Source: a virus. Taken from it: DNA of 64,000 nt. Where the stretch lies: IMG/VR virus record IMGVR_UViG_3300030061_003170. One strand, given 5' to 3'. This document shows, one piece after another, positions 1 through 64,000 of the stretch. Both the position numbers and the translations under genes were made by a program. Under the pieces are notes generated by a model. It saw only the letters and a list, made by a program, of their open reading frames with translations, had not been told where the DNA came from and ran no database searches. How positions within the stretch are numbered: the first letter of the stretch is position 1; the number at the start of each line of letters is the position of its first letter.

Positions 1-1858
1 CACTAGAATCTTGTTGAGCACCGTTGATATACGTAAGGATCTTATCGCCATAAGAATCATAGAATTGCTGTGACAAATTAACACATCTTTGTGCTGGGTA
101 GAAACCTTCATACGGAAGAAACTTCTTAACTGCTTTACACCTTAATGCAATTGATATTGGATTAGCAAAATCCTCATGGTCTTTCTTGATCAAATCAAAG
201 TGTTTTAAGAATTCACTGTTCGACAAGACTTTATAGAAAGTTGAAGAACCACTAGTGGTTGTATTCTGTCCTAAAGCACCGGACAGTTCAAAAATCTCTT
301 TTAATTCTTCAGTAACACCTTTGGATTGATAAGTTTTAACGTGAGAACTAATCCTAAATTCAGGAACAATTGAGTACCCTTGTCCTTTCAGGCGTATATT
401 TTGATTGTAATCCTCATAAGAATCGTAGAAAGGATTCTTCCCTGCCTGCTTACCAGCATCCCAAGCAGCAATCCCTTCAAACAAAGAGCCAGTGCTAATT
501 GAGGCTTGACTTCCGGTTTCTACGATTTGCATACCAGAGGGGCCAACAACAGAAGTGATTGAGTTAAGAGTGTGTCGTCTAGCGTAATAACAAGAGGAAG
601 AAAGCGCTTGACCTGGGTCTGTAATGCCGTTGAGAGTGCTGACACTGCCCGGTGAACTTCCAGCGATGTAATTTCCTCTCATAACTTGAGAGTATGAATT
701 GCAAAGAACACCACTGCCCCCCAAAGAGGCGTTTGGGGTACCTGCCGTTCCTGATTCTGTATCTTGGCCTGTATTGAAGCCACCGAGGGTCTTACCAGAA
801 CTCCCCCCATCACCGGAACCGGATACACCACCAACATAATAATAAAATGCATGATTGTTACCAGCAGCATAAACGTTATCTTGTAAATTTGGCTCACTTC
901 TTGTTTCAAAATCAGCGGCGGCATCCAGTGGCCACATTGATTGAAACGGAACCGTAACTCCTTGACCGTTTGAAACATTTGTCTCTGTTCTAGATGTTCT
1001 TACGTCTCTCCAGAAGGTATTAACAAAAAACGTTCGAGACCTTGTCTTGTCTAGAAAAGCATACTCTTGCTTTGGCCATATTTGTTGTTTGTATGACAAA
1101 AATGTAAATCTATCCATTGGTGATGAGTCACTTCCAAGAGCATCTTTAAGATATAATTTTTTAAGATTCTCGTAGTTCTCATCAGTCTCAAAAACCAAAT
1201 CATAGTAACGATTCGGCTCATCATTTGCAAAGAACACCATCTGACTACCGAAAGATGTCTTTAAGCGAACGCTATGCTTGATTTCCTTGTCTTTAGAGGC
1301 ATCATAGACACTTACCCCTCCATACAACTCAAGCGGCTTGTGAGAGGCGTTTACGACCGGTTCTGTGAATACATTAATTGCACCATAACGGTCGGTGATT
1401 TGATTTGTTCTTCCTCCGATGGTTACATCGCGAGAAGTTCCCGGTTCGGTGACGTAGGTGAAAACATTCTCTCTTCTTTGTTTTCTGGAGAGTGGGTTTT
1501 GTCCTGTCCTGATTTGTTTCCACATTGGGTAGCCGTATGGTCCATTTCTTTTAGACATCAAGGCATTGAAAAAAGATGCTGTGTTTGATAGTTCATGAGA
1601 GAAATGATAGTTCTTATAGGCGGCTAGATCGGTCGTTCTAAAACCAGTTGGAGTAATTGATAGATCGGCACCAATAAAATTTTGATTAAAATAAATATAG
1701 TTTTCAGCAGTCTCGCCAAAAAAATCAATGTGAGAAACAGCCTCTCTTCCAAAACTATAAACACTTGGTGAGAATTGTTGAGATGCGCTAACATTGTAAC
1801 CATTGGGTTCATATATGAATGTATTCAGTCCAACAAAGTCTTGATAATACTTAGCCAT
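1..1858 (-). CDS. Large virion/baseplate-associated protein, runs off the left window edge
   Basis: Not in ORF track. ATG at 1856-1858 abuts the stop of the 2202-aa gene; hand translation begins MAKYYQDFVGLNTFIYEPNGYNVSAS...FNALMSKRNGPYGYPMWKQIR with no stop seen in the part read; structural-module context. Confidence 0.7.
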   Translation of the reverse strand, partial: MAKYYQDFVGLNTFIYEPNGYNVSASQQFSPSVYSFGREAVSHIDFFGETAENYIYFNQNFIGADLSITPTGFRTTDLAAYKNYHFSHELSNTASFFNALMSKRNGPYGYPMWKQIRTGQNPLSRKQRRENVFTYVTEPGTSRDVTIGGRTNQITDRYGAINVFTEPVVNASHKPLELYGGVSVYDASKDKEIKHSVRLKTSFGSQMVFFANDEPNRYYDLVFETDENYENLKKLYLKDALGSDSSPMDRFTFLSYKQQIWPKQEYAFLDKTRSRTFFVNTFWRDVRTSRTETNVSNGQGVTVPFQSMWPLDAAADFETRSEPNLQDNVYAAGNNHAFYYYVGGVSGSGDGGSSGKTLGGFNTGQDTESGTAGTPNASLGGSGVLCNSYSQVMRGNYIAGSSPGSVSTLNGITDPGQALSSSCYYARRHTLNSITSVVGPSGMQIVETGSQASISTGSLFEGIAAWDAGKQAGKNPFYDSYEDYNQNIRLKGQGYSIVPEFRISSHVKTYQSKGVTEELKEIFELSGALGQNTTTSGSSTFYKVLSNSEFLKHFDLIKKDHEDFANPISIALRCKAVKKFLPYEGFYPAQRCVNLSQQFYDSYGDKILTYINGAQQDSS

Positions 1859-4800
1859 TTAATCCTCTCCAAATAATGCTGATGATGATGGGAACACGAT
1901 TGCCTCTGTGAATCCTGCTGATGAACTTAAAATACCATTTCTAGGTGCGTATCCGTGAACCTTTTGACCGTTTCGCCAATTGGATCCGCTAATCGCATTC
2001 ATGACCCAACTATATTGAAAATCAGAAGCAGGAAGTAGTGAAGTAATTAGGGCTGTGTTATGAAACCCTTCTTCAATATCGATATATTTTCCTGGAAAAT
2101 AACCTTGAACTATAACCAAGTTGCTTCCAGCAGTAACTGTTGTCACCCCAGGATTTGTTCCAAACGCTGGTGGAATTGAGGTTACCGTGCCCAAGTTATT
2201 TCCAACCACTAATGGCTCCAAGTCTTCTCCAAGTTGAAAGAATTGAATTAAGTTGTTTGTATAAGTAGTGTTGACATAAGTGCCATCAACATCTAACGAA
2301 TAAATATCATTGAAGTTACCTGCCGTCGATGGACCATTGTGACTGTACAATGCAAGGTTTTGCAAGGTGCCTTTTAGTGAATTTGAATTGCTGCTATCCT
2401 CGCCAATAGTGATGGTGCCCAAGCCAGTGGATGGGCTGGATGGGGACCCTCCTACATTAGAATCTGTCGTTGTGGCCGCTGCTCCATTAATAGTAAGAAC
2501 GTTGGTTGTGTTGTTTCTAAAATAAAACCCAATGAAATACCAAACATTATCAACCAAAGAATCACTTGACGTATGCCTTCTTTTTATCGAACCATTTCCT
2601 TGCTCGCATATGTCAATAACTAATTTTTGACTTGCGTTTCTCAAGATAGTAATTGTTGTCTGGCCGTCTCTGTTACCATCAAGTATCGTTCTTGAGACAG
2701 CAGAACCGGCGACAACGTCAAACCTAACCCAAAAATGAACCGATACAGTGTCGGCAGCAGAAATAACAGTGGGAAATGCGGCAGTGGCAGTTGTGCTGCT
2801 AAAATTTATTGCACGATTCAATCTATAAACGTTTTCTCTCCTAAACAACGTATTTCTATGCTGCTTATGAAAAGATGGTTGCGTAACATATGTTGTACTT
2901 ACAACAGAACCATGTGTGGGGTCAACGCCAAATCTTCCCGAATGCAAGTTCAATAAAGATCTAAGCCCTCTTCTTTTGTTCAATTGATCATTAACTCTAA
3001 TTGAGGGACCAGTAACCATGGTTGCCCTGTCAGTAGGTCTACGCGGGGCAATATCAGCGGATATCTCGCCAGAGCCAGAACCTACAACGCTCAAATTCCG
3101 GAAGTTAATTGAATTATAGACAGACATCTCACCAGTTGCAATGTCAAGATACCCGCGAGTATTAACTTCTGGGCCACCTGGTGCAGAGAATCTGGTCGTG
3201 ATCATGTTCTTGGAACTGTTAATAGTCTCTTCTGGTACCTGAAAGTTTGTAGAAGCGCTAATATATGAGAGCGCCTGTGTTGTCTCTGGGAACACTGATA
3301 TGTGTGTTGGTAATGCGAAACCAGATGACTTAACAAAGTGTCTTTTGTTCTTGCCAAACGAATTAAGAAACTCATAAGAATGAAAATAGTTTCCAACATT
3401 TGCGGAAGCAGTTGTGCTTTGAATGTTTTTAACGTTAACTGGTCTCTTTGCCTTTTCTTCTCGGAAATAGATTGCCCATTTTCTTGTAATGTTTGGATAA
3501 GGCCCTCCATAATCTGGACCAGCAAAACCAACAGCACCATCACGACTAGTAACAGTTTGGTGCTCTCCGATTAGTAATCGCCATGCTTCTGGTCTTGTGT
3601 ACTGATCCTGTAGATTATTGAGTGTTGCTGCGCCACCTTCGGTTTTAAGAGTTGTATCATGTCTGTTAATATCAACATGTCGTGCCTGATTTCCTCCAAC
3701 CCACTGATTTGTGAAAGGGCCTTGCATTGGCACTTCATTTGTTATATCAATGGTATCGGCATGTATGTTTGCAAAAATTGCATCTTTTTTAAATTCTGCG
3801 TGGACTCTCCTGTTGTATCCCGTCTTCATGCTTCCGGATATAATGTTAAAAGGCCAGTAGTGTTCTGTTTTAAGTTTCTGTTCTGGTTCCGCTAAAGGAG
3901 AAAGGGGTGACCCACCTTGAGAATCAGATGACTTACCAACAACGGCATCAGCATTAAACTTGTATAATTGATTAGGATCTAAAACGTCATCACATTTTTG
4001 CCTTTCACGAATACCCTGGCCGCCGCCTAAACCAATGCCAAATACTCTTTTAGGGGCACCAGATGAAAAGGTGCCACCATGAGGACTTGTAACTTCACGA
4101 ACGAAATTACGATTCTTCTGAGGGGAGTAGTTTGTACCTCCATGAATAGAGTTATTGAACCCTATAGAAACAGCATATGGACGTGATAACTTTCTCCTTG
4201 CATAAGTTGAGCCTTGGTAGATTGTCTTATCAGTCTGTGCTAGATTAGAACTAGTTTGATTAGTTTGATTAACCAAAACTTGTCTAATAATCTCTCTGTC
4301 TGGAAGATCTGATCTTTCCTCTCGCTCTTTTTGCCATAAACAATTAACATTGTCTCTGTTTTGGACAAACTGCCCTTGGTTAAACACGTCGCTGGTCAGG
4401 GAAACACTACTATTTGGATTAATAACAAAGTTGTGATTTGACACTACATCTTGAACAAGTGCCGCTGTGTCACCGGGAGTGTCTCCCATTCTCCAATGAG
4501 CAACGACAGAATTATTGTCAGAAAATGCATCAGAAGTTGGATCAAAATAATTTCCGGCATTGTAAAGTTCATTAATTTGACTGGTGGTTAAAGTTCCAGT
4601 AAGGAACGTCATTTCATCAAATTCCATATCAAAATTGGTATTACTATTCAGCAACATTCTATTGACATCACCGATTTGAAACGCTGTTGTGACCGTATTA
4701 GAGGAAACTGTTGCTTCAGCGCCATTGACAAACAATTTAATACTAGAGTTTGGATCAGAAGTAGAGGCGGTATGTGGAATATTACCCGTACCACTAACTT

Positions 4801-7800
4801 GCAGTAGAACATGTACCCAAGTGTCATCGGCTATGGTTTGGCTCCAATTTATCGTATTGCCAACAGCATATGAACTGTTACCTACTTTAAGTCTAAATCT
4901 GTAGTGTGAAGCAGTAGCGTTTTTTATATCCAATCTATGAACAACATTTGTTGAGTCTTGCAACTTAATAATGTCATTATTATCAGTATTCGCATCCGAC
5001 TTAAACCAAAAAGCAAGACAGTATTGATCTGACGTTGTAAAATTTGTCGTTGCAACATCATTGGCATCTTGAGCCATTAAAAGAGATTTTGTGTTCTGGT
5101 AGGCATATGTCTCATAATTTGGTGCATGACCGAACTTCCAATTGTAAGTTAACTCATTTACTCCACGAATTGACCCTTCTGTACTGTCATGTCTATCTAG
5201 CAGGCCAATTCTGTTCTGAATTTTATTCCTCTCCAAGATGTGAGACTCAACAACATTTGAGGCTGCCTCACCAAACCTGACAGATGCAGGGTAAAGTTGG
5301 GATATCATGGCAGAAACGGAAGAATCTATCCACTTATAATAGTTGGTAAATGTTTCAAAATCAATGTCTGCTGTAACTCTATTAAAAAACAACTCACGCA
5401 CTTTATCGAGTCGCTTATAGTTTTGTCTATATCTATCTTCCGGTCTTCCAATTAAGTTGGCGAACTCTTGAATTGTCGAGAATGTTTCTAGCATTTTCTC
5501 AGATACAATTGCATTCATGCTTTTCTCAAGAAGGAAAAAGTTGTCAGATACATCGTCATCTTTTATGAAGTTGATTTCCCTATCACCTTTAATGAATACG
5601 TTCTCGTTTGTGTAAGAAATTTCTGGTAGTTCTTTTTTCAAAGCAAAAACAAATTTGTCTTTTAAGAACCCTGTGTTAGAAGCACCGAAGCCACGACCTC
5701 TACCTCTGTGTTCTCTTCGAATGATTGTGTCCGGCCACCCATATATTGTATTGGTTGAACCAGAGGTGATGTCATCAACTGCAAAATCACCGGAGGCATT
5801 GGATCCAGTTACTGTGTCGAAGTCCCAGTTTAAAATTTTAAGATCTTGACTTGGAATGTGTTTGTTTGCTATGGTGAACATATTAGATGTCTGAAAAGCA
5901 TCACGGTTTCCAAAATTACTGGCATCTTTGTTGTGTGCTTTAATTGCTTCGTTAGGTAGAAAGTCTAGCCATGCTCGGCATCCGCCAACCATAATATCAG
6001 ACTGTTGTTGGACTGAGCCGGTGAAGTTTTCTAAATGTGCGCCTAAATAAATTCTCTTTGGGTTAGATAAAAACGCTGATCCGGACGTAGCATTGATCGA
6101 AACAGTTAGGTTAATTTCATTTATTAATTCATCCAAATTATGGTTTACTGCGTAAAGATCAACTGTGTAGTTTGGTGTGTTATTGGTTACATTACCAGCA
6201 TAAGGATAAGTGTTGGGTTTCACCCTAACAGCGACATTCCAGTGTGTGTTATCGTAGATATTTTCAATAAAAGGAGAAGAGACATTAATTGAGCCATCTC
6301 TACTTTTCATTTGAAACTTGGCACGCTTTGACTCCACTTCATCTCTTACAAGAAAAACCTGGAGAGATGCTGTCTCTGGAGTTACCCATGTGTACTCATG
6401 TACATTATCTGCTGCTTCATGAAACCCAAAAAGAGAAGATGATAAAAAAGTAGTGGGGAAATAGCCATTTTCATGAGCCTCCCTCTTATACGGAACAATC
6501 ATATCAAGTTCCACAGAGAAAGCATTATTCTTTTCATTCGCTGTGGCACGAGACCCCGTTATGAAAGTATTAGAATTAGACACTGATCCTGTTTGATAAA
6601 TTGTTGAAGAAAAATTACCTGTTGAGTTAAAATTGATGTATTTCTTAGACAGCGAAGTGTTTTTTGATTTATCAGTATAATAATGAGTCCCACCGTCTGT
6701 ATAAACATTTAGTTTAACAAGTTCATCATCAACCCCAAAACAACGTATGAGGTTTCTTATTGATCTCTCTGTGCCTTTTGATTTATAGATTGCCTCAAGG
6801 TTATTATATATGTTGGTATAAATTAAGTTTTTAATCTCATCAAGGTTCTTGTTAAACTTATTTGTGTTTTCATCATAAGAAGTCAGATTCTCAAAGACAT
6901 CAGAATCAATAAAAATATCACGAGTCATAAACCCTTTATCTTCAAGTACATTCTTCATGAAAGGAAGTGCTTTATAGTTACCGTCAGAACCTTGCTCAAC
7001 ATATTTCTTGCTTCGCAGATCAGGAAGCGCTGATATCTGAGCGTGGAGGGTGTCAAAATAACTTGCAATGACTTGGTTTATATTTTTAAGATTGCCATTA
7101 TCATCTTCGTTTTTCATCCAATCCGGCATTGAATTAAATAATGACCCGCCGTAAGTTCGGTCATAGTTTGATCCGGATGTCTGCATTTCTGAAACTAATG
7201 AAATAACTTGTGGATGAGACGAATAGATAATTGGATCAGAGATCTCTGTAGTTGGAAAAGCAGAGCCAGTGTCCCTACCTTTGCCGGCATAGCCAGTCCA
7301 AGAGCCATTGGCGATACGACCAGAATAATCTAAAACAACAGCATCTGTTGTATTATTGCCTGTAATACCTTCATTGAATTTAAAATATAACCCCAAGTCT
7401 TTTGTTGCATCATCTGTATTTGCACCACCACCAACATTTTTGAAGTAATTCAAGCCAATCTGTCTGCTGGATCTTTCTGTTTTCCAAAATCTAAACTCAT
7501 CAAGTGAACCAGATAATTTTCCATCTCCTGGAACTTCTGTTCCGGACCCCTGGGATGAAGAAGGTGCGGTTAAAAGTGCGCCAATACGACCTTTTACAAG
7601 TCCTCTAATCTCATTAACTGTAGAGGACCCAAGGTTACTTTGGTTTGTTCTAACACCGTTTTGATACAACGTGGTGGTAACAGCACTAGTCGTGTTCTTT
7701 AGAGTTATCGCATAGTGTTTAAAAGGATCTAGTGTCAAAGATGCAAGAGGTGCCTGGAAGAAGCCGGTTGTTCCGTTTTGCACGGTCAATAGTAAATCAT

Positions 7801-8467
7801 TATTAGAACTAGTAAGTTCTATCGTGACCCTTCCATAGGTAGCAGAACTTGAAATCTCACCGTTCCAAAGGTCTAAAATTACTTCTTTGTCGGAATCTGA
7901 ATCAAATGCTGTTTTCTGTAGGTAGAATTCAAAAGTCGCACCAGCATCAAAATCTAATTTAAATGTTTTTTCTCGATTTTTTGAAGAATCATATTTTGAA
8001 TTTAATTCAAATGCTTTTGATAGAGGATCCGTTGTTGAAAAATCCGATGAAATGTGAACACCACCGTCAATGTCAATGTGTTCTAAAGAAGCATAAGTCT
8101 TACCATAACCCCTAGGGCCTTTTGCCCCCGGAGGACTGGTCAGTCCATGGACTATATATCCTGTGGTTTTGGGGTATTTCTTTTCGTACATCCATCGATC
8201 TAAGTAAGAGGAAGATAAGTGAAACTCAATCTTTTCTTTTTCAGAACCATCATATGGATACTGATTATAGATTCTCTTAATAGACTCGTCATAGTAAACT
8301 TCGGCTAAACCATACTTGACAAAATTTGAGGCACTACTAAAGTCTATTGGCGGAAGAAAGGTCACTCTCTCTTTCGCAACATTATCAGCAAATCTGGTTG
8401 ACTCTACATCAGCGCTGCTGCTTTCATAACTTTTTATTGACTTTGAAAATAAATCTTTAATACTCAT
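1859..8467 (-). CDS. 2202-aa baseplate/tail protein with several LamG (ConA-like) domains
   Basis: LamG-type motifs (GSLDEFRFWK...LYFKFNEG; AFWFK...WVHV...FDEMTF...VAHWRMGD; VHFWVRF...WYFIGF...LKGTLQNLALY); IYKSKGTERSIRNLIRCFG resembles baseplate wedge proteins. Confidence 0.75.
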   Translation of the reverse strand: MSIKDLFSKSIKSYESSSADVESTRFADNVAKERVTFLPPIDFSSASNFVKYGLAEVYYDESIKRIYNQYPYDGSEKEKIEFHLSSSYLDRWMYEKKYPKTTGYIVHGLTSPPGAKGPRGYGKTYASLEHIDIDGGVHISSDFSTTDPLSKAFELNSKYDSSKNREKTFKLDFDAGATFEFYLQKTAFDSDSDKEVILDLWNGEISSSATYGRVTIELTSSNNDLLLTVQNGTTGFFQAPLASLTLDPFKHYAITLKNTTSAVTTTLYQNGVRTNQSNLGSSTVNEIRGLVKGRIGALLTAPSSSQGSGTEVPGDGKLSGSLDEFRFWKTERSSRQIGLNYFKNVGGGANTDDATKDLGLYFKFNEGITGNNTTDAVVLDYSGRIANGSWTGYAGKGRDTGSAFPTTEISDPIIYSSHPQVISLVSEMQTSGSNYDRTYGGSLFNSMPDWMKNEDDNGNLKNINQVIASYFDTLHAQISALPDLRSKKYVEQGSDGNYKALPFMKNVLEDKGFMTRDIFIDSDVFENLTSYDENTNKFNKNLDEIKNLIYTNIYNNLEAIYKSKGTERSIRNLIRCFGVDDELVKLNVYTDGGTHYYTDKSKNTSLSKKYINFNSTGNFSSTIYQTGSVSNSNTFITGSRATANEKNNAFSVELDMIVPYKREAHENGYFPTTFLSSSLFGFHEAADNVHEYTWVTPETASLQVFLVRDEVESKRAKFQMKSRDGSINVSSPFIENIYDNTHWNVAVRVKPNTYPYAGNVTNNTPNYTVDLYAVNHNLDELINEINLTVSINATSGSAFLSNPKRIYLGAHLENFTGSVQQQSDIMVGGCRAWLDFLPNEAIKAHNKDASNFGNRDAFQTSNMFTIANKHIPSQDLKILNWDFDTVTGSNASGDFAVDDITSGSTNTIYGWPDTIIRREHRGRGRGFGASNTGFLKDKFVFALKKELPEISYTNENVFIKGDREINFIKDDDVSDNFFLLEKSMNAIVSEKMLETFSTIQEFANLIGRPEDRYRQNYKRLDKVRELFFNRVTADIDFETFTNYYKWIDSSVSAMISQLYPASVRFGEAASNVVESHILERNKIQNRIGLLDRHDSTEGSIRGVNELTYNWKFGHAPNYETYAYQNTKSLLMAQDANDVATTNFTTSDQYCLAFWFKSDANTDNNDIIKLQDSTNVVHRLDIKNATASHYRFRLKVGNSSYAVGNTINWSQTIADDTWVHVLLQVSGTGNIPHTASTSDPNSSIKLFVNGAEATVSSNTVTTAFQIGDVNRMLLNSNTNFDMEFDEMTFLTGTLTTSQINELYNAGNYFDPTSDAFSDNNSVVAHWRMGDTPGDTAALVQDVVSNHNFVINPNSSVSLTSDVFNQGQFVQNRDNVNCLWQKEREERSDLPDREIIRQVLVNQTNQTSSNLAQTDKTIYQGSTYARRKLSRPYAVSIGFNNSIHGGTNYSPQKNRNFVREVTSPHGGTFSSGAPKRVFGIGLGGGQGIRERQKCDDVLDPNQLYKFNADAVVGKSSDSQGGSPLSPLAEPEQKLKTEHYWPFNIISGSMKTGYNRRVHAEFKKDAIFANIHADTIDITNEVPMQGPFTNQWVGGNQARHVDINRHDTTLKTEGGAATLNNLQDQYTRPEAWRLLIGEHQTVTSRDGAVGFAGPDYGGPYPNITRKWAIYFREEKAKRPVNVKNIQSTTASANVGNYFHSYEFLNSFGKNKRHFVKSSGFALPTHISVFPETTQALSYISASTNFQVPEETINSSKNMITTRFSAPGGPEVNTRGYLDIATGEMSVYNSINFRNLSVVGSGSGEISADIAPRRPTDRATMVTGPSIRVNDQLNKRRGLRSLLNLHSGRFGVDPTHGSVVSTTYVTQPSFHKQHRNTLFRRENVYRLNRAINFSSTTATAAFPTVISAADTVSVHFWVRFDVVAGSAVSRTILDGNRDGQTTITILRNASQKLVIDICEQGNGSIKRRHTSSDSLVDNVWYFIGFYFRNNTTNVLTINGAAATTTDSNVGGSPSSPSTGLGTITIGEDSSNSNSLKGTLQNLALYSHNGPSTAGNFNDIYSLDVDGTYVNTTYTNNLIQFFQLGEDLEPLVVGNNLGTVTSIPPAFGTNPGVTTVTAGSNLVIVQGYFPGKYIDIEEGFHNTALITSLLPASDFQYSWVMNAISGSNWRNGQKVHGYAPRNGILSSSAGFTEAIVFPSSSALFGED

Positions 8468-9947
8468 TCTTAACTACTCTGAACTTATATCTAAAAGGCT
8501 GCTCTTCGTAAGTGCCAACATCTGGATCGTAAATCGAGATCTTTGCCTCATATATATAATTAGGTTCAAGAATAGAAGTATCTAGATCAAAATAACTACC
8601 CGATACATCATATGATAGTCTAGTATGATTTGTCGAACCAGTACCATAAGGTACAACTACGCGATCATCAACTGTTCTGCAAATTTGATAGGAGGCACTT
8701 GGGAATACTAAAGAATCTGGGATTGTGCTGGCCACATTATAAATATTGGGGCACCATTTCTTATGTCTAGCATAAATTCTAACTCTATGTGTTTGATTAT
8801 GAGCATACTTATTGTTTCTGTTACTCACAGAGAGTACATATCTACCAGTATCAGAGTATTGATAGGACTCAAAAGACTTTGGAGTAATTGTACCGGTTGC
8901 AAATTGATTGGGTGTATCACTGGCTGCTTGGACTGCATTTGCCATTTTAAACCAAACATCATTAAATTCGGTTAATGTAGTAGAACCAGTAAAGGCAAAA
9001 GATGCAGAATATATACCGGTTGAAACATGTCCCCCTGTCACAACATATTGATTTTCAGTCCTGACAAACTCGCGATCATCAACCAGTTTTAGTTCAGGCC
9101 CTGTTGGTACACCGGCAGAACTAGAAAAAATACTAACACCAATTTTCCCAGTTCCAATCGAAGGGATGTTTCTCAGTTTACCACGAATATAATTATACAA
9201 ATAAATTGTATTGAGGTTATCAACACCAGGCGCCAAAGAAGAAGATAGGTAAAATTGCCCTCTATCATCTAACTTAGAACTATCATACCTGGCTTCAAGC
9301 ACAGGCCGACTAAAATAAAACTCAGATGTTCTACCAAAAAACTTCTTTGTAAAGAAAGACTCGGGAGCACTCTCTAGAGAAGAAGACATGCGAACCATAA
9401 ACCCATTGTTGTTTTTTGATCCGGCAACCCACTGGTCAACTAGCGTTGTAACATCAACCTCTAAATCCTCGTCTCCTACCGGGAAGTTTACAGGAAAAAT
9501 TGGAGCAGCATGAGTGGCACCCCCTTGATCAGCCCAACTGGTTGATCCCTTTCTTCTGATCCAGTTTGAGCCAGTTACATCATAGGTACGATCAGAATAG
9601 TTATCCATATCCAATCCGCGACCCTCTTCCCATTCTCCGTTAATTGCAAGAACTTCCATAGTAAAATCTCTTGGCAAAGTAGACGAGTGTCTTGCGTTGA
9701 ACAACTTTAAAAAGTACTTTGTACCAGTTGGATTGTTATCGGCATTTATTTCATTTAAGTCAAATTCAATAAGTATCCTTGCTTTTTCGCTAGAAAGGCC
9801 ACTTGAGTTTGAAACCTGAGCATAGATTGTAAATGCCTCAAGAACATCAGACTGGCCCATATTAGACCCAGTACCGCGAGTGGCGAGTGAACGATCAAAT
9901 GCATTTGTGATTGTATTATCTTTTAGTGCGAAGTATCTTTTAATCAT
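8457..9947 (-). CDS. Virion structural protein, DNRLRE-like beta-sandwich N-terminal domain
   Basis: KDNTI...ARILIEFDL...WEEGRG...W..GG...DVTTLVDQW...NNGF pattern; between gp6-like and LamG genes. Confidence 0.55.
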   Translation of the reverse strand: MIKRYFALKDNTITNAFDRSLATRGTGSNMGQSDVLEAFTIYAQVSNSSGLSSEKARILIEFDLNEINADNNPTGTKYFLKLFNARHSSTLPRDFTMEVLAINGEWEEGRGLDMDNYSDRTYDVTGSNWIRRKGSTSWADQGGATHAAPIFPVNFPVGDEDLEVDVTTLVDQWVAGSKNNNGFMVRMSSSLESAPESFFTKKFFGRTSEFYFSRPVLEARYDSSKLDDRGQFYLSSSLAPGVDNLNTIYLYNYIRGKLRNIPSIGTGKIGVSIFSSSAGVPTGPELKLVDDREFVRTENQYVVTGGHVSTGIYSASFAFTGSTTLTEFNDVWFKMANAVQAASDTPNQFATGTITPKSFESYQYSDTGRYVLSVSNRNNKYAHNQTHRVRIYARHKKWCPNIYNVASTIPDSLVFPSASYQICRTVDDRVVVPYGTGSTNHTRLSYDVSGSYFDLDTSILEPNYIYEAKISIYDPDVGTYEEQPFRYKFRVVKNEY

Positions 9948-11746
9948 CTGATAATTGTTCCTTTAATGTCTCGATCAGGAAACTTAAGTTCCATAATGAC
10001 GTTTTTTGGGGCCTTGATGAAAGATCCATCTCTAGACATCATATCATCAAGATTAATTCTGTTGCTTGAATAAGAAGAGCCGGATCGTGGGAGGATCTTC
10101 AGATGACGAACCTCTGCTACGCCGTCAACCTTACCTAGAACGGAATACAGTCTGTTAACGTATACAGGTTCACCAATGTATAGTTTGTCCTCAAAATACT
10201 CTTGAATTTTACTTATTGATCTACTTAAAACATCTGCATCTGTGAATCGATTATCTATCCTTAATTTAAATTCAATTCCAAAATTCACAATTTTTGCATC
10301 AAAAATGTCAATAACATCATTCATTGATTTATAATGTGTAATCCAGTTTTTAACATTTGTTTTAACTTTTTCATTAACATCTTGAAGTTGGCCGTCTGAG
10401 TTTAGACCAGTTACATAAAGCGCCATTCTTCTATTGGTCGCACTTGGGTCATTAATAATAGATGCTCTTTTGATCTCTCCAAACTTCTTTGGCATATTGT
10501 AAACGGCAGACTCATAATCTTGTCGAGTAACTGCTCTATTTTGCATCGCGTAATAGGCCTTTGCTCTTTCTTTTATTTCTTCATTTGTAACTGTTGAGGC
10601 ATCACCTGATACTGGGTCTTCATTTGTTACCTCTAGAGAAGTAATAACACCCTGAATTAATGTTTGTGTTAAATTTTGCGGATCATCAAATTCAATAATC
10701 CTTCTAACTACCGATTGGATCGTGTTTGAAGCAGCGTTGACAGACTCTGTGGTGTTGACTTTAAACACTATTGTCAACTCTGTGCCTTGTGGGGCAAGTC
10801 CTAATTTAGATGTACCTACTAGTTGCGTTGGATCAAAACTAAGATCTGTCACTTGTCTTTGGCCATGCATACGCAGGAAAACTTTGGACGGATCTATTAA
10901 ACCGTCTGGTTCGTCATTCTCGTCTCCAAAACCAAACTGAATGTATGTTCCTGTGTCGTCCTGCTCCATGACGAATCTTCTAGCGGCAATAAATGGTTTA
11001 AGTATGCTTCTGACACCATCAGATGCGGCATCTTTGTTGGTTGTTTCATTGAACACAACTTCTTGTGCTAAATTTTCAACTTGATAGTATTCATTTCCGT
11101 CTGTGTCAATGACCGAAACTATTTCTGATACATTGTCTCCGCCAACTCGTATTCTACGAAACTTTTTAAAAGTTGCACTTGACAAATCAACTGTCGCTCT
11201 CTGGAAGATTCCGGACGTAATTTGTCCGTAAGCACGGACTGCAAAGAATGTGGTCGCACCAGTTGTGTCATTAAATCTTGCAGCCACAACTTCATTATCA
11301 GCATCATCAAACCGAACATCTTCTGTCAGGACATAATTGCTCCCATTTGCAGATTGAAAGGAAGTACCTCTTTTTACAATTGGTAAATAGGCTGTGTCCG
11401 GCGCTGTGCCGTCACTAACAGCAGGCACAAGCACATACATCGCAATAGTTCCATAGGAACTAGGTGTTCCAGAAAACCTATAACCAAGTGATCTTGCGTG
11501 TTTTCTCACATTCTTTCGTTCAAGAGCCGTATCCAGAAAAGACTCGTTAACACTGTAATCTAGATAGAATGATAAAACATCACCAACATAAGCAACTTGA
11601 TCCATGAGCAGGGAATTAACTGTACCGACAGAAAAGTCTTTATACTGTTCCGGGTAGAATCTTTTTGCGTGATCTATCAAATCTTCCTTAATTGTAGAGA
11701 AGTCTCTAGAGGTATATTTGATAGGAGTGTTTTTTGTTTTTGGCAT
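9944..11746 (-). CDS. Baseplate wedge subunit, T4 gp6-like (baseplate J family)
   Basis: IKYTSRDFSTIKEDL, AYVGDVLSFYLD...ESFLDTA, QNRAVTRQDYE motifs. Confidence 0.9.
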   Translation of the reverse strand: MPKTKNTPIKYTSRDFSTIKEDLIDHAKRFYPEQYKDFSVGTVNSLLMDQVAYVGDVLSFYLDYSVNESFLDTALERKNVRKHARSLGYRFSGTPSSYGTIAMYVLVPAVSDGTAPDTAYLPIVKRGTSFQSANGSNYVLTEDVRFDDADNEVVAARFNDTTGATTFFAVRAYGQITSGIFQRATVDLSSATFKKFRRIRVGGDNVSEIVSVIDTDGNEYYQVENLAQEVVFNETTNKDAASDGVRSILKPFIAARRFVMEQDDTGTYIQFGFGDENDEPDGLIDPSKVFLRMHGQRQVTDLSFDPTQLVGTSKLGLAPQGTELTIVFKVNTTESVNAASNTIQSVVRRIIEFDDPQNLTQTLIQGVITSLEVTNEDPVSGDASTVTNEEIKERAKAYYAMQNRAVTRQDYESAVYNMPKKFGEIKRASIINDPSATNRRMALYVTGLNSDGQLQDVNEKVKTNVKNWITHYKSMNDVIDIFDAKIVNFGIEFKLRIDNRFTDADVLSRSISKIQEYFEDKLYIGEPVYVNRLYSVLGKVDGVAEVRHLKILPRSGSSYSSNRINLDDMMSRDGSFIKAPKNVIMELKFPDRDIKGTIIR

Positions 11747-11768
11747 ATTAAAGGGTACTCCTAAAACT

Positions 11769-11775
11769 TAAATAG
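11769..11775 (-). promoter_or_regulatory. Candidate late promoter motif CTATTTA upstream of gp6-like gene
   Basis: Recurrent intergenic motif upstream of structural/late genes. Confidence 0.55.
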
Positions 11776-11790
11776 TTTTTTGATCAAAAG

Positions 11791-12162
11791 TTATATCACT
11801 TCTGTTGCGACTAATTCAAAGTATTCAACTTCATTCGTACTATCAATTCTATATTGAATTTTAATAACCATGACCATTTCATTCAAAGCCAGAGATATAT
11901 CAAGAATAGAAAGATATGGCAAATATCTCCGGCACTGATTTAAAATTTCCGATTTGGCCTGACTCAGAATACTGGGTGATGCTAAACTAAAAAGATACTT
12001 CTGTATGCCAACGCCAAATTGTGGTTCCCCAACAAATGTTTCTGGTACCGTTAACAGTAAAAATTTTAAGTTTTGATTAATTGCTTCAGTGGTTTGATCA
12101 TCTGTGTAACTGAGAAAACCTTCTGGTCCTATCTCTATTGGAAATTGTATACTAATTGGCAT
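11791..12162 (-). CDS. Baseplate wedge subunit, gp25/GPW-like
   Basis: AINQNLKFLLLTVP...PQFGVGIQKYLF...YLPYLSI; adjacent to gp6-like gene. Confidence 0.85.
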   Translation of the reverse strand: MPISIQFPIEIGPEGFLSYTDDQTTEAINQNLKFLLLTVPETFVGEPQFGVGIQKYLFSLASPSILSQAKSEILNQCRRYLPYLSILDISLALNEMVMVIKIQYRIDSTNEVEYFELVATEVI

Positions 12163-12164
12163 GA

Positions 12165-15100
12165 TTAACCCTTTTTGTCAAATAACTTTTGAAATGCGTT
12201 TTTGCAATCTTTACCATCCGCATCAAATGGATTTTCTTTAACAATTCTTCTTCTTTGCCACCAAGAAATGCTGCTGTCTAAATTTATATATAATTGAGGA
12301 AGAATATTTTCAAAAAATTTCCTTTTTAAATCTTCGCTGGAAACTCTATTTTCTTCTGGCTCATCATCATCAGAGCGATACACTGAATTAAACAGTTTCC
12401 TACATGTACTCTTTGACTCATTAAATATAAACGACTTCCAGAGATCCGGTGCGATGCCTCCTAAACCTATACCGGAGTCTATTCTTTCACTTGGATCTTT
12501 TCCAATTGATTCAAAGAAATTATAAAAAGAGTAAACACCTATAGAAGAAACATACGTCTTTAAAGGGAAACAGTAATCAACAAGAACCTGGTACTCTTCT
12601 GTTTGCACAAGATTATCTATGTAACACTTTAAGTCTTCTCCCATGTTCTCATCTTCAAAATTGATGTCTTTTATCTTCTTATCAAGAACATCTTGCTCAA
12701 AGACTGCAATTGGAACTGTTCGTGCCGTTAATTGCCAAGGCCTTTGACTAGTTTCAGTTGCTAATTGTATCATGGCCGGCTTGTGAGAGAATGCTCGGTT
12801 TGTCTCTGCATCTAAATCATTTAAGTCATAAGAAAAAGCCGAAGGAGGACAATACATTAGTCGTACCCCAAACTGTACCCCTAAGGAGCCGACTAGAATT
12901 CTGTCATCGCTGATCAACTCTAGGTTGCCAAAATAGTCTGATAGTTTTGAGTTCTCGTCATAAACGGCCCTATCGCTAAGTAATTCCTGTAGTTCTTTGA
13001 TGTTGTAAACTTGTTCCAAGCCGTCTTTGTCGGTGGTTCGAATGTACCTCTCGAGATAAAAAACACCTTTTTCATTTAATTCCTCAAGTTCATCTGGTGT
13101 TAATAAAGCATTGTCAAACACATTTTCTTCTAAAATGTTCCGTGGTACATCAAAAATAGATCCATACCCAATACCAGATTTACCACCGGTCACAGGAGCC
13201 TCAATTTTGCTCTCTCCCGCTCTTAAAGTTGAACCCCTCATCATACCATTCTTAGATAATAAGTACTTGCTTATGTCGTAAACATGAGGTCGAGGGCGCA
13301 TATTAAAATATAACTTCTCAGATAATTGTGTTATTTCCCTTTTCACTATTTCTCTTAAGAATACTTTCGCGGCATCTCGAGCCTTCCATATAGTATTTAT
13401 GCTGTTTGCCAAGCCTAAGCGAAATGGTGATAACGGAATACCTGCTGCTGCTCTCCATAAACCTGCAACATCACCCCAGTCCATCTTCATAGAATCATTT
13501 AAAACTTCTTCCCAATCTTCGCCATAAGCAATAATCGCTGAGCCTCTGGCTATGTCATCGCATGCTTGGAAGAAATCCTGGCCTAGTGAGGCAAACTGTT
13601 CCTTTGCTTGATCTATTTGTTCTTTTGCTTCAACAAGCGCTGGTGTCATCTCAAGCATCCCATCCAAGATCATTCTTTCAACAGATTGCACTGATTGCTC
13701 TAAGAACAATAGCCAATAAGTATAACCTTGTATAACATTGAAAAGATTAAATTGATCCACCATCCCATCTTTCATAGCCTCAATCAAAACATCAGAAAAA
13801 ATATCATCAATGTTTCTATCCGACATTTCAACGCTGCTAAAAACTGGAAGTGTTTTTAGAATAAACTCTGTGGCATATACTCTAACCGTTGAAGTAACAA
13901 CGCCATCCATTAATCCGTGGTTTATAGGACTAAATTGTCTATCAAATGGTATCTCTACCCGACATTCCGGCGGTAATGATAAGCGCTCGTCGAATGGCAG
14001 GTTGTCTTCAATTTCTTTAACTCGATTGGTGATTTGAGCGAGATCTAAGAAATTAGTTGTATTCTCATCACAACTAGAAATCTCAGGGACAAAAGTGCGC
14101 ATCATCCCCATCCAACCATTATAAGTTGCAGGCTCAATGTAAATCTTTGGTCTCCTATAGGAGCCACCGTGAATATCCGGGTCCAAAAAATGCACTCTTG
14201 GATTCTCTGTTGCACTTTTACCAAGTTTTCTATCTTCCTCATCAAAGGTATAACTCCAAGTACCTTCATCATTAGGATTAGCGTCTGGATCCACATATAT
14301 TAGATCTCTAAATTCAATGGCTTGGCTTGCATCATAACCAAATTTATAACCTATAGGGGTCCCTCCATCCGGATCATTTAACATGGCATCCCTAACAAAT
14401 GTAAACATTTCTGAGTTAATCGCTTCGTAAACTTTTCTACTCTCTATACTATTGATTTCTACGGGCCTGTTGAGGCCACGTTTTAGTAAATTTTCAAAAA
14501 CTTTAACATATCCCTTAGTACGACCCGCTACGGGAAACTGTATGCCCTCTAAGAAGGAATCATCATACGCAAAAGGCTTAGAATATTTTATTCTATCCCT
14601 TTCAATAACAGGATCGTTACTAAATGCCTCATCTAAATCTTGACCAGGTCTAAAAGAATAGAAAATTTCCTTGATGTTGATATTAAATTTATTATCTATG
14701 CCGCCTTTTCTGGTTATTGACATTTCCATTTCATAGTCTGGGCCTTCACCATTTGCATCGTTCGTAAAGTTGCCACTAATCTTCACCTCTCCGTCGGTAT
14801 TTAAGAACGAAAACATCGACATCTGTATTTGTTTCCTCATATGAATACCAACTGTTGCAGGAAACATCCCGCTAGCGTTCTCTATATCAGGCATACGAAA
14901 GTCATTTGCGTACCATATAGAGCCATACTCTTTTCTAAATTCCCAGTCTGCTTCTGAGTTAACATAATTTGGAATGAATATCGGCAACCCAACAAACAGT
15001 TCGTGGAGTTTTAATGAATTATCAGCAGTGTCTGTTAGGATACTGGCCAAAACAGAATGATACTCTCCAATTAAATCATCAAAAAATCTTCTTTCAAGCA

Positions 15101-18100
15101 AACTAAAGAAGTCATTAATTAGTCCTTTCTTTTGTTCACGGCTCTCTGGTGTTTCAAGTAATATAGCGCTTTTATTTACAGAACAAGTTGGATCAGCACG
15201 AGACAACAAATCATCGATTGCCTGCTCCATTAATCCCTGTGGTCCCTGTTGCATGATTTTTGCAACATCACCTAGGTCGTCTAGTACTCTTTCGTTCGCC
15301 TTGTCAATCATGTCTCTGGCTGTTTCTTCGTCTAAACCATTTGCAGTTAGCAGCCCCTCTCTATCTCTGTTAAATTGATCCAATTCTTCCTGAGTCAAAC
15401 AAATTGATTCATATATTGGCCCATCAGGCGCCCTGTTTACTTCTTCTAGCAGTTCTTGCAACAGTTCTGGTGGGCAATATGAACCACAATTGACATAAAC
15501 TCTCTCTACGTCTTGAGGAGTACCCATGACTCCACCATATTCTGGACAAAATGTATTTACTGCCTCTGCTATTCTAGCAGATACATGCGGCTCTCCTTGG
15601 CCAGCCATTAATTGCACATTTTCTTTTCGAGACGTGACTGAATTAAGTGTTCTAAAAAGACAATTAATATCTCCCCCGAACCCTCCAAGATTACCAAAAA
15701 CTCCATTCTTAGCCGCTGCCAGATCATCTTCGTCTCCATCTGGGCACCAGGCATCTCTAAGTGCATTATCAAAACCATCCCCTGAAAAGTCACCCTCTGC
15801 CACAAATTGACCGAGAGCATTAAGGCCATCACAAATTCCTTGCTCAATTGTTTGTAGTAATTTAAACATTAAACTAACCAAAACTTTTGTAATTGTTTGT
15901 GAAAATGATGCTATGAATATATTGGCCAGTTTTGTTAGCAGCGCAGTGTCAAAAAAGTTTGGAACTGTTGGGATTTTAGGCATCCTCAGTCCATTTTGTA
16001 AATCCCCACACACATCTAGTGTTAGAGTGCTAAGAAAACTATCAATTGGAGGTTCTGATGGACTCTGTGCGGCACATTTTACGCTGGCTAATAACCTGGG
16101 CAATAACTCACCTACAAGCGGCACCCTATCAAGAGTCTGAAGTAGTACATCAATCTGCAGAGAGTCCATCATATAGTCAATATAAGCAGAAGTAATTGTC
16201 TTTTGAAGAGACCCAAGTGCATTACCATAAGTCCCAGGAGGGGTGTTTTCTTTTGCTTTTGACTCCCTATTGGCAGCATCCGCTAATGTTTTCTTTTCCT
16301 CTTCCGGTAGATCCCTCCAGATTTCCAAATCAGATTTTTTTGCGTTAGGATCAGATGTCTCCTTTGATAATTTTGATATTTGTGCTTCTAAGTCTGTGGT
16401 ACGTGCCAAAAGTTGTTCGTATACCAACTGTTCACCAGCAAGAACTTTGTTCTCAGATTCCAATTGTTTCATAAGGCCTGCGATAGTTCCTTCTTGCCAT
16501 GGATTATATTCTTGAGCATTGACTTCCGCAATTTCTCCTGAGATCTTATTGACTCTTTTTAATTGATCACCAACTCTGTTCAATTGTGCGGCCTGATCTT
16601 TGATTGATTGATCTAATTCTGCTTTAAATTGCACTAATTTTTTGTTATCGTCTTGACCCGCTAACGCTTGCTTAATAAACCCATCTTTGTATTTTTGATA
16701 AGGGTTTGAGTTTGACATTGAGCCAGGATCATATCCTGCTTCCCATGGTAGTGGTAGATTGCCAAAATCTTTTTCATATTGCTGACGGATCTTAATCTGA
16801 TCTTCTGGTGGTAGGTTTTCAATGAAAAAACCAATAACATCAATATCCATGGACTCAAGCGCCACACGAACAATTTTAGACATTGCATTTTGGTAAGAAG
16901 TCCCTGAGAAAAGACAGCGCATTGCTGCCATACCAACACTATTGATGTTACATAAAGTCAACATTTTAATGACGTGATCACTTTGAGAACCTTTGGGTTC
17001 GTCCTTAAGAGACTTAAGTGCTGAACTGTTAGGATTTGTGCTCATTGATCTTAATGTATCTGGTGGGATTAAAGACTTTAAAAAGGAATCTTGGGCGAAA
17101 AATTTATCAAATTGCGCCTGATATACTTGTTGATTAGCAGCATTAATAGCATCTTCATTTTCTAAGAACTTTGGCTTTGACCCGGGCCTAGAACATGACA
17201 CATTGTTGAACTCAAATTCTAATGCTTTCATTAAATTGACTGAATCATTTAAGATAGTGTCTCTCAACTCAATAGCATATTGGTTCGCGTTGTTTACTAT
17301 GCAACTACCAACGTCTTGCTCAAGATTGTCTTTGCTAAGGCGACCGTAAACAACAGATATCTGTGGGTATGTGTATGCTACTAAAAAATCTAACCATGGA
17401 TAGGACTGTGATGCACGCAATGACATGTCTATCTTCTTTAAATTAGCAACATAGTGCATTGTGGTGGGTCGATTGTCACACCAACTTTTGAAATTATCAA
17501 ACCCGTCGGTTAATTTGCTATACCCGCAACCATTAACTTCTACCTTCACCGCCTTAAGTTTGTAAATCTCTCCTTCTAAAAATTCTAGTTTAACTTTCCT
17601 TACAAGGTTGCCTATACCAGAAAAGAAACTATTGACTTCATAACCATTATCTCTTATAATCTGCACAATTTTATCTTTAAATTGATCAATTTTGACCTTT
17701 TCTTCAGATGCATAATAATCAACAGGCTGAATGTCCTCTGCGCTAAGCGCCTCTACGTCTTGAGTATCAGAAAATATTAGATAACCATCTTGGTTTCTCC
17801 AAAACAATGATTGGTATGTACTATAGATACCCAAACTAGTAGACAGCCTAGTCAGTTGAGGAGACAAATCCTCGGATAAAAACTCAACTGAATTATTGGC
17901 ATTAAGTTTACTTACTGTATCGGATCCACCAGGAAGTTGTATTCTAGGCTTGCTTGGCACTTGATCAAAGATAAATGCAGGGACAGTAACTTTTACTTTA
18001 AGATAGTTTCCTATTGGATCAATATCAAAATCTTTTATTACGGCATATAGTTCTAAAGCGTAAGGGTTTGTAATCTCAGGATACTCTCCTGTTGCAAACT

Positions 18101-18701
18101 TGGTGGCATCAAACACTTCAAAGGAGTCGCCCTCTTCAGTTGTTCTATTTTCTCCTGCATAAATTGAGTTGGTTGCCTCTGCTATTATTTGATCAATAGG
18201 TGGGCATGAATTTCTCTGAGACAATGGAATATCTTCCAGGCTTCTCTCGTCAAAAACATCAGTCCCACCAGATTCGATATGCCTCGTATAGGCCAAAGTA
18301 TAGTCACTTTGAAGTTCTAGTAACTCATCCGGGGCCAACCCTTCAAGTTTAAGTCCAGGAAATGAAGCGCAAATTATTGCATCAGCCTCAAGTTTCCCAA
18401 AATGCCGCAACATTAAACGCAATGCCGGCTCGATATATTGTCTCAAAGCCACCTCACGGCCTTGAGGAGGGCTTCTAAAATCAGCAGCAGTAAGATATTC
18501 CCCGTATCTATCAAGACTAACTACACAAGTATATTCACAAGTCCCTTCGTTTAGATATGGACGATTAACCATACCAGTCCAGTCAGGCTCAATATAGTTG
18601 GGGTTTACAATACAGGTTGGGCATATTTTTTTTATCGGTGGTGGTGGTGTAATATCATCACAAACGTCTTTTTGAAATTTTGAGAAATCTTTTTCGGCCA
18701 T
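12165..18701 (-). CDS. 2178-aa acidic, Cys-containing protein with central coiled coil, probable virion protein
   Basis: Long ORF inside baseplate module; no recognisable catalytic motif. Confidence 0.6.
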   Translation of the reverse strand: MAEKDFSKFQKDVCDDITPPPPIKKICPTCIVNPNYIEPDWTGMVNRPYLNEGTCEYTCVVSLDRYGEYLTAADFRSPPQGREVALRQYIEPALRLMLRHFGKLEADAIICASFPGLKLEGLAPDELLELQSDYTLAYTRHIESGGTDVFDERSLEDIPLSQRNSCPPIDQIIAEATNSIYAGENRTTEEGDSFEVFDATKFATGEYPEITNPYALELYAVIKDFDIDPIGNYLKVKVTVPAFIFDQVPSKPRIQLPGGSDTVSKLNANNSVEFLSEDLSPQLTRLSTSLGIYSTYQSLFWRNQDGYLIFSDTQDVEALSAEDIQPVDYYASEEKVKIDQFKDKIVQIIRDNGYEVNSFFSGIGNLVRKVKLEFLEGEIYKLKAVKVEVNGCGYSKLTDGFDNFKSWCDNRPTTMHYVANLKKIDMSLRASQSYPWLDFLVAYTYPQISVVYGRLSKDNLEQDVGSCIVNNANQYAIELRDTILNDSVNLMKALEFEFNNVSCSRPGSKPKFLENEDAINAANQQVYQAQFDKFFAQDSFLKSLIPPDTLRSMSTNPNSSALKSLKDEPKGSQSDHVIKMLTLCNINSVGMAAMRCLFSGTSYQNAMSKIVRVALESMDIDVIGFFIENLPPEDQIKIRQQYEKDFGNLPLPWEAGYDPGSMSNSNPYQKYKDGFIKQALAGQDDNKKLVQFKAELDQSIKDQAAQLNRVGDQLKRVNKISGEIAEVNAQEYNPWQEGTIAGLMKQLESENKVLAGEQLVYEQLLARTTDLEAQISKLSKETSDPNAKKSDLEIWRDLPEEEKKTLADAANRESKAKENTPPGTYGNALGSLQKTITSAYIDYMMDSLQIDVLLQTLDRVPLVGELLPRLLASVKCAAQSPSEPPIDSFLSTLTLDVCGDLQNGLRMPKIPTVPNFFDTALLTKLANIFIASFSQTITKVLVSLMFKLLQTIEQGICDGLNALGQFVAEGDFSGDGFDNALRDAWCPDGDEDDLAAAKNGVFGNLGGFGGDINCLFRTLNSVTSRKENVQLMAGQGEPHVSARIAEAVNTFCPEYGGVMGTPQDVERVYVNCGSYCPPELLQELLEEVNRAPDGPIYESICLTQEELDQFNRDREGLLTANGLDEETARDMIDKANERVLDDLGDVAKIMQQGPQGLMEQAIDDLLSRADPTCSVNKSAILLETPESREQKKGLINDFFSLLERRFFDDLIGEYHSVLASILTDTADNSLKLHELFVGLPIFIPNYVNSEADWEFRKEYGSIWYANDFRMPDIENASGMFPATVGIHMRKQIQMSMFSFLNTDGEVKISGNFTNDANGEGPDYEMEMSITRKGGIDNKFNINIKEIFYSFRPGQDLDEAFSNDPVIERDRIKYSKPFAYDDSFLEGIQFPVAGRTKGYVKVFENLLKRGLNRPVEINSIESRKVYEAINSEMFTFVRDAMLNDPDGGTPIGYKFGYDASQAIEFRDLIYVDPDANPNDEGTWSYTFDEEDRKLGKSATENPRVHFLDPDIHGGSYRRPKIYIEPATYNGWMGMMRTFVPEISSCDENTTNFLDLAQITNRVKEIEDNLPFDERLSLPPECRVEIPFDRQFSPINHGLMDGVVTSTVRVYATEFILKTLPVFSSVEMSDRNIDDIFSDVLIEAMKDGMVDQFNLFNVIQGYTYWLLFLEQSVQSVERMILDGMLEMTPALVEAKEQIDQAKEQFASLGQDFFQACDDIARGSAIIAYGEDWEEVLNDSMKMDWGDVAGLWRAAAGIPLSPFRLGLANSINTIWKARDAAKVFLREIVKREITQLSEKLYFNMRPRPHVYDISKYLLSKNGMMRGSTLRAGESKIEAPVTGGKSGIGYGSIFDVPRNILEENVFDNALLTPDELEELNEKGVFYLERYIRTTDKDGLEQVYNIKELQELLSDRAVYDENSKLSDYFGNLELISDDRILVGSLGVQFGVRLMYCPPSAFSYDLNDLDAETNRAFSHKPAMIQLATETSQRPWQLTARTVPIAVFEQDVLDKKIKDINFEDENMGEDLKCYIDNLVQTEEYQVLVDYCFPLKTYVSSIGVYSFYNFFESIGKDPSERIDSGIGLGGIAPDLWKSFIFNESKSTCRKLFNSVYRSDDDEPEENRVSSEDLKRKFFENILPQLYINLDSSISWWQRRRIVKENPFDADGKDCKNAFQKLFDKKG

Positions 18702-18702
18702 G

Positions 18703-19737
18703 TTATTTTCCTATGAATACTGTGCTGCTGCAAATGTCGCCGGCGCCCTGTATTAACTCGTCTGTTTCTGCACTAGTTGAAAAAGAAGAAAGTCCGAGCG
18801 ACTCTAATTGTTCAATGTTGGTATTTACATTATCCAATATGTTTGATAACGTATCCTTAAAGAAATTCGGAACACTACCGCCAGTATGCGTAACAGCATT
18901 GACTGCTGGGGCTGTTTGAATAACCCCTACCCCAGCACCCTGATGGTTGTGGACAGCATAAGATATTTCTAATTTTATTAATTTTTGTTCAAGAGTTTGA
19001 ACTTTTGAGTGTATTTTCATTATCTTTTTTACAAGTTTTCTAAGGTACTCTTTAAGGTTTCCACCTAAGACTGCTGCTTGAATATCTTTTTCTGTTGTTC
19101 TTGCCAAAGTAATCTTGGGTTTAATACTTCGAATACCAGTCGCCAATAGGTCAGAGGAATCTTTGGGTGTAAAATTTGCGGACCCAACTAAAATTCTAAC
19201 TTCTTCGCGCCCTATTGCATATGTATGATCTGCTTTGATGCCAATACCGGACTTCATATTAGCAGCAAAACAGGTGTTTGGTGTACCTAAGCCAAAATAA
19301 TGTTCCAGGGATCCCCTCTCGGTAAGATAGATTCTGGCTGCATCAGAGGCAAAGTTTGCTCTCGACTGTATGTCAGAGGTATAAACCCTTGACTCATTAC
19401 CAAGTGATCCTACAACAATATCTATGGCCTCACACTGAGTGCCTCCGGCACCTCCTAGGCCAGAATGAACAGGTCCGTAATTATCTTTTGTAAACAATAT
19501 ACGGCCACCTGTGGGACCATTCTGGTTTTTAGATCTAGAGACGATCTTCTCTAGTCCCATAACTGGTCCGAAACTTGGCAAGTCTTCATTGTCTTTAATG
19601 AGAAAGACCCCAGACTCAAACAATTCTGGTTTTTTCTTTACCAAATTGTCGTTAGACTGTTGAATCATTCTTCTTTTATCATACCCAACTGAATAGGCTG
19701 AGCCTAAGGTTATCATTTTGTTGTTTTCAATACTCAT
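18703..19737 (-). CDS. Probable baseplate central spike (gp5/gpV-like C-terminal part)
   Basis: Start moved to MSIENNK (TAATG coupling at 19737); SGIGIKADH beta-repeat segment, AAVLGGNL, coiled coil, then HNH (HxH apex motif). Confidence 0.55.
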   Translation of the reverse strand: MSIENNKMITLGSAYSVGYDKRRMIQQSNDNLVKKKPELFESGVFLIKDNEDLPSFGPVMGLEKIVSRSKNQNGPTGGRILFTKDNYGPVHSGLGGAGGTQCEAIDIVVGSLGNESRVYTSDIQSRANFASDAARIYLTERGSLEHYFGLGTPNTCFAANMKSGIGIKADHTYAIGREEVRILVGSANFTPKDSSDLLATGIRSIKPKITLARTTEKDIQAAVLGGNLKEYLRKLVKKIMKIHSKVQTLEQKLIKLEISYAVHNHQGAGVGVIQTAPAVNAVTHTGGSVPNFFKDTLSNILDNVNTNIEQLESLGLSSFSTSAETDELIQGAGDICSSTVFIGK

Positions 19738-20960
19738 TATATCCCCAGTATCTCCTTCACTTTTGCATTTGATAGAAAAGTGTTTTTCCAACCCCTGAGT
19801 CTTTGTGCAACACCTTCTGGGTTTTTGCTATCTTTTTTTGCAGCAGCGTTATTACCAACCCCTTTATACACACTTTGTCCCTTATTGGCTCCGTATTGAG
19901 ATGGGTAAGATGCCCACTCCTCCGCTATTGCATGTGCTGCCGCGATGGCATCGTCATGCTTGTCAACCATATAGCCGTGCAAGACCGGTCTTTTGCTGCT
20001 CAAGATTAAATAAGCACCCATAGCATCTTGGATTTCTTTGTTAAATACTTGGCTTTGATCAATATTCAGAGCAGCAATTGTTTCTTGAAATGTCTGTGAT
20101 CTTTTGTCAAAGGAGCCTACAAGTTGGTACCTTCCAACTGCAAAAACTCCAACACCCAGATTGCCTGCGCTTCTTTTATTTTGAGATGCTCTAATTTCTG
20201 CTATGGTTTTGGTTGATAACTTACCGGCGCCATTTTTCCATCTACCAAACTCTTGAACAACAGTGTCATTACATTCACCCGTTGCGCCACAATTGTAAGC
20301 ATCGTAGGAATCAGGACCAGTACGTCCAGTCTCATGGGAGGAAATATCATCAAGAAAGCCAGTAAGTGCCGGAACAAAGTCCTTGTATTGCTGTAGGGTA
20401 TAAACAGTCGATACATTGTTGGTAGATTTTCTTGGATTTGTAGATGATTCTCCAATAGTTGAAGGTGCCGAGTTTGAATCGGCAAAAGCACTCATTGCCA
20501 ACTGTCTTCTTTTTCGAAGAATTGTAGCAGAGGTTGTTCTTTTTGTGATTCTTGTAGCAAAAAGAACTGCTTTTTGACCATTTGACTCCTTGATTCTTCT
20601 GCATTCGATCTCATCTCCAAAATTTGGTGCTTCGAAATCGTTGGTTACCTCAAAAACACATTGTGGATGCATATTAATTAATTTACGAGCGATATTTAAG
20701 CACGCAGCATCAAGTGGATCTGGGTAGATTCTATTGAGTGCTCTAGTTGGCCGAATCCTTGCAAGGATATAAGATTGATCATCTAATACAATTCTCGTAC
20801 CATCGCTATCTGAAGGGTTATTATCCGATAACACCGTGGCATTAAATACATCTGGTAAGTTATCAAAAATGGAATCAATGAACGCTTCTTGAAACAAGTC
20901 TGCACGACTACTTAAACGATCAGAAAAACTACGTACCTGTTGGGGTGTGAAAATGCTCAT
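19737..20960 (-). CDS. Tail/baseplate protein with C-terminal lambda-R-like lysozyme/lytic transglycosylase domain
   Basis: ISSHETG..YDAYN, TIAEI, AVGRYQ, FNKEIQD, EWASYP motifs. Confidence 0.8.
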   Translation of the reverse strand: MSIFTPQQVRSFSDRLSSRADLFQEAFIDSIFDNLPDVFNATVLSDNNPSDSDGTRIVLDDQSYILARIRPTRALNRIYPDPLDAACLNIARKLINMHPQCVFEVTNDFEAPNFGDEIECRRIKESNGQKAVLFATRITKRTTSATILRKRRQLAMSAFADSNSAPSTIGESSTNPRKSTNNVSTVYTLQQYKDFVPALTGFLDDISSHETGRTGPDSYDAYNCGATGECNDTVVQEFGRWKNGAGKLSTKTIAEIRASQNKRSAGNLGVGVFAVGRYQLVGSFDKRSQTFQETIAALNIDQSQVFNKEIQDAMGAYLILSSKRPVLHGYMVDKHDDAIAAAHAIAEEWASYPSQYGANKGQSVYKGVGNNAAAKKDSKNPEGVAQRLRGWKNTFLSNAKVKEILGI

Positions 20961-21253
20961 TTATCTTCTTTCTCGGAATTCTGTATTGCATCAAAAATCC
21001 CTGCGAAGTCCTTATCGGTCAATTCGTCAGAAGTGTTTTCACCTTTTTTCATAAGGCCACACAACTTGACCAACTGCTCGTTGGACCTCTGCAGGGTTTC
21101 TACATACTTTGCCAAAACGCCACCAATTTGATTGTGTCGGGCCTCATCAACAGAAAGCCACTTGATGGCATCATCAAGCAACTCTCGTGTGATTTGTCGG
21201 TCTTCTTCAATGTTTTTAATGGCTTCTTTAATATGTTTTTCGCTATTACTCAT
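20957..21253 (-). CDS. Hypothetical helical protein
   Basis: ORF coupled to downstream gene. Confidence 0.65.
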   Translation of the reverse strand: MSNSEKHIKEAIKNIEEDRQITRELLDDAIKWLSVDEARHNQIGGVLAKYVETLQRSNEQLVKLCGLMKKGENTSDELTDKDFAGIFDAIQNSEKEDK

Positions 21254-21258
21254 ACATT

Positions 21259-21265
21259 TAAATAG
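21259..21265 (-). promoter_or_regulatory. Candidate late promoter CTATTTA heading the baseplate operon
   Basis: In the 19-bp gap after the sigma gene, 5 nt before the ATG at 21253. Confidence 0.55.
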
Positions 21266-21272
21266 GTTTCAG

Positions 21273-21974
21273 TTAGATTTTACCGTCATCCCAATCTACC
21301 TTAAACTCTCTGTACCTTTCCCTCATTTTGTTGAGTTGAGTTACAATTTGCTTGGTATTCATACCCGTGATTTCTCGTAGGTAAAGATAAATTGCTTTCT
21401 TGTTAAAGATGTCGATTTCCTCAACAGATGACAAAACAATTTTTACGGCTTCATAAACTTTTCGCTCTTGTTCTTTCTCAAAGTCAGAGTCCCAAGTGTC
21501 AATCTCTACCCATAAGTTGTTCCAAAACTCAGTGTTTATGGACTCCCTTATAAATTGATCCCCAGGGTCCACAAAGTTAGTTTGAAGTTCCAACTCTGCT
21601 TCCTCATAAGGCACCTCACGCTGTAAACGCTTAGTGTTCTTTTTTACTTTGTGAATAAACCAATTTTTTGTGATAACTGAAAAGTACGAGAACGCTTTTG
21701 AGCCTCTGTTCGGATCGTACTTGTCTAAAATTGTTGTTAACCATACCTTGCACTCCATTCTAAGTTCGTCAATGTTTGGGAGAGAGGTAAACTTGTACGC
21801 GAATACAATTTTATCAACCATTTCGTTAAAGGCTGGTTGAATCCAATCTCCATATAATACCTCTTTCTCTGCTCGGTCTTCAGAGACACAATACTTAAGA
21901 ATTGCGTTCTCGTGATCCTGCGTAAAATACATTCTCCCCATAGGGTTTTTGCTCCTCGATTTCTTCTTCACCAT
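21273..21974 (-). CDS. Phage late-transcription sigma factor, T4 gp55-like
   Basis: YFTQDHENAI N-terminus; KYDPNRGSKAFSYFSVITKNWF region-2 motif. Confidence 0.8.
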   Translation of the reverse strand: MVKKKSRSKNPMGRMYFTQDHENAILKYCVSEDRAEKEVLYGDWIQPAFNEMVDKIVFAYKFTSLPNIDELRMECKVWLTTILDKYDPNRGSKAFSYFSVITKNWFIHKVKKNTKRLQREVPYEEAELELQTNFVDPGDQFIRESINTEFWNNLWVEIDTWDSDFEKEQERKVYEAVKIVLSSVEEIDIFNKKAIYLYLREITGMNTKQIVTQLNKMRERYREFKVDWDDGKI

Positions 21975-22287
21975 CAGACTCCTCGGAAAATTCGATCTCT
22001 AAAGCCTCTGTCAACGATGACACGTCCGCGTACTCTTCTTCCAAAATAGTAATAAGAGAACGTGTATGGGCGAAAAGGTGTTGGATGTTTTCGTCCCCAT
22101 AATACGTATCAAGTTGATAGATAGCCTTAAGATGATCACGATAATTAGCAACTAATTCAACTAAATCCCCAATATTTTGAGAAACATAGGTAATTCTTGT
22201 TGATTGCTCTCGTGAAAACCAGATCAAAAACCCATTAAGAATGAGTGAGATTGTTAATGCAAATATAAGCCATAGTTCTAATGTCAT
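21895..22287 (-). CDS. Membrane-anchored hypothetical protein
   Basis: N-terminal hydrophobic helix LWLIFALTISLILNGFLIWF; start probably MTLEL. Confidence 0.6.
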   Translation of the reverse strand: MTLELWLIFALTISLILNGFLIWFSREQSTRITYVSQNIGDLVELVANYRDHLKAIYQLDTYYGDENIQHLFAHTRSLITILEEEYADVSSLTEALEIEFSEESDGEEEIEEQKPYGENVFYAGSRERNS

Positions 22288-22550
22288 GTGTTTGGTTCCC
22301 AATTATTGTTGCGTGCCCTCTTTTTTTCTTGTTCAAGAATCGCTCTATTTTCCTCTATAGCGTTCTTAACTTCGTCCCCTACCTTACCACCTTCCGACTT
22401 GTTTTCTCGACGAATATGAGGCATTTCAGGCACCCTATAGACAGTTTCCTGTCCACAGTGAAGACACTTGTTGTGTTCTTCGCTCATTCCATGATAAAGG
22501 TAGTATCCCTGATCACAAGATGGGCAGTTATAGTGATACTTTGGCATCAC
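22284..22550 (-). CDS. FmdB-family zinc-ribbon protein
   Basis: MPKYHYNCPSC...CLHCG. Confidence 0.75.
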   Translation of the reverse strand: MMPKYHYNCPSCDQGYYLYHGMSEEHNKCLHCGQETVYRVPEMPHIRRENKSEGGKVGDEVKNAIEENRAILEQEKKRARNNNWEPNT

Positions 22551-22756
22551 TCATCTCCTGTAAGGATTGTCGGTGTCGCCTTGGCTTGAGGAACTTTCAC
22601 GGTTGGTGGATTAACGATTACAAGTTCCCCTGCATCATCTACCTGTACCTTGAATCCTCGAAGGACCGGTGTGATGTCCGATTGCTCCATAAGAGATTTT
22701 TGAAGGGCCATCATAATTGCTCCGACGGCTTGGTTTGATAATTTATGATCTTTCAT
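22547..22756 (-). CDS. Hypothetical protein
   Basis: Coupled ORF with GGAG RBS. Confidence 0.6.
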   Translation of the reverse strand: MKDHKLSNQAVGAIMMALQKSLMEQSDITPVLRGFKVQVDDAGELVIVNPPTVKVPQAKATPTILTGDE

Positions 22757-23357
22757 TTTTTTGCTCCTTAAAATTTAAAATAAAATCAATATCTTTCCTG
22801 TACATTTTTAAAACCATACGTGAAAGTTCTTTGTTGTTTCTTAGATACTGTGATATTGTGGATTTTGCAACACCAGAGTTTTTGTTATAATGACTAGAAT
22901 TAATAATAGAAAATTCATTCTCTAGAAGTAAATTGGTCTCTTCTATTTTATAGACCTTATCTATTACAATGTTATTGTCTAAGTCTGTCATATAAAACAT
23001 TTGTGGTTCAATATGTGCATCAAAAAAACCATAATCATGCACCTCTTCTATGAAAGAGTAAAATCTTTTTGGCTCACCATGTATCTTAAAAAATTTTTTT
23101 TTCCTAGTCTCTACGCCATCGCCAAGCGCTCTCTTGTTTATCTCAATATATGCACTGCAAAATCTTTCGAAAGGATCCCTAACAACACATATCGTTTTAT
23201 AGTTTTCTAATATTGTTGGGTCATCCAAAAAGTTTGAAACTCTATAGTCAGGGTTTAATCTTCTAATTGTTGTGCTGCTGTTTTTAGGTATAGGCACGAA
23301 ACATATGCCTTTGTCTTCATAAATATAAGAAAGACCCTTGGCATGGTTATAGGCCAT
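22743..23357 (-). CDS. Sulfotransferase (Sulfotransfer_2 type)
   Basis: PAPS-binding motifs FVPIPKNSSTT and VVRDPFERFCSAY; HIEPQ. Confidence 0.8.
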   Translation of the reverse strand: MAYNHAKGLSYIYEDKGICFVPIPKNSSTTIRRLNPDYRVSNFLDDPTILENYKTICVVRDPFERFCSAYIEINKRALGDGVETRKKKFFKIHGEPKRFYSFIEEVHDYGFFDAHIEPQMFYMTDLDNNIVIDKVYKIEETNLLLENEFSIINSSHYNKNSGVAKSTISQYLRNNKELSRMVLKMYRKDIDFILNFKEQKNERS

Positions 23358-24204
23358 TTTTTATCTCCTGTACATAGTCAAACAACTGACGTTTGGGTTG
23401 CCAATCTAATTCCTTTATCGACTCTGAGATGTCTGCTAGGGTATTTCTTGCCTCTCCTGGTCTCGCTGGTAGATGTTTCTTTTCGCCACCAAACATGTCT
23501 GCCAGTTCATTTATCGAATAGTTCCTTCCTGTCCCAAGATTATAAACTTTACATTCCCTGTCTTTTTTTGAAATAGCGATTAGGCCGGAACATATGTCAT
23601 AAACGTGTGTAAAGTCCCTTCTTTGCATGCCATCCCCGACTATTGTCAGGGGGCTTTTGTTCTTCATCTGTTCTTCAAAGATTGCCACGACAGGTGTGTA
23701 TTGTCCAATTCTAGGGTTTCTTGGTCCGTAAACATTAAAAAACCTTGCAATCCCACTCTTGATTCCATAAACTTTTGTGTACATTTTAATAGTTTCTTCC
23801 CCCTGCCATTTTGCAAAAGCATATGGGTTAAGATAAACCCCTCCATAAAACGAACTGGATCCTGCATAAACCACCATGCAGTTATTTTTTCTAGCGTATT
23901 CACAAACAACAGCAGTACCATAAGAATTGTTTTCACAAGTATATAAAGGATCATCAAAAGATGGCTGTATTCTTGCTTCTGCTGCGATATGAAAAATTAC
24001 CTCTACACCCTCAAGACCTATTGATGGGGTGGACAAATATTTCTTAAAATCATCAAATATATATTTTGCAGATGGGTTGCAATTTTCTTTTTTGCCATAA
24101 GATAAATCGTCAATGACAATTACTTCATATGATTGCTCTATCAAAAGATCTACCAAATTACTGCCGACAAAACCACAGCCACCTGTTACTATAACTTTCT
24201 TCAT
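23347..24204 (-). CDS. NAD-dependent nucleotide-sugar epimerase/dehydratase
   Basis: VTGGCGFVGSN, YAFAK (YxxxK), RFFNVYGP, QRRDFTHV. Confidence 0.9.
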   Translation of the reverse strand: MKKVIVTGGCGFVGSNLVDLLIEQSYEVIVIDDLSYGKKENCNPSAKYIFDDFKKYLSTPSIGLEGVEVIFHIAAEARIQPSFDDPLYTCENNSYGTAVVCEYARKNNCMVVYAGSSSFYGGVYLNPYAFAKWQGEETIKMYTKVYGIKSGIARFFNVYGPRNPRIGQYTPVVAIFEEQMKNKSPLTIVGDGMQRRDFTHVYDICSGLIAISKKDRECKVYNLGTGRNYSINELADMFGGEKKHLPARPGEARNTLADISESIKELDWQPKRQLFDYVQEIKNGL

Positions 24205-24220
24205 ACAAACCCCAAAACTA

Positions 24221-25198
24221 TTACAAATTATTCTCTTTTTTGATCTTTTCTAGATCTGCAAAATACATTGCCTCCGCTAGTCCTCGCAGTTCGTATTTAG
24301 GTTCCCAGCCCAACTCAAGTTTTGCTTTTGAAGGATCTCCTAGCAGTAATGGAACCTCATGTGGCCTAAATAACTTTGGATCTATTTCAACGTAGTCTTC
24401 AACTGATAAGTCGGCTATTTCAAAGACTTGATGCAGAAACTGTTTTACTGTATATGTTTTTCCCGTTGCCACAACATAATCACCTGGTGTATCTTTCTGT
24501 AGCATTAGCCACATTGCATTTACGTAATCTTCAGCATGACCCCAATCTCTTTTTGCATCTAGGTTTCCTAGGTATAACTTGTCTTGTAATCCTAGTTTTA
24601 TTCTTGCTGCTGCAATTGTTATCTTTCTGGTTACAAATGTTTCTCCTCTTCTAGGAGATTCATGGTTAAACAATATCCCACAAGAAATAAACATACCATA
24701 ACTTTTTCTGTAGTTATTACACAAATTGTGCGCAAATACTTTTGCACAAGCATATGGGCTGGCTGGCATTAGAGCAGTCTTTTCACTCTGTGGGTGTTCT
24801 GGGTTGTCACCAAACATTTCAGAAGATGATGCTTGATAAAATTTTATCGTTGGGTCAGTGTGCCTAATTGCCTCTAATATCCTCAAAGTTCCCATTGCAA
24901 TCGTAGCAACAGTTTCCTCTGGGGTCTCAAAGGAGACTTTCACGTGCGACTGGGCTGCTAGATTATAAAACTCATCAGGCTTATATTGCTGCAGTAATGA
25001 ATAGAGCACCCCGGAGTCATGAAGACTATAATATCTTAATATAAAATTCGGATTACTCATCAGATGATCAATTCTATCAGTACATATCAAAGAAGTTCTT
25101 CTCTTAAGGCCTACAACTCGATACCCCATTCCCAATAACATTTCGGACAAATAAGATCCATCCTGACCAGTAACTCCCGTTATAATTGCTGTCTTCAT
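24221..25198 (-). CDS. gmd: GDP-mannose 4,6-dehydratase
   Basis: ITGVTGQDGSYL, YNLAAQSHVKVSF, YQASSSEMFG, LFNHESPRRGETFVTRKI, RDWGHAEDY. Confidence 0.97.
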   Translation of the reverse strand: MKTAIITGVTGQDGSYLSEMLLGMGYRVVGLKRRTSLICTDRIDHLMSNPNFILRYYSLHDSGVLYSLLQQYKPDEFYNLAAQSHVKVSFETPEETVATIAMGTLRILEAIRHTDPTIKFYQASSSEMFGDNPEHPQSEKTALMPASPYACAKVFAHNLCNNYRKSYGMFISCGILFNHESPRRGETFVTRKITIAAARIKLGLQDKLYLGNLDAKRDWGHAEDYVNAMWLMLQKDTPGDYVVATGKTYTVKQFLHQVFEIADLSVEDYVEIDPKLFRPHEVPLLLGDPSKAKLELGWEPKYELRGLAEAMYFADLEKIKKENNL

Positions 25199-26355
25199 AC
25201 ACTCTCCCTAACTATATCAACCACCAGGTTGACCTCTTCCTCTGATAACTTATCATGGTTGGGTATATACAGGCCATTTTTGTCAACAACACTAGAGTTC
25301 TTTAAATTATTTTTCCCATAATTCTTGACATAAAAGGGCTGATTTCCCATAGAACCACAAATCAATGGTCGAACCTCTACATTATTTTTAATTAAATTTT
25401 CAACTATCTGAGTTCTGTTTTCATGAATTATAGGATATGCAAAGTTTGAAATATAATTTGTATCCTCAGAAATTATTGGAGATATATCACTAAACTTCTC
25501 ATTGTATATTTTGAAATTCCTGTTCCTGATTTTTGAGATCTGGTCTAGTTTGTCAATTTGGCCCAGGCCAATATAGGCTTGTAAATCAGTAGATCTTAAA
25601 TTAAACCCAGAATAATAAAAAGTATATAAAGAATCAAATTCGCTAGTGTTCCACTCTGTCAGATGGCGTTCTCGAAACGATTTACTCGAGTCTCTCGTCC
25701 AGCCGTGGCTCCTAATTGCCTTTAGGACTTCATATAACTCTTCATCATCTGTGCTGACAAAACCGCCTTCAATCGTAGAAATATGATGACCAAAGTAAGT
25801 GGAAAAACTAGACATCAGGCCAAAGGTGCCTAATTTCTTATCTCTAAACTTAGAACCCATGCTCTCGCAAGTGTCTTCTAGAAGAATTACGTTATTTTCA
25901 TCACATATATCCTTCAAAGATTGCATGTCGGGGACCAAGCCTAAGACTGAAACCAGTAACAAGACATGGGGTTGATCTTCTCTAATTATTTGCTTTAAAT
26001 GATCTATATCAACAGACAAGTCTTTCATGTTACAATCACAAATAATCGGCTCAAAGCCAAGTTGTATAACTGGTGATAAATCTGTCGCCCAGGAAATCGC
26101 TGGTACTATGATTTTTGCATTCCTAGGTATTCTACCGGCCTCATACAGTGCCCACAACATCAGTAAATTTGCTGAAGATCCTGAGTTACAAAAAACAGTA
26201 TTGTTAACTCCTAACCAATTAGACCACTTATTTTCCAACTGAATTGTTACTGGGCCTTTTGTAAGTCTTGGCGGGACATCGGTTGATAGCCACGCCACTA
26301 ATCTCTCTATATCTTCTTTTGAGATTGTGTCGTCAACTAGTGTAATTTTTTTCAT
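25195..26355 (-). CDS. colD: PLP-dependent DegT-family enzyme, probable GDP-4-keto-6-deoxymannose 3-dehydratase
   Basis: NSGSSANLL, LEDTCESMG, STYFGHHISTIEGG with His where aminotransferases have the Schiff-base Lys; flanked by gmd and fcl-like genes. Confidence 0.75.
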   Translation of the reverse strand: MKKITLVDDTISKEDIERLVAWLSTDVPPRLTKGPVTIQLENKWSNWLGVNNTVFCNSGSSANLLMLWALYEAGRIPRNAKIIVPAISWATDLSPVIQLGFEPIICDCNMKDLSVDIDHLKQIIREDQPHVLLLVSVLGLVPDMQSLKDICDENNVILLEDTCESMGSKFRDKKLGTFGLMSSFSTYFGHHISTIEGGFVSTDDEELYEVLKAIRSHGWTRDSSKSFRERHLTEWNTSEFDSLYTFYYSGFNLRSTDLQAYIGLGQIDKLDQISKIRNRNFKIYNEKFSDISPIISEDTNYISNFAYPIIHENRTQIVENLIKNNVEVRPLICGSMGNQPFYVKNYGKNNLKNSSVVDKNGLYIPNHDKLSEEEVNLVVDIVRESV

Positions 26356-26382
26356 TTAAACTCCAAAAAAAGACTTTTATAT

Positions 26383-26411
26383 ATTATAACCCGTTTTCAC
26401 AAGTTAGTCAA
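26383..26411 (-). promoter_or_regulatory. sigma70-type promoter TTGACT-N17-TATAAT
   Basis: Read directly; upstream of colD-gmd block. Confidence 0.75.
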
Positions 26412-27315
26412 GTGTTTTTATGTATGAATTGTAAGTTTTTTTAACCCCCTCGCTAAAACTTGTGAATTCAAAGTCTCCAATGAGTTTTTTTAACTGATCA
26501 TTGCTGCCGTCTTTTCTAAACTGACCGTCTAGCATACCATTGAATCTAAAATCAACCTCTTTGTCTATATTTTTCTCTAATATTCTACACATTTCAGATA
26601 TTGATAAATTTTCATTTGGGGCTACAATAATAGGGATTCTAGTGTTATGTTTTTCTAGCAGCATAGGTATTATTCTGCACAAATCATCAACATACAACTG
26701 TTGCCTTAAAGGTCTCCCAGTTCCCCAGAAGGTCAATGTCTCTCCTGTTTTGCAGACTGCTACTTTATGGATCAAAGAGGCTACAAAATGCGAGGACATT
26801 GTTCCAAAATAATCACCAATACCGTATATGTTGGATGGACTAAAAGTTGAATAATTTAAGCCATATTGCTCTCTATATGAAATTGACTGAACATGTAACG
26901 CTCTTTTCGTATATCCATATGAAAAGTTTGTTTCGGCGGGTGGGCCTAAAAACAAATCAGACTCAGAAAAAGGGTAAGACATACCTTCGTCTGGGAAGGC
27001 ACAGGTGCTAAGTGATGATAAAACTCTTTTCACGCCACATAAATGAGCCGCATGTAAAAGATTGGTGTTTATAACGGTATTTTCATAAAAAAATTCTGCC
27101 TGGTTTTCTTTATTGTCTTTTATTCCACCAACTCTAGCAGCCAAATGCACTATTGCATTAGGCTTGGTCTGTTCTAAATAATTAATTGTGGAATCTATAC
27201 TTAGTAGATTACAATCTTTTGAAGAACAATAGTTCCAATCTGGTCTGAAATGTTTTAAACGTTTGCCAACAAAACCAGAACCTCCAGTTACTAGAACACT
27301 ATTATACTTGCTCAT
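26404..27315 (-). CDS. fcl: GDP-L-fucose/GDP-L-colitose synthase (3,5-epimerase/4-reductase)
   Basis: VTGGSGFVG, HLAARVGGI, STCAFP, YGYTK, SHFVASLIHK, WGTGRPLRQ. Confidence 0.85.
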   Translation of the reverse strand: MSKYNSVLVTGGSGFVGKRLKHFRPDWNYCSSKDCNLLSIDSTINYLEQTKPNAIVHLAARVGGIKDNKENQAEFFYENTVINTNLLHAAHLCGVKRVLSSLSTCAFPDEGMSYPFSESDLFLGPPAETNFSYGYTKRALHVQSISYREQYGLNYSTFSPSNIYGIGDYFGTMSSHFVASLIHKVAVCKTGETLTFWGTGRPLRQQLYVDDLCRIIPMLLEKHNTRIPIIVAPNENLSISEMCRILEKNIDKEVDFRFNGMLDGQFRKDGSNDQLKKLIGDFEFTSFSEGVKKTYNSYIKTLD

Positions 27316-27893
27316 TTCGCCCTCAAAGGAGAATCTACCATTCTAATTTTTTCGTCTCTAATTGAAGGGCATCGATTACCAGTTCTATGGATCAGATCGT
27401 AAAAAATCATCATAATTGAGACCTCAACAGTATGAAAATACTTACATTTTATTGATAGTTCGTCAATGTTGTCTTGTAAGTTTTCAGAAGTTTCACCGCT
27501 AATTAGAAATGTTCCCATGCCACGATTATCTGCCCAGTGTAGGGCATTAATAACATTGGAAGAATTACCAGAGCAAGATAGGCCTATAACCAAGCAGTCT
27601 TCTGGGTTTTCGATTGTCGCTATGCTTTCCAACCATCTAATGAAAAGTTGCTCAAATCCATGGTCATTTGCATTTGAGGTAATGAACCCCACACTATCAA
27701 ACGAGTACACGGATTTATCTGGTATTAGCCTAGACATATCAGTTGACATATGACATGCCACAAAATGAAGACCACCATTTCCAACCAAGTAAATCTTCTT
27801 GGCTCCATTTACTTTATCAATTAATTTTTGATACTCTTCTGAAGAAGAAGCCTGGTTACACTTTTCTTGTATATTTTCAAAATCTATCAACAT
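27312..27893 (-). CDS. SIS-domain sugar-phosphate isomerase, GmhA-like
   Basis: YLVGNGG, ITSNANDHGF, GLSCSGNSSNVINAL; start at second Met (TAATG coupling). Confidence 0.8.
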   Translation of the reverse strand: MLIDFENIQEKCNQASSSEEYQKLIDKVNGAKKIYLVGNGGLHFVACHMSTDMSRLIPDKSVYSFDSVGFITSNANDHGFEQLFIRWLESIATIENPEDCLVIGLSCSGNSSNVINALHWADNRGMGTFLISGETSENLQDNIDELSIKCKYFHTVEVSIMMIFYDLIHRTGNRCPSIRDEKIRMVDSPLRAK

Positions 27894-29065
27894 TATAAAC
27901 CTCCACATGTTTTGTTAATAATAGATATAAATTGTTCTATTTCATCGTAAGAAATTGCCAAATTTGGTCTCAACCTAACCGATTTTTCACCAGTCTTGTT
28001 GCAAATCAATCCATTTTGATACAATTTGCTTACCAATTCATCCCTTTCCTTTGTGTTTACTAAATCAAACGCCATAATTAGCCCGGACGATCTCAAGTTT
28101 AAAAGTCTCTTTGTCTTGTTTAAGTTATTGATTAAGTATTCACTCTTTTCAGCAACCTTTTCAATGATTTCATATTTTTTGTATGCCCTCATTATATATT
28201 TGCATCTTATCATGTCTACCGCATCACCGTCCCAAGTTACTTGTAACCTAGTGATGTTACTTTTGTCAAATATTTTATTACATTTATCGTTTACCATAAT
28301 GCCAGATAATTGTGTTTTTTTGCCAAAAATTACAATGTCAGGGACTATACCAGTGTGCTCATAAAACCAAAGTTTACCGGTGCTACCGAAACCTACTTGT
28401 ATTTCATCAAACACTAAAGGAACATCGTATTTATCACAAAGGCGCCTCAATCCTGTAAAGAAAATAATGTCTTGATGTATATCTCCTGCGCTACACTGTA
28501 TTGGTTCTACTAAAACACAAGTTACAAAATTTTTATGCAAATAAGACTCAATCTCTCTCAAATCACAATTTAGTTTTGTTGAAAAAGTTTCTGGGAGACC
28601 GTCTAATTTATTACTGGCAGGCCAGAAATGATCAGTCACAAAAGAACCAAAACTGTTTATCCCATGAAAACTATTTCTAAAAGATACTATGTTTGGCTTT
28701 TTATAGCCAGATCGATGTATGCAAGTCTTTATTGCGGCTTCAACTGCCAATGCACCCGTACAAGTATAGTGATAGTTATCGTAAATACCATTACCTGTAA
28801 ACTGTCTAAACTCTTTATCGAAACCTAAAGTTTCATTAGAAACAAACTCGCAATTATTTATCTTAAATGTAGAGGCTGCTAAAATCTCATCCCTGAATTC
28901 TTCAGAAAGAAAAATATCATGGTTATAACCTAGTGGAAGAGATGCATACATTCCAAAAAAATCTAAATATCTTCTCTCCGTATTATTGTCATAAAGATAA
29001 GACCCTTTTGATTTAGAGAAGTTAACGTTAATATTGAATTTACTGTTTCTGGCTAAACTTATCAT
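27893..29065 (-). CDS. Class III PLP aminotransferase (lysine-6-aminotransferase-like)
   Basis: YLDFF..ASLPLGYNH, TGALAVEAAIK, SFHG, VEPIQ, FDEIQVGFG, FGKKTQ. Confidence 0.85.
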   Translation of the reverse strand: MISLARNSKFNINVNFSKSKGSYLYDNNTERRYLDFFGMYASLPLGYNHDIFLSEEFRDEILAASTFKINNCEFVSNETLGFDKEFRQFTGNGIYDNYHYTCTGALAVEAAIKTCIHRSGYKKPNIVSFRNSFHGINSFGSFVTDHFWPASNKLDGLPETFSTKLNCDLREIESYLHKNFVTCVLVEPIQCSAGDIHQDIIFFTGLRRLCDKYDVPLVFDEIQVGFGSTGKLWFYEHTGIVPDIVIFGKKTQLSGIMVNDKCNKIFDKSNITRLQVTWDGDAVDMIRCKYIMRAYKKYEIIEKVAEKSEYLINNLNKTKRLLNLRSSGLIMAFDLVNTKERDELVSKLYQNGLICNKTGEKSVRLRPNLAISYDEIEQFISIINKTCGGL

Positions 29066-30117
29066 ACTCTATCCCCAATAAAATATTCTAATATTAGATT
29101 TTGCAATTCGCTCTTGTTTTGCACTTGATGAACGAATAGATCTCCAAAATCAGATGCCAATATACAAACAATTGTTTTTTCTATATTTTTCTTATCCTTC
29201 GACAAATACTCCATGTATTCATCAATCTCATCTTTTGTTATCAAAAACTCTGGTATATTTTTAAACAGGATTTGATTCATAAATTTATATCTCTCAAAAG
29301 ATAAAAAACCTAGTTTCCAAGAAACATAGTTGGCCAAATCCATCCCTAGAGTCACTGCTTGGCCATGAGGGATGCTGTAGTTGCTAAGAGTCTCAATTGC
29401 ATGACCAAAAGTGTGGCCATAATTAAAGACCCTCCTTAGGTTCGTATCAAACTCATCTATTTCAATTAATTTTTTCTTTATTGACAGACTTTCTCTAACA
29501 TACGGCATCAAAGAAGATCGGTCTGTGAAAAGACTTTCGTATTCTTCTTTGATTTTTAACGCCATAGAGTTGCCATCATAAATGTAGTAATGAAGCATCT
29601 CTCCAATGCCTGATTTAATCTCAGAGTCACTTAGTGTTTTCAGGAACTTTGTGCAGCAAATAATTTCTCTTGGTGGATAAAAAGTCCCGATAGAATTCTT
29701 GACATTTAAAAAGTTAATTGATGTCTTGCTTCCTATGCAACTGTCCGATTGAGATAACAATGTGGTGGGGTAAAAGACCCACTCTATACCTCTATACAAG
29801 ACAGATGAAATAAATCCTGTTATGTCCTGTATAATTCCTCCGCCAACGGCGATTAGTTTATGGTTTTTCTTCACACCCTTGTTAATTAAAAGACCAATTA
29901 AGTCTTGACAAAAAGGCAATGATTTATTGTCCTCTGTGGCTTCTATAATGATGACTTTTTCTGTCTTGAAGCCTGATGTGAGATGCGGGTACAACTCGTT
30001 AACAGTAGAATCAATTAGAACATAAGAGTCATCTGCCCATCGGTTTAAATTTACTTCTGAGTCGTAAAAATTAACTTCGTATTCTCTTCTATATGAGGAA
30101 ATTTTCATATTATACAT
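29062..30117 (-). CDS. Sugar-phosphate cyclase, 3-dehydroquinate synthase-like
   Basis: AVGGGIIQD, YRGI, PTTLLSQSDSCIGSK, KNSIGTFYPP, NYGHTFGHAIE, HGQAV, DKK. Confidence 0.88.
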   Translation of the reverse strand: MYNMKISSYRREYEVNFYDSEVNLNRWADDSYVLIDSTVNELYPHLTSGFKTEKVIIIEATEDNKSLPFCQDLIGLLINKGVKKNHKLIAVGGGIIQDITGFISSVLYRGIEWVFYPTTLLSQSDSCIGSKTSINFLNVKNSIGTFYPPREIICCTKFLKTLSDSEIKSGIGEMLHYYIYDGNSMALKIKEEYESLFTDRSSLMPYVRESLSIKKKLIEIDEFDTNLRRVFNYGHTFGHAIETLSNYSIPHGQAVTLGMDLANYVSWKLGFLSFERYKFMNQILFKNIPEFLITKDEIDEYMEYLSKDKKNIEKTIVCILASDFGDLFVHQVQNKSELQNLILEYFIGDRV

Positions 30118-30835
30118 TTGTAAATCCCCCGTCCACTACGATGTTTTGCCCAGAAATATAATTATTTTGATTACTAGCCATAAACATAACCACTTTTGAA
30201 ATATCACTTGGTGTTGCCATCCGGCCAATTGGTATGGTTTTTGCAATTTTAACCATCTCTGTTTCACCCAGAACTTCTCTTGTTAGATCAGTTAATGTAA
30301 AGCCAGGAGACACCGTGTTAACAAGGACATCATATTTTGCCAACTCTGCGGCTGCTGAAAGCGATAGGCCTACAAGGCCAAATTTACTAGAGGAATATGA
30401 TGCTCTATATTCCTTGCTTATTGTACCCCAAATAGATGAAATGTTTACTATTCTTCCATAGTTATGTCTCTTCATTGTATTTGAGATTGTTTTTATTATT
30501 CTGAATGGTGTTGTCAAATTTACTTTAATTATGGCATCCCAGTCTTCTTGTTGTACATCACCAATTGATGCAATCTTATTGATACCTGCATTGTTAATAC
30601 ACACATCAATCTTTTTATTTGAGAGGAAACTAATAAAGTTATCTACTGATTGTGAATCTAAAAAATCAACAGGGTATTTTTCAAAACCATCATTTAGTTG
30701 ATTTAAAGAAAGATCACTGGTGCCTGTTGCTATAATGTTTGCACCAGCGTGAAACATATCCTCGGCAATTTGCCTACCTATTCCTCTGGTGGCCCCTGTT
30801 ACCAAGACTGTCTGATTTTTAAAATCAATTTTCAT
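30110..30835 (-). CDS. Short-chain dehydrogenase/reductase (FabG-like)
   Basis: VTGATRGIG, NNAG, YSSSK, VSPG, IVVDGG. Confidence 0.9.
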   Translation of the reverse strand: MKIDFKNQTVLVTGATRGIGRQIAEDMFHAGANIIATGTSDLSLNQLNDGFEKYPVDFLDSQSVDNFISFLSNKKIDVCINNAGINKIASIGDVQQEDWDAIIKVNLTTPFRIIKTISNTMKRHNYGRIVNISSIWGTISKEYRASYSSSKFGLVGLSLSAAAELAKYDVLVNTVSPGFTLTDLTREVLGETEMVKIAKTIPIGRMATPSDISKVVMFMASNQNNYISGQNIVVDGGFTNV

Positions 30836-31968
30836 TATGAACTGTCTCCATCTGGGTAGACATGAGCAACATCTTCTCTACTAACTGCTAATCTAATCGC
30901 CGGCTTGTTACCTACCGCCTGAATTCTATGTGGGATACCTTTTCCAATAAAAACTATGTCATCTTTTTTAATTTTCTTAATAACACCGTCAATCTCCCAC
31001 TCCCACTCGCCATCAATAATATACCACCATTCATTCCAACTGGGGTGGTAGTGTCGTCGATTACCCTCACCGGGTTGTTGATGAATAATTGTTGCACTGT
31101 TGTTCTCGGTATTTACTACTCGGTGGCTCCAACTCTTGGAGTCATCATTCGCGGCCCGAATAGAATTGATGTTTACAATCTCTTTATTACATTCATGCAA
31201 GTTATTGTACATAACGCCGTCTTTTGCTAGGATAGAGGGGACATCAACCTCAGAATGTTCGGCTCCATAGAATTGTGGCTTGAACGAGTCGTTCTTAGAT
31301 AGATGTCTAGAAACAACTTCTGCCAGTTGGAAATCTTCTTCATTGTCTATATCAATGGTTGAATACCCCTTGAGTTCAAAAAAGCCTTTCTTGCCTAGCC
31401 CACCGTGGTAAGCGGCAGAGTACTCATTCATGTTGGAAACATAATTTTCAGATCTCCAGCCCATTAAAGAACAAGCGTAAGGATGAACTGGTGTTACTTC
31501 TTGCGAAGGAGGGCTTATCTTTGTGGGATCAAAATTAATCGGATCATTATTATAAACACATTCTATTTGCTGACTTGATACGGATATTAGTGTATCAAGT
31601 TTGTTGTCAACAATTTCATTAACAAAACACCTTATCTCCTCAGGGGTGATGAAAGGAGAAGTGGGTAAAATTTGAATTACTATGTCGCATGCTACGTTTT
31701 CTAAAAACTCAAGCATAAATTCATCATTGGTGGCTGCATCAGAAGCCATGTAGGGTGATCTCTTAAAAAATTTTACACCTGATATCTCAGCGATCTCTTT
31801 AAGAATTTCTGATTCTGAGTTTACATAAATGGCATCAAAACAACCAGAATCTTTGGCAGCATCTATAACATACTGTATCAAAGGCTTGTTGTTCAGTAAT
31901 CTTATGTTTTTCTTAGGCACTCTTTTACTACCTAATCTTGCGGGGATCATTGCTACAATATTATTCAT
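30835..31968 (-). CDS. Acylneuraminate-cytidylyltransferase (NeuA-like) fused to C-terminal cupin
   Basis: MIPARLGSKRVPKKNIR, PTSPF, IDIDNEEDF; cupin HYHPSWNEWWYIIDGE...PHRI. Confidence 0.85.
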   Translation of the reverse strand: MNNIVAMIPARLGSKRVPKKNIRLLNNKPLIQYVIDAAKDSGCFDAIYVNSESEILKEIAEISGVKFFKRSPYMASDAATNDEFMLEFLENVACDIVIQILPTSPFITPEEIRCFVNEIVDNKLDTLISVSSQQIECVYNNDPINFDPTKISPPSQEVTPVHPYACSLMGWRSENYVSNMNEYSAAYHGGLGKKGFFELKGYSTIDIDNEEDFQLAEVVSRHLSKNDSFKPQFYGAEHSEVDVPSILAKDGVMYNNLHECNKEIVNINSIRAANDDSKSWSHRVVNTENNSATIIHQQPGEGNRRHYHPSWNEWWYIIDGEWEWEIDGVIKKIKKDDIVFIGKGIPHRIQAVGNKPAIRLAVSREDVAHVYPDGDSS

Positions 31969-32798
31969 TTTTCTTCCAAGTTAAAGTTTTTAATCAAATA
32001 ATCATCGACCTTCAGTTTTTTTGAGTAATGATGATCAAGCATTTTTCTAAAATATTCTATTTGAGGACCTTGCTGGTGGATGTCAATTCTAAGATCAGAC
32101 TTAGATGGCATCTTATTAGAGGTGCTTGTGAAATTATTATTTTTGGCCGCCTCATCATGATACGTATCATTATATATTTTACCAAAATTGTTCATATTAA
32201 AAAACGACATTCCTGTGACATATAAACTTTCAATATCATAATTTAGCAATGTTATGATTCCTGTCAAGCCTGTGTTACACGTTGTCCCGACTTGCTCAAA
32301 TATCTTGAAGAGATAACCATCACAAACATTGTGGGTTGGTATTTCTAGTTTACTTAAGAATTGATTAACTGCTGGTAGCGTTTGTACGTTAACCATGGAG
32401 CATATTAGGTATTTTAGAGAATTTGCAAATTCCATGTTTGCACCTAAAGCACGTCTTTTGTGAATGTTTAAACAGTTTATTAAAATATCTGTTCTTTTGC
32501 CATAATCTTGCCAGTCATTTTCACGCATATGATACGCCTGGTTGACTCTAATTACCAAGTCATGGGAATCTATATACTCACCCATGTTTAAGCCCCTCAG
32601 GTGAGGAGAAGGGCACACGTAGGCAATTCTTTTGCCTTTCAATAAGTGTGCTAAATTCTCGTCCCTGTTGTACTCTTTAAAATCACCAACGAATCTTCCG
32701 GACCGTCCTAGTCTCTCTAGTTGTTGTGAAGGTGTTAAGGTAGAGGATTGCCATCTTGGAGGATCTACAAATGGTATATTGATTATTTTACCCATCAA
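31965..32798 (-). CDS. GT29 (sialyltransferase)-like glycosyltransferase
   Basis: Sialylmotif-L-like RIAYVCPSPHLRGLNMGEYIDSHDLVIRVN...DYGKRTD; S-like CNTG; late His. Confidence 0.6.
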   Translation of the reverse strand: MMGKIINIPFVDPPRWQSSTLTPSQQLERLGRSGRFVGDFKEYNRDENLAHLLKGKRIAYVCPSPHLRGLNMGEYIDSHDLVIRVNQAYHMRENDWQDYGKRTDILINCLNIHKRRALGANMEFANSLKYLICSMVNVQTLPAVNQFLSKLEIPTHNVCDGYLFKIFEQVGTTCNTGLTGIITLLNYDIESLYVTGMSFFNMNNFGKIYNDTYHDEAAKNNNFTSTSNKMPSKSDLRIDIHQQGPQIEYFRKMLDHHYSKKLKVDDYLIKNFNLEEK

Positions 32799-33633
32799 GG
32801 GCCTCCTTTAGTATATTTTCATACATCCAGTTCTCAACAACATCATATTTTTTGCATTCTTCTAGATTGTGCAATATTGCTTCTTGTTCTAGTCTCGTGT
32901 CTTCGATTCCATTGATAATATTGTATAACTCATCAGCAGTCTCAAAGGTTATAATTCCTCGTGGATCAAAAAACTCTTCTATGTTTGGACAGCCCCAATA
33001 AATTGGAATCGTACCAACGGCAAAACAATCCAATAATTTTTCTGTAAAATAGTTGTCTTTCCTGACGTTTTCTATGACAATCGAATATTTGTAATCTGTT
33101 AAGGCCTCTTCTTTTTTCTCAATAAACTTATCCGCCCCAGTTCCAAACAAATCAACTTTGCCCTTTAGCACAGAAGCCACTTGGTGCCTTAGATTCCAAC
33201 CTTGTAAGCCACCAATTTTATTTGAATAAACCATTGAAATACCCTTTGTCTTGTCAAATATTTTATAGTTGCTTTCCTCAACCCATGTACCGCCAAATGG
33301 AACAAATTTGCATTTTTCTGGGTATTTCTGCAATAGTGATGTATCATTTGTGAGTAAAACATCAAGTAAATCAATGTATTTGTCCACTAACACGTATGCA
33401 TGCTGGTGAACTTCACGCCGCTCTATCATCCAACCAATCTTTATATTGCTCTTAACTGACTTAATGTACACTGGGTTTAAGAAATTATCAGTGAAAATAG
33501 TTACACCATCAAAATTAGTTTTTCTATATAAATACCTGAAATGGTTATTGGACTTGTCTTTAATCATAGAAAAATTGCCAGATTTAGTCCTAAGATGCTC
33601 AAAGGTGCTGTCCCAAAGGTTAACTTCATACAT
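32788..33633 (-). CDS. GT10-like (alpha-1,3-fucosyltransferase-type) glycosyltransferase
   Basis: YKYSIVIEN...YFTEKLLDCFAVGTIPIYWG. Confidence 0.8.
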   Translation of the reverse strand: MYEVNLWDSTFEHLRTKSGNFSMIKDKSNNHFRYLYRKTNFDGVTIFTDNFLNPVYIKSVKSNIKIGWMIERREVHQHAYVLVDKYIDLLDVLLTNDTSLLQKYPEKCKFVPFGGTWVEESNYKIFDKTKGISMVYSNKIGGLQGWNLRHQVASVLKGKVDLFGTGADKFIEKKEEALTDYKYSIVIENVRKDNYFTEKLLDCFAVGTIPIYWGCPNIEEFFDPRGIITFETADELYNIINGIEDTRLEQEAILHNLEECKKYDVVENWMYENILKEALDG

Positions 33634-34411
33634 TAATGATCTCCCATTCGTTTGGTATTATATCCTCAGTTTTAAAATTGCTATTTTTTGGACCAAACCA
33701 AGTTCCAGGAGCAATTACTCTTTTGTTTTCATTTTCATTTAACCATGCCGCCCACCAGGAAAAAGAAGAGTTAGCAATGATGTTGTTTTTCATTTTACTC
33801 ATAAGAAAAAAATCAATTACATCAAAACCTGTGTTGACAAATGTCGCATCCAAATAACTAAACCTTTCCTTGCACCACTCTATATCATCACTAAAGAAGA
33901 CATAATGTGTGTTTTCAAAAGCAGAGAAGCACTTACTGTAGTAGTCCTCTCCAAGGTTGGTGTGGTATTCTTTGTATTTAAGGTAGTCTCCTCTCCTAAT
34001 GTGGACTGCGCAAGTATTCTTCTCCAGAAGGCTGGAGAAATTTCTAGAAATAAAGTTGTTAATTTTATCAGGGATCGCAAACATATCTTTAATTTCTGCT
34101 TTTCGGTGAACAAAGTACTTTTCACTTTGATAATATCCGTCTAAACAAATGTTTGAAGTGTAGTTTATTTTTTCATAAGAAAAGTCTGGTGATCCGTGAT
34201 GTACAGTAAGTCCTGTCTTTGGAAAAGATTCAAATTTTATATCTTCAAATATTGTCATTCGGTACTTTGTAGTTTCTGAATTGGTTGGTGAAATACCAGA
34301 AGTGTAACTACTACAAACAAAATCAGCATTATTGTCTAAAGATAATGCTTTTGCTGCTGCCATTTGGAACATCTGGTTGCACATTCTTCCTTTTAAAGAC
34401 ACATAAATCAT
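33626..34411 (-). CDS. GT11 alpha-1,2-fucosyl/colitosyltransferase
   Basis: GRMCNQMFQ, GYYQSEKYF, AVHIRRGDY, FSDD, IIANSSFSWWAAWL. Confidence 0.9.
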   Translation of the reverse strand: MIYVSLKGRMCNQMFQMAAAKALSLDNNADFVCSSYTSGISPTNSETTKYRMTIFEDIKFESFPKTGLTVHHGSPDFSYEKINYTSNICLDGYYQSEKYFVHRKAEIKDMFAIPDKINNFISRNFSSLLEKNTCAVHIRRGDYLKYKEYHTNLGEDYYSKCFSAFENTHYVFFSDDIEWCKERFSYLDATFVNTGFDVIDFFLMSKMKNNIIANSSFSWWAAWLNENENKRVIAPGTWFGPKNSNFKTEDIIPNEWEIINV

Positions 34412-35157
34412 AATGAATCAACTTTACTGTATTTCTTTCTATTCCTAATCATTCTTTCTTCGCCTAATTGGACAGAGTGGTTAATTTTATCTTCATTTAG
34501 GGGATTAGTTCTGTTATAAACATACATAATGTCTTTCACATATACGGCTTTTTCACCGGACATCTCTAACATTGGAAACATAAATGCCAAGTCCCAAGCA
34601 GCCTTCACAAACCTTCCAGTCTCGTCATTGATTAAGTCTTTTTTGTTTATTTTTCTCCATAAACCACACTTAAATGTTCTCAAGTGCGATGAACACCATG
34701 GACTTTCTCGATAAGCGTTTGAATAAATTATTGACTTCGGAATCTGTCTGCTAAACTGTCCTTTTACATTACTAGGGTGTTCAACATAGGAACCATAAGT
34801 CATCCAGCAACCACTCTCATTATAGACTTCATTAATCTTTGAAAGCACATGTCTGCTGGCTAACCAATCATCGCCATCCAAAGTCAATATTATATCTTGA
34901 TCGTCAGGGTTTAATTCCTGTATCGTGTCATGTATATTTTTTAAGGCATATGATTTTTCTGTATTTGTAACCAATTTAAATCTATCGTCACCAGCAATTG
35001 CTGCCTTAATAACTTCTGATGTTTTATCGGTTGATATGTCATCCACCAAAATACACTCATAGTTGTCATAATTTTGTAACTGTACAGACTTGATTGTTTT
35101 TGCGATCCAATCTTCTACATTATACAGAGGTATAATTACTTTAAAATGATTATCCAT
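34408..35157 (-). CDS. GT2 glycosyltransferase
   Basis: VIIPLYN, VDDISTD, LDGDDW. Confidence 0.9.
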   Translation of the reverse strand: MDNHFKVIIPLYNVEDWIAKTIKSVQLQNYDNYECILVDDISTDKTSEVIKAAIAGDDRFKLVTNTEKSYALKNIHDTIQELNPDDQDIILTLDGDDWLASRHVLSKINEVYNESGCWMTYGSYVEHPSNVKGQFSRQIPKSIIYSNAYRESPWCSSHLRTFKCGLWRKINKKDLINDETGRFVKAAWDLAFMFPMLEMSGEKAVYVKDIMYVYNRTNPLNEDKINHSVQLGEERMIRNRKKYSKVDSL

Positions 35158-35986
35158 TCAATATCTCCAAAACTCTATTAGGTATCTCTACCCTTTTGCC
35201 TCTCATGTGCTCTATCAGTTCACAACCACTTAACTTAAACCATGGCTCATAGGAAGCACCAACGTTCTTGTTTGTGATCGTTTTTATACCCATCATTCTT
35301 GCTTCAACAACAACCCTAGATAAAGTCTCAGGAGATTTTGGTAAAAATATGAATTTATTATTATTACTCATCAATGACAAGAACTCATTATAGTTTTTTG
35401 ACGAGATTAATTCGTACTCATACCCTTTCTTTTCGCAATAAAAACATGTTTCTGATGTGTTTTTGTGCCAAGTACCAGAATTTAGAATAGAATATCTATT
35501 GTTTTTTTCTTTTTTTGACAATATTTCCAGAATTGATAGTGAGTCTTCTGACCATAAGTTTCCTGAGAGGTTATGGACATTATTTATTGATAAATTCTTC
35601 TCTATTATGCTCTTATGAAAAGAAGATTGGCAAAAGACTGCCATGGCGTTTTGATAAAATTTAGCATTTACTATTTGACTTTTTGGTGCTATAAAATCTT
35701 TAAATTTAGCAGGGTTTCTGTTTCTTAAGTATTTGTGATCATGCTCGTAAATCACATAATCAAAATTATCTGCTAGCAGATCTCTTGTCCCAACGGGTAA
35801 GTTAACAAAGTTTGAGACTATTATTTTATGCCCCATATATTTTTTCAATACCTCTGTTGTTACCTCGTGAGATTTAAGTTTATTAACGAGCAATAGCGAA
35901 CATAACTCATAATCGTTAAGTTCGCCACCGCCAATTAAATCAGATAAAAAGAAGTCTGATATGTATAAAATATTATTCTTGCTCAA
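35150..35986 (-). CDS. Glycosyltransferase-like protein (GT-B)
   Basis: GGGELND, PETLSRVVVEARMMG acceptor/donor motifs. Confidence 0.65.
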   Translation of the reverse strand: MSKNNILYISDFFLSDLIGGGELNDYELCSLLLVNKLKSHEVTTEVLKKYMGHKIIVSNFVNLPVGTRDLLADNFDYVIYEHDHKYLRNRNPAKFKDFIAPKSQIVNAKFYQNAMAVFCQSSFHKSIIEKNLSINNVHNLSGNLWSEDSLSILEILSKKEKNNRYSILNSGTWHKNTSETCFYCEKKGYEYELISSKNYNEFLSLMSNNNKFIFLPKSPETLSRVVVEARMMGIKTITNKNVGASYEPWFKLSGCELIEHMRGKRVEIPNRVLEILNG

Positions 35987-37217
35987 CTAAATCACCTTCT
36001 AATTCGGATAACCAACCATCTAAGTCTATTTGTTCTCCATAAATTGAATCAACAAATCCTTTAAACAAGTTTTCATCACTGAATTTTTCGTTAACTAGTT
36101 CTTTTAGTTCAAGCGCTCTTTGTTTTGCACCCTCAGAGTCCCGTAAAACGTTTCTAAGCGCGTTTTTGTAAGAATCCTTGTCAGCATAGGCCCACATGGA
36201 ATCGGCTTGAATTACGCCATCCCAGACGGCTTGTTGAGATACTGGTTCAAGAGTAAAATCAACCTCTTCAAAATAATTTTTTCCATCATGATGTAAGAAG
36301 TCCATTTGTCCAGACCAACCAACAGTAACAATTGGCATGCCTTCACGAGCAGCCTCAAACATTGGAAGACCAAAGCCTTCGCCATGAGCAATATTGACCA
36401 GTGCGCCAATTTTGTTATGATTGTATAACCATGTCATTTGACCGGCAGAAAGGTCTCCGTGAAGAAGATGAACTTTACACTTCCTATCTGGGTGGGTGCT
36501 CAATATCTGTTTTAACATATTTTCTGTTGCTTCTAGATCCATTCTAGAATTTCCAGCAGTGTTAGTCTTAACAACTAGACCAACCTCTTCGTCTTTAAAC
36601 TCTTCGACCCACCATCGCAATGAATTAACAAAGTTTTTTCGCGGAGAAAATTGAGACACCATTAACATATTATTTGTATATGGCAATTCAAAGCCCGGTA
36701 TGGCTTCTGGTTCTTTTCTTGGCGTGTTTTCCCATACTACTTCAAGCGGAGTTTCCAACCTGTAAGGAAACACATCCCCTGTTTGTTGATTTTTTGCTTG
36801 AAAAACTGTGTTTTCATACGTCTCTTTGGCATGTGTAGAAACAACCAGGATTTTATCCATTATGTTGCCTTGCTGAAGCCATTGGGGTGCCACGCTCGTT
36901 GTTTCAATTCCAGCAGTAAACCCAATATTCTCAGGTGCAATTTTCTGAAATTCATTTGGTATTGTTATCTGTAATGAAAGATCAGGGTTCATTTGCTGCT
37001 GTTGGATTAACAACTGAGTTTCTACAATTCTAGAATCCATCCACTGACGAAATTCATTGTCTTCCCAAACCCAGCCGGTTTTGCCCCATGGGATTGGAGA
37101 AACATAAATTTCAAACAAATCCTCTCTAGAACGCAAAGCGCGAAGAGCAAATCTGGACTGTTCTCCATAACCACTCTGGGACAGAACTGGTGCTCTTACA
37201 AAAATTTTCTTTTTCAC
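35973..37217 (-). CDS. GT4 glycosyltransferase
   Basis: SGYG, RKN, HGEGFGLPMFEAA, GWSGQMDF. Confidence 0.85.
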   Translation of the reverse strand: MKKKIFVRAPVLSQSGYGEQSRFALRALRSREDLFEIYVSPIPWGKTGWVWEDNEFRQWMDSRIVETQLLIQQQQMNPDLSLQITIPNEFQKIAPENIGFTAGIETTSVAPQWLQQGNIMDKILVVSTHAKETYENTVFQAKNQQTGDVFPYRLETPLEVVWENTPRKEPEAIPGFELPYTNNMLMVSQFSPRKNFVNSLRWWVEEFKDEEVGLVVKTNTAGNSRMDLEATENMLKQILSTHPDRKCKVHLLHGDLSAGQMTWLYNHNKIGALVNIAHGEGFGLPMFEAAREGMPIVTVGWSGQMDFLHHDGKNYFEEVDFTLEPVSQQAVWDGVIQADSMWAYADKDSYKNALRNVLRDSEGAKQRALELKELVNEKFSDENLFKGFVDSIYGEQIDLDGWLSELEGDLVEQE

Positions 37218-38476
37218 GCTACCTCCTTAAAAGTGATGCTAGAATATCCGACTCTTGTATCCCAAGAACCCTCTTCTTCATGAATTTGCAACATATAGTT
37301 TACCCAATTATCCTGAAAGGTTTGAAAGTTGTAATTGTTACTTACATGCTGATACCCTTTCATTCCAATTTCATGCCTCTTAGAAGCCGGCATGTTATAC
37401 ATCTTACTCAAGGCCCTATCAAAATCTTTTTGAGCAATACGATCTTCATAAATATATGGTACCTGCTGTGACCCTATTACACACTTTGATGCTGGTTCAA
37501 TTCCAACTCCATAAATGTGCTTTTTACCCTTGACTTGCTCTTGAAGACCTCCGGTTTTATTAACAATAATTGGAGTACCGCATGCAAGAGATTCTAGAGT
37601 GGAGAGACCAAACCCTTCAGCATCTGAAATATTGATTGTAACATCGGCCAAGTTATAAAACGTGCTCATTTGTTCCAAGGATACTTTGTTAACTGATAGC
37701 AAGACCTCTCGGTTATCTAAACACAAGTGTTCAATAAGATGATTCAAGTCCTGCCCGTGAACGTCTTTAGGGTCCGTATGCATGATCAACTGGGCTTTAT
37801 CATGTAAATTATTCTTATCAAGCCATTCTTTGAACCACCAAATTAGTGTTCCAGACTGTTTTCTTCTAGCGTTTCTATTGTTCCAGAAAACAACAAATTT
37901 ATCGACATCATCTGGTACGAAGTTGGCTTTCCTTAACTCTCGACGTTCGGCTCTGTTCAAAGGTTGGAAATATTGTGCATTTACAGCGTGAGGAATATAC
38001 TTTGACGGCACATTTGGCGCAACAGTCTTCACAATATCATGAGAAACCTTTGAAATACAAGCAATACGATCATTTGACTCGTAAAACTTTTTATTAAAGT
38101 GAGGATAGGGGTAATTATCCCAAACGTGATAATAAACAATAGGGCAAAGAGGACGAATCTCGTTCTCAATAGCCCACAGCCAATCCCAAAATCGGGGGTC
38201 GGTCATAATCCAAACAAAATCTGGTCGTTCATTACGAACAATCGAACGAACCATTTCTTGAGTACCGTATCCGTCAACAGGAATGATGCGCCAATCATTT
38301 CCATACGGATCAACACTTATTGGGTCATAATTATGGTGTTTCATGGCGCCGCCCAAAGAAATGACTTCAAATTTGCCACTGTTAAGTAAGGCCTCACAAA
38401 TATAGCGGGTTTGGGTGCCGACCCCCGAAGGAGATAGTGGATGATCACTTAACGTTAATACTTTTAGTTTTTTCAT
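37214..38476 (-). CDS. GT4 glycosyltransferase
   Basis: PSGVG, NRNARRK, SDAEGFGLSTLESLACGTPII, TGGLQEQ. Confidence 0.88.
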   Translation of the reverse strand: MKKLKVLTLSDHPLSPSGVGTQTRYICEALLNSGKFEVISLGGAMKHHNYDPISVDPYGNDWRIIPVDGYGTQEMVRSIVRNERPDFVWIMTDPRFWDWLWAIENEIRPLCPIVYYHVWDNYPYPHFNKKFYESNDRIACISKVSHDIVKTVAPNVPSKYIPHAVNAQYFQPLNRAERRELRKANFVPDDVDKFVVFWNNRNARRKQSGTLIWWFKEWLDKNNLHDKAQLIMHTDPKDVHGQDLNHLIEHLCLDNREVLLSVNKVSLEQMSTFYNLADVTINISDAEGFGLSTLESLACGTPIIVNKTGGLQEQVKGKKHIYGVGIEPASKCVIGSQQVPYIYEDRIAQKDFDRALSKMYNMPASKRHEIGMKGYQHVSNNYNFQTFQDNWVNYMLQIHEEEGSWDTRVGYSSITFKEVA

Positions 38477-38499
38477 AAAAAATCCTTGATGATGTCTTT

Positions 38500-38528
38500 A
38501 ATATAACACCATCAAGGAGAGTTGTCAA
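38500..38528 (-). promoter_or_regulatory. sigma70-type promoter TTGACA-N17-TATATT heading the glycan operon
   Basis: Read directly, extended TG and upstream A-tracts. Confidence 0.75.
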
Positions 38529-38554
38529 GAAAAAAAATGATTTTTTTTTATTTT

Positions 38555-39337
38555 TTAAGGACAATGTTCTGTATTTTTAAATTCACAGTATCTACAGTTT
38601 TTTCTGTTTTTTATCTTAAGGCCGGCCTTAACGGACCTACAGCCATCAGTAAGAAGTTTGGTTGCACTCTTGGTCTTGCGAGGACCAGATGTCACACGAA
38701 AGATCTCAACATTATCTTTTTTCGCAGTTCTCTTAAGAAGGCCAAAGTAGGTCTCAACCATTTTTGGGTCTATTTTGTGCTTCTCACAGAAAAACTTTTT
38801 GTAAAGAGTTAACTGGTATGTCACCAGTGTGCTTTGTTTCTTCTCCATGTTCCAGCCCCAAGAGCAGGTCTTCCAGTCAATGATGTGGTATTTATCATCT
38901 GGTGTCTTGATTACAAGGTCAATAAATCCCTTGAGGTTCCAATCATAATCAAGTTCTTCAATCTGTTGATACAACATCTCCTCTGTCGAGTAGACCTCAT
39001 AGCCTGGGAAGTGTTCTTCTAATTGAGGAAAAACAAGTGGCATTATAAGTCTTGCATTTCTTCTAAACTCTTTGAGTGCCACTTCTTGAACTTCCTCATC
39101 CAATTCAAGTTTCTCAAGTTCTTGATCAAAAGTTTCATCAAAAAAGTCTTCGCGGTCTGCATCTTCTGTCAAAAGCCCTTTTGCTATGTTCTCGCACACA
39201 CTATGTATTGCTGTCCCAAACGCAGTGTAAAGGTTGCCTGTAAAGCCCTTGATGCCCTGTAAGTACATCAGATTATGTTTCCATGGGCACTCGGCCCAGG
39301 TCTTCAATTCTGAGTATGAAATGTGTTTTTTAGTCAT
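38555..39337 (-). CDS. PD-(D/E)XK exonuclease, Cas4/AddB-like with four Cys
   Basis: ISYS..ECP, GTAIH, GFIDL..IIDWKT, QL..Y, CRYC..C; start MTKKH with GGAGG RBS. Confidence 0.85.
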   Translation of the reverse strand: MTKKHISYSELKTWAECPWKHNLMYLQGIKGFTGNLYTAFGTAIHSVCENIAKGLLTEDADREDFFDETFDQELEKLELDEEVQEVALKEFRRNARLIMPLVFPQLEEHFPGYEVYSTEEMLYQQIEELDYDWNLKGFIDLVIKTPDDKYHIIDWKTCSWGWNMEKKQSTLVTYQLTLYKKFFCEKHKIDPKMVETYFGLLKRTAKKDNVEIFRVTSGPRKTKSATKLLTDGCRSVKAGLKIKNRKNCRYCEFKNTEHCP

Positions 39338-39999
39338 TAGTCCTCCGTGGATATTAATGAATGTAACACGTAATAAAGGATTGGGCAAGTATTTTTTAAA
39401 TTTTCTCTGTCTCCGATGAAATATTCTTCGAATCCACGGGCAAAGTATTCACGAATAGAAGTTGCAGCATAAGCAGAAGGAAAGATACCAACACACAATT
39501 GATTTACAATATCATAACCAACCTCTTTATGAAGATAATTATCAATATCCTTGCTGTACTCTATTCTTGTTAAGAAATCATCAGGTACGTCAGATATGTC
39601 TTCAAGTCGCATTGCGAGGTTTTTTCTTTTTGCCTTAAACTCACGTATGAATGACTTAATATAAATTTCATCCATATGCAGTTCTTCACTAGCATGTGCA
39701 ATTTCGTGAATAATGTCATCAATCATATCACGATCATCGTCTTGCTCGTTTGATACATAAATTGCACCGTCTTCAAAGTAAGCATTTATTCCATCTTTCT
39801 TAAACCTTGGGAATTCTCCAATGTAAATTATGTCCACCCCATCAATGACATGGGAAGGCAAAAGACTTGAAATATATTTAAACACAAACTCTGGGTCAAT
39901 ATGTTCTGGAAGTTTATCTTTAATGAAAACGTCAACACCACTTAAAGAATACATATCTTTTAACTTGCTCCCTCTTCTGGCAGATTCTTTTATCCACAT
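39337..39999 (-). CDS. HExxH zinc metallopeptidase-like protein
   Basis: IIHEIAH and distal YAATSIREYFA; start MWIKES with GGAGA RBS. Confidence 0.6.
   Translation of the reverse strand: MWIKESARRGSKLKDMYSLSGVDVFIKDKLPEHIDPEFVFKYISSLLPSHVIDGVDIIYIGEFPRFKKDGINAYFEDGAIYVSNEQDDDRDMIDDIIHEIAHASEELHMDEIYIKSFIREFKAKRKNLAMRLEDISDVPDDFLTRIEYSKDIDNYLHKEVGYDIVNQLCVGIFPSAYAATSIREYFARGFEEYFIGDRENLKNTCPILYYVLHSLISTED
39360..39388 (-). promoter_or_regulatory. sigma70-type promoter TTGCCC-N17-TACATT
   Basis: Same TG-extended -10 as array promoters; weaker -35; upstream of nuclease. Confidence 0.5.
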
Positions 40000-40020
40000 A
40001 ATTATCTCCAACTTATAACT

Positions 40021-40049
40021 AATATAACATAAAAAGGCAAGTTAGTCAA
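40021..40049 (-). promoter_or_regulatory. sigma70-type promoter TTGACT-N17-TATATT
   Basis: Read directly in intergenic gap. Confidence 0.7.
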
Positions 40050-40053
40050 ATTT

Positions 40054-41397
40054 TTAGAGCAATTTAGAAGCGGCAGTCGCCAATTTACTACGTTCACCCT
40101 TGCGAAACGTTACATGGCCCGATAGTTCAGAATTTTTAAATTTTTCTACTGCGTATGCTAAACCATTGCTTGTCTCATTTGTATAAACGTTATCTATCTG
40201 TTCTATATCTCCGGTTAAAACAATTTTCGTGTTCTCGCCAATTCTTGTAATAATTGTTTTTACTTCGTGTGCAGTTAAGTTCTGTGCTTCGTCAATAATA
40301 ACAAAGGAGTTTGAGATTGATCTACCACGGATGTAAGTTAAAGCCTCCACTTCAAGTTTACCAATATCCATGTATTCTTTAAGTTTAACATTGTTGTCGC
40401 CAATTGCATAACGAATGTTATCTTCAATCGGCTTAAGCCAAGGAAGCATCTTTTCTTCCATTGTCCCTGGGAGGAAACCGATGTCCTTACCCATAGGCTG
40501 AACTGGTCGAGAGATAATCAAACGATCATAAACTCTCTCGCCGTGACCTAAAACCTGTTCCATGCCTGCTGCAATGGCCATGAGTGTCTTACCGGAACCA
40601 GCACGACCTATTAGGGAGACAAGGGGTATCTCTGGGTCAAACAGAAGATCAAAAGAAAATGATTGCTCCTTGTTCCTTGGATGAACATTAAAGGATAATT
40701 CTTCCTTGTTATCGTAAATGTGCAACAGTGGATTGATTGGGTCCTCGTATCTTGCTAGTGCAGTCTTCTTTTCGTTTGCCAGAGACACAAGCATCACAAA
40801 CTCATGAGGGTGCAAAGTTATTTTTTGTTCCTGCAGAACCTCAGGTTCAATAACAATGTCTTCGCCTCTGTAAAACTGGTCAATTGTTTCATCGTCAACC
40901 AAAACGCTGGTGAAGCCATTGTAAATTTTGTCAGCATCATCGACAACCTGTGTTATGCTGTAGTCCTCTGTTAGTAGACCAAGAGCATCAGCGATGACCC
41001 TCATGTTAATGTCTCTTGACATAACCACACATTTGCGCTTTGGAGCATCGGCTTGTATTGTTAAAGCAGTGGCAAGGATAAGGTGGTCTGCTACCTTATG
41101 AGAAAGATCGCGTGGGAGTTCCTCTAGACAGATCTCGGAGGCTTTAATCACTCGGATGATACCTTTGCCCTTGTCAAGCCTAACGCCCTTTGAGAGCGAT
41201 CCTCGTGCCCTTAAGATGTCAAAGTTTTTGATTGCATTTCTAGCATTAAAACCAACAGAGTCTTGGCGCTTTTTGTGCTTATCAATTTCCTCGAGAACTT
41301 TCAGAGGAACAAAAATGTCGTTGTTGTCGAATTTAAAGATGCATTGAGCATCCGTTAAGAAAACGGAGGTGTCAATGACGATGTTTTTTTTAGCCAT
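40054..41397 (-). CDS. phoH: PhoH-family ATPase with N-terminal PIN domain
   Basis: VIDTSVFL PIN; GRAGSGKT, IGFLPG, YIRGRS, IIDEAQN, GDIEQID, RS motifs. Confidence 0.95.
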   Translation of the reverse strand: MAKKNIVIDTSVFLTDAQCIFKFDNNDIFVPLKVLEEIDKHKKRQDSVGFNARNAIKNFDILRARGSLSKGVRLDKGKGIIRVIKASEICLEELPRDLSHKVADHLILATALTIQADAPKRKCVVMSRDINMRVIADALGLLTEDYSITQVVDDADKIYNGFTSVLVDDETIDQFYRGEDIVIEPEVLQEQKITLHPHEFVMLVSLANEKKTALARYEDPINPLLHIYDNKEELSFNVHPRNKEQSFSFDLLFDPEIPLVSLIGRAGSGKTLMAIAAGMEQVLGHGERVYDRLIISRPVQPMGKDIGFLPGTMEEKMLPWLKPIEDNIRYAIGDNNVKLKEYMDIGKLEVEALTYIRGRSISNSFVIIDEAQNLTAHEVKTIITRIGENTKIVLTGDIEQIDNVYTNETSNGLAYAVEKFKNSELSGHVTFRKGERSKLATAASKLL

Positions 41398-41398
41398 G

Positions 41399-44300
41399 TC
41401 AGTCCTTTAGGATAGATTCCACAATGGGAATAAGTTTTTTGATTAGTTGTTCTTGTAATTTCCGAGAGAAGAAATCCTCAGCCTCCTTTGAGTCGATAAA
41501 ATCGCGAGATGGTCTTTTAGGTTTCTTTCCTCCTAGGGGCCGAGAGCCTCTAAGGCGGCGAGGAGGTGTTTTTTCAAATGCTGAGCCAGTATAGCCTGTT
41601 GGGCCACTAAATGTTTTTCTTTCTCCGGGGGTTGCTCTTTTGGATGGATCAGGGCTGAAGTCTGTCGGTTTACCGGTGCCCATTTGTCCTGTTGAATAAG
41701 TACCCTCTCCCGTTTCAAAATCTAAATCCTGGCTTTGTGCTGAACTGCCATCTTGTGGTTTTTTGGTACCAGTATTGCTTCTGGTTTTACTTTTTGCCAA
41801 GCGTTTGATAGAATTTGTAATTTCATTTTTTAATTTAAAAATAATTTTTTTGTCTGAAAATGCAAGTGCGGCAAAATCCTTTAAATTTTGTAAAACTTTT
41901 TTATATAACGTAGGGTTGTCGAGTGCTTGTTTTAAATTTGCCATGGCTTGATAAACTAACTCGCCACTTGCAACATCTTGATTATTCCCTTGAATTTTGT
42001 TAAAAAGTCGCGTGTATTTTGTGGCGACTGATCGTGGCAATGTTGCCCCCTCATCACTCAAAGTATCATCTCCAACAGCGGGACTAGTGTCTTCTGCATC
42101 CTCTTTAACTAAACGACCTTTTTCTTGTGCCATAAAAATCATAAGAGCAATAAACGCAGCATAATATTCGTCACTTTTTTCACTCAAAAGTTCATTTGTG
42201 GATATGATCTCTTGAAATTTCTCTGGGGTGAAACTTCTAATTATTTTTTTAATCCCAGATCTTTCTAATCCTGTTTCAGGTCTTGCTAAGCGTTTTATCA
42301 CTTGGCTCGTGTTGAGGGTAAAATCAGCACCAGGTACTGGTAATCCAAAGTCTTGATCTGGATCTGTTGAATATGGACCCATTATTTGTCGTTGAGTATC
42401 TGGAATTCCATCTCCATCAGTGTCAATCAACTCCACCTCAACTTCTGGATATTCAGGGTTAATACTTGGTTCCGCCTCCGGATCTATCATCTGTATGTCT
42501 TGTCCACGAACCATGGACTTCACTCCATAATGAGTCTCAATCGCGTTTGAAATTTCAACTAATTTATCAATTGTATCTTGCATGTTTGGAACTTCAATCT
42601 CTCCATCTCTAACGTTGAGGAAAATATTCGCAACAGTTCTAGAAAGATCATTGATCAACTCATTTATTCTTTTGTATGCATCCTCAAGTGTTATTACCCG
42701 GCCTGTTGCTGCATCAAATCTTGAAATTCTAGGGAAAAAGGAAACAATACCACTATCATTAATAATATCAATCATGTTTGTGGCTGTCTGTTGTGCTTTT
42801 GGAAAATTGAAGTCATCCCCTAAATGAACTTTCAGAGAATTATTATATAATTTGTACAGTTCATTATAGGTCCTTTTTACTAATTCCACCTTTTCTTTTC
42901 TAGCGCGAGCATCTTGTTCTTGTAACTGCTCACCTGACTCTGGAACTTCTTCTTGGGCTGCTAGTTTTTCAAATTCAGCCTCTATAACCTTTGCAATAAT
43001 TGCAACTATTCTAGCAATATGCTTTTGAACACTCTGAAGTCTTTCGTTAAATAATTCCTTTAATTTTGTTCCATCAAAACTAGAGTTAATATGCGTTCTT
43101 GTTGCATACTTTTCATATTGCTTGGCCAACTTACTCAGTTCGACTAAAAGATCTCTAATTGATTGAATCTCACCTTTTGTAATTCGGATTCCTTTTGGGC
43201 CGATTGGTATATCTTTTGCTTCAATGTTTCCACGTAATTTACGCATCAACCTTTGTAACCTTGGCGCTCTACTAAAATTTTGTTCTTGGAGGGGTGCCTC
43301 TGGATCTGCTGGTGCTTCTTCCTCTGGTAGTTGAGTAGGCTGCTCTTCGGCGGGAACCTCAACAAAATCAGTCAACGCCTGTCGTTCACCATCATTAAAG
43401 TCTCCGGTCATAATTTGACCAAGAGCAACAATAAGATTGCGCAATAAATCTCCTTGATCCCTTAGCAAGTTTACTCTCATGAAACTCTTGTCGCCCTCAA
43501 AAAAGTTCTTTGCGGGTTCAAGTCTCGCTTTGATAGTTGCTTGATCTCTCTCTGCTGGTTTAAGGTCTTGGAACTCATCATCAATCACTTCAACATCATC
43601 CGCTGGTCGTTGGAGTGGAAGGCTTCTAACAGCACGATCTAATTCTGTGCCAGTTGTAATTGGGTTTCCAAAAATTACTGCGTTAAAATAATTGTATGCA
43701 ATTTTGGGTTTTTCACTGATAGCATTAATAAAAGGTTCTCTATTCTGATCAAATGATTTATCAGATACAATTTCCCATGCTAATTTTGATTGCTTTTTAT
43801 TGAAAAAACTCTCTCCCCTTTCAAAGTCCGTGAGTTCATCAGATACCTGGCCGGTGGCGAACTGCTGGACTCCTCTAAAGAATCCGTACGCTGCCTCTTT
43901 TGTTGGTATGTCCACCTCTTCTTCTAATAATTCTTTACCACCTTTTTCAATGAATTCTCTTGCAAAATCGCTTAAGGCCTTTTCCTCTGGTGGTGTCAGT
44001 TCAGCAATCACAGCCTCAACTTCTTGTTCGCTTGGTGCTTGTACTGGTGCTAGTGCTGCACTAGCGGCATCCTCAAAATCTAATTTTAATTGTGTAACTA
44101 TCCCTGTTTCCTCATCTGTGACATCTTCGTCGGGTATGTCAAAGTTTTCACCCTCTTGTTTGATAAAATTTTTAAGTGCCGTCGTTGTTCTTTGAAGGTT
44201 ATCTACCTTTAAGTTTTGTGCTGCCTCAAGATATGCTGCTTTCCAATCCTCATAGGATACCTCTTTATTATTTATTGTTCTTTTTTTATTTGCATTACCC

Positions 44301-44602
44301 CAGTCGGTAATGTATTTTGCTAAACCTTCCTCAGTTTTTATCTCTTCTAAAAAAGTGTTAATGATATCCTCTACTTGTTTTTCAACCTCTTGTTTAGGAC
44401 CTGGTGTTATGTTTTGTAAAAGTTGTCCAAGTTTATTTGATAAAGAACCTTTTGGTTCTTCTTTTAAAACACTAGCGTTAACCTCTTCAGCAATTATTCT
44501 ATTTAAGACGGAACTGTCAACAGTTTTTGACTCTCTAAGAATCTTCATCATCGGATGATTAAATATCTCTTTTGCTATTTCTCTCTTGTTCATTGGCATC
44601 AC
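41399..44602 (-). CDS. 1067-aa acidic helical protein, possible internal head protein
   Basis: RIIAEEV motif and repeated LxE sites; preceded by terminator plus CTATTTA motif. Confidence 0.55.
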   Translation of the reverse strand: MMPMNKREIAKEIFNHPMMKILRESKTVDSSVLNRIIAEEVNASVLKEEPKGSLSNKLGQLLQNITPGPKQEVEKQVEDIINTFLEEIKTEEGLAKYITDWGNANKKRTINNKEVSYEDWKAAYLEAAQNLKVDNLQRTTTALKNFIKQEGENFDIPDEDVTDEETGIVTQLKLDFEDAASAALAPVQAPSEQEVEAVIAELTPPEEKALSDFAREFIEKGGKELLEEEVDIPTKEAAYGFFRGVQQFATGQVSDELTDFERGESFFNKKQSKLAWEIVSDKSFDQNREPFINAISEKPKIAYNYFNAVIFGNPITTGTELDRAVRSLPLQRPADDVEVIDDEFQDLKPAERDQATIKARLEPAKNFFEGDKSFMRVNLLRDQGDLLRNLIVALGQIMTGDFNDGERQALTDFVEVPAEEQPTQLPEEEAPADPEAPLQEQNFSRAPRLQRLMRKLRGNIEAKDIPIGPKGIRITKGEIQSIRDLLVELSKLAKQYEKYATRTHINSSFDGTKLKELFNERLQSVQKHIARIVAIIAKVIEAEFEKLAAQEEVPESGEQLQEQDARARKEKVELVKRTYNELYKLYNNSLKVHLGDDFNFPKAQQTATNMIDIINDSGIVSFFPRISRFDAATGRVITLEDAYKRINELINDLSRTVANIFLNVRDGEIEVPNMQDTIDKLVEISNAIETHYGVKSMVRGQDIQMIDPEAEPSINPEYPEVEVELIDTDGDGIPDTQRQIMGPYSTDPDQDFGLPVPGADFTLNTSQVIKRLARPETGLERSGIKKIIRSFTPEKFQEIISTNELLSEKSDEYYAAFIALMIFMAQEKGRLVKEDAEDTSPAVGDDTLSDEGATLPRSVATKYTRLFNKIQGNNQDVASGELVYQAMANLKQALDNPTLYKKVLQNLKDFAALAFSDKKIIFKLKNEITNSIKRLAKSKTRSNTGTKKPQDGSSAQSQDLDFETGEGTYSTGQMGTGKPTDFSPDPSKRATPGERKTFSGPTGYTGSAFEKTPPRRLRGSRPLGGKKPKRPSRDFIDSKEAEDFFSRKLQEQLIKKLIPIVESILKD

Positions 44603-44610
44603 CTCAACCT

Positions 44611-44617
44611 TAAATAG
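44611..44617 (-). promoter_or_regulatory. Candidate late promoter CTATTTA
   Basis: Immediately downstream of a terminator and upstream of GAGGT RBS. Confidence 0.6.
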
Positions 44618-44619
44618 AC

Positions 44620-44650
44620 AAAAAGCAGGGTTTTCGCCCTGCTTTGTTTT
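44620..44650. terminator. Intrinsic terminator, probably bidirectional
   Basis: AAAGCAGGG-N6-CCCTGCTTT 9-bp stem with T/A tracts both sides. Confidence 0.8.
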
Positions 44651-44654
44651 AAGA

Positions 44655-44900
44655 TTAATGTTCTGTTTCGGAGTTCATTCCCCGTTGTATTAGATAACTT
44701 ACAATATCTAAGAACTCTGGGTTTTGCCCAAGCATAAACCCAGTCTTACAAACTTGTTCCAGTTCTTCAGGTGTTATTCCAGCCTCCGCTGCATCACAAC
44801 AAGTTAAAATTAAGTTCTGAATGACCTTCATCAACTTACCGGTCTCATCCTGCTCTGCTCTCACTAACAGTTCTTCGAGTATTGGATCTTCAAGTTTCAT
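44655..44900 (-). CDS. Hypothetical protein
   Basis: Start MKLEDP with AGGAGA RBS. Confidence 0.6.
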   Translation of the reverse strand: MKLEDPILEELLVRAEQDETGKLMKVIQNLILTCCDAAEAGITPEELEQVCKTGFMLGQNPEFLDIVSYLIQRGMNSETEH

Positions 44901-44901
44901 T

Positions 44902-45405
44902 TTATCTCCTAATAAATTTTTTCCAAGCATCTGGCATCTCAAGATGATGATAAAAATCAAGAATTGAGAACCTTGGCTCTGATGGTTCCTTTAATAACGT
45001 CATAGAAGCCTCATATGGCGTTTTACAGCCCTTCTTTTGATTACAGCATACACAAGCCGTCACAAGGTTTTCCCAGCCTCCTAGGCCCCCTCTTGACTTC
45101 GGAATGACATGATCCAAAGTTAACTGCGAATGTTTAAATTTGTCACCACAATATTGACAAACGTATTTATCTCTCCAATAAATGTTTCTTCTTGTGGCTG
45201 AGGCTCTAACTGTCTTCTTTCTGATATATGATTTGAGTACTATAACCGATGGAAAGTTATAATCAACACAAGGTCCTTGCTGATGTTCTTCTATCGCTTG
45301 CGCACGACCACCATAAACCATCGAAAACCCTCTTTCAGCAGTAATGACCTCTAGTGGCTGCCATGCAGCATCCAGTTTTAAGGTCATAAGTTTAGCCAAA
45401 ATCAA
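44902..45405 (-). CDS. HNH endonuclease (McrA-like)
   Basis: RDKYVCQYCG, TLDHVIPKSRGG, WENLVTACVCCNQKK. Confidence 0.92.
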   Translation of the reverse strand: MILAKLMTLKLDAAWQPLEVITAERGFSMVYGGRAQAIEEHQQGPCVDYNFPSVIVLKSYIRKKTVRASATRRNIYWRDKYVCQYCGDKFKHSQLTLDHVIPKSRGGLGGWENLVTACVCCNQKKGCKTPYEASMTLLKEPSEPRFSILDFYHHLEMPDAWKKFIRR

Positions 45406-45421
45406 ACCCTCTCCTAAGTAA

Positions 45422-45751
45422 CTAGTTCTTTTTAATTAGTTTAGAAGCCGAGCCTTCCGGGGTTAACTTAGAACTAACAATCTCCTTGAGATCAAAGTTA
45501 TCAATCACCGACTTCAGTTCTCCACATGCTTTTTTGTAATCAGGTTCCATCTCAAGAGTCGTTTTACCACCATGACCATGGATAGCATGAACTTCTCCAA
45601 TACTATCATACACAGTTACACTGGGGTGTTCACTTAGCCATGTCACTGCAACTTTTCCGTTGTCAAAGACAAATCCTTGGGCGACACGTCCCGTTCCTGA
45701 GATTCCACTCTCATCTTCTTCTCTCTTTAAATAAAATATTTTCATAACCAT
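45422..45751 (-). CDS. Conserved phage hypothetical protein
   Basis: LKREEDESGISGTGRVAQG...HGHGG. Confidence 0.65.
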   Translation of the reverse strand: MVMKIFYLKREEDESGISGTGRVAQGFVFDNGKVAVTWLSEHPSVTVYDSIGEVHAIHGHGGKTTLEMEPDYKKACGELKSVIDNFDLKEIVSSKLTPEGSASKLIKKN

Positions 45752-46158
45752 TCATCTTCCGATGATTCTTCTTCCCTATGTAGCGGTTGGTTTTTAACTT
45801 CTGAGGGGGAAGAAATCATCGATTGGGCCTCCCTTCCCCTAAAACTATTGATAAAATTCTCATGTTCCCGTGCGACAAATCTCAAAATGTCAGTTATCAC
45901 CTCAAAAAGGTCCTCGTTGTGAGGAATGATGTTTAAACTAGAATGTTCAATTGACACTTCAGCCATGGGAATTCCTTGTCTTGTTTCAATCATACAACTG
46001 TTGTTATCAAGAGTTGCACAATAATAAATAGTATTATCAGAATACCAATCCACAAACAGTTCAAAATAGGCTTCTTCCTCTTCTGGTGATTCTAGTTCTA
46101 GATTAATACCATTTGTCAATATATCCTTAATTCCTTTTAAGATAAAATCTCTTGACAT
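45742..46158 (-). CDS. Hypothetical acidic protein
   Basis: ORF with AAGGAG RBS. Confidence 0.6.
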   Translation of the reverse strand: MSRDFILKGIKDILTNGINLELESPEEEEAYFELFVDWYSDNTIYYCATLDNNSCMIETRQGIPMAEVSIEHSSLNIIPHNEDLFEVITDILRFVAREHENFINSFRGREAQSMISSPSEVKNQPLHREEESSEDEWL

Positions 46159-46176
46159 TCTCTCTCCTTTAAAAAA

Positions 46177-46250
46177 TACACCTGACAGGATTCGAACCTG
46201 TAACCTACGGCTTAGAAGGCCGTTGCACTATCCAGTTGTGCTACAGGTGC
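46177..46250 (-). tRNA. trnR: tRNA-Arg, anticodon UCU; CCA not encoded
   Basis: GCACCTG/CAGGTGT acceptor stem, TGGATA D-loop, ACGGC-CTTCTAA-GCCGT anticodon arm, GGTTCGAATCC T-arm. Confidence 0.95.
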
Positions 46251-47050
46251 TAATCAGAATTTTTTTCATGTAATTCCTTAATAATTTCATAAATAATATC
46301 TTTTGTTGCCGCAGGACCCGTGGTTTTAAATGATTGACTTTTACAAGCATCATATATCTCCCTGTCATTACCAGCACCTTCGCACTTATCACCAACAAAC
46401 CAATAATTCCAATTAGGGAAGTGCTTAAAAGCAAAAGTCTTGTCCCAACCAACAGGAAAAATATCAAAAGATGTTTGTCCACCAATTTTAATACAGATTT
46501 TTTCAGACAAGCCATATTTTTTCAAATGTAACTTTAATCTTTCTATATACCTCAGTCTAAAAAACTCTCTCTTGTCATATTCAATGAATCTTTTCCTATC
46601 TTCTTCATTAGAACATCTTCCAATTGGGCACCAATTGATTGTAGAACCCCTAAAATCTATAAAGTTGCCTTTTAACTGTAGTAGTCCAAGATTAGATATT
46701 TCATTCTGCATTTTTATAAGAACTTTCATCAATTCCTGGAATGAATTAGAGCCTAAAAAATGTTCCATCGAAATATTATAATTTAGAGTATGATTCTTTT
46801 CGTGAAAAACAGGAGGCTTGAACCACTTGGTGCCATTGCACGGCAAAAGATGAATGTGGTAAGAGGCTGCTGAATTTTTAAGAAACTTGCCCATTTGTTG
46901 AATTATATAATTATAATCTGACCCTGTAACAATCCCCACTTCACACCATTGAGTTAAGTCTCGTAGTGGAGCATCTAAATCCCAATGGAATTTCCTACGA
47001 GGTGGCGTTAATGTTCCATCCATGTCAAAAAATACTATATCTTTTTTCAA
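46250..47050 (-). CDS. Eukaryote-type (HAD-IIB) phosphomannomutase
   Basis: FDMDGTLT, VTGSD, FRGSTINWCPIGR, GGQTSFDIFPVGWDKT, FVGDK..GNDREIY; probable TTG start after GGAGA. Confidence 0.85.
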   Translation of the reverse strand: MKKDIVFFDMDGTLTPPRRKFHWDLDAPLRDLTQWCEVGIVTGSDYNYIIQQMGKFLKNSAASYHIHLLPCNGTKWFKPPVFHEKNHTLNYNISMEHFLGSNSFQELMKVLIKMQNEISNLGLLQLKGNFIDFRGSTINWCPIGRCSNEEDRKRFIEYDKREFFRLRYIERLKLHLKKYGLSEKICIKIGGQTSFDIFPVGWDKTFAFKHFPNWNYWFVGDKCEGAGNDREIYDACKSQSFKTTGPAATKDIIYEIIKELHEKNSD

Positions 47051-47070
47051 AATTTTCTCCACTAAAAACA

Positions 47071-47099
47071 ATTATAACATGTTGCTACTTAATTGTCAA
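47071..47099 (-). promoter_or_regulatory. Consensus sigma70 promoter TTGACA-N17-TATAAT
   Basis: Perfect hexamers read directly. Confidence 0.85.
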
Positions 47100-47258
47100 G
47101 TTTTTTTCTAATTTTTGTTTAGCAAGCCTCACCTCTTCCAAGGCAGTCTTGATATTCCTATCATAATCATCAGCCATGGTACTCCACAACTTGGCACGCA
47201 TAAGTTTTTTTTCAATTGTGTCGAGAATCAACCACAATTTGTCATAAGTTTGGCTCAT
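47085..47258 (-). CDS. 57-aa hypothetical protein (below ORF-track cutoff)
   Basis: Hand translation MSQTYDKLWLILDTIEKK...; fills gap, GGAG RBS. Confidence 0.5.
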   Translation of the reverse strand: MSQTYDKLWLILDTIEKKLMRAKLWSTMADDYDRNIKTALEEVRLAKQKLEKNLTIK

Positions 47259-47484
47259 TTACTTTCTCCAAATAAATTTCATTTATTTCACTAATTGCAC
47301 CATCGTTCCACAATACCTTAATGACGTTTCTAGTTCCAATGTGAGAACGATAATAGTTAAATTTTATTTCTGAGATGATTCCTATACATCTTTTGTTTTT
47401 CAGTTCTTTTTGTATTGGACCAAGTTTTATAATAGTCTTTGAATTAGTAATTCTAACCAAGTCTCCAACTTCAAACTTTTCCAT
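47242..47484 (-). CDS. Small SH3/KOW-like hypothetical protein
   Basis: FEVGDLVRI...GIISEI...KVLWNDG. Confidence 0.55.
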   Translation of the reverse strand: MEKFEVGDLVRITNSKTIIKLGPIQKELKNKRCIGIISEIKFNYYRSHIGTRNVIKVLWNDGAISEINEIYLEKVNEPNL

Positions 47485-47753
47485 TAATACTTCCAAACTT
47501 TTATAACAAGATCACCATCTCCGCATATTAATCGATGATAAGTCATTTTTGGAATCCAATAACTTTCTCCAATAATCAGAGTTTTTGGCAACTCATTGTC
47601 AAGTTGTAATTTCCAATTCCTACCTTCAACCAACTCAACCTTTCTGTCTTCTTTGTCTAGATGCCAGATAAGTTCATCTTGAGAAGTTTCTTTTTTAAAC
47701 TCTCTCAAAAAAAGTTTTTTTCCAATTCGCATTTCGCTGAATGGGAAATCCAT
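47484..47753 (-). CDS. Small cupin-like protein
   Basis: WHLDKEDR...WIPKMTYHRL. Confidence 0.6.
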   Translation of the reverse strand: MDFPFSEMRIGKKLFLREFKKETSQDELIWHLDKEDRKVELVEGRNWKLQLDNELPKTLIIGESYWIPKMTYHRLICGDGDLVIKVWKY

Positions 47754-48352
47754 TACCAGAACCTACCAGGTACATTCTTGCCAAAATCTTTGTGTGCTCT
47801 ACAAGCCCAATATCCAGCCTTGGTTCTATCTTTCTTTTTCTCGCACTGATGACGGGAAGCAAATGATTTGCGTGCTTCTGGGTTGTTCCAGTTTCCTTTA
47901 AGGCCACCTTTAGAGTCCCCATAGGTGATAGTCTTGACGTTTCCTGTCTTTGGATCACGAACATACACTTTGTATTTCTTGCCACCACCAGAATTCTTCA
48001 TGGGTTTACCAATGGGCTTCTTCTCTTTGTCTTCTTCGATTTCTGACTTTGATTCCTCGATATACATTGGGAAATCCAAAGGAACCTCTTCTCCCTCAAA
48101 CATTACCCACTCACCAAGTTCTGTGTTTTCAAGCATATCTCGTTCTTCATCGTTGACAACTTCGTAAAGACCCATCTTGTAGAACTTACGGCCTTGACTA
48201 ATTGTGTTAAAATAACAAGAAGAACCAACACGAAAAATGTTTTCATGCAAAGGGGTCTTAGTCTTTACGTGTTCCAGCAATCCAGGCTTAAACAAAACCT
48301 CTTGGGTTTCTTCGAGAATAATTCTTTCTATTTGTTCGTTTGTAAATTTCAT
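47753..48352 (-). CDS. MKFT..IIxEE-leader protein with basic C-terminal domain
   Basis: MKFTNEQIERIILEE; KKYKVYVRDPK...ARKSFASRHQC..AGYWAC. Confidence 0.7.
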   Translation of the reverse strand: MKFTNEQIERIILEETQEVLFKPGLLEHVKTKTPLHENIFRVGSSCYFNTISQGRKFYKMGLYEVVNDEERDMLENTELGEWVMFEGEEVPLDFPMYIEESKSEIEEDKEKKPIGKPMKNSGGGKKYKVYVRDPKTGNVKTITYGDSKGGLKGNWNNPEARKSFASRHQCEKKKDRTKAGYWACRAHKDFGKNVPGRFW

Positions 48353-49092
48353 CCTTTTTTACCTCTTTTAGCCTTCTTGCCCCATGACTTTCCTTTGCCT
48401 CGTTCTTTACAAGCACCAGGGGTTGGTCTGCATGCTGGATACTTCTTACGCTTTTCACCAGAACCACGACCGCATGATTTGTAGCCACCCTTGCCGTCAG
48501 GAGCATTACAATCAACCCAACCTTTCTTCTTGCCCTTGGCTCCTTTACGACCGAACCAATCTCTTAATGAAGATTCTTTGCTTGATTCTGTTCCGGCCTT
48601 CTTACGCTTTTTTCTTTTTTTTTTCTTTTCATCAAGGACTGCATCTAATTCTTCCTCGATAATTTTGTTCAACTGTTCTTTAGTGATCTTAATTTCATCA
48701 CCATCACCACGGACATAATCTCCATGATCATGCTCGCCAACATCTTCCATACTGTCTAGAATTTTCTGAATCTCTTCATCTTTGGCTTTTGTAAAAACCT
48801 TCTTGAGAGCCTTCATTCCAAGAGCACCACCTTCTTTCTTAAAGACTGCCTTAACTGCATCGGCAGTTAATTCTTTTTCTTCACTGAGGGATTCATTTTT
48901 CTTTTTAGATTTGTTACCCCAGTTCTTGGCACCGACTTTTCTACATTTAACAAGCGCACCTGAAGCGTATGCTGAAGGCCAAACCTTATACCTTCGCTTA
49001 ACTTTATGATAGCAGGCATCACGTTTTACTTTGGCTTTAGCCTTTTTCTTTTTCTTACGTTTCTTTTTTTCTTCCAAATTATCTTCGAGCAT
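48349..49092 (-). CDS. Highly basic multi-module protein, probable DNA-binding/internal protein
   Basis: Poly-Lys tracts, DACYHKVK..WPSAYASGALVKCRK, internal KITKEQLNKIIEEEL. Confidence 0.7.
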   Translation of the reverse strand: MLEDNLEEKKKRKKKKKAKAKVKRDACYHKVKRRYKVWPSAYASGALVKCRKVGAKNWGNKSKKKNESLSEEKELTADAVKAVFKKEGGALGMKALKKVFTKAKDEEIQKILDSMEDVGEHDHGDYVRGDGDEIKITKEQLNKIIEEELDAVLDEKKKKRKKRKKAGTESSKESSLRDWFGRKGAKGKKKGWVDCNAPDGKGGYKSCGRGSGEKRKKYPACRPTPGACKERGKGKSWGKKAKRGKKG

Positions 49093-49136
49093 TGAAAAGC
49101 ACCCCTTATATATATTATATATTATATTAATAAATA

Positions 49137-49460
49137 TTAATTAAAATAACTTTCAGTCTTATGCTTCTTTAAAAACTTATATAAATCACTTCTATCTATT
49201 CCTAATAATCTAGCCATATCTTTTTTAGTTTCACATGCAGTATAAGAATATTTTAATAAAGCATCTCTACATATCTCAGGCATTGCTTTCCATAAAGGAA
49301 AATTATATAACTTACCTCCAAGTAATCTAGATGATTGTTCTAACTTAATTGCTATCAGTTCTTCTAAAGAAATAGAGGAGAGAACATTAAGAAAGTTTTC
49401 ATTCAATCTTTGTTCCCTCCTCAGTTTATTAATAATGGAGTGGTTCTTTTTATTTGACAT
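49137..49460 (-). CDS. Fis-like helix-turn-helix protein
   Basis: KKDMARLLGIDRSDLYKFLKKH. Confidence 0.65.
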   Translation of the reverse strand: MSNKKNHSIINKLRREQRLNENFLNVLSSISLEELIAIKLEQSSRLLGGKLYNFPLWKAMPEICRDALLKYSYTACETKKDMARLLGIDRSDLYKFLKKHKTESYFN

Positions 49461-49480
49461 CAGTACCTCAACGTGTTACA

Positions 49481-50350
49481 TTAAATTGAAGTCTTTGCTT
49501 GTTCGTATTCTGGGGTAGTTGGTTCTGATAGTTCAGTTGCCAGTTCTCCTTCGAACTTATCAAAATACAACTTCATGTTTGTGATGAGGTAATCAACAAA
49601 AATCTTTTTGTCTTGAGGATCTGTTAATAAATCATAAGCATCAAGTATGTACTGACTAACTTTCTTGTGAGTAGTATAAGCCATGTTTTTACCAGTTTCA
49701 TCCATTTCTTCCAAACCAGAGCCAAAATCATCTTTTTCTTGTTCGGCAGGAGATTTTTCTTTCTCCCCTTCAATGTCCAAATCTTTTGTAGGATCAGGAT
49801 CAACATCAATGTCGATATCCTCTTCCAATTCGATGTCGTCTAAGTTAAGATCATCAATGTCAGCCAACATTTCATCTGATGGACTGGTTGCTTCTTCGCT
49901 ACCACCAGCAAGACCTGTAGGTTCGGCCATTAATGCACCAGAGTCTTGTAGGTACATGTCATTGACAAGTGCCGGCATGAGTGATTGTTTAACAGCATGG
50001 AGCATGTGTGCCCTGAACGAGTCACGTTGTGCTTTTGATGTCGTGAGGCGTTTGTAATCTGTGCGAAGAGTGGTAATCATTTTTTTCAATACATCTTCGA
50101 GAACATTAATACCGGTAGATCGATGAGGATGCATATCAGAGAGGTCACCTTCCTTGAGAAGTGTTTGACGAATAATTTTTCTTAAACGTTCTTCTTGGAC
50201 TAGTATTTCATCTTTTTGAGCCATTCTTCTAGAGATTTTTTCTCTAATAATTTTTCTTAATCGCTGCTCTTGGATAATTTCATCTCTCATTGATTCTTCC
50301 TTTAGTGTATTAAACAATTGCTTAAATGAAGTAACTTCAACTATGCTCAT
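49481..50350 (-). CDS. Acidic protein with duplicated RLRKIIR motif
   Basis: EQRLRKIIREKI and EERLRKIIRQTLLKE. Confidence 0.6.
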   Translation of the reverse strand: MSIVEVTSFKQLFNTLKEESMRDEIIQEQRLRKIIREKISRRMAQKDEILVQEERLRKIIRQTLLKEGDLSDMHPHRSTGINVLEDVLKKMITTLRTDYKRLTTSKAQRDSFRAHMLHAVKQSLMPALVNDMYLQDSGALMAEPTGLAGGSEEATSPSDEMLADIDDLNLDDIELEEDIDIDVDPDPTKDLDIEGEKEKSPAEQEKDDFGSGLEEMDETGKNMAYTTHKKVSQYILDAYDLLTDPQDKKIFVDYLITNMKLYFDKFEGELATELSEPTTPEYEQAKTSI

Positions 50351-51741
50351 TTGAGTAACCTTTTGATAAGTTTTTTATTTTCTTTAAGAATACTGTTGAT
50401 TGACTCTTTAAGATCTTCCCTTGATATAGCACCACTAACAGCACCGCCACTAGAGGTTTCTTCAAGGCCTCTCGACAAACGGTCTGATGCTCGACTAAAT
50501 GCAGCATTCATATATTTTTTAGATAATGTTTCATCGTCTTTAAAGGCAATAAAACCTTCATCTTCCCTTAGTCTGTTCACTATGTCAATAATTTTCTTAA
50601 CAAACGGTTTTTGTCGCTCAGGTGCGCCTCTATTTGCTTTGAATCTCTTCTGCGCTGCTTCAAGGGCCTCTTCGGGTTCACTATTTCCCTGATCGGCTAA
50701 GTACCTAACATAGCCCATAATAGGTGAACTTTTATACTGATGCCCACCTGGTCCCGGGAAGCCAATCTTTTTCAAGTCAGTAGTCCCCCAATAATCTTTA
50801 TTAAAATCTTGTTCAAGTGCGCCTTTAAATCCCTGAGCAATATTGGAAACATCTCTCTTGATCGTTCCTCCAATACCTCTGAGTGTGTCCATAATGCCTT
50901 CTTCAATCTCTTCTTTCTTTGGACACTTGCATTCCTCACCTTTACCTTCACATTCAGGACACTTTATGCCCATCTTTTCCAAGTCAGCATCAGTTGGTGT
51001 ATCACGTCCACTCGAGGTGAGACTTTGGGTGTATAGATCTTCTATTTTTTCGGCAGTTCTTTCTTTCTCTCCGTATTTTAAATTTACATATTTCTTCATA
51101 AAATCGGGATCTACACTATAGGTTACATTGGCTTCCTCGAGTTCTTCACCTCCAGAGGCACTAATAACATCAGCGCGTGTCACTTTGTCCTTTGGCGGCT
51201 CTAGTGCTGCAAGTTCATCCTGTGACAACTTCTTTTCATTAAGGATGTTTGTCTTGATTCCCCACTTCTCCATAAGGTTTTCAAACAATTCTTTGTTTTT
51301 CCATTCTCTAAGTGACATTTGATTCTCCTGTGTCTTTAAAGTATCCTCGTATTCACGAAGATAGTGATTACCTTCAAGCATTGCTTCTTGCTCTAATTCT
51401 TTTAAGGCTTCATTGTGTAAATAGTATCCTTCTCCATGATAGCCTCCAACGTCCAATCTGCCCTCTAAATTCTGTTGATGATGAATTAATTCATGGGCAA
51501 TTGAACGAAGCATGTCTTTTGGATGTCTACCATCAGTGTAAACATGTATCTCAAACGTCTGAGGATCGTAATACGCTGTCTTTCCAAGAGTATTGGGGGC
51601 ATTACTAGGGTCGGAGTCTAAGAAGAGCGTAGGAGGCCTAGAGAAGCCAATCTGATCATCGAAATGTTTGTACATTCCTTGAATATGCTGTTCAAGATCT
51701 CCGAGATCCATACCAGAATTGTTTATAACCTTACAATGCAT
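50347..51741 (-). CDS. N-terminal HExxH metallopeptidase-like domain plus LxE-punctuated tail
   Basis: AYYDP..HPKDMLRSIAHELIHHQQ..EQEA. Confidence 0.65.
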   Translation of the reverse strand: MHCKVINNSGMDLGDLEQHIQGMYKHFDDQIGFSRPPTLFLDSDPSNAPNTLGKTAYYDPQTFEIHVYTDGRHPKDMLRSIAHELIHHQQNLEGRLDVGGYHGEGYYLHNEALKELEQEAMLEGNHYLREYEDTLKTQENQMSLREWKNKELFENLMEKWGIKTNILNEKKLSQDELAALEPPKDKVTRADVISASGGEELEEANVTYSVDPDFMKKYVNLKYGEKERTAEKIEDLYTQSLTSSGRDTPTDADLEKMGIKCPECEGKGEECKCPKKEEIEEGIMDTLRGIGGTIKRDVSNIAQGFKGALEQDFNKDYWGTTDLKKIGFPGPGGHQYKSSPIMGYVRYLADQGNSEPEEALEAAQKRFKANRGAPERQKPFVKKIIDIVNRLREDEGFIAFKDDETLSKKYMNAAFSRASDRLSRGLEETSSGGAVSGAISREDLKESINSILKENKKLIKRLLK

Positions 51742-51748
51742 ACACTAA

Positions 51749-52009
51749 TTAGTCCTTTGAATCCATTTTACGTAACATATGAATTAAGACATTTGTCGAT
51801 ATGTTTTGTCCAAACGGTACTATTTTTGCCATCACAACATACCGGGACCCTTCAGGTATACTAATGATATCTGTTATAGTGCCATAATTGATCACATTTT
51901 CGTAACCATTAGGTCCATAAACAAATTCAGTCCAATAAACTAAGTCACCTATGTCAAATTTTGACACAAATGACTCTCCAAATGAGTTATTTTTAACTGA
52001 ATTGATCAT
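51749..52009 (-). CDS. Small hypothetical protein
   Basis: KFDIGDLVYW SH3-like start. Confidence 0.55.
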   Translation of the reverse strand: MINSVKNNSFGESFVSKFDIGDLVYWTEFVYGPNGYENVINYGTITDIISIPEGSRYVVMAKIVPFGQNISTNVLIHMLRKMDSKD

Positions 52010-52016
52010 AAATAAG

Positions 52017-52148
52017 TTATTTTATAAAGCACAGATAGAATAAAAGACAAATTGAAACAAACTCTGCTCCAAAAACTACGTAGAATAACATTGTTACGAG
52101 AAGCAAAACGGTTAAGGTAAAATAATTTTTTATTTTTTCATCCAACAT
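52017..52148 (-). CDS. 43-aa hydrophobic membrane protein (below ORF-track cutoff)
   Basis: TGATG-coupled; MLDEKIKNYFTLTVLLLVTMLFYVVFGAEFVSICLLFYLCFIK. Confidence 0.45.
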   Translation of the reverse strand: MLDEKIKNYFTLTVLLLVTMLFYVVFGAEFVSICLLFYLCFIK

Positions 52149-52477
52149 CAATTAAATCCTAGCAAAATCACTTCTTCTTTAGGTACTCTGATGATTAAAC
52201 CACTTGCGGCAACATAATGAGAGTATAAATAGTAGTATTTGTCTTCATCTGGGTCTTTCCAAGGCATAACGAAGTATTCAGACCGTCTTGGGACCCTAAC
52301 TGGCTTCTTATCAGTAAAAGAATAGTAGTGACCGTAGCCTTCCCCTTTTATAATTGCCAAAGGAAGCAACTGACCAGTGTCAGAGATGGTAAATGATTGC
52401 ATTTTCGTGGCTAAAGCACGCGGTTTTTTGTAAAGACTCTCTTTGCTTATCTTGTTTAAGAGTTTTTTCTTACTCAC
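52148..52477 (-). CDS. Hypothetical protein (start uncertain)
   Basis: ORF track 52148..52549 trimmed to GTG overlapping the upstream stop. Confidence 0.5.
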   Translation of the reverse strand: MSKKKLLNKISKESLYKKPRALATKMQSFTISDTGQLLPLAIIKGEGYGHYYSFTDKKPVRVPRRSEYFVMPWKDPDEDKYYYLYSHYVAASGLIIRVPKEEVILLGFN

Positions 52478-53699
52478 CGCCGCCACCGTCTCCTCCGCCG
52501 CCGTCTCCGAACGAACCATCAGAAGATGAGGTGTCATAATAGCCTCCATAAGGCCAGTATGCTACTTTACGTCTTCTTTTTTTAGATTTTTTCTTCTTTT
52601 TCTTGCGTTTTTTCTTTTTTTCATCCAAATCATTGGTGATTTTAATTTTTATTTTTCTTTTTTGCTCTTTTTCTTCCTCAAAAACACCAAAACCAACAGG
52701 AGCATTCTCTCCTCGGTTATAATCCTTGACTCTTTTGAGTCCTTGCGCCCCAGTTGACTTAGCGCCCCCCTGTCCGATCAGCGCTTTCTTTTTTTTGGCA
52801 TACCCTTTCTTCATTCTTTTCTGAAAAGTGTACGATTCTTCAAGGGTTGCATCACTTTCATACAGGTCAATGCATCTTTTAAGCAACTCAGTGGCGCCTT
52901 CTTTGGCTTTTATCATGATATGTTCAATATCATGGACATAATATTCAGTATTTTCCTGATCCAGTTGTATCACACCGTCCAATTCATCGCTTGAATAGTT
53001 TGTTCTGCCGAGAAAATAGTGTATTGTTTCATCTTTTCCTCTAAAACTGAACTCTTGTGACTCAATATACTGCAGGTGGACCATTTGAAAACCAATTTCT
53101 TCCCTTACTTCTCTAAAAAACCCATAGTTTGGAGTCTCACCAGAGCGACAGTGGCCACCTGGAACATCCCATTCGCCTGTATCTGCTCTTTTAAGGATGA
53201 TTAAGCGATCATCTGAAGTCTTAACAAAGCCTTTTGACACATTATCGGTGTCTTCAAGCCCTTCATCAGGATACTTGACCACAATATCAAAGTCATCATG
53301 CAGTTTTCTAAAGGCAACTATGCCTTCGTGTTCTTTAGGACAGTCATCAAAGTGTAGAGACGACCCTAATTCGTATAGTTTTTGTGCTTTTAACTGACCT
53401 TCAGTGTAATAAACAGGCACATCGATTTCTAGTTTCTCTAAATATGTGCTAACTGCGAAGCGTGGCTTCTCTAAAGCCTTTCTTCTAGCGGTCACAATCA
53501 AGACAGAGTAACCTTTTTTCTGAAATTGTTTTAAAGTGGCAACCATTTGTTGGTTAATCCCACCAAAACGCCAGTCATCTTCACCTTCTTCGTCAAACAT
53601 TTCGTGATGAAAGACTAAAGTGTTGTCAAAATCAAAGGTGACAACCTTTCCGTTTTTATTTTCGTTAAGATTTTCCATAATTTTTAAATATTTTTTCAT
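52470..53699 (-). CDS. HAD phosphatase-Nudix hydrolase fusion with polybasic tail
   Basis: FDFDNTL, VTAR, HFDD; Nudix box PGGHCRSGETPNYGFFREVREEIG; DEKKKKRKKKKKKSKKRRRK. Confidence 0.8.
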   Translation of the reverse strand: MKKYLKIMENLNENKNGKVVTFDFDNTLVFHHEMFDEEGEDDWRFGGINQQMVATLKQFQKKGYSVLIVTARRKALEKPRFAVSTYLEKLEIDVPVYYTEGQLKAQKLYELGSSLHFDDCPKEHEGIVAFRKLHDDFDIVVKYPDEGLEDTDNVSKGFVKTSDDRLIILKRADTGEWDVPGGHCRSGETPNYGFFREVREEIGFQMVHLQYIESQEFSFRGKDETIHYFLGRTNYSSDELDGVIQLDQENTEYYVHDIEHIMIKAKEGATELLKRCIDLYESDATLEESYTFQKRMKKGYAKKKKALIGQGGAKSTGAQGLKRVKDYNRGENAPVGFGVFEEEKEQKRKIKIKITNDLDEKKKKRKKKKKKSKKRRRKVAYWPYGGYYDTSSSDGSFGDGGGGDGGGGE

Positions 53700-53718
53700 T
53701 TATAAGTCACCTATTATT

Positions 53719-53747
53719 AATATAACACATTTGTGTTAAGTTGTCAA
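53719..53747 (-). promoter_or_regulatory. sigma70-type promoter TTGACA-N17-TATATT
   Basis: Read directly in intergenic gap. Confidence 0.75.
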
Positions 53748-53756
53748 GTTGTTATT

Positions 53757-55247
53757 TTAACTAACTTGGCTAAAATTACCAAAATCAATTATAACTATTT
53801 CTCCGGTATCGTCCTTTACCATCACATTAAGGCTGTGAAGGTCTCTTGGTACCAATCCAACCTCATCTCTAAGGGCAACAAATGATCTTTCAAGCGATTT
53901 TGCTGCTTCTGGCATGTCCTCACGTCTCCCACCGGCAGTGTTATCCAGTGTAGATGAGTAATACCCAGTAGGGATCACTGTAAACTGTCTCGGATACTGA
54001 ACGGCATCCTCAATCATCATGATAATTTCGCTAACCATGTCCTCTCTGTAGGGTAATCTGGCAATTACTTCAACAATTGAAGCAATAACAGCCATAATTC
54101 CAAGTTTTGACACCATTCTGTCGCCATAATCTGAGTTTATGACCCTTTCTGTGTTGTCAATTGCTCTTGCGGTCCTAGGAAACGCCTCTAAAACGTTATT
54201 TTTGGCAATATTGTACCTTGTAAGCATCGCATCGTCAGAAATTCTATCAATATTTACAAAATAATTGTAAAAAACGCCCATTGCGGCATCACGAAAGCCT
54301 TGAGCAATCTTAACTTCCTCTGGACCCATCGCAGACCAGTCTAATTCTGACATTAAGCCTTGATATAGATCAGCAACCATGTCTTCGACCTGTCCTATGC
54401 TGTGTAAAAAGACATTTTCTACTCTTCTATCAACACTAACCTCTCTATCTTGCAGTTGAGGTTCGTCTGAGAGCGGCAATGGTTCATTAAAACCCAAATT
54501 ATCTCTCTGCAAGTAATATTCAAGGCCAGCAAACAGACTATTTACAATTTCTTGAGAGTAAGGACTAGGCTTAACCAGTTCCATGATGACATAACCAAGT
54601 ATTCCATCGTCAATTATCTTCATTCCGCCTTCATAAACCTTTGGAAAGTGCTTTGCAACCTTTTCATTGGCATCTACAGCAATACCTACGTTCTCATAAT
54701 TACTGATTTCCTGCTGTATCTTGAAAGTATCGGCAGATCCTGGTTGGTTTCCAGTCTCACTGCTAAGAATCTTTACCGCAACCACTCCAAACTCAGGGTG
54801 ATTTCCCTTGTAAACGTTACCAAACTTACCAGATGCGATGTATTCGAGGCCAGAAACTCCAATTAAGTTCTCTATCTCCATCGCATTCAACTCTTCTTTG
54901 ATAACTTCCTTTAATTCACCCATGTCTCTTAGCACGGAGGCAACATAAGCAGAAGCCTTTTTTTTAGATAGACCCTTGGTTCGCTTAATGCAACGCACTT
55001 TGCCATCAAAAGTTTTGTTATCAAAACAATCTTTTTTCTTTTCCTCTAGGGTTCCATCTCCATAACCACCACCGTATTCCCAATCGGGTTCATCCCAGTG
55101 AAATGCTTTGGCTTCTAGTTCCAACTCATCTTCCATTACATTTTGAAGACCTTGGTGTTGAGATCTTTCAACATGCCCCGCATGCTCTGCCTCTCCAGAA
55201 TGAATTTTTATCCTGAAATATCCCTTTGTCCCGCTGGTTGAAAACAT
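53757..55247 (-). CDS. Atypical Ser/Thr protein kinase-like protein
   Basis: IASGKFGNVYKG, VAVKIL, QEI, YVIMELV, RDLHSLNVMV, IIDFG. Confidence 0.8.
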   Translation of the reverse strand: MFSTSGTKGYFRIKIHSGEAEHAGHVERSQHQGLQNVMEDELELEAKAFHWDEPDWEYGGGYGDGTLEEKKKDCFDNKTFDGKVRCIKRTKGLSKKKASAYVASVLRDMGELKEVIKEELNAMEIENLIGVSGLEYIASGKFGNVYKGNHPEFGVVAVKILSSETGNQPGSADTFKIQQEISNYENVGIAVDANEKVAKHFPKVYEGGMKIIDDGILGYVIMELVKPSPYSQEIVNSLFAGLEYYLQRDNLGFNEPLPLSDEPQLQDREVSVDRRVENVFLHSIGQVEDMVADLYQGLMSELDWSAMGPEEVKIAQGFRDAAMGVFYNYFVNIDRISDDAMLTRYNIAKNNVLEAFPRTARAIDNTERVINSDYGDRMVSKLGIMAVIASIVEVIARLPYREDMVSEIIMMIEDAVQYPRQFTVIPTGYYSSTLDNTAGGRREDMPEAAKSLERSFVALRDEVGLVPRDLHSLNVMVKDDTGEIVIIDFGNFSQVS

Positions 55248-55267
55248 AAATTACCCTTTAAACACTA

Positions 55268-55274
55268 TAAATAG
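55268..55274 (-). promoter_or_regulatory. Candidate late promoter CTATTTA
   Basis: In 28-bp gap upstream of kinase gene. Confidence 0.55.
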
Positions 55275-55275
55275 T

Positions 55276-56826
55276 TTAACAACCCCAAACTGCATACTCT
55301 ATTTCGATTGTTTGACCCTCTGCTGGAACGTGGCCTTCATTGAAAGTAACTGAATTAGTGACAGAATCATAAGTCCATTCAGATGAGACTTGACCATTGA
55401 CAGTCACGATTATCGTATCTAGTATTGGATCTTCTTCATCTAGTCCGTATGTAACACGGTCAGTTAAGGTAGAACCTAGTGCCTGCAGTTGAGTGCCCCA
55501 ATCAACAGCGCACAATGAATACCAGTCTCCACCATAGTGATTAACAAGATCCCAATAGCCAGCACCAAACTCAATGTTTCTAGGGAACGCATGTACGGTT
55601 GATTGACACCCTGTTGGAGGGTCTCCAATAACAGCATAAGGAACAAACATGCCGGTATCCTTGAGGCCATCGAAGAATTGAAGATAAGTAACCCATGGAG
55701 CAGACCAGTCCTTCTCATCAGAAACAAAAATCACAATGAGCGAAGCCTCGTCCCTAAAAAATTGTGATCCAGGACCGGCAATTGCAGGGTTCGATAGCGC
55801 TTGAAATGCCATCTCTATGCCTTGTTCCATCCCGGCACCCATGATACCTACGTTAACCATATTGGCGAGTGCCATCTCCGGCATAGGCGTTCCATTGTTG
55901 ATAATTCCATGGAGGTAAGGACTAGTAGTTGTTATTACAGACATATTGTAGTCAGGCGCACTAGCAAGAAATGCTTGGAAAAAAGAAAATATTTGATTTG
56001 CCAATAGAGATTGGTAAGGATTCATAGAACCAGAATCATCGATAACCCATAGAATGTCAAGAATCTCAATGGGAGTTTGCTCGTGTCTTTGATAATGCCA
56101 TTGCTCAACGTCACCACTTCCTTCTTGTTCAGCAGTAACCTCAGGACGAATAGGATCATTTGATTCAATAACGACTTCGCTTCGATCCCACCCAACATCA
56201 CTCGGAACATAGGTGACAAGAAAATCAATTTCGGTATCAGGTTCAATCGTCCAAGGAGGCGGAGGCATCGACCCAAAATTTATTTTTATATCAACGGGAT
56301 TGTTTACCATTTGAGATACATTCTCGATAACCAAAGGCATATTGCCATCATTTCGAAGTGTAACTCGCTCCTCATTGTCACAACCTATCGATACATCGCC
56401 ATAATCAAACAGAGACGGCGTTACAGACAAGACGGGGGCATTACCATAGCCTTCCAAGTGAACGCGCACTACAGGCTCATCAGGGTCATTAGATGCAATC
56501 TCAATAAACCCACCATTGGATTCAAATGTCTGGGGAATGTATGATACATCAAATACAAGATGTTCTCCTGGTGCAATCACCCATGACTGTTCCGGAATAC
56601 CACCCAGAGAGAAGCGATCATTTCCCGATACCAATTGAGGAGTCTGGATTGTAAGATCGCGTTGCCCACTGTTAATAACGGCAAACTCTTCCAGTGCGGT
56701 TTCTTCACCGGAGGTGAGATGCCCAAAATTTATATGCTCCGGAAATGCCATGATGTTTTGCACATCAGGTTTTGCGGTTAACGCAATGTCCGAGCACCCC
56801 AGTAAAGCAAGTAAAATCCATAACAT
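55276..56826 (-). CDS. Lipoprotein with two Ig-like (ASH/choice-of-anchor D) domains and a vWA domain
   Basis: Lipobox LLALLGC; repeated xFG..N.G..L.I...F.V.Y.P...I.SNDP; MIDAS DDSGSM and FVSDE. Confidence 0.8.
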   Translation of the reverse strand: MLWILLALLGCSDIALTAKPDVQNIMAFPEHINFGHLTSGEETALEEFAVINSGQRDLTIQTPQLVSGNDRFSLGGIPEQSWVIAPGEHLVFDVSYIPQTFESNGGFIEIASNDPDEPVVRVHLEGYGNAPVLSVTPSLFDYGDVSIGCDNEERVTLRNDGNMPLVIENVSQMVNNPVDIKINFGSMPPPPWTIEPDTEIDFLVTYVPSDVGWDRSEVVIESNDPIRPEVTAEQEGSGDVEQWHYQRHEQTPIEILDILWVIDDSGSMNPYQSLLANQIFSFFQAFLASAPDYNMSVITTTSPYLHGIINNGTPMPEMALANMVNVGIMGAGMEQGIEMAFQALSNPAIAGPGSQFFRDEASLIVIFVSDEKDWSAPWVTYLQFFDGLKDTGMFVPYAVIGDPPTGCQSTVHAFPRNIEFGAGYWDLVNHYGGDWYSLCAVDWGTQLQALGSTLTDRVTYGLDEEDPILDTIIVTVNGQVSSEWTYDSVTNSVTFNEGHVPAEGQTIEIEYAVWGC

Positions 56827-56833
56827 AAAAAAC

Positions 56834-56855
56834 CCTCCTATAGTTAAATAGGAGG
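56834..56855 (-). promoter_or_regulatory. RBS-sequestering hairpin overlapping CTATTTA motif
   Basis: CCTCCTAT-TTAACT-ATAGGAGG perfect 8-bp stem containing the SD. Confidence 0.7.
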
Positions 56856-56890
56856 ACTTTCACACAATTGTCAATTAAGAGGCAATTTTA

Positions 56891-57556
56891 TCATACATAC
56901 TGGCCCGGAGACGTACTGCGTTGATTTTGTTCGATTTGCGCATTTTCGAATCCAACGTAGTATCTATCCTGCTCTTCATCGGTTAAGTCATCAGGGTTAA
57001 TTTCATTTTGACCTTCCATTTTACCACCAGCGGCACCATCAGCCCTACCGGCCATTTCAATATTCAACAAGTGCTCGGCTTCCAACTCTTGCAGTGCTGG
57101 AAGAAGAGGCGAATTAAGAACGCTTTGGATAAATTCGAGTCGTTCCTTTAAATCTTCAATGTCTTCGGGACGATCAAAGGCTAGGTCATAGGACATATCC
57201 ACCATTTGATTATAGTGTCGCTCATCCGTTTCATCCATCAAGGGAGAAAGAAGCGGCTCAACTTGGCTAATGTAACCACCATACGGTTGCAGCAGTTTTG
57301 GTAGCCCACCATTGTCTTCACCTGGGGCACCGTCTAACACATGCTCAAGAGCACTCTCAATAAATTCTTCTTCTTCGGTTATATAGTCATCGAGGTTATT
57401 GATTTGCACCAGTACAGCACTGATTTCACCGATTGCTTGCACGGCACCGTCTGCCATTTGTTTAATAAGATAATATATATTATCTTCTCCTTCATTCATC
57501 ACGGCATCAATCTCTTCCTTGATGATTTGCAATATTTGTTTTTGTGTAAATTTCAT
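56891..57556 (-). CDS. MKFT..IIKEE-leader acidic protein
   Basis: MKFTQKQILQIIKEEIDAVMNE. Confidence 0.7.
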   Translation of the reverse strand: MKFTQKQILQIIKEEIDAVMNEGEDNIYYLIKQMADGAVQAIGEISAVLVQINNLDDYITEEEEFIESALEHVLDGAPGEDNGGLPKLLQPYGGYISQVEPLLSPLMDETDERHYNQMVDMSYDLAFDRPEDIEDLKERLEFIQSVLNSPLLPALQELEAEHLLNIEMAGRADGAAGGKMEGQNEINPDDLTDEEQDRYYVGFENAQIEQNQRSTSPGQYV

Positions 57557-57566
57557 TGTTTATTCC

Positions 57567-57872
57567 TTATATTAATGCGAATGCATCATCGCCGTCGTCA
57601 TCTTTTACCATTTTAATCGCTTCGTTTTCAAGCATTTCTTTAAGTGCTTCTTCAAGTTGTTGTGTGAGTTTTGGTATAGCGGTTGGACTTGGTGCTGGAT
57701 TTCCTGGTGAGTCATCACCATATATTTCATCAAACAATTCTTTGAAAGTAAAATTTCCAAATTGTAATTCATCTTTTATTTCTTGTTCTAGATCCATGTG
57801 ATCATCTTCACTAAGCACGGCGGCGATTTCTTCCTTGATTATTTGCGTTATTTGTTCTAATGTAAACTTCAT
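57567..57872 (-). CDS. MKFT..IIKEE-leader acidic protein
   Basis: MKFTLEQITQIIKEEIAAVLSE. Confidence 0.7.
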   Translation of the reverse strand: MKFTLEQITQIIKEEIAAVLSEDDHMDLEQEIKDELQFGNFTFKELFDEIYGDDSPGNPAPSPTAIPKLTQQLEEALKEMLENEAIKMVKDDDGDDAFALI

Positions 57873-58459
57873 GATAATTCTTTCTCAATTTTGTCGGCAA
57901 GTTTTGGATTAATTTCTCTAAGATCCTGCATGGTAAAATCTAAATCTTGGGGGTTTGGAATTTGTATACTGTTTAGTGATTCTAAAAGCACTTGTGCTAA
58001 TTTTATAATCTCTGGCATTCTAAAATATCTTGGATTGAGATCGCCCGCTGTACCAGGAATCATCGCATCCGAATTCATAAAGAGACCTTTCATATAGGAT
58101 TGCGTTTTTTCATCTACACCAGATTCTTCAATCGCGTATTTCATAGTGTAATCAACCGCATTCGGGAGAAATCGTTGGTCAAAAATATCTAATGCTTTCT
58201 CATTTGCGGGTGGCCTCATTCGTGGGAGGTCTTGTAGAGCGGCTACATCTTTTGTAGGTTCACCCGTGTAACCGGTTTGATCATCAGGCTCAAAATAAGT
58301 TAAAGCGTTAGGGCTTGCTGCATCTGCGAGAAAAAACTTCACCATCATAATAGGAATTATCGGCAACGACGGACCCCTTTGATCGTTCACTTCTTCTCCC
58401 AATACAGCAGCAATTTCTTCTTTGATAATATTCATCACTTGTTCTTGTGTAAACTTCAT
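57869..58459 (-). CDS. MKFT..IIKEE-leader protein
   Basis: MKFTQEQVMNIIKEEIAAVLGE. Confidence 0.7.
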   Translation of the reverse strand: MKFTQEQVMNIIKEEIAAVLGEEVNDQRGPSLPIIPIMMVKFFLADAASPNALTYFEPDDQTGYTGEPTKDVAALQDLPRMRPPANEKALDIFDQRFLPNAVDYTMKYAIEESGVDEKTQSYMKGLFMNSDAMIPGTAGDLNPRYFRMPEIIKLAQVLLESLNSIQIPNPQDLDFTMQDLREINPKLADKIEKELS

Positions 58460-58507
58460 TTAAATCTCCAAAATTTTTTCCCGGAATTTTTCGGGGTTCA
58501 ACATTTA

Positions 58508-58514
58508 TAAGTAG
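58508..58514 (-). promoter_or_regulatory. Candidate late promoter variant CTACTTA
   Basis: Upstream of the three-gene MKFT block. Confidence 0.4.
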
Positions 58515-58649
58515 TGGCTTTAAACACAAAAAAACGGCTCTTAACCCAAATGAGTTAAAAACCGAAATCTGGCAAAATTTCTTAGCGATGTTGAATGTAC
58601 CTCCGCTGCGCTACGGCCCGCGACCCTATTGTAAGTACTTATTTCGGAC

Positions 58650-58730
58650 GGCCCTGGGTGGCAGGGGGGAGGGGGGAGGACCCCCCACCGTCGAAACGTG
58701 TTTCGGTCTGTTTCGGTGTTCGTTGTTTCG
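58650..58730. repeat. G/C tracts and short GTTTCG repeats
   Basis: G6-A-G6-AGGA-C6; GTTTCG at 58700, 58710, 58725, GTTCG at 58718, inverted CGAAAC at 58692. Confidence 0.55.
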
Positions 58731-59375
58731 TTATGCTTCGGGCTGCATCTCGGTGAACTGCTCACCCAACTCGGCAAGCATCCACTCGGGAACGTCGGCA
58801 TCCTCGGCATCGTCGTACCCCCCGTCTACGGTAGCGGTGCGCTGGGCTTCGTCGGCAATCTCTTGCAACTTGCGAGCCTTGACTTCTGCGATAGGCTCAG
58901 GCTTGACACAGCCACGCCCAGTGAACTCTGCCTCAAAGGTATCGTAGCGGTCGTCACCAACGAGGATCACGCTGTCGATAGAACGGTCAAGCAGCCACAA
59001 CTCCTTTTCTGACTTGGAGCCGAAAGAGATACAGTCAGCAATCTGGCGTAGTGTCTCAGTGACGAAACCACCAAGGCCAAACTTAGCGACACGCTCAACG
59101 TCGAAACGCAAGGTATCGATTTGCTCACACTGAAGCAGGGTAATACCGGCACCTCCCATAACGCCATTGAAAAGAACGTAGCAGTCACCGTGGAACATAG
59201 AGTAAGCAGCATTGCCATTATCGCGCACGCTCTGAGCAGGGTAACGTCGGTGTTCAAGAACCTCGTCAATGGTATTGGTGATAAGGGTACGTGCTTCCAC
59301 ACGGTCCTCGATGCTGATAGCAGCACGTCGGTTAGCAAGTTCGTTAGCGATGAAAGTTTCTACTGAGTTAGGCAT
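58731..59375 (-). CDS. 214-aa hypothetical early protein
   Basis: AAGGAG RBS, own array promoter. Confidence 0.75.
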   Translation of the reverse strand: MPNSVETFIANELANRRAAISIEDRVEARTLITNTIDEVLEHRRYPAQSVRDNGNAAYSMFHGDCYVLFNGVMGGAGITLLQCEQIDTLRFDVERVAKFGLGGFVTETLRQIADCISFGSKSEKELWLLDRSIDSVILVGDDRYDTFEAEFTGRGCVKPEPIAEVKARKLQEIADEAQRTATVDGGYDDAEDADVPEWMLAELGEQFTEMQPEA

Positions 59376-59463
59376 GGATTTCTCCTTGAGTGTTGTTGTT
59401 GTTTTCTATACTAATAATGTAACAGGTTCTAAAATGGTTGTCAAGTGAAAAGATAAACTTTTT

Positions 59464-59556
59464 TCAATCTTTTTCGATGGTCATCATAATGCTATCGTAA
59501 GCGTACCAAAAGCCAAGGGCACAAAACACCATAATGAAACAATCTACTGCAGCCAT
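59464..59556 (-). CDS. 30-aa hydrophobic microprotein
   Basis: AAGGAGG RBS, own promoter; MAAVDCFIMVFCALGFWYAYDSIMMTIEKD. Confidence 0.6.
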   Translation of the reverse strand: MAAVDCFIMVFCALGFWYAYDSIMMTIEKD

Positions 59557-59867
59557 TTGAACCTCCTTTGTTGTTCATACTAGTAATGTAACAAACCCGA
59601 TAATCCTTGTCAAGTGTTTTTTGTTACTTTTCTCACTTTTTTTGTCCTCCACGATAATCCACGTTCTAACTGTATTCTCACAATCGCGCTATCATACCCT
59701 CCCCTAAGAGACGGAAGAAAATAGTAGGTGCTGGGAACCATAGGCCTTGACCACAGGGGCAAAAGCACGGGGAGTCATTAGGGGCCTTGCACGATCCCCA
59801 ACACCGCTCCGTTGCATCCGCACGGAACCACACGGTTCATTAGATAGGAGAATAATGAAAAAAAATG

Positions 59868-59896
59868 TTGACAAAATCTGCCGATAATGTTAGCCT
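59868..59896 (+). promoter_or_regulatory. Plus-strand sigma70-like promoter TTGACA-N17-TAGCCT followed by CTATTTA (59900-59906)
   Basis: A-tract, perfect -35, TG-extended imperfect -10. Confidence 0.45.
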
Positions 59897-59904
59897 GAAC
59901 TATT

Positions 59905-60095
59905 TACTTATGTAATAAGCGATTGGCATCATTCTTGCGCCTGTTACACAGGCCATCGGGCGGTACTCACACAATACACACAGTCCCCCACTGCATCCAC
60001 CGCTCCCTCTCAGACCCACAAAGCCTACACGGGTTCACACACGGGTCTTTTTTGTTCTCTCCTGTCAGCATTTGCTCTTGACAGGGTTTTTTTTT
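59905..60095 (+). ncRNA. Candidate small RNA
   Basis: ORF-free, upstream promoter motifs, ends in hairpin plus T-run. Confidence 0.3.
60061..60095 (+). terminator. Intrinsic terminator-like hairpin
   Basis: CCTGTCA-N11-TGACAGG then G and nine T. Confidence 0.55.
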
Positions 60096-60146
60096 CTTTG
60101 CTTGTCCGTCACACAGGCGGTTGCAGGCGGGTGGGGTATCCGGGTA

Positions 60147-60362
60147 TCAGTCCGGTAGGCCATACTCCGTTGCGGGGTCGTTTGGTCTGATGAAATACAG
60201 CATAGAGTAAGGTAGGTCAATCTGTTCTCCTGAGGTTACTACGTTTAGGGTCACCATACCCGCCTGTTCATCTACTCTAACTATCCTACCAGCGATTATC
60301 GTTCCTGTAGTGATAATGTGCTCTAACTTGAGTATGGCTTGTTGTCCATAAAATATTTTTAT
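60147..60362 (-). CDS. 71-aa ORF with ATA start or mutated start codon
   Basis: GGAGG-ACAC-ATA; IKIFYGQQAILKLEHIITTGTIIAGRIVRVDEQAG... Confidence 0.4.
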   Translation of the reverse strand: MKIFYGQQAILKLEHIITTGTIIAGRIVRVDEQAGMVTLNVVTSGEQIDLPYSMLYFIRPNDPATEYGLPD

Positions 60363-60448
60363 GTGTCCTCCAATGTTTCAGTCGTTGATGGTTCTAATGT
60401 CATATGCCAGCAGGGCAATGCAAGCGGTCAGGCATAGGGCGATGGTCA

Positions 60449-60637
60449 TCACAGCACCCTAAGGATTTGGTAGTCGTATCCCCAGACACCGAAGTGATCC
60501 GATGGGGCATCCACCAAGTTACCAGTGAACCCAGCGCAACCGTTCTTTATGTCAACTTCTTTGTTATCGACAAGCACTCGTCTAACGCTTCCGTCAAATG
60601 TGGTGTACTCGATTATGTCTCCGACTTGATAGTTCAT
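60449..60637 (-). CDS. 62-aa hypothetical early protein
   Basis: TAATG-coupled, AAGGAG RBS; YQVGDIIEY. Confidence 0.7.
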   Translation of the reverse strand: MNYQVGDIIEYTTFDGSVRRVLVDNKEVDIKNGCAGFTGNLVDAPSDHFGVWGYDYQILRVL

Positions 60638-60867
60638 TATTGCTCCTTGGTTGGAAGTAGGTGGAATGAGATTTGAGTGTAGATGTGATAGAACAACTCA
60701 GCAAACTCGGTGTAATCGTCATAGTCCCAGTCGGTGGTGTCCATGTGTGAAACATTGGCATAATGACCGAGATACTCAACGGCTGCTGCCTTGGCTTCCT
60801 CTTCGCTTGACCATACTGTCACGTCGTTGTTGTCCATTGAACTGATAAGCAAAACTACTGCGTTCAT
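60637..60867 (-). CDS. 76-aa hypothetical early protein
   Basis: Start MNAVVLL after AAGGAG, downstream of array promoter. Confidence 0.7.
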   Translation of the reverse strand: MNAVVLLISSMDNNDVTVWSSEEEAKAAAVEYLGHYANVSHMDTTDWDYDDYTEFAELFYHIYTQISFHLLPTKEQ

Positions 60868-60942
60868 TTGTCTCTCCTTGTTTAGGTTACACTGTAATGT
60901 AACAAGGTTTGTTTTAGTTGTCAAGTGAAAAGGCAAAGTTTT

Positions 60943-61209
60943 TTAGAAACTAAATGAGTGTCTCGTGGTCACCGCCATTACAGCAGTCGGGTCTTGACTT
61001 CTCTTTGCATCCTGAGAGAGTTTCTTATGTGTTACCCACTTCTCTTTGGCCTCAGTTGTCTCGTAGGACACAAGGAACCTACCATAGAGCCAATCCATTT
61101 GCTCCGCGTGGGTTTGGTCATCCTTGAGCAAGAGTTGTGTCTCCATCACCACACCGTCGATAAAGGTCAAGGTCACGTCGTGCAGTGTCATTCCGTCATA
61201 GTGAAGCAT
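60943..61209 (-). CDS. 88-aa hypothetical early protein
   Basis: Start MLHYDGM downstream of array promoter. Confidence 0.7.
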   Translation of the reverse strand: MLHYDGMTLHDVTLTFIDGVVMETQLLLKDDQTHAEQMDWLYGRFLVSYETTEAKEKWVTHKKLSQDAKRSQDPTAVMAVTTRHSFSF

Positions 61210-61284
61210 TGTGTCTCTCTTTGTTTGGGTTACACTGTAATGTAACACGGTGGTTTTGAACTGTCAAGGAAAAAGGTAAAAATA

Positions 61285-61465
61285 ATCGTAGTGAGATTTT
61301 GAAATGGGCAGGCTCTCACTCGGCATCACATACGCCCTTAGTTGGGGATTTTCATTTGTCCTCGGTGTTGGGGTTGTCTCGTTGTGGGGTTACAGGTTTG
61401 TCGGTTACAGTCAACTATTCCGACCTCAGTTGTTACTCGCTTGCAATGTGAACCTCCTCGGCTAT
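61285..61465 (-). ncRNA. Candidate structured RNA occupying one promoter cassette
   Basis: Own array promoter; only 5-6 codon ORFs after RBS-like sites; three hairpins. Confidence 0.45.
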
Positions 61466-61519
61466 GTTAGTAATGTATCACGTTCATTTTAGTTTGTCAA
61501 GGAAAAAGATAAACTTTTT

Positions 61520-61726
61520 TCAACCCCAGACAGGTGCGTTATGCTTCACGTCGTGGATTGCGACAATGAGATCCTGCTCTTCAACTTTCCAAGTATCACA
61601 GATAATGTTGATTAGGTCTTGAGCACCATCGGCCCATGTTTCGTTGGATTGGTTTGCTAGGAATGATTGAGCACCATTGGTCAATCGCTCTCGGTAAGTG
61701 AAAAGATTTTCAATCAGTACGGTCAT
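61520..61726 (-). CDS. 68-aa hypothetical early protein
   Basis: AAGGAG RBS, own promoter. Confidence 0.75.
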   Translation of the reverse strand: MTVLIENLFTYRERLTNGAQSFLANQSNETWADGAQDLINIICDTWKVEEQDLIVAIHDVKHNAPVWG

Positions 61727-61801
61727 TGTCTCTCCTTTGTTGGTTACACTAGTAATGTATCACGTTCAGATTATTTGTCAAGGAAAAAGGCAAACTTTTT
61801 T

Positions 61802-62023
61802 TCACTTTTCTCTCTCGGCAAGTTGTGCCCTTGCGAGTTTCACGAACAGGGGAGCATATTCTTTCTGCTCTACGAAAAGGTCAACCGCATCAATGTGATC
61901 CTGAATGTCGAAAGCATCGACCGTAATCCTGTCTGACAGCCAGTTAGCATCGCGTTGAAGTTGGATGGCAAAGTCAGGGTTCGCTCGGCAAAGTGCAACG
62001 AGCATATCGTAGAATGAAAGCAT
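61802..62023 (-). CDS. 73-aa hypothetical early protein
   Basis: GGAG RBS, own promoter. Confidence 0.75.
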   Translation of the reverse strand: MLSFYDMLVALCRANPDFAIQLQRDANWLSDRITVDAFDIQDHIDAVDLFVEQKEYAPLFVKLARAQLAEREK

Positions 62024-62106
62024 TGTGTCTCCGTTGTTGTGTTGTTCTCTCTAATAATGTAACAAGGTCATCCAAACTTGTCAAGCGAAAAGGCAAACTT
62101 TTTTGA

Positions 62107-62205
62107 TTATTTTTTGTTTGGCTTGATGCAGTGCTGGTAGACGGTATCGGCAATGATGAAACCGGGCAGGATCACGAGCAGCAAAAAGGAAATAGCGAAA
62201 AGCAT
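62107..62205 (-). CDS. 32-aa membrane microprotein
   Basis: AGGAG RBS; MLFAISFLLLVILPGFIIADTVYQHCIKPNKK. Confidence 0.6.
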   Translation of the reverse strand: MLFAISFLLLVILPGFIIADTVYQHCIKPNKK

Positions 62206-62224
62206 GGTTGCTCCTGTTTGGGGT

Positions 62225-62428
62225 TTAGAGATTGTCCATCGCTTGGATATGTCGATACTTGATGGCACGAACACGATACCTGTGACTATACCCTTGGTAG
62301 GTCTGACCAACTTTCCGACGGTCATGGAGATTAGAGACGTATCGGTCCTCGACTACCGCTCCCTTGAGTGCCCCAGACAAGATTTCTTTTTCGATAATGA
62401 CAGTTTGCATTTTAGGTCTAAGTTGCAT
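62225..62428 (-). CDS. 67-aa hypothetical early protein
   Basis: GGAGG RBS, start MQLRPK. Confidence 0.7.
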   Translation of the reverse strand: MQLRPKMQTVIIEKEILSGALKGAVVEDRYVSNLHDRRKVGQTYQGYSHRYRVRAIKYRHIQAMDNL

Positions 62429-62479
62429 TGTTCCTCCGTTGTTGGTTATGTTCATAATGTAACAGGTTCAAAAGATTTG

Positions 62480-62620
62480 TCAAGGAGAAAGTTCAAAAAA
62501 GTTTCCAAACCATTCGCCAAGTTCCATTCCTAGGACGATGCAACCAAAAGCACTTCCAATCATAATCAGCCAAAAAACAAGTGCTTTCTCGTAACTGTCA
62601 ATGTATCTGAAAAGGTTCAT
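62480..62620 (-). CDS. 46-aa membrane microprotein
   Basis: AAGGAG RBS; MNLFRYIDSYEKALVFWLIMIGSAFGCIVLGMELGEWFGNFFELSP; stop lies in next -35 box. Confidence 0.6.
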   Translation of the reverse strand: MNLFRYIDSYEKALVFWLIMIGSAFGCIVLGMELGEWFGNFFELSP

Positions 62621-62694
62621 TATGTCTCCTTGTTTGGGTTACACTGTAATGTAACAAGGTAGGAATAATCTGTCAAGGAAAAAGGCAAACTTTT

Positions 62695-63054
62695 TTAGTT
62701 TTTTTCTACGCTTCCCGACAGACCGCCATCAATGACCCTTAGCCCCGGTTTAGGTTCCTCCACCGGTGGGGATAACTCTTCAATAAGATTATCAACAATG
62801 TCGCGAACGCGGGAGGTTACCAAGTCATCCAAGGCTTTGAGTGTCTCCTCGAAAATCTCAAGGTCTTGCTCGACTAACTTCGTTTGCAACTGGCCCTCTC
62901 GCTCTCTCCGGCTTTCATAGATTTCTTCGCATCCATCGAAGATTTCATCATTATGTTGTGCTCGTAGGGTGCTGATGTATTTCCAAGTCAGCAGAAACAA
63001 TCCATAGTCGCTGATTGCAGCGAGATTGTCGGCTAGGTCTCTGGGGTTACGCAT
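62695..63054 (-). CDS. 119-aa helical early protein ending PGLRVIDGG
   Basis: GGAG RBS, start MRNPRD. Confidence 0.7.
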   Translation of the reverse strand: MRNPRDLADNLAAISDYGLFLLTWKYISTLRAQHNDEIFDGCEEIYESRREREGQLQTKLVEQDLEIFEETLKALDDLVTSRVRDIVDNLIEELSPPVEEPKPGLRVIDGGLSGSVEKN

Positions 63055-63199
63055 AACTACTCTCCGAGATGTAACCGTCAAACCAGTCAAGGCCTGAAGT
63101 GCTGGGGTCGTTACAGTGTTCTTGTGCTTCCTCTAAGGTCACTCCTGCTTTGATAACTTGACTAGGGCCGTCTCTGTGGTAGCGGATGATAAGATACAT
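63047..63199 (-). CDS. 50-aa hypothetical early protein
   Basis: AGGAG RBS; MYLIIRYHRDGPSQVIKAGVTLEEAQEHCNDPSTSGLDWFDGY... Confidence 0.65.
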   Translation of the reverse strand: MYLIIRYHRDGPSQVIKAGVTLEEAQEHCNDPSTSGLDWFDGYISESSYA

Positions 63200-63274
63200 G
63201 GATGCTCCTGTGTGGGGGTGTGGTAGTAATGTAACAGGTTGATTTTAGTTTGTCAAGGAAAATGGTAAACTTTT

Positions 63275-63781
63275 TTAGATTGTGCTCCTACTGTAAAACT
63301 TTTCTCTTTGTTCTTCCTCTCGTTTCTTTCGAGCAGTATGAACGGTTTTTGGTGCCCTAAGGGGTAGTTTTTTTATCTCTCTGAGAGGGACACAAAAGTG
63401 TCTAGCGCATCTATCTACCAACTTATGATAAGAGCCTGATTTTTTCGAGTTAGACCAGTCAAAAAGTCTCTTGGTTTCAATACCGATTTTTTTTCCAACC
63501 CGAATAACACCGTCGCTTTCCCTGATAAAATCGTATTCATGGCCAACTTGATAAAGGTCGTCAGCGTTTGATTGACATTTCTTGATGATCTCACGTCTTA
63601 GCATTTCACCGCAATCCTCTCTCGTTACTGCCGTATCATTGCATTTCAAAAACATCATTAGAAAATCTTCACGCGAAAATGCAGGAGTGCCCACCGTTGT
63701 TATGTTGCCTGTTGAGAATGAAGTTGCTATTTTGTCGGGTGCGCCAATCTGCGAGGACCAAGTGATAAAAAGTTTTCCCAT
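63275..63781 (-). CDS. 168-aa basic hypothetical early protein
   Basis: GGAG RBS, own promoter. Confidence 0.75.
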   Translation of the reverse strand: MGKLFITWSSQIGAPDKIATSFSTGNITTVGTPAFSREDFLMMFLKCNDTAVTREDCGEMLRREIIKKCQSNADDLYQVGHEYDFIRESDGVIRVGKKIGIETKRLFDWSNSKKSGSYHKLVDRCARHFCVPLREIKKLPLRAPKTVHTARKKREEEQREKFYSRSTI

Positions 63782-63857
63782 TGTTTCTCCGTTATGTGGG
63801 TATGGTAGTAATGTAACAGGTTGATTTTAGTTTGTCAAGGAAAATGGTAAACTTTTT

Positions 63858-64000
63858 TTATGTTTCGATTACTTCCTCGAACAATGCGGTGACAGCAGCA
63901 AATAACTCGTCCGTGCTTTCGTAGTCATTATCTTTCCATCCGTCATAGTGATGTTCGCCCATATATTTCACGCAATCCACAACTTTAGGGCCGAATAGAG
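63858..64000 (-). CDS. 3' end of a hypothetical protein entering from the right edge
   Basis: ...KYMGEHHYDGWKDNDYESTDELFAAVTALFEEVIET stop, fused to cassette A-tract. Confidence 0.55.
   Translation of the reverse strand, partial: LFGPKVVDCVKYMGEHHYDGWKDNDYESTDELFAAVTALFEEVIET

Follow-up and report, generated by a model that had tools for sequence, protein, structure and literature searches.

A conserved six-gene cassette of a marine T4-like phage most likely makes and attaches a new sialic-acid-like sugar

A lineage of marine T4-like phages keeps six coupled genes together, and the cassette that they form most likely makes and attaches a new sialic-acid-like sugar. New here is the finding that a putative HAD-like phosphatase and an AroB-like enzyme with its reductase are mutually exclusive alternatives in phage cassettes of this kind.

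The cassette lies in a window of 64,000 nt, the whole stretch of DNA that was analysed, from IMG/VR virus record IMGVR_UViG_3300030061_003170. The window encodes gp6-like and gp25-like baseplate proteins and PhoH, and its source is an uncultured marine T4-like phage. Six ORFs, all on the minus strand, span positions 27312-32798 exactly, and their domains were called with Pfam and NCBIfam as follows.

27312..27908, minus strand: SIS-domain phosphosugar isomerase, GmhA-like (198 aa)
27893..29065, minus strand: class-III (omega-type) PLP aminotransferase (390 aa)
29062..30117, minus strand: AroB-related NAD/Zn enzyme of the TIGR04425 family (351 aa)
30110..30835, minus strand: classical SDR ketoreductase, FabG-like (241 aa)
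30835..31968, minus strand: CTP_transf_3 and Cupin_2 fusion protein (377 aa)
31294..31968, minus strand: N-terminal cytidylyltransferase domain of the fusion, NeuA/PseF-like (Pfam CTP_transf_3)
30838..31131, minus strand: C-terminal cupin domain of the fusion with a metal-binding motif (Pfam Cupin_2)
31965..32798, minus strand: GT29-like (sialyltransferase-fold) glycosyltransferase (277 aa), for which the ATG at 32795 is the more likely start, rather than the TTG at 32798

Every adjacent pair overlaps by 1-16 nt and the six genes are therefore translationally coupled, in agreement with a preliminary description of this DNA. The run of genes extends downstream to a fucose-synthase-like gene and upstream to GT10, GT11, GT2 and GT4 genes.

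Comparison of gene neighbourhoods revealed that the block is conserved. Of the 80 viral loci fetched, 23, on 22 distinct contigs of uncultured viruses, hold the complete set of six genes in a stretch of 5.4-8.8 kb, in four different orders that all retain the SIS gene within the cassette; with this recurrence the block is far from a chance arrangement. A gp6-like baseplate protein 43-47% identical to that of the window was present in four of five related contigs. The cytidylyltransferase was encoded in 55 of 63 loci containing the SIS gene versus 21 of 97 loci without it, and in bacterial loci its gene often directly follows the AroB-like gene (L143, L151, L087, L091 and L108). Phmmer labels place an SDR gene beside the AroB-like one in 148 of 160 loci, and clustering does so in 142. 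A phage variant with the order cytidylyltransferase-DegT-AroB-like-SIS has no SDR (L018, L029, L035, L037, L038 and L046). A third cassette type combines the SDR and AroB-like pair with thiamine-diphosphate enzymes, FGGY kinases and NeuB; it has no SIS gene and almost never a cytidylyltransferase (4/65). Most of these cassettes are accompanied by a GT29-fold gene or an MptE-like gene of PF01973, the family of the Maf flagellin transferases.

The absence of NeuB, KdsA and other shikimate genes from the window, noted in the preliminary description, was confirmed. No NeuB, KdsA/DAHP-synthase, HpcH aldolase or other shikimate gene was detected by Pfam in all long ORFs not nested inside annotated genes, which together cover the window, or by tblastn of the window with family seeds; nor were these genes found in five related viral contigs (454 kb in total, 33-71% complete). 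PF00793 was found neither in the long ORFs of the window nor in the five contigs. PF03102, the NeuB family, was likewise not found in the window or these contigs and was near just 18 of 160 homologous loci, mostly of the third cassette type, while the KdsA model TIGR01362 was not found in four of the five cassette-bearing bacterial bins, which are incomplete. Some relatives carry an HpcH-type aldolase or NeuB. No publication was found describing this cassette or a matching phage pathway. Thus, with no ulosonate synthase and no described counterpart found, the proposal of an undescribed CMP-activated sugar pathway operating without NeuB or KdsA is supported.

The AroB-like protein scored 426.8 bits over residues 6-346 against TIGR04425, above the curated cut-off of 400, and is therefore a member of this family, which is named AroB-related putative sugar phosphate phospholyase, cyclizing, and carries no assigned biochemical function. 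The score against the housekeeping AroB model (TIGR01357) was 273.3 bits, under the equivalog cut-off of 305. Five cassette-bearing bacterial genomes contain both a cassette copy (238-266 bits) and a canonical aroB (340-393 bits), and the family forms a clade separate from housekeeping AroB with 99% SH-like support. Thirteen DHQS positions (R130, D146, K152, N162, E194, K197, K250, R264, N268, H271, H275, H287 and K356, A. nidulans numbering) were checked in approximately 155 homologues and in annotated AroB, sedoheptulose-7-P cyclase and DOIS (2-deoxy-scyllo-inosose synthase) references, the latter being three annotated cyclases and one annotated DOIS from plasmid records. Twelve of the 13 residues are identical in the window enzyme, the sole change being His at the Lys197 position, and all three metal ligands are conserved. 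This pattern is compatible with DHQS-type chemistry, whether on DAHP or on another substrate. The positions homologous to Lys250 and Arg264, the residues that bind the DAHP carboxylate, match true AroB. At the positions of Lys250, Arg264, Asn268, His275 and Lys356 the annotated sedoheptulose-7-P cyclases carry Met, Lys/Ala/Ser, Asp, Pro and Val/Trp, respectively, and DOIS departs from the AroB pattern at three positions, whereas the window enzyme and all cassette homologues have the AroB residues at these five positions. Compared with AroB (EC 4.2.3.4; PDB 5HVN, 3CLH, 1XAG and 1DQS), the enzyme shares the fold and Pfam domains but is only ~30% identical and typically has an SDR as its partner in glycan loci, where no shikimate genes adjoin it. 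These comparisons establish a separate paralogue family that is predicted to retain a complete DHQS catalytic set, and the AroB-type fingerprint implies that the substrate should bear a carboxylate and a phosphate, like DAHP.

The SIS protein matched Pfam SIS_2 (E = 2.5e-5) and its closest PDB entries are phosphoheptose isomerases (1e-11), although it scored only ~61 bits against the NCBIfam GmhA models, for which the cut-offs are 209-265. The SxSGxS phosphate loop and the His61 equivalent are retained; of the catalytic Glu65/His180 pair, Glu65 has become Asp, and the C-terminal part around His180 is divergent. The aminotransferase (Aminotran_3, E = 1e-62) was best matched in NCBIfam by L-lysine 6-transaminase (LAT; TIGR03251), but with 256.8 bits against a cut-off of 520.8. 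It retains the PLP lysine and the equivalent of Arg422 of the Glu/2-oxoglutarate site, while the lysine-binding Arg170 of LAT is replaced by Ile and the Glu243 switch by Ser. Its gene is nearly confined to the cassette's phage form, 27 of the 29 fetched loci that have it being viral. The SDR matched adh_short_C2 (E = 1e-49) and adh_short (E = 1e-44), and its closest PDB entries are FabG (4e-45).

For the CMP-transferase and the sialyltransferase-like protein named in the preliminary description, Pfam and the Foldseek matches of the model folds are in agreement. The cytidylyltransferase domain matched CTP_transf_3 (PF02348) with E = 5e-24 and 85.6 bits, the cut-off being 22.6; it fell short of the named equivalogs, scoring 94.7 bits against 205.7 for PseF and far under the cut-offs of all KdsB models. 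The best Foldseek matches of its AlphaFold model were CMP-Kdn, CMP-Neu5Ac and CMP-Pse synthetases (E = 4e-17 to 1e-13; TM ~0.74 on target), followed by KdsB. The PF02348 domain and the modelled NeuA/KdsB fold place it in the predicted CMP-ulosonic acid synthetase family. No characterised PF02348 cytidylyltransferase is known to act on anything but a 2-keto acid sugar. The cupin domain (Cupin_2, E = 2.8e-14) has His306, His308 and Glu313 invariant and His347 nearly so in 24 homologues, corresponding to the 3-His-1-Glu cupin metal site, and is a separate ORF in some phages (L012, L015 and L019). The GT29-like protein gave a weak match to Glyco_transf_29 (PF00777) of 28.7 bits against a cut-off of 23, in the sialylmotif-L region only. 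Its model (pLDDT 93) had GT29 chains as the first ~30 Foldseek matches, all with probability 1.00 and TM 0.45-0.54, led by ST6Gal1, ST3Gal1, ST8Sia3 and ST6GalNAc2, with GT42 Cst-I/II thereafter. GT29 was present in all 30 ESM Atlas neighbour clusters, which are mostly from phage. The model thus confirms a predicted GT29 sialyltransferase fold for the putative glycosyltransferase.

Evidence on the role of the AroB-like enzyme came from sister cassettes. The cytidylyltransferase-cupin and the aminotransferase occur together in 48 distinct phage cassettes, of which 28 contain the AroB-like gene, 11 a HAD-like ORF, nine neither and none both (Fisher p = 7e-6), and the reductase is present in nearly all of the 28. 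In L221, L195, L182 and L209 the cytidylyltransferase and aminotransferase genes flank the HAD-like ORF. L221 is collinear with the window type and has the HAD-like ORF exactly at the position of the reductase and AroB-like genes; its GT29, cytidylyltransferase-cupin, aminotransferase and SIS proteins are 56-63% identical to those of the window, equally close as those of cassettes bearing the AroB-like gene. The HAD-like cassettes mostly keep the same isomerase, and the GT29-like gene is also common to the collinear L221. Domain mapping shows a fusion of the HAD-like domain with SIS in L178, L184 and L207, and in L217 and L224 the SIS and HAD-like labels fall on one ORF. The small ORF has the motifs DFDGV, Ser/Thr, KP and IDDK, matches phrog_1238 at 1e-13 to 1e-16 and gave weak NCBIfam matches to three HAD phosphatase models; two source names read 'HAD superfamily' and 'predicted phosphatase'. 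Pfam and a search of PDB profiles gave no match, and hhalign gave E = 0.066. The ORF is accordingly termed a putative HAD-like phosphatase, on its motifs and weak profile matches. The swap in the sister cassettes thus suggests that the AroB-like enzyme serves the pathway by removing a phosphate rather than by building a ring.

It is about an even chance that the AroB-like enzyme and the SDR strip the terminal phosphate from a keto-acid sugar, yielding a deoxy ulosonic acid that is then aminated, CMP-activated and transferred by the GT29-like enzyme. We infer the substrate, chain length and order of steps. The overall logic would be that of the Kdo and sialic-acid routes, namely isomerisation, formation of a keto-acid sugar phosphate, dephosphorylation, CMP activation and transfer. 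The SIS enzyme would supply an aldose phosphate, which an enzyme outside the cassette, most likely a KdsA- or DAHP-synthase-type enzyme of the host, would condense to a phosphorylated 2-keto sugar acid. The AroB-like enzyme would then release the phosphate at the end of the chain, not by hydrolysis but in a sequence of NAD-dependent oxidation, beta-elimination and re-reduction, and the SDR would reduce the remaining ketone to give a terminally deoxygenated ulosonic acid of 7-9 carbons. The class-III aminotransferase, possibly helped by the metal-cupin domain, would install the amino group, the NeuA-like domain would make the CMP-sugar, and the GT29-fold enzyme would cap a glycan built by the adjacent GT10, GT11, GT2 and GT4 enzymes. 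The start of this pathway is a guess since no enzyme that builds the carbon skeleton is encoded in the cassette.

The cassette resembles the CMP-Kdo pathway (KdsD, KdsA, the HAD phosphatase KdsC and KdsB) in the SIS isomerase, phosphate removal, the PF02348 cytidylyltransferase and the probable phosphorylated 2-keto sugar-acid intermediate, and sister cassettes have a HAD-like phosphatase, sometimes fused to SIS. It differs in that KdsA is lacking, the SIS protein is GmhA-like and not KdsD-like, the AroB-like enzyme and SDR replace the phosphatase, there are an additional aminotransferase and cupin, the cytidylyltransferase has NeuA/PseF rather than KdsB as its closer relatives, and the transferase has the GT29 fold and not that of Kdo transferases. 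Features in common with the sialic and nonulosonic acid pathways (NeuB/NeuA; GT29/GT42) are the NeuA-like CMP-transferase, the sialyltransferase fold of the transferring enzyme and the amination of an acidic sugar, and the product is probably terminally deoxygenated like legionaminic and pseudaminic acids. Unlike those pathways, the cassette has neither a NeuB-type synthase nor dedicated UDP/GDP-HexNAc precursor enzymes, and deoxygenation would act on a keto-acid phosphate through a DHQS-like lyase rather than on a nucleotide-hexose through a 4,6-dehydratase. The Kdo8N route of Shewanella, as described by Gattis et al. in 2013, reportedly employs the iron-alcohol-dehydrogenase-type oxidase KdnB and the aminotransferase KdnA, which is not of class III. 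In that route the free ulosonic acid is likewise oxidised and then aminated before CMP activation, although the partners in the cassette are a cupin and a LAT-like class-III enzyme.

Several features argue against a deoxy ulosonic acid. The apparently fully conserved DHQS pocket argues for a DAHP-sized substrate; a seven-carbon DAHP-like substrate and established DHQS chemistry would give a carbocycle, and Bartlett and Knowles are said to have found that the intermediate cyclises spontaneously after elimination. Furthermore, the SDR and the aminotransferase each need a carbonyl and only one is accounted for. Alternatively, the AroB-like enzyme could take DAHP or a closely similar compound through the complete dehydroquinate-synthase reaction, leading to a CMP-activated carba-analogue of a 3-deoxy-ulosonic acid; the ring ketone would be either reduced by the SDR, giving a quinate-like acid, or aminated by the aminotransferase, and CMP would be placed on the tertiary hydroxyl beside the carboxylate. 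Retention of 12 of the 13 catalytic and binding residues favours, by parsimony, the same chemistry, and almost any host could provide DAHP, which would make a synthase gene unnecessary. A quinate-type C1 with its hydroxyl and carboxyl groups may also mimic the anomeric centre activated by NeuA/KdsB enzymes, and the SDR-less phage variant recalls the cyclase and DegT aminotransferase pair of 2-deoxystreptamine biosynthesis. The CMP-linked species without an alpha-keto acid reported in Magnetospirillum (SugarBase preprint, 10.64898/2026.04.20.719630) are a lead only. However, a saturated ring has no ring oxygen to stabilise a sialyltransferase-type transition state, yet most cassettes include the GT29-fold or MptE-like gene; the phosphosugar isomerase would have no role with DAHP as substrate; and the 56-63% identity of the downstream enzymes in phosphatase-bearing sisters is easier to reconcile with a minor structural change than with a missing ring oxygen. 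A carbocyclic product is therefore rated less likely than the deoxy ulosonic acid and, taken by itself, is unlikely. If it were made, the phage and many bacteria with a related cassette would produce a CMP-activated, quinate-like compound that mimics a 3-deoxy-ulosonic acid and that would either enter glycans by chemistry without precedent or serve as a non-transferable decoy of CMP-Kdo or CMP-sialic acid.

The preliminary description had proposed that a heptose or sedoheptulose phosphate from the GmhA-like isomerase is cyclised by an EEVS/DDGS/DOIS-type enzyme to a C7 cyclitol, then reduced, aminated, CMP-activated and transferred. The SIS protein is indeed nearest to GmhA, and cyclase, aminotransferase and reductase follow the standard logic of aminocyclitol systems (EEVS/ValA, DDGS, and DOIS/BtrC with BtrS), which share the superfamily fold. 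Nevertheless, phylogeny and fingerprint identified an AroB-type active site in a TIGR04425 clade outside housekeeping AroB, with no match to the sedoheptulose-7-P cyclases or DOIS, and the heptose-to-aminocyclitol chemistry is therefore not supported. The AroB-like sequence is also nearer to true DHQS (1e-46) than to DOIS (1e-30), ValA (1e-23) or DDGS (1e-20), neither CMP activation nor a sialyltransferase-fold enzyme belongs to the aminocyclitol pathways, and a C7 cyclitol derived from sedoheptulose-7-P lacks the carboxylate of the known PF02348 substrates. This route is consequently very improbable. Scarcely better is the prospect that two unrelated modules are neighbours, the cytidylyltransferase and GT29-like enzyme using a host Kdo or nonulosonic acid while the SIS, aminotransferase, AroB-like and SDR enzymes make another product, such as dehydroquinate or quinate in an auxiliary metabolic role. 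With no ulosonate synthase encoded, a host-made acid must enter somewhere, and the SDR and AroB-like pair recurs in the third cassette type, where SIS is absent and the cytidylyltransferase rare. Against this, the six genes stay linked across four rearranged orders, SIS and cytidylyltransferase occur together, the bacterial cytidylyltransferase gene often immediately follows the AroB-like gene, the phosphatase swap falls inside the block between cytidylyltransferase and aminotransferase, and no other shikimate gene was found in the window.

Overall, a terminally deoxygenated, aminated ulosonic acid is the preferred product. On this best reading, a relative of AroB together with a reductase would stand in for the simple phosphatase of sister phages.

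The ORF calls placed exactly six minus-strand ORFs at 27312-32798, with neighbouring ends overlapping by 1-16 nt. Searches with Pfam and NCBIfam identified the products listed below, in agreement with the six-gene block of the preliminary description.

SIS-domain protein, minus strand, 198 aa; nearest to GmhA (Pfam, NCBIfam)
Class-III aminotransferase, minus strand, 390 aa; nearest to lysine 6-transaminase
Dehydroquinate synthase (DHQS)-fold protein, AroB-like, minus strand, 351 aa (Pfam, NCBIfam)
SDR, FabG-like, minus strand, 241 aa (Pfam)
CTP_transf_3 cytidylyltransferase fused to Cupin_2, minus strand, 377 aa (Pfam)
31965-32798, minus strand, GT29-like protein, 277 aa; weak Glyco_transf_29 match

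The TTG start listed for the GT29-like gene is probably wrong and the true start is probably the next codon, ATG at 32795, the point from which the homologues align and at which the ESM Atlas record also begins. The block lies in a co-directional glycan island (22743-38476) encoding a sulfotransferase (22743-23357, at the island end near gmd), an epimerase, Gmd, a DegT/RfbH-like protein and a fucose-synthase-like reductase, followed by GT10, GT11, GT2, an unknown gene and two GT4 transferases. The gmd gene, in the minus-strand segment 24221-27315, is bona fide (435 bits, over its cut-off) and its neighbours there encode the DegT-family protein, for which the best NCBIfam model was the 3-dehydrase RfbH, and the fucose-synthase-like reductase; together the three look like a GDP-3,6-dideoxyhexose (colitose-type) pathway. 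A eukaryote-type phosphomannomutase is encoded at 46250-47071, near the gmd group. The frequency of promoter-like and terminator-like sites in the 21-39.5 kb region was not above that of shuffles, and the only site there resembling an operon promoter was at 38528-38500, ahead of the first GT4 gene.

The predicted gene content identifies the window as phage, since it encodes gp6-like and gp25-like baseplate proteins, PIN-PhoH, a PD-(D/E)XK nuclease and two structural proteins of ∼2,200 aa. The latter (1859-8467 and 12165-18701, minus strand) flank the gp6/gp25 baseplate genes; Pfam matched one of them at three Laminin_G_3 (concanavalin-like) stretches and gave nothing for the other. Both are candidates for fibres or for proteins attached to the baseplate, and may be glycan acceptors. 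The PIN-domain and PhoH fusion (40054-41397, minus strand) and a free-standing HNH endonuclease (44902-45405, minus strand) are close to the island.

Pfam searches of the long, non-nested ORFs of the window and tblastn with family seeds detected no NeuB, KdsA/DAHP synthase, HpcH aldolase, thiamine-diphosphate enzyme, FGGY kinase or other shikimate gene, which upholds the earlier observation that the window contains neither an ulosonate synthase nor further shikimate genes. NeuB, PF00793 (KdsA/DAHP synthase) and HpcH were absent from the window and from 454 kb of five related contigs (33-71% complete).

Conservation of the block was evaluated with an alignment of AroB-like homologues as the query, which returned 80 viral and 80 genome loci; a scan of viral contigs with the single protein returned no match. 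The SDR gene adjoins the AroB-like gene in 148 of the 160 loci by phmmer labels, or 142 by clustering. Twenty-three viral loci on 22 distinct contigs contain the full six-gene set in a span of 5.4-8.8 kb, with four gene orders among them, so that the gene-neighbourhood search proposed in the preliminary description showed the block to be conserved. A gp6-like protein is encoded by four of five six-gene contigs and is 43-47% identical to that of the window, results indicating a diverged phage lineage that keeps the cassette rather than one recent transfer. A DNA-level search of deposited phage genomes gave no match to the cassette, and a protein search of the deposited phage collection with the AroB-like enzyme returned only host aroB at ∼30% identity and no cultured phage with the family. 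The family is common: a scan covering a single genome for each prokaryote species gave at least 600 matching stretches, and dozens of contigs from marine phages carry it.

Clustering of neighbouring ORFs and annotation of representatives revealed three cassette types. Type A, that of the window (29 loci, 27 viral), contains the aminotransferase, cytidylyltransferase (usually cupin-fused), SIS, SDR and AroB-like genes, usually with a GT29-like and/or MptE-like (PF01973) gene; neither NeuB nor HpcH was found in any of the 29 loci. Type B, mostly bacterial, combines SIS, a Gfo/Idh/MocA oxidoreductase, a D-2-hydroxyacid dehydrogenase, SDR, the AroB-like enzyme and a short cytidylyltransferase; some loci add an HpcH aldolase and another cytidylyltransferase. 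Type C (L048-L063 and L119-L160, for example L049, L127 and L138) contains one or two acetolactate-synthase-like thiamine-diphosphate enzymes with SDR and the AroB-like enzyme, often an FGGY kinase and NeuB, and also DegT and nucleotide-sugar dehydratase genes; SIS is absent and a cytidylyltransferase almost never present. Type C is represented in viral contigs as well as in Firmicutes (Butyrivibrio, Lachnospiraceae), Chloroflexi and archaea. A cytidylyltransferase is encoded in 55 of 63 loci with SIS versus 21 of 97 without it; thus, the two go together. Minimal phage loci encode only SIS, SDR, the AroB-like enzyme and a cytidylyltransferase (L022; with a cupin in L021, L023 and L025), which looks like the core. 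A phage variant without SDR has the order cytidylyltransferase, DegT aminotransferase, AroB-like and SIS (L018, L029, L035, L037, L038, L046), where the aminotransferase may take a ketone directly. Among the genome contigs fetched, the phage-type aminotransferase cassette occurred in just two records listed as cellular, L082 and L106. L082, in a bin labelled Thaumarchaeota, has a phage-type cassette with five of the six genes and probably represents a phage contig binned in error; L106, a SAR86 single-cell assembly, could be a clue to a host or to an infecting phage. When 401 Pseudomonadota genomes were searched with the cytidylyltransferase of a bacterial cassette (E≤1e-30), nothing beyond the query was returned.

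The AroB-like enzyme passed NCBIfam TIGR04425 (426.8 bits, cut-off 400) and failed the aroB equivalog (273.3 bits, cut-off 305). Five bacterial genomes with the cassette each also encode a canonical aroB scoring 340-393 bits against 238-266 for the cassette copy, and in a FastTree phylogeny of 149 sequences six housekeeping AroBs split from all cassette enzymes with 99% local support. The active site was compared at thirteen positions equivalent to those of A. nidulans DHQS in about 155 homologues; twelve of these positions are invariant and identical to AroB. The remaining position, Lys197, is occupied by His in the window enzyme, as it is in 28-29 of about 30 enzymes of type A. This His was considered as a marker of an amino substrate and ruled out as such on finding it also in aminotransferase-free bacterial cassettes; it extends to some type B enzymes and is a clade marker. 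The references were three plasmid genes annotated as sedoheptulose-7-P cyclase, which depart from AroB at the Lys250, Arg264, Asn268, His275 and Lys356 positions, and one annotated as 2-deoxy-scyllo-inosose synthase, which departs at Arg264, Asn268 and Lys356. The window enzyme has the AroB residue at every position where these references differ. In the DHQS-carbaphosphonate structure the DAHP carboxylate is held by Lys250 and Arg264 and the phosphate by Lys152, Asn162, Asn268, His275, Lys356 and Arg130. Since the residues at the carboxylate and phosphate positions are of the AroB type, the expected substrate is a 2-keto (or 2-hydroxy) acid sugar bearing a phosphate, rather than sedoheptulose-7-P or glucose-6-P. 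The fingerprint had been suggested in the preliminary description, which favoured cyclisation of a heptose or heptulose phosphate to an aminocyclitol that is then CMP-activated; across the thirteen positions the enzyme is neither of the sedoheptulose-7-P cyclase nor of the 2-deoxy-scyllo-inosose synthase type, a result that removes the heptulose chemistry and leaves a cyclitol product very improbable.

In order to identify cassettes independently of the AroB-like gene, viral contigs were searched with an alignment of the cytidylyltransferase-cupin. Among 48 distinct cassettes with this gene and the aminotransferase, 28 carry the AroB-like gene, 11 instead carry an ORF of 126-134 aa and nine carry neither; none carries both (Fisher p = 7e-6). 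In L221, L195, L182 and L209, phage loci of the second kind, the small ORF lies between the cytidylyltransferase and aminotransferase genes, where the window has SDR and the AroB-like gene. Apart from the small ORF (10130-10510), L221 is collinear with the window type, and its proteins show identities to those of the window of 61% (GT29), 56% (cytidylyltransferase-cupin), 57% (aminotransferase) and 63% (SIS), as high as in cassettes carrying the AroB-like gene. The small protein contains the four HAD motifs in order (DFDGV, Ser/Thr after a hydrophobic strand, KP and IDDK) and matched phrog_1238 (1e-13 to 1e-16), the label of which, phosphoheptose isomerase, we take to be a mislabel. Matches to three NCBIfam HAD phosphatase models were weak, as was that to E. 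coli GmhB by hhalign (E = 0.066); Pfam and PDB profile searches gave no match, and two of about 950 relatives carry HAD phosphatase as source name. The small protein is a probable phosphatase. The small HAD-like domain is also fused to the C-terminus of SIS in three mapped ORFs, with SIS at residues 1-183 and the HAD-like domain at 198-320.

L178, 16063-17040, SIS-HAD fusion
L184, 17746-18735, SIS-HAD fusion
L207, 17700-18665, SIS-HAD fusion

Both labels fall on one ORF in L217 and L224 as well. The sister phage cassettes with the fusion have, in addition, genes for an HpcH-type aldolase and for another cytidylyltransferase. The fusion, a Rosetta-stone link, ties the isomerase to a predicted phosphatase step, and the swap suggests that the AroB-like enzyme and SDR together convert a phosphorylated intermediate to a phosphate-free one, with a product accepted by nearly the same downstream enzymes in both kinds of cassette.

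The SIS protein retains the GmhA phosphate loop and the His61 equivalent and should therefore act on a phosphosugar ahead of phosphate loss. The aminotransferase retains the PLP lysine and the glutamate/2-oxoglutarate arginine and lacks Arg170 and Glu243 of lysine aminotransferase. Synthetases of CMP-Kdn, CMP-Neu5Ac and CMP-Pse matched the cytidylyltransferase domain ahead of KdsB. The cupin, encoded by its own ORF in some phages, has a 3-His-1-Glu metal site, invariant or near-invariant, and is predicted to be an enzyme in its own right. The model of the GT29-like protein (pLDDT 93) gave GT29 sialyltransferases as the first ∼30 Foldseek matches, followed by GT42 Cst-I/II, and 30 of 30 neighbour clusters in the ESM Atlas were GT29-bearing, those listed being mostly phage.

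We give about even weight to the proposal that the block makes, activates and transfers a deoxy-ulosonate. DHQS catalyses NAD-dependent oxidation beside the carbon bearing CH2-O-phosphate, beta-elimination of the phosphate and re-reduction, and the resulting methyl ketone or enol, in DAHP, attacks C2 to close the ring. The AroB-like enzyme would act as a phosphate lyase and the SDR would reduce the newly formed ketone, yielding an ulosonic acid deoxygenated at its terminus. A 9-deoxy position is likewise found in legionaminic and pseudaminic acids, although in the cassette the deoxy position would come by a different route. Amination and then CMP activation would follow, and the GT29-fold enzyme would add the sugar to a glycan built by the neighbouring transferases. 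The carbon skeleton would have to come from outside the cassette; our guess is that a KdsA- or DAHP-synthase-type enzyme of the host uses the SIS product. Four of five type B bacterial bins gave no TIGR01362 (KdsA) match, and in type B cassettes SIS, Gfo/Idh/MocA and the 2-hydroxyacid dehydrogenase could give a 2-keto-aldonate phosphate from a ketose phosphate without an aldolase.

A carbocyclic product, in which a DAHP-sized substrate yields a quinate-like carba-sugar acid, is the more parsimonious outcome for a perfectly conserved pocket that suggests such a substrate, for which established chemistry gives a ring, and the cyclase and DegT variant without SDR also fits it. However, sialyltransferase-type transfer needs a ring oxygen and these transferase genes travel with the cassette, and the isomerase would have no role; we consider this product unlikely. 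That the block joins two unrelated modules is less probable still.

Mass spectrometry of nucleotide sugars in Magnetospirillum gryphiswaldense detected unknown CMP-linked sugars, among them higher-carbon ulosonic acids and low-mass species without an alpha-keto acid (preprint 10.64898/2026.04.20.719630). The low-mass CMP species of this SugarBase preprint (203 and 217) were considered as the cassette product; masses calculated for N-acetylated seven-carbon residues do not fit and no link is claimed. The pair of SDR and AroB-like genes is present in L104, a Magnetospirillum bin.

The literature yielded no description of the cassette and no function assigned to TIGR04425; the present analysis adds a cyclase fingerprint built on annotated references and, in phages, the phosphatase swap together with the SIS fusion. 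To our knowledge, the phosphate, where present, is removed by a hydrolase in every characterised route to a CMP-acidic sugar (Kdo, sialic, legionaminic, pseudaminic). Deoxy positions in these routes are made earlier, on nucleotide-hexoses. If the deoxy-ulosonate proposal is correct, elimination of phosphate from a keto-acid sugar by a DHQS paralogue would constitute a novel enzymatic step, give a shikimate-type enzyme a new role and imply that a family of sialic-acid-like sugars has yet to be described. The replacement of lyase and reductase by a phosphatase would provide a natural pair of pathways for comparison in vitro. Since the AroB-like family is common, the sugars could occur widely on the bacterial and phage-modified surfaces of the sea, and would there influence recognition by phages.

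What the first reader, a model, noticed from the sequence alone, without database searches (positions are those of the whole stretch)
41399..58459. Portable MKFTxxQIxxIIKEE leader on unrelated proteins: candidate capsid-targeting and protease-release system
Seen: near-identical ~22-aa N-termini on four otherwise dissimilar proteins (47753, 56891, 57567, 57869), three of them ending in AV[L/M]xE. Internal versions occur in 48349 (KITKEQLNKIIEEELDAVLDE), the kinase (LKEVIKEELNAME), 49481, 50347 and 41399. LxE sites fall at domain borders. Known: T4 internal proteins carry a short capsid-targeting sequence removed by gp21 protease after [L/I]xE. Inference: a modular tag loads diverse cargo (kinase, peptidase, basic peptides) into the head for release and injection, and new cargo is recruited by leader fusion.
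Basis: partly seen in the sequence, partly recalled or inferred. Interest (0 to 1): 0.8.

Follow-up and report, generated by a model that had tools for sequence, protein, structure and literature searches.

The report
Portable capsid-address tag of marine phages
Four unrelated small proteins of an uncultured marine T4-like phage start with the same 22-residue tag, a tag that heads thousands of different proteins in phages carrying the T4-type head-maturation protease. It is most likely their version of T4's capsid-targeting signal, but packaging and cleavage have not been shown.

Summary
The core observation is real. Four minus-strand ORFs (47753, 56891, 57567, 57869) begin MKFTxxQ(I/V)xxII(K/L)EE…, their bodies are unrelated, and 48349-49092 holds one strong internal copy. 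The other "internal versions" (kinase, 49481, 50347, 41399) score at noise level.

The tag is not local. A profile of 25 leaders hits 8,488 protein clusters (50% identity) in public metagenomes. Complete genomes carry 2-11 tagged genes, often in tandem arrays, and in-frame fusions also occur. Every leader-bearing IMG/VR record that is at least 90% complete (6 of 6; 20 of 28 overall) encodes a T4 gp21-type (Peptidase_S77) prohead protease. I12-x-E14 is invariant and fits the gp21 site rule (L/I)-x-E. Some tagged genes lie inside head modules, one of them abutting the protease gene. Paralogous leaders differ at synonymous sites, so selection acts on the peptide. A relative shows a divergence breakpoint at the leader/cargo junction.

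The best reading (about 0.6) is a counterpart of the T4 capsid-targeting sequence. Packaging, cleavage and injection are inferred, not shown, and the kinase and peptidase are not supported as cargo. First readers and one follow-up of this scan flagged the same MKITK-type leader on other DNA. No paper describing it was found. I class it as a new variant of a known kind.

The parts
57869..58459 (-). Tagged gene 1 (196 aa). Leader is aa 1-22 (window 58394-58459), MKFTQEQVMNIIKEEIAAVLGE. The body is acidic (net -11).
   Evidence: In homologues the leader is 90.6% identical pairwise and the body 56.6%. AF2 predicts leader helix 5-21 followed by a disordered linker, at low confidence.
57567..57872 (-). 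Tagged gene 2 (101 aa), overlapping gene 1 by ATGA. Leader is at window 57807-57872, MKFTLEQITQIIKEEIAAVLSE. The body is very acidic (net -16).
   Evidence: Relative L062 has two different small tagged genes at this position.
56891..57556 (-). Tagged gene 3 (221 aa). Leader is at window 57491-57556, MKFTQKQILQIIKEEIDAVMNE. The body is very acidic (net -34).
   Evidence: No Pfam or PHROG hit and no Atlas look-alike.
47753..48352 (-). Tagged gene 4 (199 aa). Its leader is the most divergent, at window 48287-48352: MKFTNEQIERIILEETQEVLFK, which keeps I-L-E but has no second xLxE. The basic body has a phrog_7595 C-terminal domain.
   Evidence: The body occurs without the leader in phage immuto and as the C-terminus of a 650-aa Melnitz protein. 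Its C-terminal domain is widespread in marine phages.
48349..49092 (-). In-frame fusion protein (247 aa). The parts are a basic N-part with a SAYASGALVKCRK domain (aa 1-133), an internal leader at aa 134-155 (window 48628-48693, IKITKEQLNKIIEEELDAVLDE, first codon ATT), and a poly-K plus Cys-rich part (aa 156-247, net +29) whose free-standing homologues give sub-threshold or threshold DUF5872 Pfam matches.
   Evidence: 491 clusters of 100-130-aa free-standing homologues of the C-part all start with a leader-like ..LxxIIxEEhxAVLxE directly followed by poly-K. DUF5872 match. The N-domain is 94% identical over 35 aa to proteins of 369 cyanophage records.
54876..54914 (-). Weak leader-like stretch LKEVIKEELNAME at the border between the variable N-extension and the kinase domain of ORF 53757-55247.
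   Evidence: 3.0 bits, E 4, so not significant alone. A similar stretch, LIKEQLEIVE, occupies the same border in relative L062.
44456..44506 (-). Weak leader-like stretch LNRIIAEEVNASVLKEE near the N-terminus (aa 33-49) of the 1067-aa ORF 41399-44602.
   Evidence: 1.4-4.8 bits, not significant.
58460..58700 (-). Conserved non-coding region upstream of the tagged-gene cluster. It holds a G6/C6 hairpin, a T-run, and TATAAATG at -50. Together with the upstream gene and the leader codons it forms one block that is highly conserved at the nucleotide level.
   Evidence: 88-100% nt identity to relatives L062 and L063. No Rfam match. Fold z-score -1.8.

Best explanation
The ~22-residue leader (consensus M-K-[IF]-T-K-x-Q-L-x-x-I-I-K-E-E-h-x-x-h-L-x-E) is the counterpart, in a large group of uncultured marine T4-like myoviruses, of the T4 capsid-targeting sequence. 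The proposed mechanism has three steps.
1. As a short N-terminal helix, the leader docks the protein onto the scaffolding core while the prohead assembles.
2. The gp21-type (Peptidase_S77) prohead protease then cuts it off, after the invariant I12-x-E14 and/or the frequent [LIVMF]-x-E ending at residue 21/22.
3. The freed bodies either stay with the DNA and may enter the host with it (for example the very basic C-part of ORF 48349-49092, related to DUF5872-bearing proteins), or act as auxiliary core proteins and leave the head (the very acidic ones).
New cargo is acquired or swapped by recombination at the leader, and in-frame fusions of neighbouring tagged genes give polyprotein-like forms.

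Shown here:
- portability of the leader
- peptide-level selection on it
- restriction to S77-encoding T4-like phages
- location in the head module in some genomes
- a divergence breakpoint at the leader/cargo junction

Inferred: docking to the core, cleavage, retention in the head and injection.
For: 1. Five copies in the window at E 1e-8 to 1e-14 on unrelated bodies.
2. Exact DNA-pattern scans of IMG/VR found the motif preceded directly by a start codon in 23 of 25 loci.
3. A profile of 25 leaders hits 8,488 clusters at E<=1e-3 among 1.84 billion representatives. Of the top 150 hits, 147 have no Pfam domain.
4. Near-complete genomes carry 2-11 tagged genes, all on the coding strand and often in tandem arrays. 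The reversed-pattern control gave 0.
5. Peptidase_S77 is present in 20 of 28 leader-bearing IMG/VR records and in all 6 that are at least 90% complete. It is also present in 3 of 5 'MAG' assemblies whose contigs carry leader arrays.
6. In 185,579 species genomes the motif occurs only in 14 loci, all on MAG contigs.
7. M1, K2, T4, I12, E14 and E15 are invariant. I12-x-E14 fits the T4 gp21 rule. A second [LIVMF]xE ends at position 21/22 in 64% of 239 instances. Multiple sites within one propeptide are known for T4, phiKZ and SPN3US (PMC5694885).
8. The gp23 of five leader-bearing phages has a conserved ELLRE|[AS] where T4 gp23 has FLTE|AEIGG.
9. A tagged gene abuts and overlaps the protease gene in L078, at the position of T4 gene 68. 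Another sits just upstream of terminase and portal in the complete genome G002.
10. Paralogous leaders share 10-17 of 22 residues but only 36-52 of 66 nucleotides, and 3-7 of the identical residues use different codons.
11. Window versus L063 nucleotide identity is 85-97% through the first 60 nt of the ORF and then drops to 38-72%. Relative L062 has four tagged genes at the locus against three here.
12. T4 IPII and IPIII start MKTYQEFIAE|A and IPI starts MKTFKEF…ITE|A. According to the T4 literature, targeting lies in the N-terminal part of the CTS and processing at residues 8 and 10 (PMC9026906).
Against: - There are no proteomic or biochemical data for any leader-bearing phage. Cultured relatives (HTVC008M, Melnitz, Mel-JY01, S-SM2, immuto) lack the strict motif, and tblastn with the leader against 50,697 phage records found nothing.
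- Similarity to the T4 CTS is limited to MK…Q/E…I-x-E, which is too short to show homology.
- Three of the four tagged bodies are strongly acidic, so retention beside packaged DNA is not obvious.
- Expression time is unknown. TATAAATA is not enriched. The only late-promoter-like site is TATAAATG at -50 of the cluster, and it reads TATGAATG in L063.
- The helical hydrophobic moment of the leader is not above that of shuffled sequences, and the AF2 model has low confidence.
- Internal copies imply that a cut after the leader would leave the leader attached to the upstream module.
Confidence: 0.6

Rival explanations
1. The leader is an uncleaved N-terminal interaction helix that brings many small proteins to one common partner unrelated to the capsid, such as a host target, a phage chaperone, or self-association. 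The link to T4-like phages would then reflect lineage only.
For: The leader is predicted helical and detached from the body. In the window the tagged genes lie among non-structural genes such as the kinase and the NUDIX/phosphatase gene, not in a head module. The acidic bodies are atypical of DNA-associated internal proteins. There is no direct evidence for cleavage.
Against: The invariant I-x-E and the frequent second h-x-E match the protease rule. S77 is present in all 6 records that are at least 90% complete. One tagged gene is translationally coupled to the protease gene and another lies next to terminase and portal. In the family of free-standing homologues of the 48349 C-part, the leader ends exactly at h-L-x-E before the poly-K body.
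Confidence: 0.2
2. This is simple paralogy: tandem duplicates of one small gene whose bodies diverged beyond recognition while the N-terminus stayed conserved. There would be no address function.
For: Three of the four tagged genes are adjacent, tandem arrays are common, and the bodies are mostly small proteins with no recognised domain.
Against: The 47753 body has clear homologues that lack the leader or sit at the end of a 650-aa multidomain protein. The 48349 C-part belongs to a different, well conserved family that carries its own leader. The divergence breakpoint falls exactly at the junction. The leader is 91% conserved against 57% for the body, which requires a separate constraint on the leader in any case.
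Confidence: 0.08
3. The conserved unit acts at the nucleic-acid level, as a translation-initiation region or a recombination cassette comparable to the mobile regulatory cassettes of T4-type phages, and the peptide is incidental.
For: Between orthologous loci the leader codons and the 240-nt upstream region are 88-100% identical in nucleotides, including synonymous sites, and identity drops right after the leader. 53 of 72 leader genes have a Shine-Dalgarno core upstream.
Against: Within one genome and across lineages the leaders keep the amino acids while codons vary freely. Internal in-frame copies stay conserved as peptide. Recombination at the leader is compatible with the address-tag reading and is part of it.
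Confidence: 0.05

Closest known systems
T4 capsid-targeting sequence (CTS) of internal proteins IPI, IPII and IPIII (also Alt, gp67, gp68), removed by the gp21 prohead protease
   Same: Both are short N-terminal propeptides shared by otherwise unrelated proteins. Both start MK…, end in (I/L)-x-E, and occur in phages with an S77 protease. In both, cargo genes are polymorphic between relatives. The T4 literature already proposes the CTS as an evolutionary device for loading varied proteins into the head (PMC9026906, PMC3012670; T4 sequences).
   Different: The leader here is about twice as long (15 invariant or near-invariant positions plus a semi-conserved tail) and has no demonstrable homology to MKTYQEFIAE. 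It is far more widely used: 2-11 genes per genome, tandem arrays and 8,488 clusters. It also occurs internally in fused, polyprotein-like ORFs. Many bodies are strongly acidic. Nothing has been shown experimentally.
Propeptides of head and ejection proteins of giant phages (phiKZ gp175, 201phi2-1, SPN3US gp245; MEROPS S80)
   Same: Many head proteins are cut C-terminal to Glu after a short motif. Propeptides hold several sites, and the paralogues gp53 and gp54 of SPN3US share an identical 15-residue N-terminus (PMC5694885).
   Different: The protease family is different (S80 rather than S77) and so is the motif (A/S/G-x-E). No single portable leader shared by dozens of unrelated proteins has been described there.
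Encapsulin cargo-loading peptides
   Same: A short portable peptide directs diverse cargo into an HK97-fold shell, so cargo can be predicted from the tag alone (own knowledge).
   Different: These peptides are usually C-terminal, are not cleaved, bind the shell interior directly, and belong to a cellular compartment rather than a virion.

Membership tests
T4-type CTS / internal-protein system | Short N-terminal sequence shared by otherwise unrelated proteins of one phage | tested here: met
   Four N-terminal copies on bodies with no BLASTP similarity. The same holds in other genomes.
T4-type CTS / internal-protein system | The leader ends at, or contains, a gp21 consensus site (L/I)-x-E | tested here: met
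   I12-x-E14 is invariant in 25 of 25 aligned leaders. A second [LIVMF]xE ends at position 21/22 in 64% of 239 instances and in 3 of the 4 window leaders. Whether either site is cut is unknown.
T4-type CTS / internal-protein system | The phage encodes a gp21-type (Peptidase_S77) prohead protease | tested here: inconclusive
   This could not be tested for the window's own phage: there is no head module in the window and no whole genome is held. In other leader-bearing records, 20 of 28 IMG/VR records have it, including 6 of 6 that are at least 90% complete, as do 3 of 5 MAG assemblies.
T4-type CTS / internal-protein system | Sequence homology to the T4 CTS (MKTYQEFIAE) | tested here: not met
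   Only MK, a Q/E and I-x-E are shared, which is too short for any statistical support. The claim is therefore 'works like', not 'is homologous to'.
T4-type CTS / internal-protein system | Tagged proteins are incorporated into the prohead core and the leader is removed on maturation | not testable with these tools
   This needs virion or prohead proteomics or packaging assays. No cultured phage with the strict motif was found.
T4-type CTS / internal-protein system | Cargo genes are polymorphic between related phages while the leader is kept | tested here: met
   L062 has four tagged genes against three in the window, with different small bodies. The identity breakpoint falls at the leader end versus L063. 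The leader is 91% identical and the body 57%.
Sec/Tat-type signal peptide | Hydrophobic core of at least 10 uncharged residues after a basic N-region | tested here: not met
   The leader is charged throughout (K2, E6, K13, E14, E15, E22; net -1.5 to -2.5) and has no hydrophobic stretch.
DUF5872 (PF19197), for ORF 48349-49092 | Match to the Pfam model above its cut-off | tested here: inconclusive
   The window protein gives no Pfam hit at E<0.01. Free-standing homologues score 14.7-30 bits against a cut-off of 27.5.

The most novel reading that the evidence does not exclude
The MKITK/MKFT leader is a universal address label of a large clade of uncultured marine T4-like phages. On this reading the thousands of domain-less proteins that carry it make up a packaged, and partly injected, proteome that can be read directly from sequence. 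Many of them, notably the very acidic ones, could be co-injected anti-defence or host-takeover effectors. The leader would also serve as the recombination junction through which cargo is exchanged, and fused multi-leader ORFs would be polyproteins cut apart inside the head.
Probability: 0.3. Interest if true: 0.8.

Novelty: new variant of a known kind. Interest (0 to 1): 0.6.

Why it matters
If the reading holds, a simple sequence tag would identify which proteins of uncultured marine myoviruses are loaded into the capsid. That covers more than 8,000 clusters of proteins with no known domain. First-minute effectors that may be injected, such as anti-restriction, host-takeover and DNA-condensing proteins, are hard to find by homology. 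The tag would turn 'which phage proteins travel with the DNA' into a question that can be addressed with existing viral-particle metaproteomes. It would also extend the T4 CTS principle, so far documented for T-even coliphages, to ecologically dominant ocean phages. Finally, it would offer a natural tag for loading foreign proteins into non-model phage heads.

Tried and rejected
- The search for related loci for the 57869 family in IMG/VR gave nothing. In metagenomes it gave three short contigs only.
- blastn of the cluster against the phage collection gave no match.
- tblastn of 25-26-aa leaders against 50,697 phage records gave no match. The cause may be the low-complexity filter or a true absence.
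- The strict DNA pattern was absent from cultured relatives HTVC008M, Melnitz, Mel-JY01, S-SM2 and immuto. Only the 484-kb uncultured phage LR756508 has three one-mismatch variants.
- The first pattern attempt had a miscounted run of N and returned nothing. It was corrected.
- AF2 of the 57869 protein gave mean pLDDT 55, too poor for a fold search. The Atlas search for 56891 gave no usable hit.
- Pfam and PHROGs show nothing for the leader or for most bodies.
- The T4 late promoter TATAAATA is not enriched.
- Helical hydrophobic moment is not above shuffles, so I do not call the leader amphipathic.
- Similarity of the leader to the N-terminus of the small conserved protein downstream of the protease (MKKEELKAALKPLIKECIKEVMFE) is visible by eye but scores about 2 bits. 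I keep it as a lead only.
- Rfam and folding of the conserved upstream non-coding region gave nothing decisive.
- A literature search for the motif string and for marine CTS-like leaders found no description.


Full report
**What is in the window.** Nearly all genes lie on the minus strand. The window belongs to a distant T4-like myovirus.
- It has a gp6-type baseplate wedge about 30% identical to those of Microcystis phage Mel-JY01 and Flavobacterium phage immuto.
- It has a gp55-like late sigma factor, many sugar-modification genes and an exonuclease, and one tRNA-Arg. ORF 40054-41397 was not scanned; I read it as PhoH-like from its sequence only.
- A 1.85-kb Tara Oceans contig is 100% identical to the tagged-gene cluster, so the source is marine.
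- No head genes lie in the window.

**Check of the observation.** Four ORFs begin with near-identical 22-residue leaders: 47753-48352, 56891-57556, 57567-57872 and 57869-58459.
- After residue 24 the proteins show no BLASTP similarity (best E 0.35).
- A leader HMM scanned over all six-frame segments (965 segments, 65 kaa) finds five strong copies: the four N-termini and IKITKEQLNKIIEEELDAVLDE at aa 134-155 of ORF 48349-49092. Their E-values are 1e-8 to 1e-14, and everything else is at E>=0.35.
The 50347 stretch is not detected.

**The leader is a widespread, portable unit.**
- An exact DNA pattern for K-F-T-x2-Q-x3-I-I-x-E-E found 25 IMG/VR loci. In 23 of them the motif follows directly on a start codon of an ORF with a different body.
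- A profile of 25 leaders (alignment A2; invariant M1, K2, T4, I12, E14, E15) matched 8,488 cluster representatives at E<=1e-3 and 98 at E<=1e-10 among 1.84 billion.
- 147 of the top 150 have no Pfam domain.
- Near-complete genomes carry 2-11 strict copies, all on the coding strand and often in tandem arrays. A reversed-pattern control gave none.
- In 185,579 prokaryote species genomes the motif occurs in only 14 loci. All are on MAG contigs and several are multi-copy arrays on 100-300-kb contigs that look like mis-binned phage.

**Selection acts on the peptide.**
- Within the window, paralogous leaders share 10-17 of 22 residues but only 36-52 of 66 nucleotides, and 3-7 of the identical residues use different codons.
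- Leaders from other genomes use quite different codons for the same residues.
- In the 57869 family the leader is 90.6% identical pairwise and the rest 56.6%.

**Modularity.**
- The body of 47753 occurs without a leader in phage immuto and as the C-terminal part of a 650-aa multidomain protein in phage Melnitz.
- The C-part of 48349 (poly-K, Cys-rich) exists as 491 clusters of free-standing 100-130-aa proteins, some of which match DUF5872. All of these begin with a leader-like ..L-x-x-I-I-x-E-E-h-x-A-V-L-x-E that ends exactly before the poly-K run.
- In the window this unit is fused in frame behind a SAYASG-domain gene, and its start codon reads ATT.
- Such fusions are common in the database. 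Of 239 motif instances in the top 150 hits, 119 are internal; 84 of those keep the Met and are preceded by ..E-[GNS]-K. I read that pattern as an in-frame footprint of the former ribosome-binding site: 53 of 72 free-standing leader genes have a Shine-Dalgarno core at -16..-4.
- The relative L062 has four tagged genes at this locus against three here.
- Against L063, nucleotide identity is 85-97% from the upstream gene through the first 60 nt of the ORF and then falls to 38-72%. Synonymous sites are conserved on one side only, so this marks a recombination breakpoint at the leader/cargo junction.

**Link to the head and its protease.**
- Peptidase_S77 (T4 gp21) was found in 6 of the first 10 leader-bearing IMG/VR records and in 14 of 18 large ones. 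All 6 records that are at least 90% complete have it. It was also found in 3 of 5 MAG assemblies.
- By CheckV completeness, all the fragments come from genomes of roughly 180-340 kb.
- In L078 a tagged gene (MKITESQLKQIIDEEIMAMIE…) overlaps the start of the protease gene, which is the position of T4 gene 68.
- In the complete genome G002 a tagged gene sits just upstream of terminase, portal and protease.
- The gp23 of five leader-bearing phages has a conserved ELLRE|[AS] where T4 gp23 has FLTE|AEIGG, so an L-x-E site at the propeptide border is kept.
- The invariant I12-x-E14 fits the same rule, as does the second h-x-E at position 21/22 (64% of instances). Several sites within one propeptide are known from T4, phiKZ and SPN3US (PMC5694885).

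**Comparison with what is known.**
- T4 IPII and IPIII start MKTYQEFIAE|A, and IPI starts MKTFKEF…ITE|A.
- The first ten residues suffice for packaging. Targeting lies mainly in the N-terminal part of the CTS, particularly residues 4 and 7, and processing at residues 8 and 10. T-even relatives carry different internal proteins behind a CTS-like sequence (PMC9026906, PMC3012670).
- The present leader works like this on all computable counts. It is longer, not demonstrably homologous, used far more widely, and also found inside fused ORFs.
- I found no paper describing it.
- First readers of this scan flagged the same MKITK-type leader on several other genomes with the same reading, and one follow-up treated it as a probable head-packaging tag. 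Those notes are unverified leads, not evidence.

**What remains open.**
- Nothing shows packaging, cleavage or injection.
- The cultured relatives lack the strict motif, so no virion proteome applies.
- Three of the four tagged bodies are strongly acidic (net -11 to -34). They may be auxiliary core proteins that leave the head, or DNA-mimic-like effectors. Only the basic bodies resemble classical internal proteins.
- Expression time is unknown. An array of eleven sigma-70-type promoters (TTGACA-N16-18-TACATT) ends at 59,444, just upstream of the cluster. The cluster is therefore a separate unit, but the T4 late-promoter motif is not enriched.
- The AF2 model is poor, and the leader is not measurably amphipathic.

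**Verdict.** The core observation is confirmed. The best explanation is a CTS-type prohead-targeting propeptide cut by a gp21-type protease (confidence about 0.6). This is a new variant of a known kind.

Noticed in passing
window 59385-63869, minus strand: Eleven copies of TTGACA-N16-18-TACATT lie inside an ~80-nt repeated intergenic element, each about 30 nt upstream of a small ORF with an RBS. This looks like an array of sigma-70-type early promoters in a region of higher GC (0.46). None occurs on the minus strand below 59,400.
   Followed up: partly
window 58460-58700, minus strand: A ~240-nt non-coding region upstream of the tagged-gene cluster is 88-100% identical in nucleotides to two relatives whose downstream protein is only 44-63% identical. 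It contains a G6-N4-C6 hairpin, a T-run and TATAAATG. There is no Rfam match and the fold z-score is -1.8. It may be a promoter or leader RNA, or simply part of a recently exchanged block.
   Followed up: partly
window 48916-49020 (aa 25-59 of ORF 48349-49092): A 35-residue stretch (…YHKVKRRYKVWPSAYASGALVKCRK…) is 91-94% identical to proteins of 369 cyanophage records (T4-like gene cluster 119 in S-SM2). That is extreme conservation for a domain of unknown function. A similar SAYVASVLR stretch lies in the N-extension of the kinase.
   Followed up: partly
window 47753-48352; L082 (Melnitz 14914-16866); L033 12013-12570: The body of tagged gene 47753 is fused to a protein whose N-terminus (…GRFNPPTTGHEKL…) looks, by eye only, like a nucleotidyltransferase in Melnitz. 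In phage immuto it lies next to a gene annotated as NAD synthetase. This hints at a function related to NAD or nucleotide metabolism rather than a classical internal protein.
   Followed up: no
window 52470-53699: A 409-aa protein combines a PNK3P-type phosphatase domain and a NUDIX domain, followed by a poly-K tract and a Gly/Asp-rich end.
   Followed up: no
window 50347-51741: A 464-aa protein has an HExxH motif (HELIHH). It has no Pfam hit, only a weak PHROG hit, and no leader.
   Followed up: no
L050 12042-12485; L052 11566-11991; L026; L080: A small conserved protein (141-147 aa) directly downstream of the prohead protease starts MK(K/R)EELK..L(K/R)PLIKECIKEV(M/I)FE. By eye this resembles the leader, but the score is only about 2 bits. 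It is a possible core partner or ancestor of the tag. T4 gp22 likewise starts MLKEQLIAEA, which resembles the T4 CTS.
   Followed up: partly
L050 12486-12725; L052 11372-11566: A ribosomal-protein-S21-like gene (phrog_21469) lies inside the head module next to the protease in L050. The matching small basic ORF in L052 is judged similar by eye and was not scanned.
   Followed up: no
L058-L060 (LR756508, 484-kb uncultured phage): Three ORF starts differ by one mismatch from the leader pattern (MKIKEKKLRKIINEE, MKLTQTKLQKLIKEE, MKVSADTLRKIIKEE). This suggests related leader variants in a megaphage that also shares the gp6-type wedge protein.
   Followed up: no
window 55276-56826: A 516-aa protein has an N-terminal signal or lipoprotein-like sequence (…LLALLGCSD…) and two HYDIN/ASH-type Ig-like domains. 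It is conserved next to the tagged cluster in relative L062.
   Followed up: no

Follow-up and report, generated by a model that had tools for sequence, protein, structure and literature searches.

Several T4-type phages (RB49/phi1, PST/T4 and nt-1/KVP40) carry promoter-early stem-loop (PeSL) cassettes (Arbiol et al. 2010, PMC2839356; Comeau et al. 2014, PMC4122927). Each PeSL is a repeat that resembles a sigma-70 early promoter, has an AT-rich upstream part containing the stop codon of the preceding gene, and ends at its 3' side with a Shine-Dalgarno (SD) sequence and a start codon (PMC2839356, PMC4122927). A stable stem-loop, located in or beside the promoter, acts as terminator or attenuator, and excised mini-circles carrying one hybrid unit belong to the PeSL description (PMC2839356, PMC4122927). 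The initial annotation of the DNA studied here had noted that PeSL cassettes shuffle modules in some T4-type phages, in agreement with both papers. Promoter-like elements located at the internal-protein loci of T-even phages are also discussed in one of them (PMC2839356).

The locus described here (59416-63860, minus strand) belongs to a 64-kb stretch of DNA, hereafter the window, and consists of 11 repeat units that all have the same orientation. Like PeSLs, these units are repeated sigma-70-like promoters with an AT-rich upstream part; this part includes the upstream stop codon in 8 of the 11 units (in one more, the stop lies in the -35), and the 3' end carries an SD and a start codon in 10. 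Furthermore, they are concentrated in a hyperplastic region, before ORFans, and bound the indels and replacements that distinguish related phages. Unlike PeSLs, they possess neither stem-loop nor terminator, so that the cassettes are not transcriptionally insulated, and their -10 is TACATT. Unlike the PeSL phages, the carrier is an uncultured marine myovirus distant from sequenced phages; the gp6-type baseplate wedge protein encoded in the window matches phrog_219 and phrog_6 and is 30% identical to that of Microcystis phage Mel-JY01. The core genes, which would show whether the phage is T4-type, are located beyond the window.

Several traits are also shared with the T4 early promoters and T-even loci: many copies conserved past the hexamers, upstream A-tracts, small non-essential genes and plastic loci. 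The -35 of T4 early promoters is TTTACW-like, whereas that of the array is TTGACA and its copies form one dense, uninterrupted and co-oriented block.

Globally, the units are probably both strong early promoters read by the host and patches of homology through which expression cassettes are shuffled. In this large marine myovirus, the array would occupy the distal portion of an early and hyperplastic region.

Organization of the repeat units

The units and the genes located behind them are listed below in the direction of transcription, with unit names counted from the distal end.

63782-63860, minus: unit P11; TAA of upstream gene X (63860-63858) fused to the A-tract; -35 63838-63833; -10 63815-63810; A/C leader, GGAG
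63275-63781, minus: 168-aa ORFan cassette; shared by the window and L002 but not L006; pN/pS 0.14
63200-63277, minus: unit P10; -35 63256-63251; -10 63233-63228
62695-63199, minus: overlapping ORFs of 50 aa (63047-63199) and 119 aa (62695-63054); pN/pS 0.11-0.27
62621-62697, minus: unit P9; -35 62676-62671; -10 62653-62648; 7-bp AU hairpin across the -10
62480-62620, minus: 46-aa hydrophobic ORF; TGA stop within the P8 -35; pN/pS 0.24
62429-62483, minus: unit P8; -35 62483-62478; 16-nt spacer; -10 62461-62456; no A-tract, because coding sequence occupies its position
62107-62428, minus: 67-aa ORF (62225-62428) and 32-aa hydrophobic ORF (62107-62205), the latter absent from L006
62024-62104, minus: unit P7; -35 62084-62079; -10 62061-62056
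61802-62023, minus: 73-aa ORF; in all three strains (window, L002, L006); pN/pS 0.12-0.20
61727-61803, minus: unit P6; -35 61781-61776; 16-nt spacer; -10 61759-61754
61520-61726, minus: 68-aa ORF in the variable P6 slot (identified by strain comparison)
61466-61521, minus: unit P5; -35 61500-61495; -10 61477-61472
61281-61465, minus: predicted P5 transcript without ORF, about 185 nt long; in L002, a 101-aa gene has this sequence as its leader
61210-61280, minus: unit P4; -35 61267-61262; -10 61244-61239; A-tract lost at a deletion junction, TTTACC
60943-61209, minus: 88-aa ORF; pN/pS 0.09-0.16
60868-60945, minus: unit P3; -35 60924-60919; -10 60901-60896
60378-60867, minus: three coupled ORFs of 76 aa (60637-60867), 62 aa (60449-60637) and 23 aa, hydrophobic (60378-60449)
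59620-60377, no strand assigned: conserved non-coding stretch within the array
59557-59613, minus: unit P2; -35 59613-59608; -10 59590-59585; divergent upstream part
59464-59556, minus: 30-aa hydrophobic ORF; pN/pS 0.21-0.30
59376-59466, minus: unit P1; -35 59444-59439; -10 59421-59416
58731-59375, minus: 214-aa ORFan, final gene of the array; pN/pS 0.17
58535-58564, minus: intrinsic terminator-like hairpin closing the array; 13 pairs followed by T7; kept in L002 at 8975-9004

A pattern search of the 64-kb window for TTGACA-N16-18-TACATTA returned 12 matches, against 0.02 expected from shuffled sequences, and 11 of them lie on the minus strand within 4.5 kb (-35 starts at 63838, 63256, 62676, 62483, 62084, 61781, 61500, 61267, 60924, 59613 and 59444). 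From 5' to 3' on that strand, a unit comprises the upstream stop, an A-tract, TTGACA, a spacer, TGn-TACATT, an A/C-rich leader, GGAG and ATG. Nine units have a 17-nt spacer and the other two a 16-nt one, and TG is found one base 5' of the -10 in all 11. The consensus, AAAAAAGTTTrCCwTTTTCC-TTGACA-A...A.C.TGT-TACATT-AC, extends well beyond the hexamers and the units share a mean pairwise identity of 62% over 74 nt. Two of them, P11 (63858-63803) and P10 (63276-63221), are identical over 56 nt. The leaders contain 49% A, 29% C, 15% T and 7% G, versus 30, 22, 25 and 23% in the region. All but one of the units are followed by GGAG or GAGG and an ATG, the ribosome site starting 12-30 nt after the end of the -10 (all units but P7), and each unit is oriented like the genes behind it; P5 (61500) has no ORF behind it.

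Eight upstream stops lie in or beside the A-tract (63858, 63275, 62695, 62107, 61802, 61520, 60943 and 59464) and the -35 of P8 contains that of the 46-aa ORF; non-coding DNA rather than a stop codon precedes P4 and P2. The initial annotation had thus correctly described the 11 TTGACA/TG-extended TACATT repeats with their N16/17 spacing, the conservation past the hexamers, the two copies identical over 56 bp, the AC-rich leader and all eight of these stops.

According to the proposed mechanism, each unit would be read as a strong early promoter by a host RNA polymerase of the sigma-70 type: phased A- and T-tracts sit at the position of an UP element and the -35 is perfect, as would suit a strong promoter with an extended -10, TGnTACATT. 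The unstructured A/C-rich leader and the GGAG ribosome site would then drive one to three small genes. The -10 hexamer itself, TACATT instead of TATAAT, counts against this reading. This early-promoter role is deduced from the DNA sequence.

Gain, loss and movement of cassettes among sister strains

The array was compared with contigs of sister strains drawn from marine metagenomes of Tara and JGI samples, two long ones, L002 and L006, and five usable short ones; beyond base 64000, it was seen only through L002 and L006. At least nine structural differences distinguish these sequences. Four cassettes have, on both sides, direct copies of the same promoter variant, which other strains carry once. 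Thus, the copies that flank the 168-aa cassette are the two identical over 56 nt, P11 and P10, and L006, which lacks this cassette, carries one unit whose left flank is P11-like and whose right flank is P10-like. The P1 slot harbours zero, one or two extra cassettes across seven strains, each flanked by copies with the slot-specific spacer CATTTTAGAAC. Duplicate copies of a unit also flank a 102-aa cassette found in L006 only.

Cassettes differ by position as well as by presence. Three gene families occupy different slots according to the strain, with identities of 66% (E 2.7e-36), 40% (E 4e-13) and 33% (E 9e-16). The P6 slot holds the 68-aa ORF in the window, an unrelated 71-aa gene in L002 and a promoterless 42-aa ORF in L006; a 40%-identical relative of the 68-aa ORF is located in the P1 slot of the short contig L007. 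The 101-aa gene found behind the P5 leader in L002 is deleted in the window, and L006 possesses an additional promoter unit between the 76-aa and 62-aa ORFs.

The edges of alignment gaps fall within 5 nt of a unit in 35 cases out of 80, against 17 expected and a maximum of 31 in 10,000 randomisations. As the units are located at gene boundaries, selection for intact genes would by itself enrich breakpoints there. This is the core of an alternative explanation, according to which the units are promoters only, resemble each other through selection for maximal strength and have no causal part in recombination, indels mapping to units because only whole-gene changes survive. Several data agree with it. 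Identical runs measure just 8-27 nt in most pairs of units, a short length for homologous recombination to work efficiently. The nearest neighbour of a unit is usually its orthologue in a sister strain, this relation being generally mutual. Finally, three events did not join two repeats and used microhomology or a single repeat edge: the indel of the 32-aa ORF, a 347-nt deletion at the microhomology TTTACC/TTTGCC and the promoter insertion of L006.

However, selection on promoters does not easily account for copies that flank four cassettes and share spacer bases devoid of known promoter role, or for empty sites that hold one hybrid copy. Furthermore, P11 and P10 have two derived bases in common that the L002 and L006 orthologues lack; these concerted changes point to gene conversion between the neighbouring promoters. 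Solitary promoters of the same type found elsewhere in the window retain the hexamers and lack the upstream sequence typical of the array, where AAAAAAGTTT..TTTT precedes TTGACA. A promoter-only role is therefore considered unlikely.

Under the favoured dual role, the likeness of the units, each about 60-85 nt long, would allow them to serve as homology patches for the general recombination of the phage. Unequal crossover between units, or reintegration of an excised circle, would insert, delete, duplicate or move whole cassettes and leave genes intact. Comparison of the strain sequences places the recombination seams at the repeats, most breakpoints lying in them or at their edge. The gain, loss and shuffling of genes by recombination at the repeats, which had been proposed from one sequence, are thereby supported; gene order proved not to be fixed, nor breakpoints unrelated to the repeats, since gene content and order vary among sister strains with breakpoints mostly at repeats.

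Otherwise, the mechanism would not differ from that put forward earlier for T4-type phages. The array indicates that, in natural ocean populations and beyond pairs of laboratory coliphages, repeated early promoters act as seams for the exchange of accessory early genes in large phages, and that cassette exchange does not require the stem-loop/terminator part of a PeSL.

Comparison with integrons and with the SPO1 host-takeover module

Integrons depend on the IntI recombinase, on attC sites that form hairpins and on one promoter shared by cassettes that have none of their own. The array had initially been called integron-like, and this holds as an analogy: as in integrons, units of gene size enter, leave or change order at a repeated boundary. 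The comparison does not extend to the boundaries, which lack attC-type imperfect inverted repeats, or to expression, as 11 promoters serve 14 ORFs instead of a single common one.

If a site-specific recombinase captured the cassettes, at a dedicated site overlapping the repeat, the array would be a true integron-like system. This hypothesis fits the gene size of the cassettes and the fusion of stop codons to the repeat edge, and the PeSL authors made the same analogy (PMC2839356). It is nevertheless highly improbable. The units contain no attC-like inverted repeat and no significant hairpin: folding is no better than that of shuffled sequences (z from -1.0 to +1.6), a 7-bp AU hairpin occurs in P9, P4 and P3 only, and a search for an inverted repeat recurring across units found none. 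In addition, every cassette has its own promoter, and crossovers map to long identical stretches with no fixed point. Pfam and PHROG searches gave no match for the array ORFs searched or for the neighbouring genes scanned; no recombinase domain, of the IntI type or another, was therefore detected in the array ORFs.

The SPO1 host-takeover module reportedly comprises about two dozen small early genes, served by numerous strong promoters of the host type and by strong ribosome sites. It is said to lie in the terminal redundancy and to include genes of partly known function, shuffling mediated by repeats reportedly not being addressed. The array resembles it as a block of small early genes under many, here predicted, strong host-type promoters, and differs from it at least by gene functions, which are partly known in SPO1.

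Array genes, expected read-through and non-coding parts

The 11 units precede 14 small ORFs, one to three per driving unit. All ten that could be tested across strains are under purifying selection (pN/pS 0.06-0.39). Among the 11 array ORFs searched (ten per library), none matched a Pfam or PHROG family. The 168-aa protein has no relatives beyond its own cluster among 5.8 billion proteins, and its Atlas lead, a helix-turn-helix scoring 0.89, is below the useful level; nothing was found in the Atlas for the 214-aa protein. An AlphaFold model obtained in the work on ORF functions had a pLDDT of 40 and was unusable. Among 50,697 phage records, neither the array (megablast) nor the 214-aa protein (tblastn) gave a match, and protein and DNA-pattern scans of IMG/VR yielded no relative, the lone match (L001) being due to chance. 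Kinship of the 62-aa ORF with a family of MQVGDLV mini-genes located upstream in L006 was rejected, as only an N-terminal QVGD motif, not significant, is shared. As the array ORFs are ORFans, a role in host takeover is unproven; the 14 genes, a defined set that varies among strains, are candidates for such a role or for anti-defence.

Eleven near-consensus promoters, co-oriented and without terminators, could also suit an array whose role is mainly physical, such as titration of the host RNA polymerase or T7-like, transcription-driven DNA entry, both raised in the initial annotation. The ORFs behind these promoters are, however, under purifying selection and their expression therefore matters; a mainly physical role is considered very unlikely.

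No terminator-like site was detected on the minus strand between 59400 and 64000, one being located at 58564-58535, after the final gene, and no co-directional terminator occurs inside the array in either the window or L002. The initial annotation, which had seen no terminator between most units, is thus confirmed. Read-through and summed transcripts are therefore expected: transcripts would run through the units and accumulate up to the hairpin located behind the 214-aa gene.

No RNA family was matched in 58500-64000 when Rfam was scanned at E<=1. The idea that the P5 cassette is a dedicated structured RNA was not retained as the simplest reading (fold z 0.13; 101-aa gene behind the same leader in L002). 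Likewise, a 51-aa ORF starting with TTG (60065-60220) has a pN/pS of 0.6-1.5 and is non-coding. The conserved non-coding stretch (59620-60377) that surrounds it carries a perfectly conserved plus-strand promoter-like site (-35 at 59868-59873), followed by two plus-strand terminator hairpins ending near 60095.

As the array lacks the insulating stem-loops of PeSLs, each unit would add its own transcription to that received from the units before it. The slot of a cassette would then set its dose, so that recombination between units would retune expression besides changing gene content. This extension is put forward tentatively, as a possibility that we do not favour; if true, the ORF-less P5 transcript and the 59868-60095 element could regulate read-through instead of being debris.

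Anatomy of the probable promoter units

The minus strand carries every long ORF of the window and likewise the repeats. The pattern TTGACA-N16-18-TACATTA has 12 matches in 64 kb versus 0.02 expected from shuffles, and 11 of these are co-oriented on the minus strand between 59416 and 63838. The array comprises eleven units, designated P1 (59416 end) to P11 (63860 end). On the minus strand, the upstream gene's stop codon is followed by AAAAAAGTTT(A/G)CC(A/T)TTTTCC and TTGACA, then by a spacer, TG-n-TACATT, a leader beginning with AC, GGAG and ATG. The spacer is 17 nt long in nine of the eleven units and 16 nt in the other two, the extended -10 TG is present in all of them, and the leader contains 49% A, 29% C, 15% T and 7% G versus 30/22/25/23% in the region. 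Over 74 nt, units display a mean pairwise identity of 62% (range 38–88%), and 56 nt are identical between P11 (63858-63803) and P10 (63276-63221). Upstream stop codons lie in or adjoin the A-tract in eight cases, the stop of a 46-aa ORF falls within the -35 of P8, and non-coding DNA precedes P4 and P2. The initial annotation had described such an array, with conservation beyond the hexamers, an identical 56-nt pair and eight stop codons at the repeat edges; all of these particulars hold. Near-consensus anatomy, orientation and position suggest that the units are early promoters for the host polymerase.

Solitary promoters of the same type (minus strand, -35 starting at 38528, 53747 and 47099; TTGACA-N17-TGTTATATT or TGTTATAAT) precede larger gene blocks, and an orthologue of that at 53747 lies at 7041 in L003, a metagenome contig of a sister strain. 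As they keep the hexamers and lack the AAAAAAGTTTrCC block, shared descent of the array units through duplication and recombination, and not convergence alone, would fit the data. The twelfth strict match (49454-49483, plus strand, TTGACA-N17-TGTTACATTA) lies in a gap between two minus-strand genes, and this putative promoter would fire antisense into a 289-aa gene (49481-50350).

Strain variation at the repeats

No DNA-level match to the array was found in a collection of 50,697 phage records. Marine metagenomes, Tara among them, are the source of the relatives; a metagenome scan with the 214-aa protein retrieved ten contigs, two of which, L002 (90% amino-acid identity) and L006 (83%), span the array. 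Differences were established from cassette maps, protein matches and junction alignments of the window, L002 and L006, and also of L003-L005 and L007 for the P1 slot (the place behind P1).

Differences between strains in the array (a cassette is a unit and the small gene or genes behind it)
E1, upstream of P11: gene X (stop 63860-63858) without its own promoter in the window and L006; a promoter unit and an unrelated 66-aa gene in L002
E2: 168-aa cassette in the window and L002, missing from L006
E4: 32-aa ORF missing from L006; the junction joins the stop of the 67-aa gene to the P7 A-tract
E5, P6 slot: the window has a 68-aa gene, L002 a 71-aa gene unrelated to it, L006 a promoterless 42-aa ORF
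E6: 101-aa gene behind the P5 leader in L002 (5907-6212); 347 nt missing from the window and L006
E7: extra unit in L006 between the 76-aa and 62-aa genes, which overlap as TAATG in the window
E8, between the 30-aa and 214-aa genes: L007 has two extra cassettes and L004, L005 and L006 have one each; the window, L002 and L003 have none
E9: 102-aa cassette in L006 only, bracketed in the same way as the extra cassettes of E8

Most junctions fall at or in the repeats. In E1, homology starts exactly at the stop/A-tract (63859). In E2, the single L006 unit combines the left flank of P11 with the right flank of P10, and therefore the crossover lies inside their shared stretch of about 58 nt. The next promoter of L006 in E5 likewise joins the P6 spacer to the P5 leader, and each extra cassette of E8 is flanked by units carrying the slot-specific spacer CATTTTAGAAC. 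The E6 junction (TTTACC/TTTGCC) is inside the P4 upstream block, which explains why P4 has no A-tract. The P5 cassette of the window (61281-61465, minus strand) was considered as an RNA-only cassette and rejected, its folding being no better than that of shuffles (z 0.13) and L002 having a gene there; most simply, it would be the long leader left after deletion of the 101-aa gene.

Genes also occur in different slots. A 71/72-aa 'FSYPH' gene is found in the P6 slot of L002 and, in L004-L007, in the P1 slot (66% identity, E 2.7e-36), the P6 gene of the window is related to a gene that L007 carries in its P1 slot (40% identity, E 4e-13), and the 101-aa gene in the P5 slot of L002 is a paralogue of gene X (33% identity, E 9e-16). 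At two bases, P11 and P10 of the window agree with each other and differ from both orthologous copies of L002 and from the one copy of L006, for which gene conversion between neighbouring copies would be the simplest explanation.

An automatic chain analysis placed 35 out of 80 gap edges at most 5 nt from a unit versus 17 expected (maximum 31 in 10,000 randomisations), a figure that counts small divergent patches and comes from three non-independent pairwise comparisons; the hand-checked junctions are the stronger evidence. The recombination-driven gain, loss and shuffling of cassettes proposed initially is supported by the sister strains, which do not show the refuting pattern of a fixed gene order with breakpoints unrelated to the repeats. 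Duplicated flanks, hybrid units and concerted changes show, at the level of compared sequences, that the units serve as homology patches at which the general recombination of the phage would insert, delete, duplicate and move cassettes. E4, E6 and E7 involve microhomology or one repeat edge and do not need two repeats, and the identical stretches between most unit pairs reach only 8–27 bases. Selection that keeps genes intact at their boundaries surely plays a part as well.

Relation to PeSLs and predicted read-through transcription

The promoter-early stem-loop cassettes (PeSLs) of the T4-type phages RB49 and phi1, whose description was later widened to PST/T4 and nt-1/KVP40, carry strong sigma-70-like promoters, an AT-rich upstream part with the upstream stop codon, a stem-loop that terminates transcription and, at the 3' end, an SD and a start codon; they cluster before ORFans in hyperplastic regions, where indels arise by recombination and mini-circles (PMC2839356; PMC4122927). 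The array shares the promoter type, the AT-rich stop-bearing part, the SD/start end, the clustering with ORFans and the unit-bounded indels. Joining of the stop codon to the A-tract, stressed in the initial annotation, already belongs to the PeSL description. However, a stem-loop or terminator was tested for and not found; the array functions in the manner of PeSLs yet falls outside their definition. An integron-like reading, an analogy that the PeSL authors made too (PMC2839356), breaks down at two points: the array has no attC sites and, unlike those of integrons, its cassettes are not promoterless. For a phage genomicist, shuffling at the array is not surprising; the array itself is real, has clear limits and can be read in mechanistic terms.

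Folded over a stretch beginning 25 nt before the -35 and reaching 40 nt beyond the -10, the units do no better than dinucleotide shuffles (z -1.0 to +1.6); a 7-bp AU-rich hairpin covers the -10 in P9, P4 and P3 only, and no inverted repeat recurs among the units. As first noticed for most units, no terminator separates them: the terminator scan detected none on the minus strand of 59400-64000, and the single good site (58564-58535, minus strand, 13 pairs then T7), kept in L002, directly follows the 214-aa gene. Transcripts from all units would read through and accumulate until this hairpin. The L002 array likewise has no internal co-directional terminator. In the upstream part of the L002 array, a GC-rich terminator-like hairpin (595-621, GATGACCCCGG..CCGGGGTCATT) directly precedes a promoter unit at 653, and some units beyond the window may thus be insulated.

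Genes of the array and its surroundings

The 11 units are followed by 14 ORFs, which range from 23 to 214 aa. Those comparable across three strains display pN/pS of 0.06–0.39 and are therefore genes. Four encode tiny hydrophobic peptides that look like single membrane-spanning helices.

ORFs of tiny hydrophobic peptides
62480-62620, minus strand, 46 aa
62107-62205, minus strand, 32 aa
60378-60449, minus strand, 23 aa; under usual ORF cut-offs, overlaps the preceding stop as TGATG
59464-59556, minus strand, 30 aa

Searches of 11 array ORFs (ten per library) gave no Pfam or PHROG family match. Among 5.8 billion proteins, the 168-aa protein falls only in its own cluster; its single-sequence model is unusable (pLDDT 40), and a helix-turn-helix hint (Atlas) was discarded as scoring below a useful level. 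A host-takeover role of the array genes is a guess.

Within the non-coding stretch of the array, 59860-60095 carries, on the plus strand, a counter-oriented promoter-like site (AAAAAAAATG-TTGACA-N17-(TGT)TAGCCT), 100% conserved in three strains and followed by about 200 nt that end in two terminator hairpins on the plus strand (CCTGTCA..TGACAGG and T9 for the second). This region (fold z -2.2), in which several compensating changes preserve one hairpin in L006, has no Rfam match and may encode a small RNA directed against the early genes. A 51-aa TTG ORF in the non-coding stretch was rejected as a gene (pN/pS 0.6–1.5).

Elsewhere, the window encodes PhoH, a sugar-biosynthesis island and a gp6-type baseplate wedge protein, best matched in Microcystis phage Mel-JY01 (30% identity), with similar matches in uncultured and Flavobacterium myoviruses. 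L006 carries five further units upstream of the part matching the window and, upstream of the promoter array (130-1258), a run of six chained mini-genes starting with MQVGDLV, with which the 62-aa ORF of the window (MNYQVGDII..) has the N-terminal motif alone in common.
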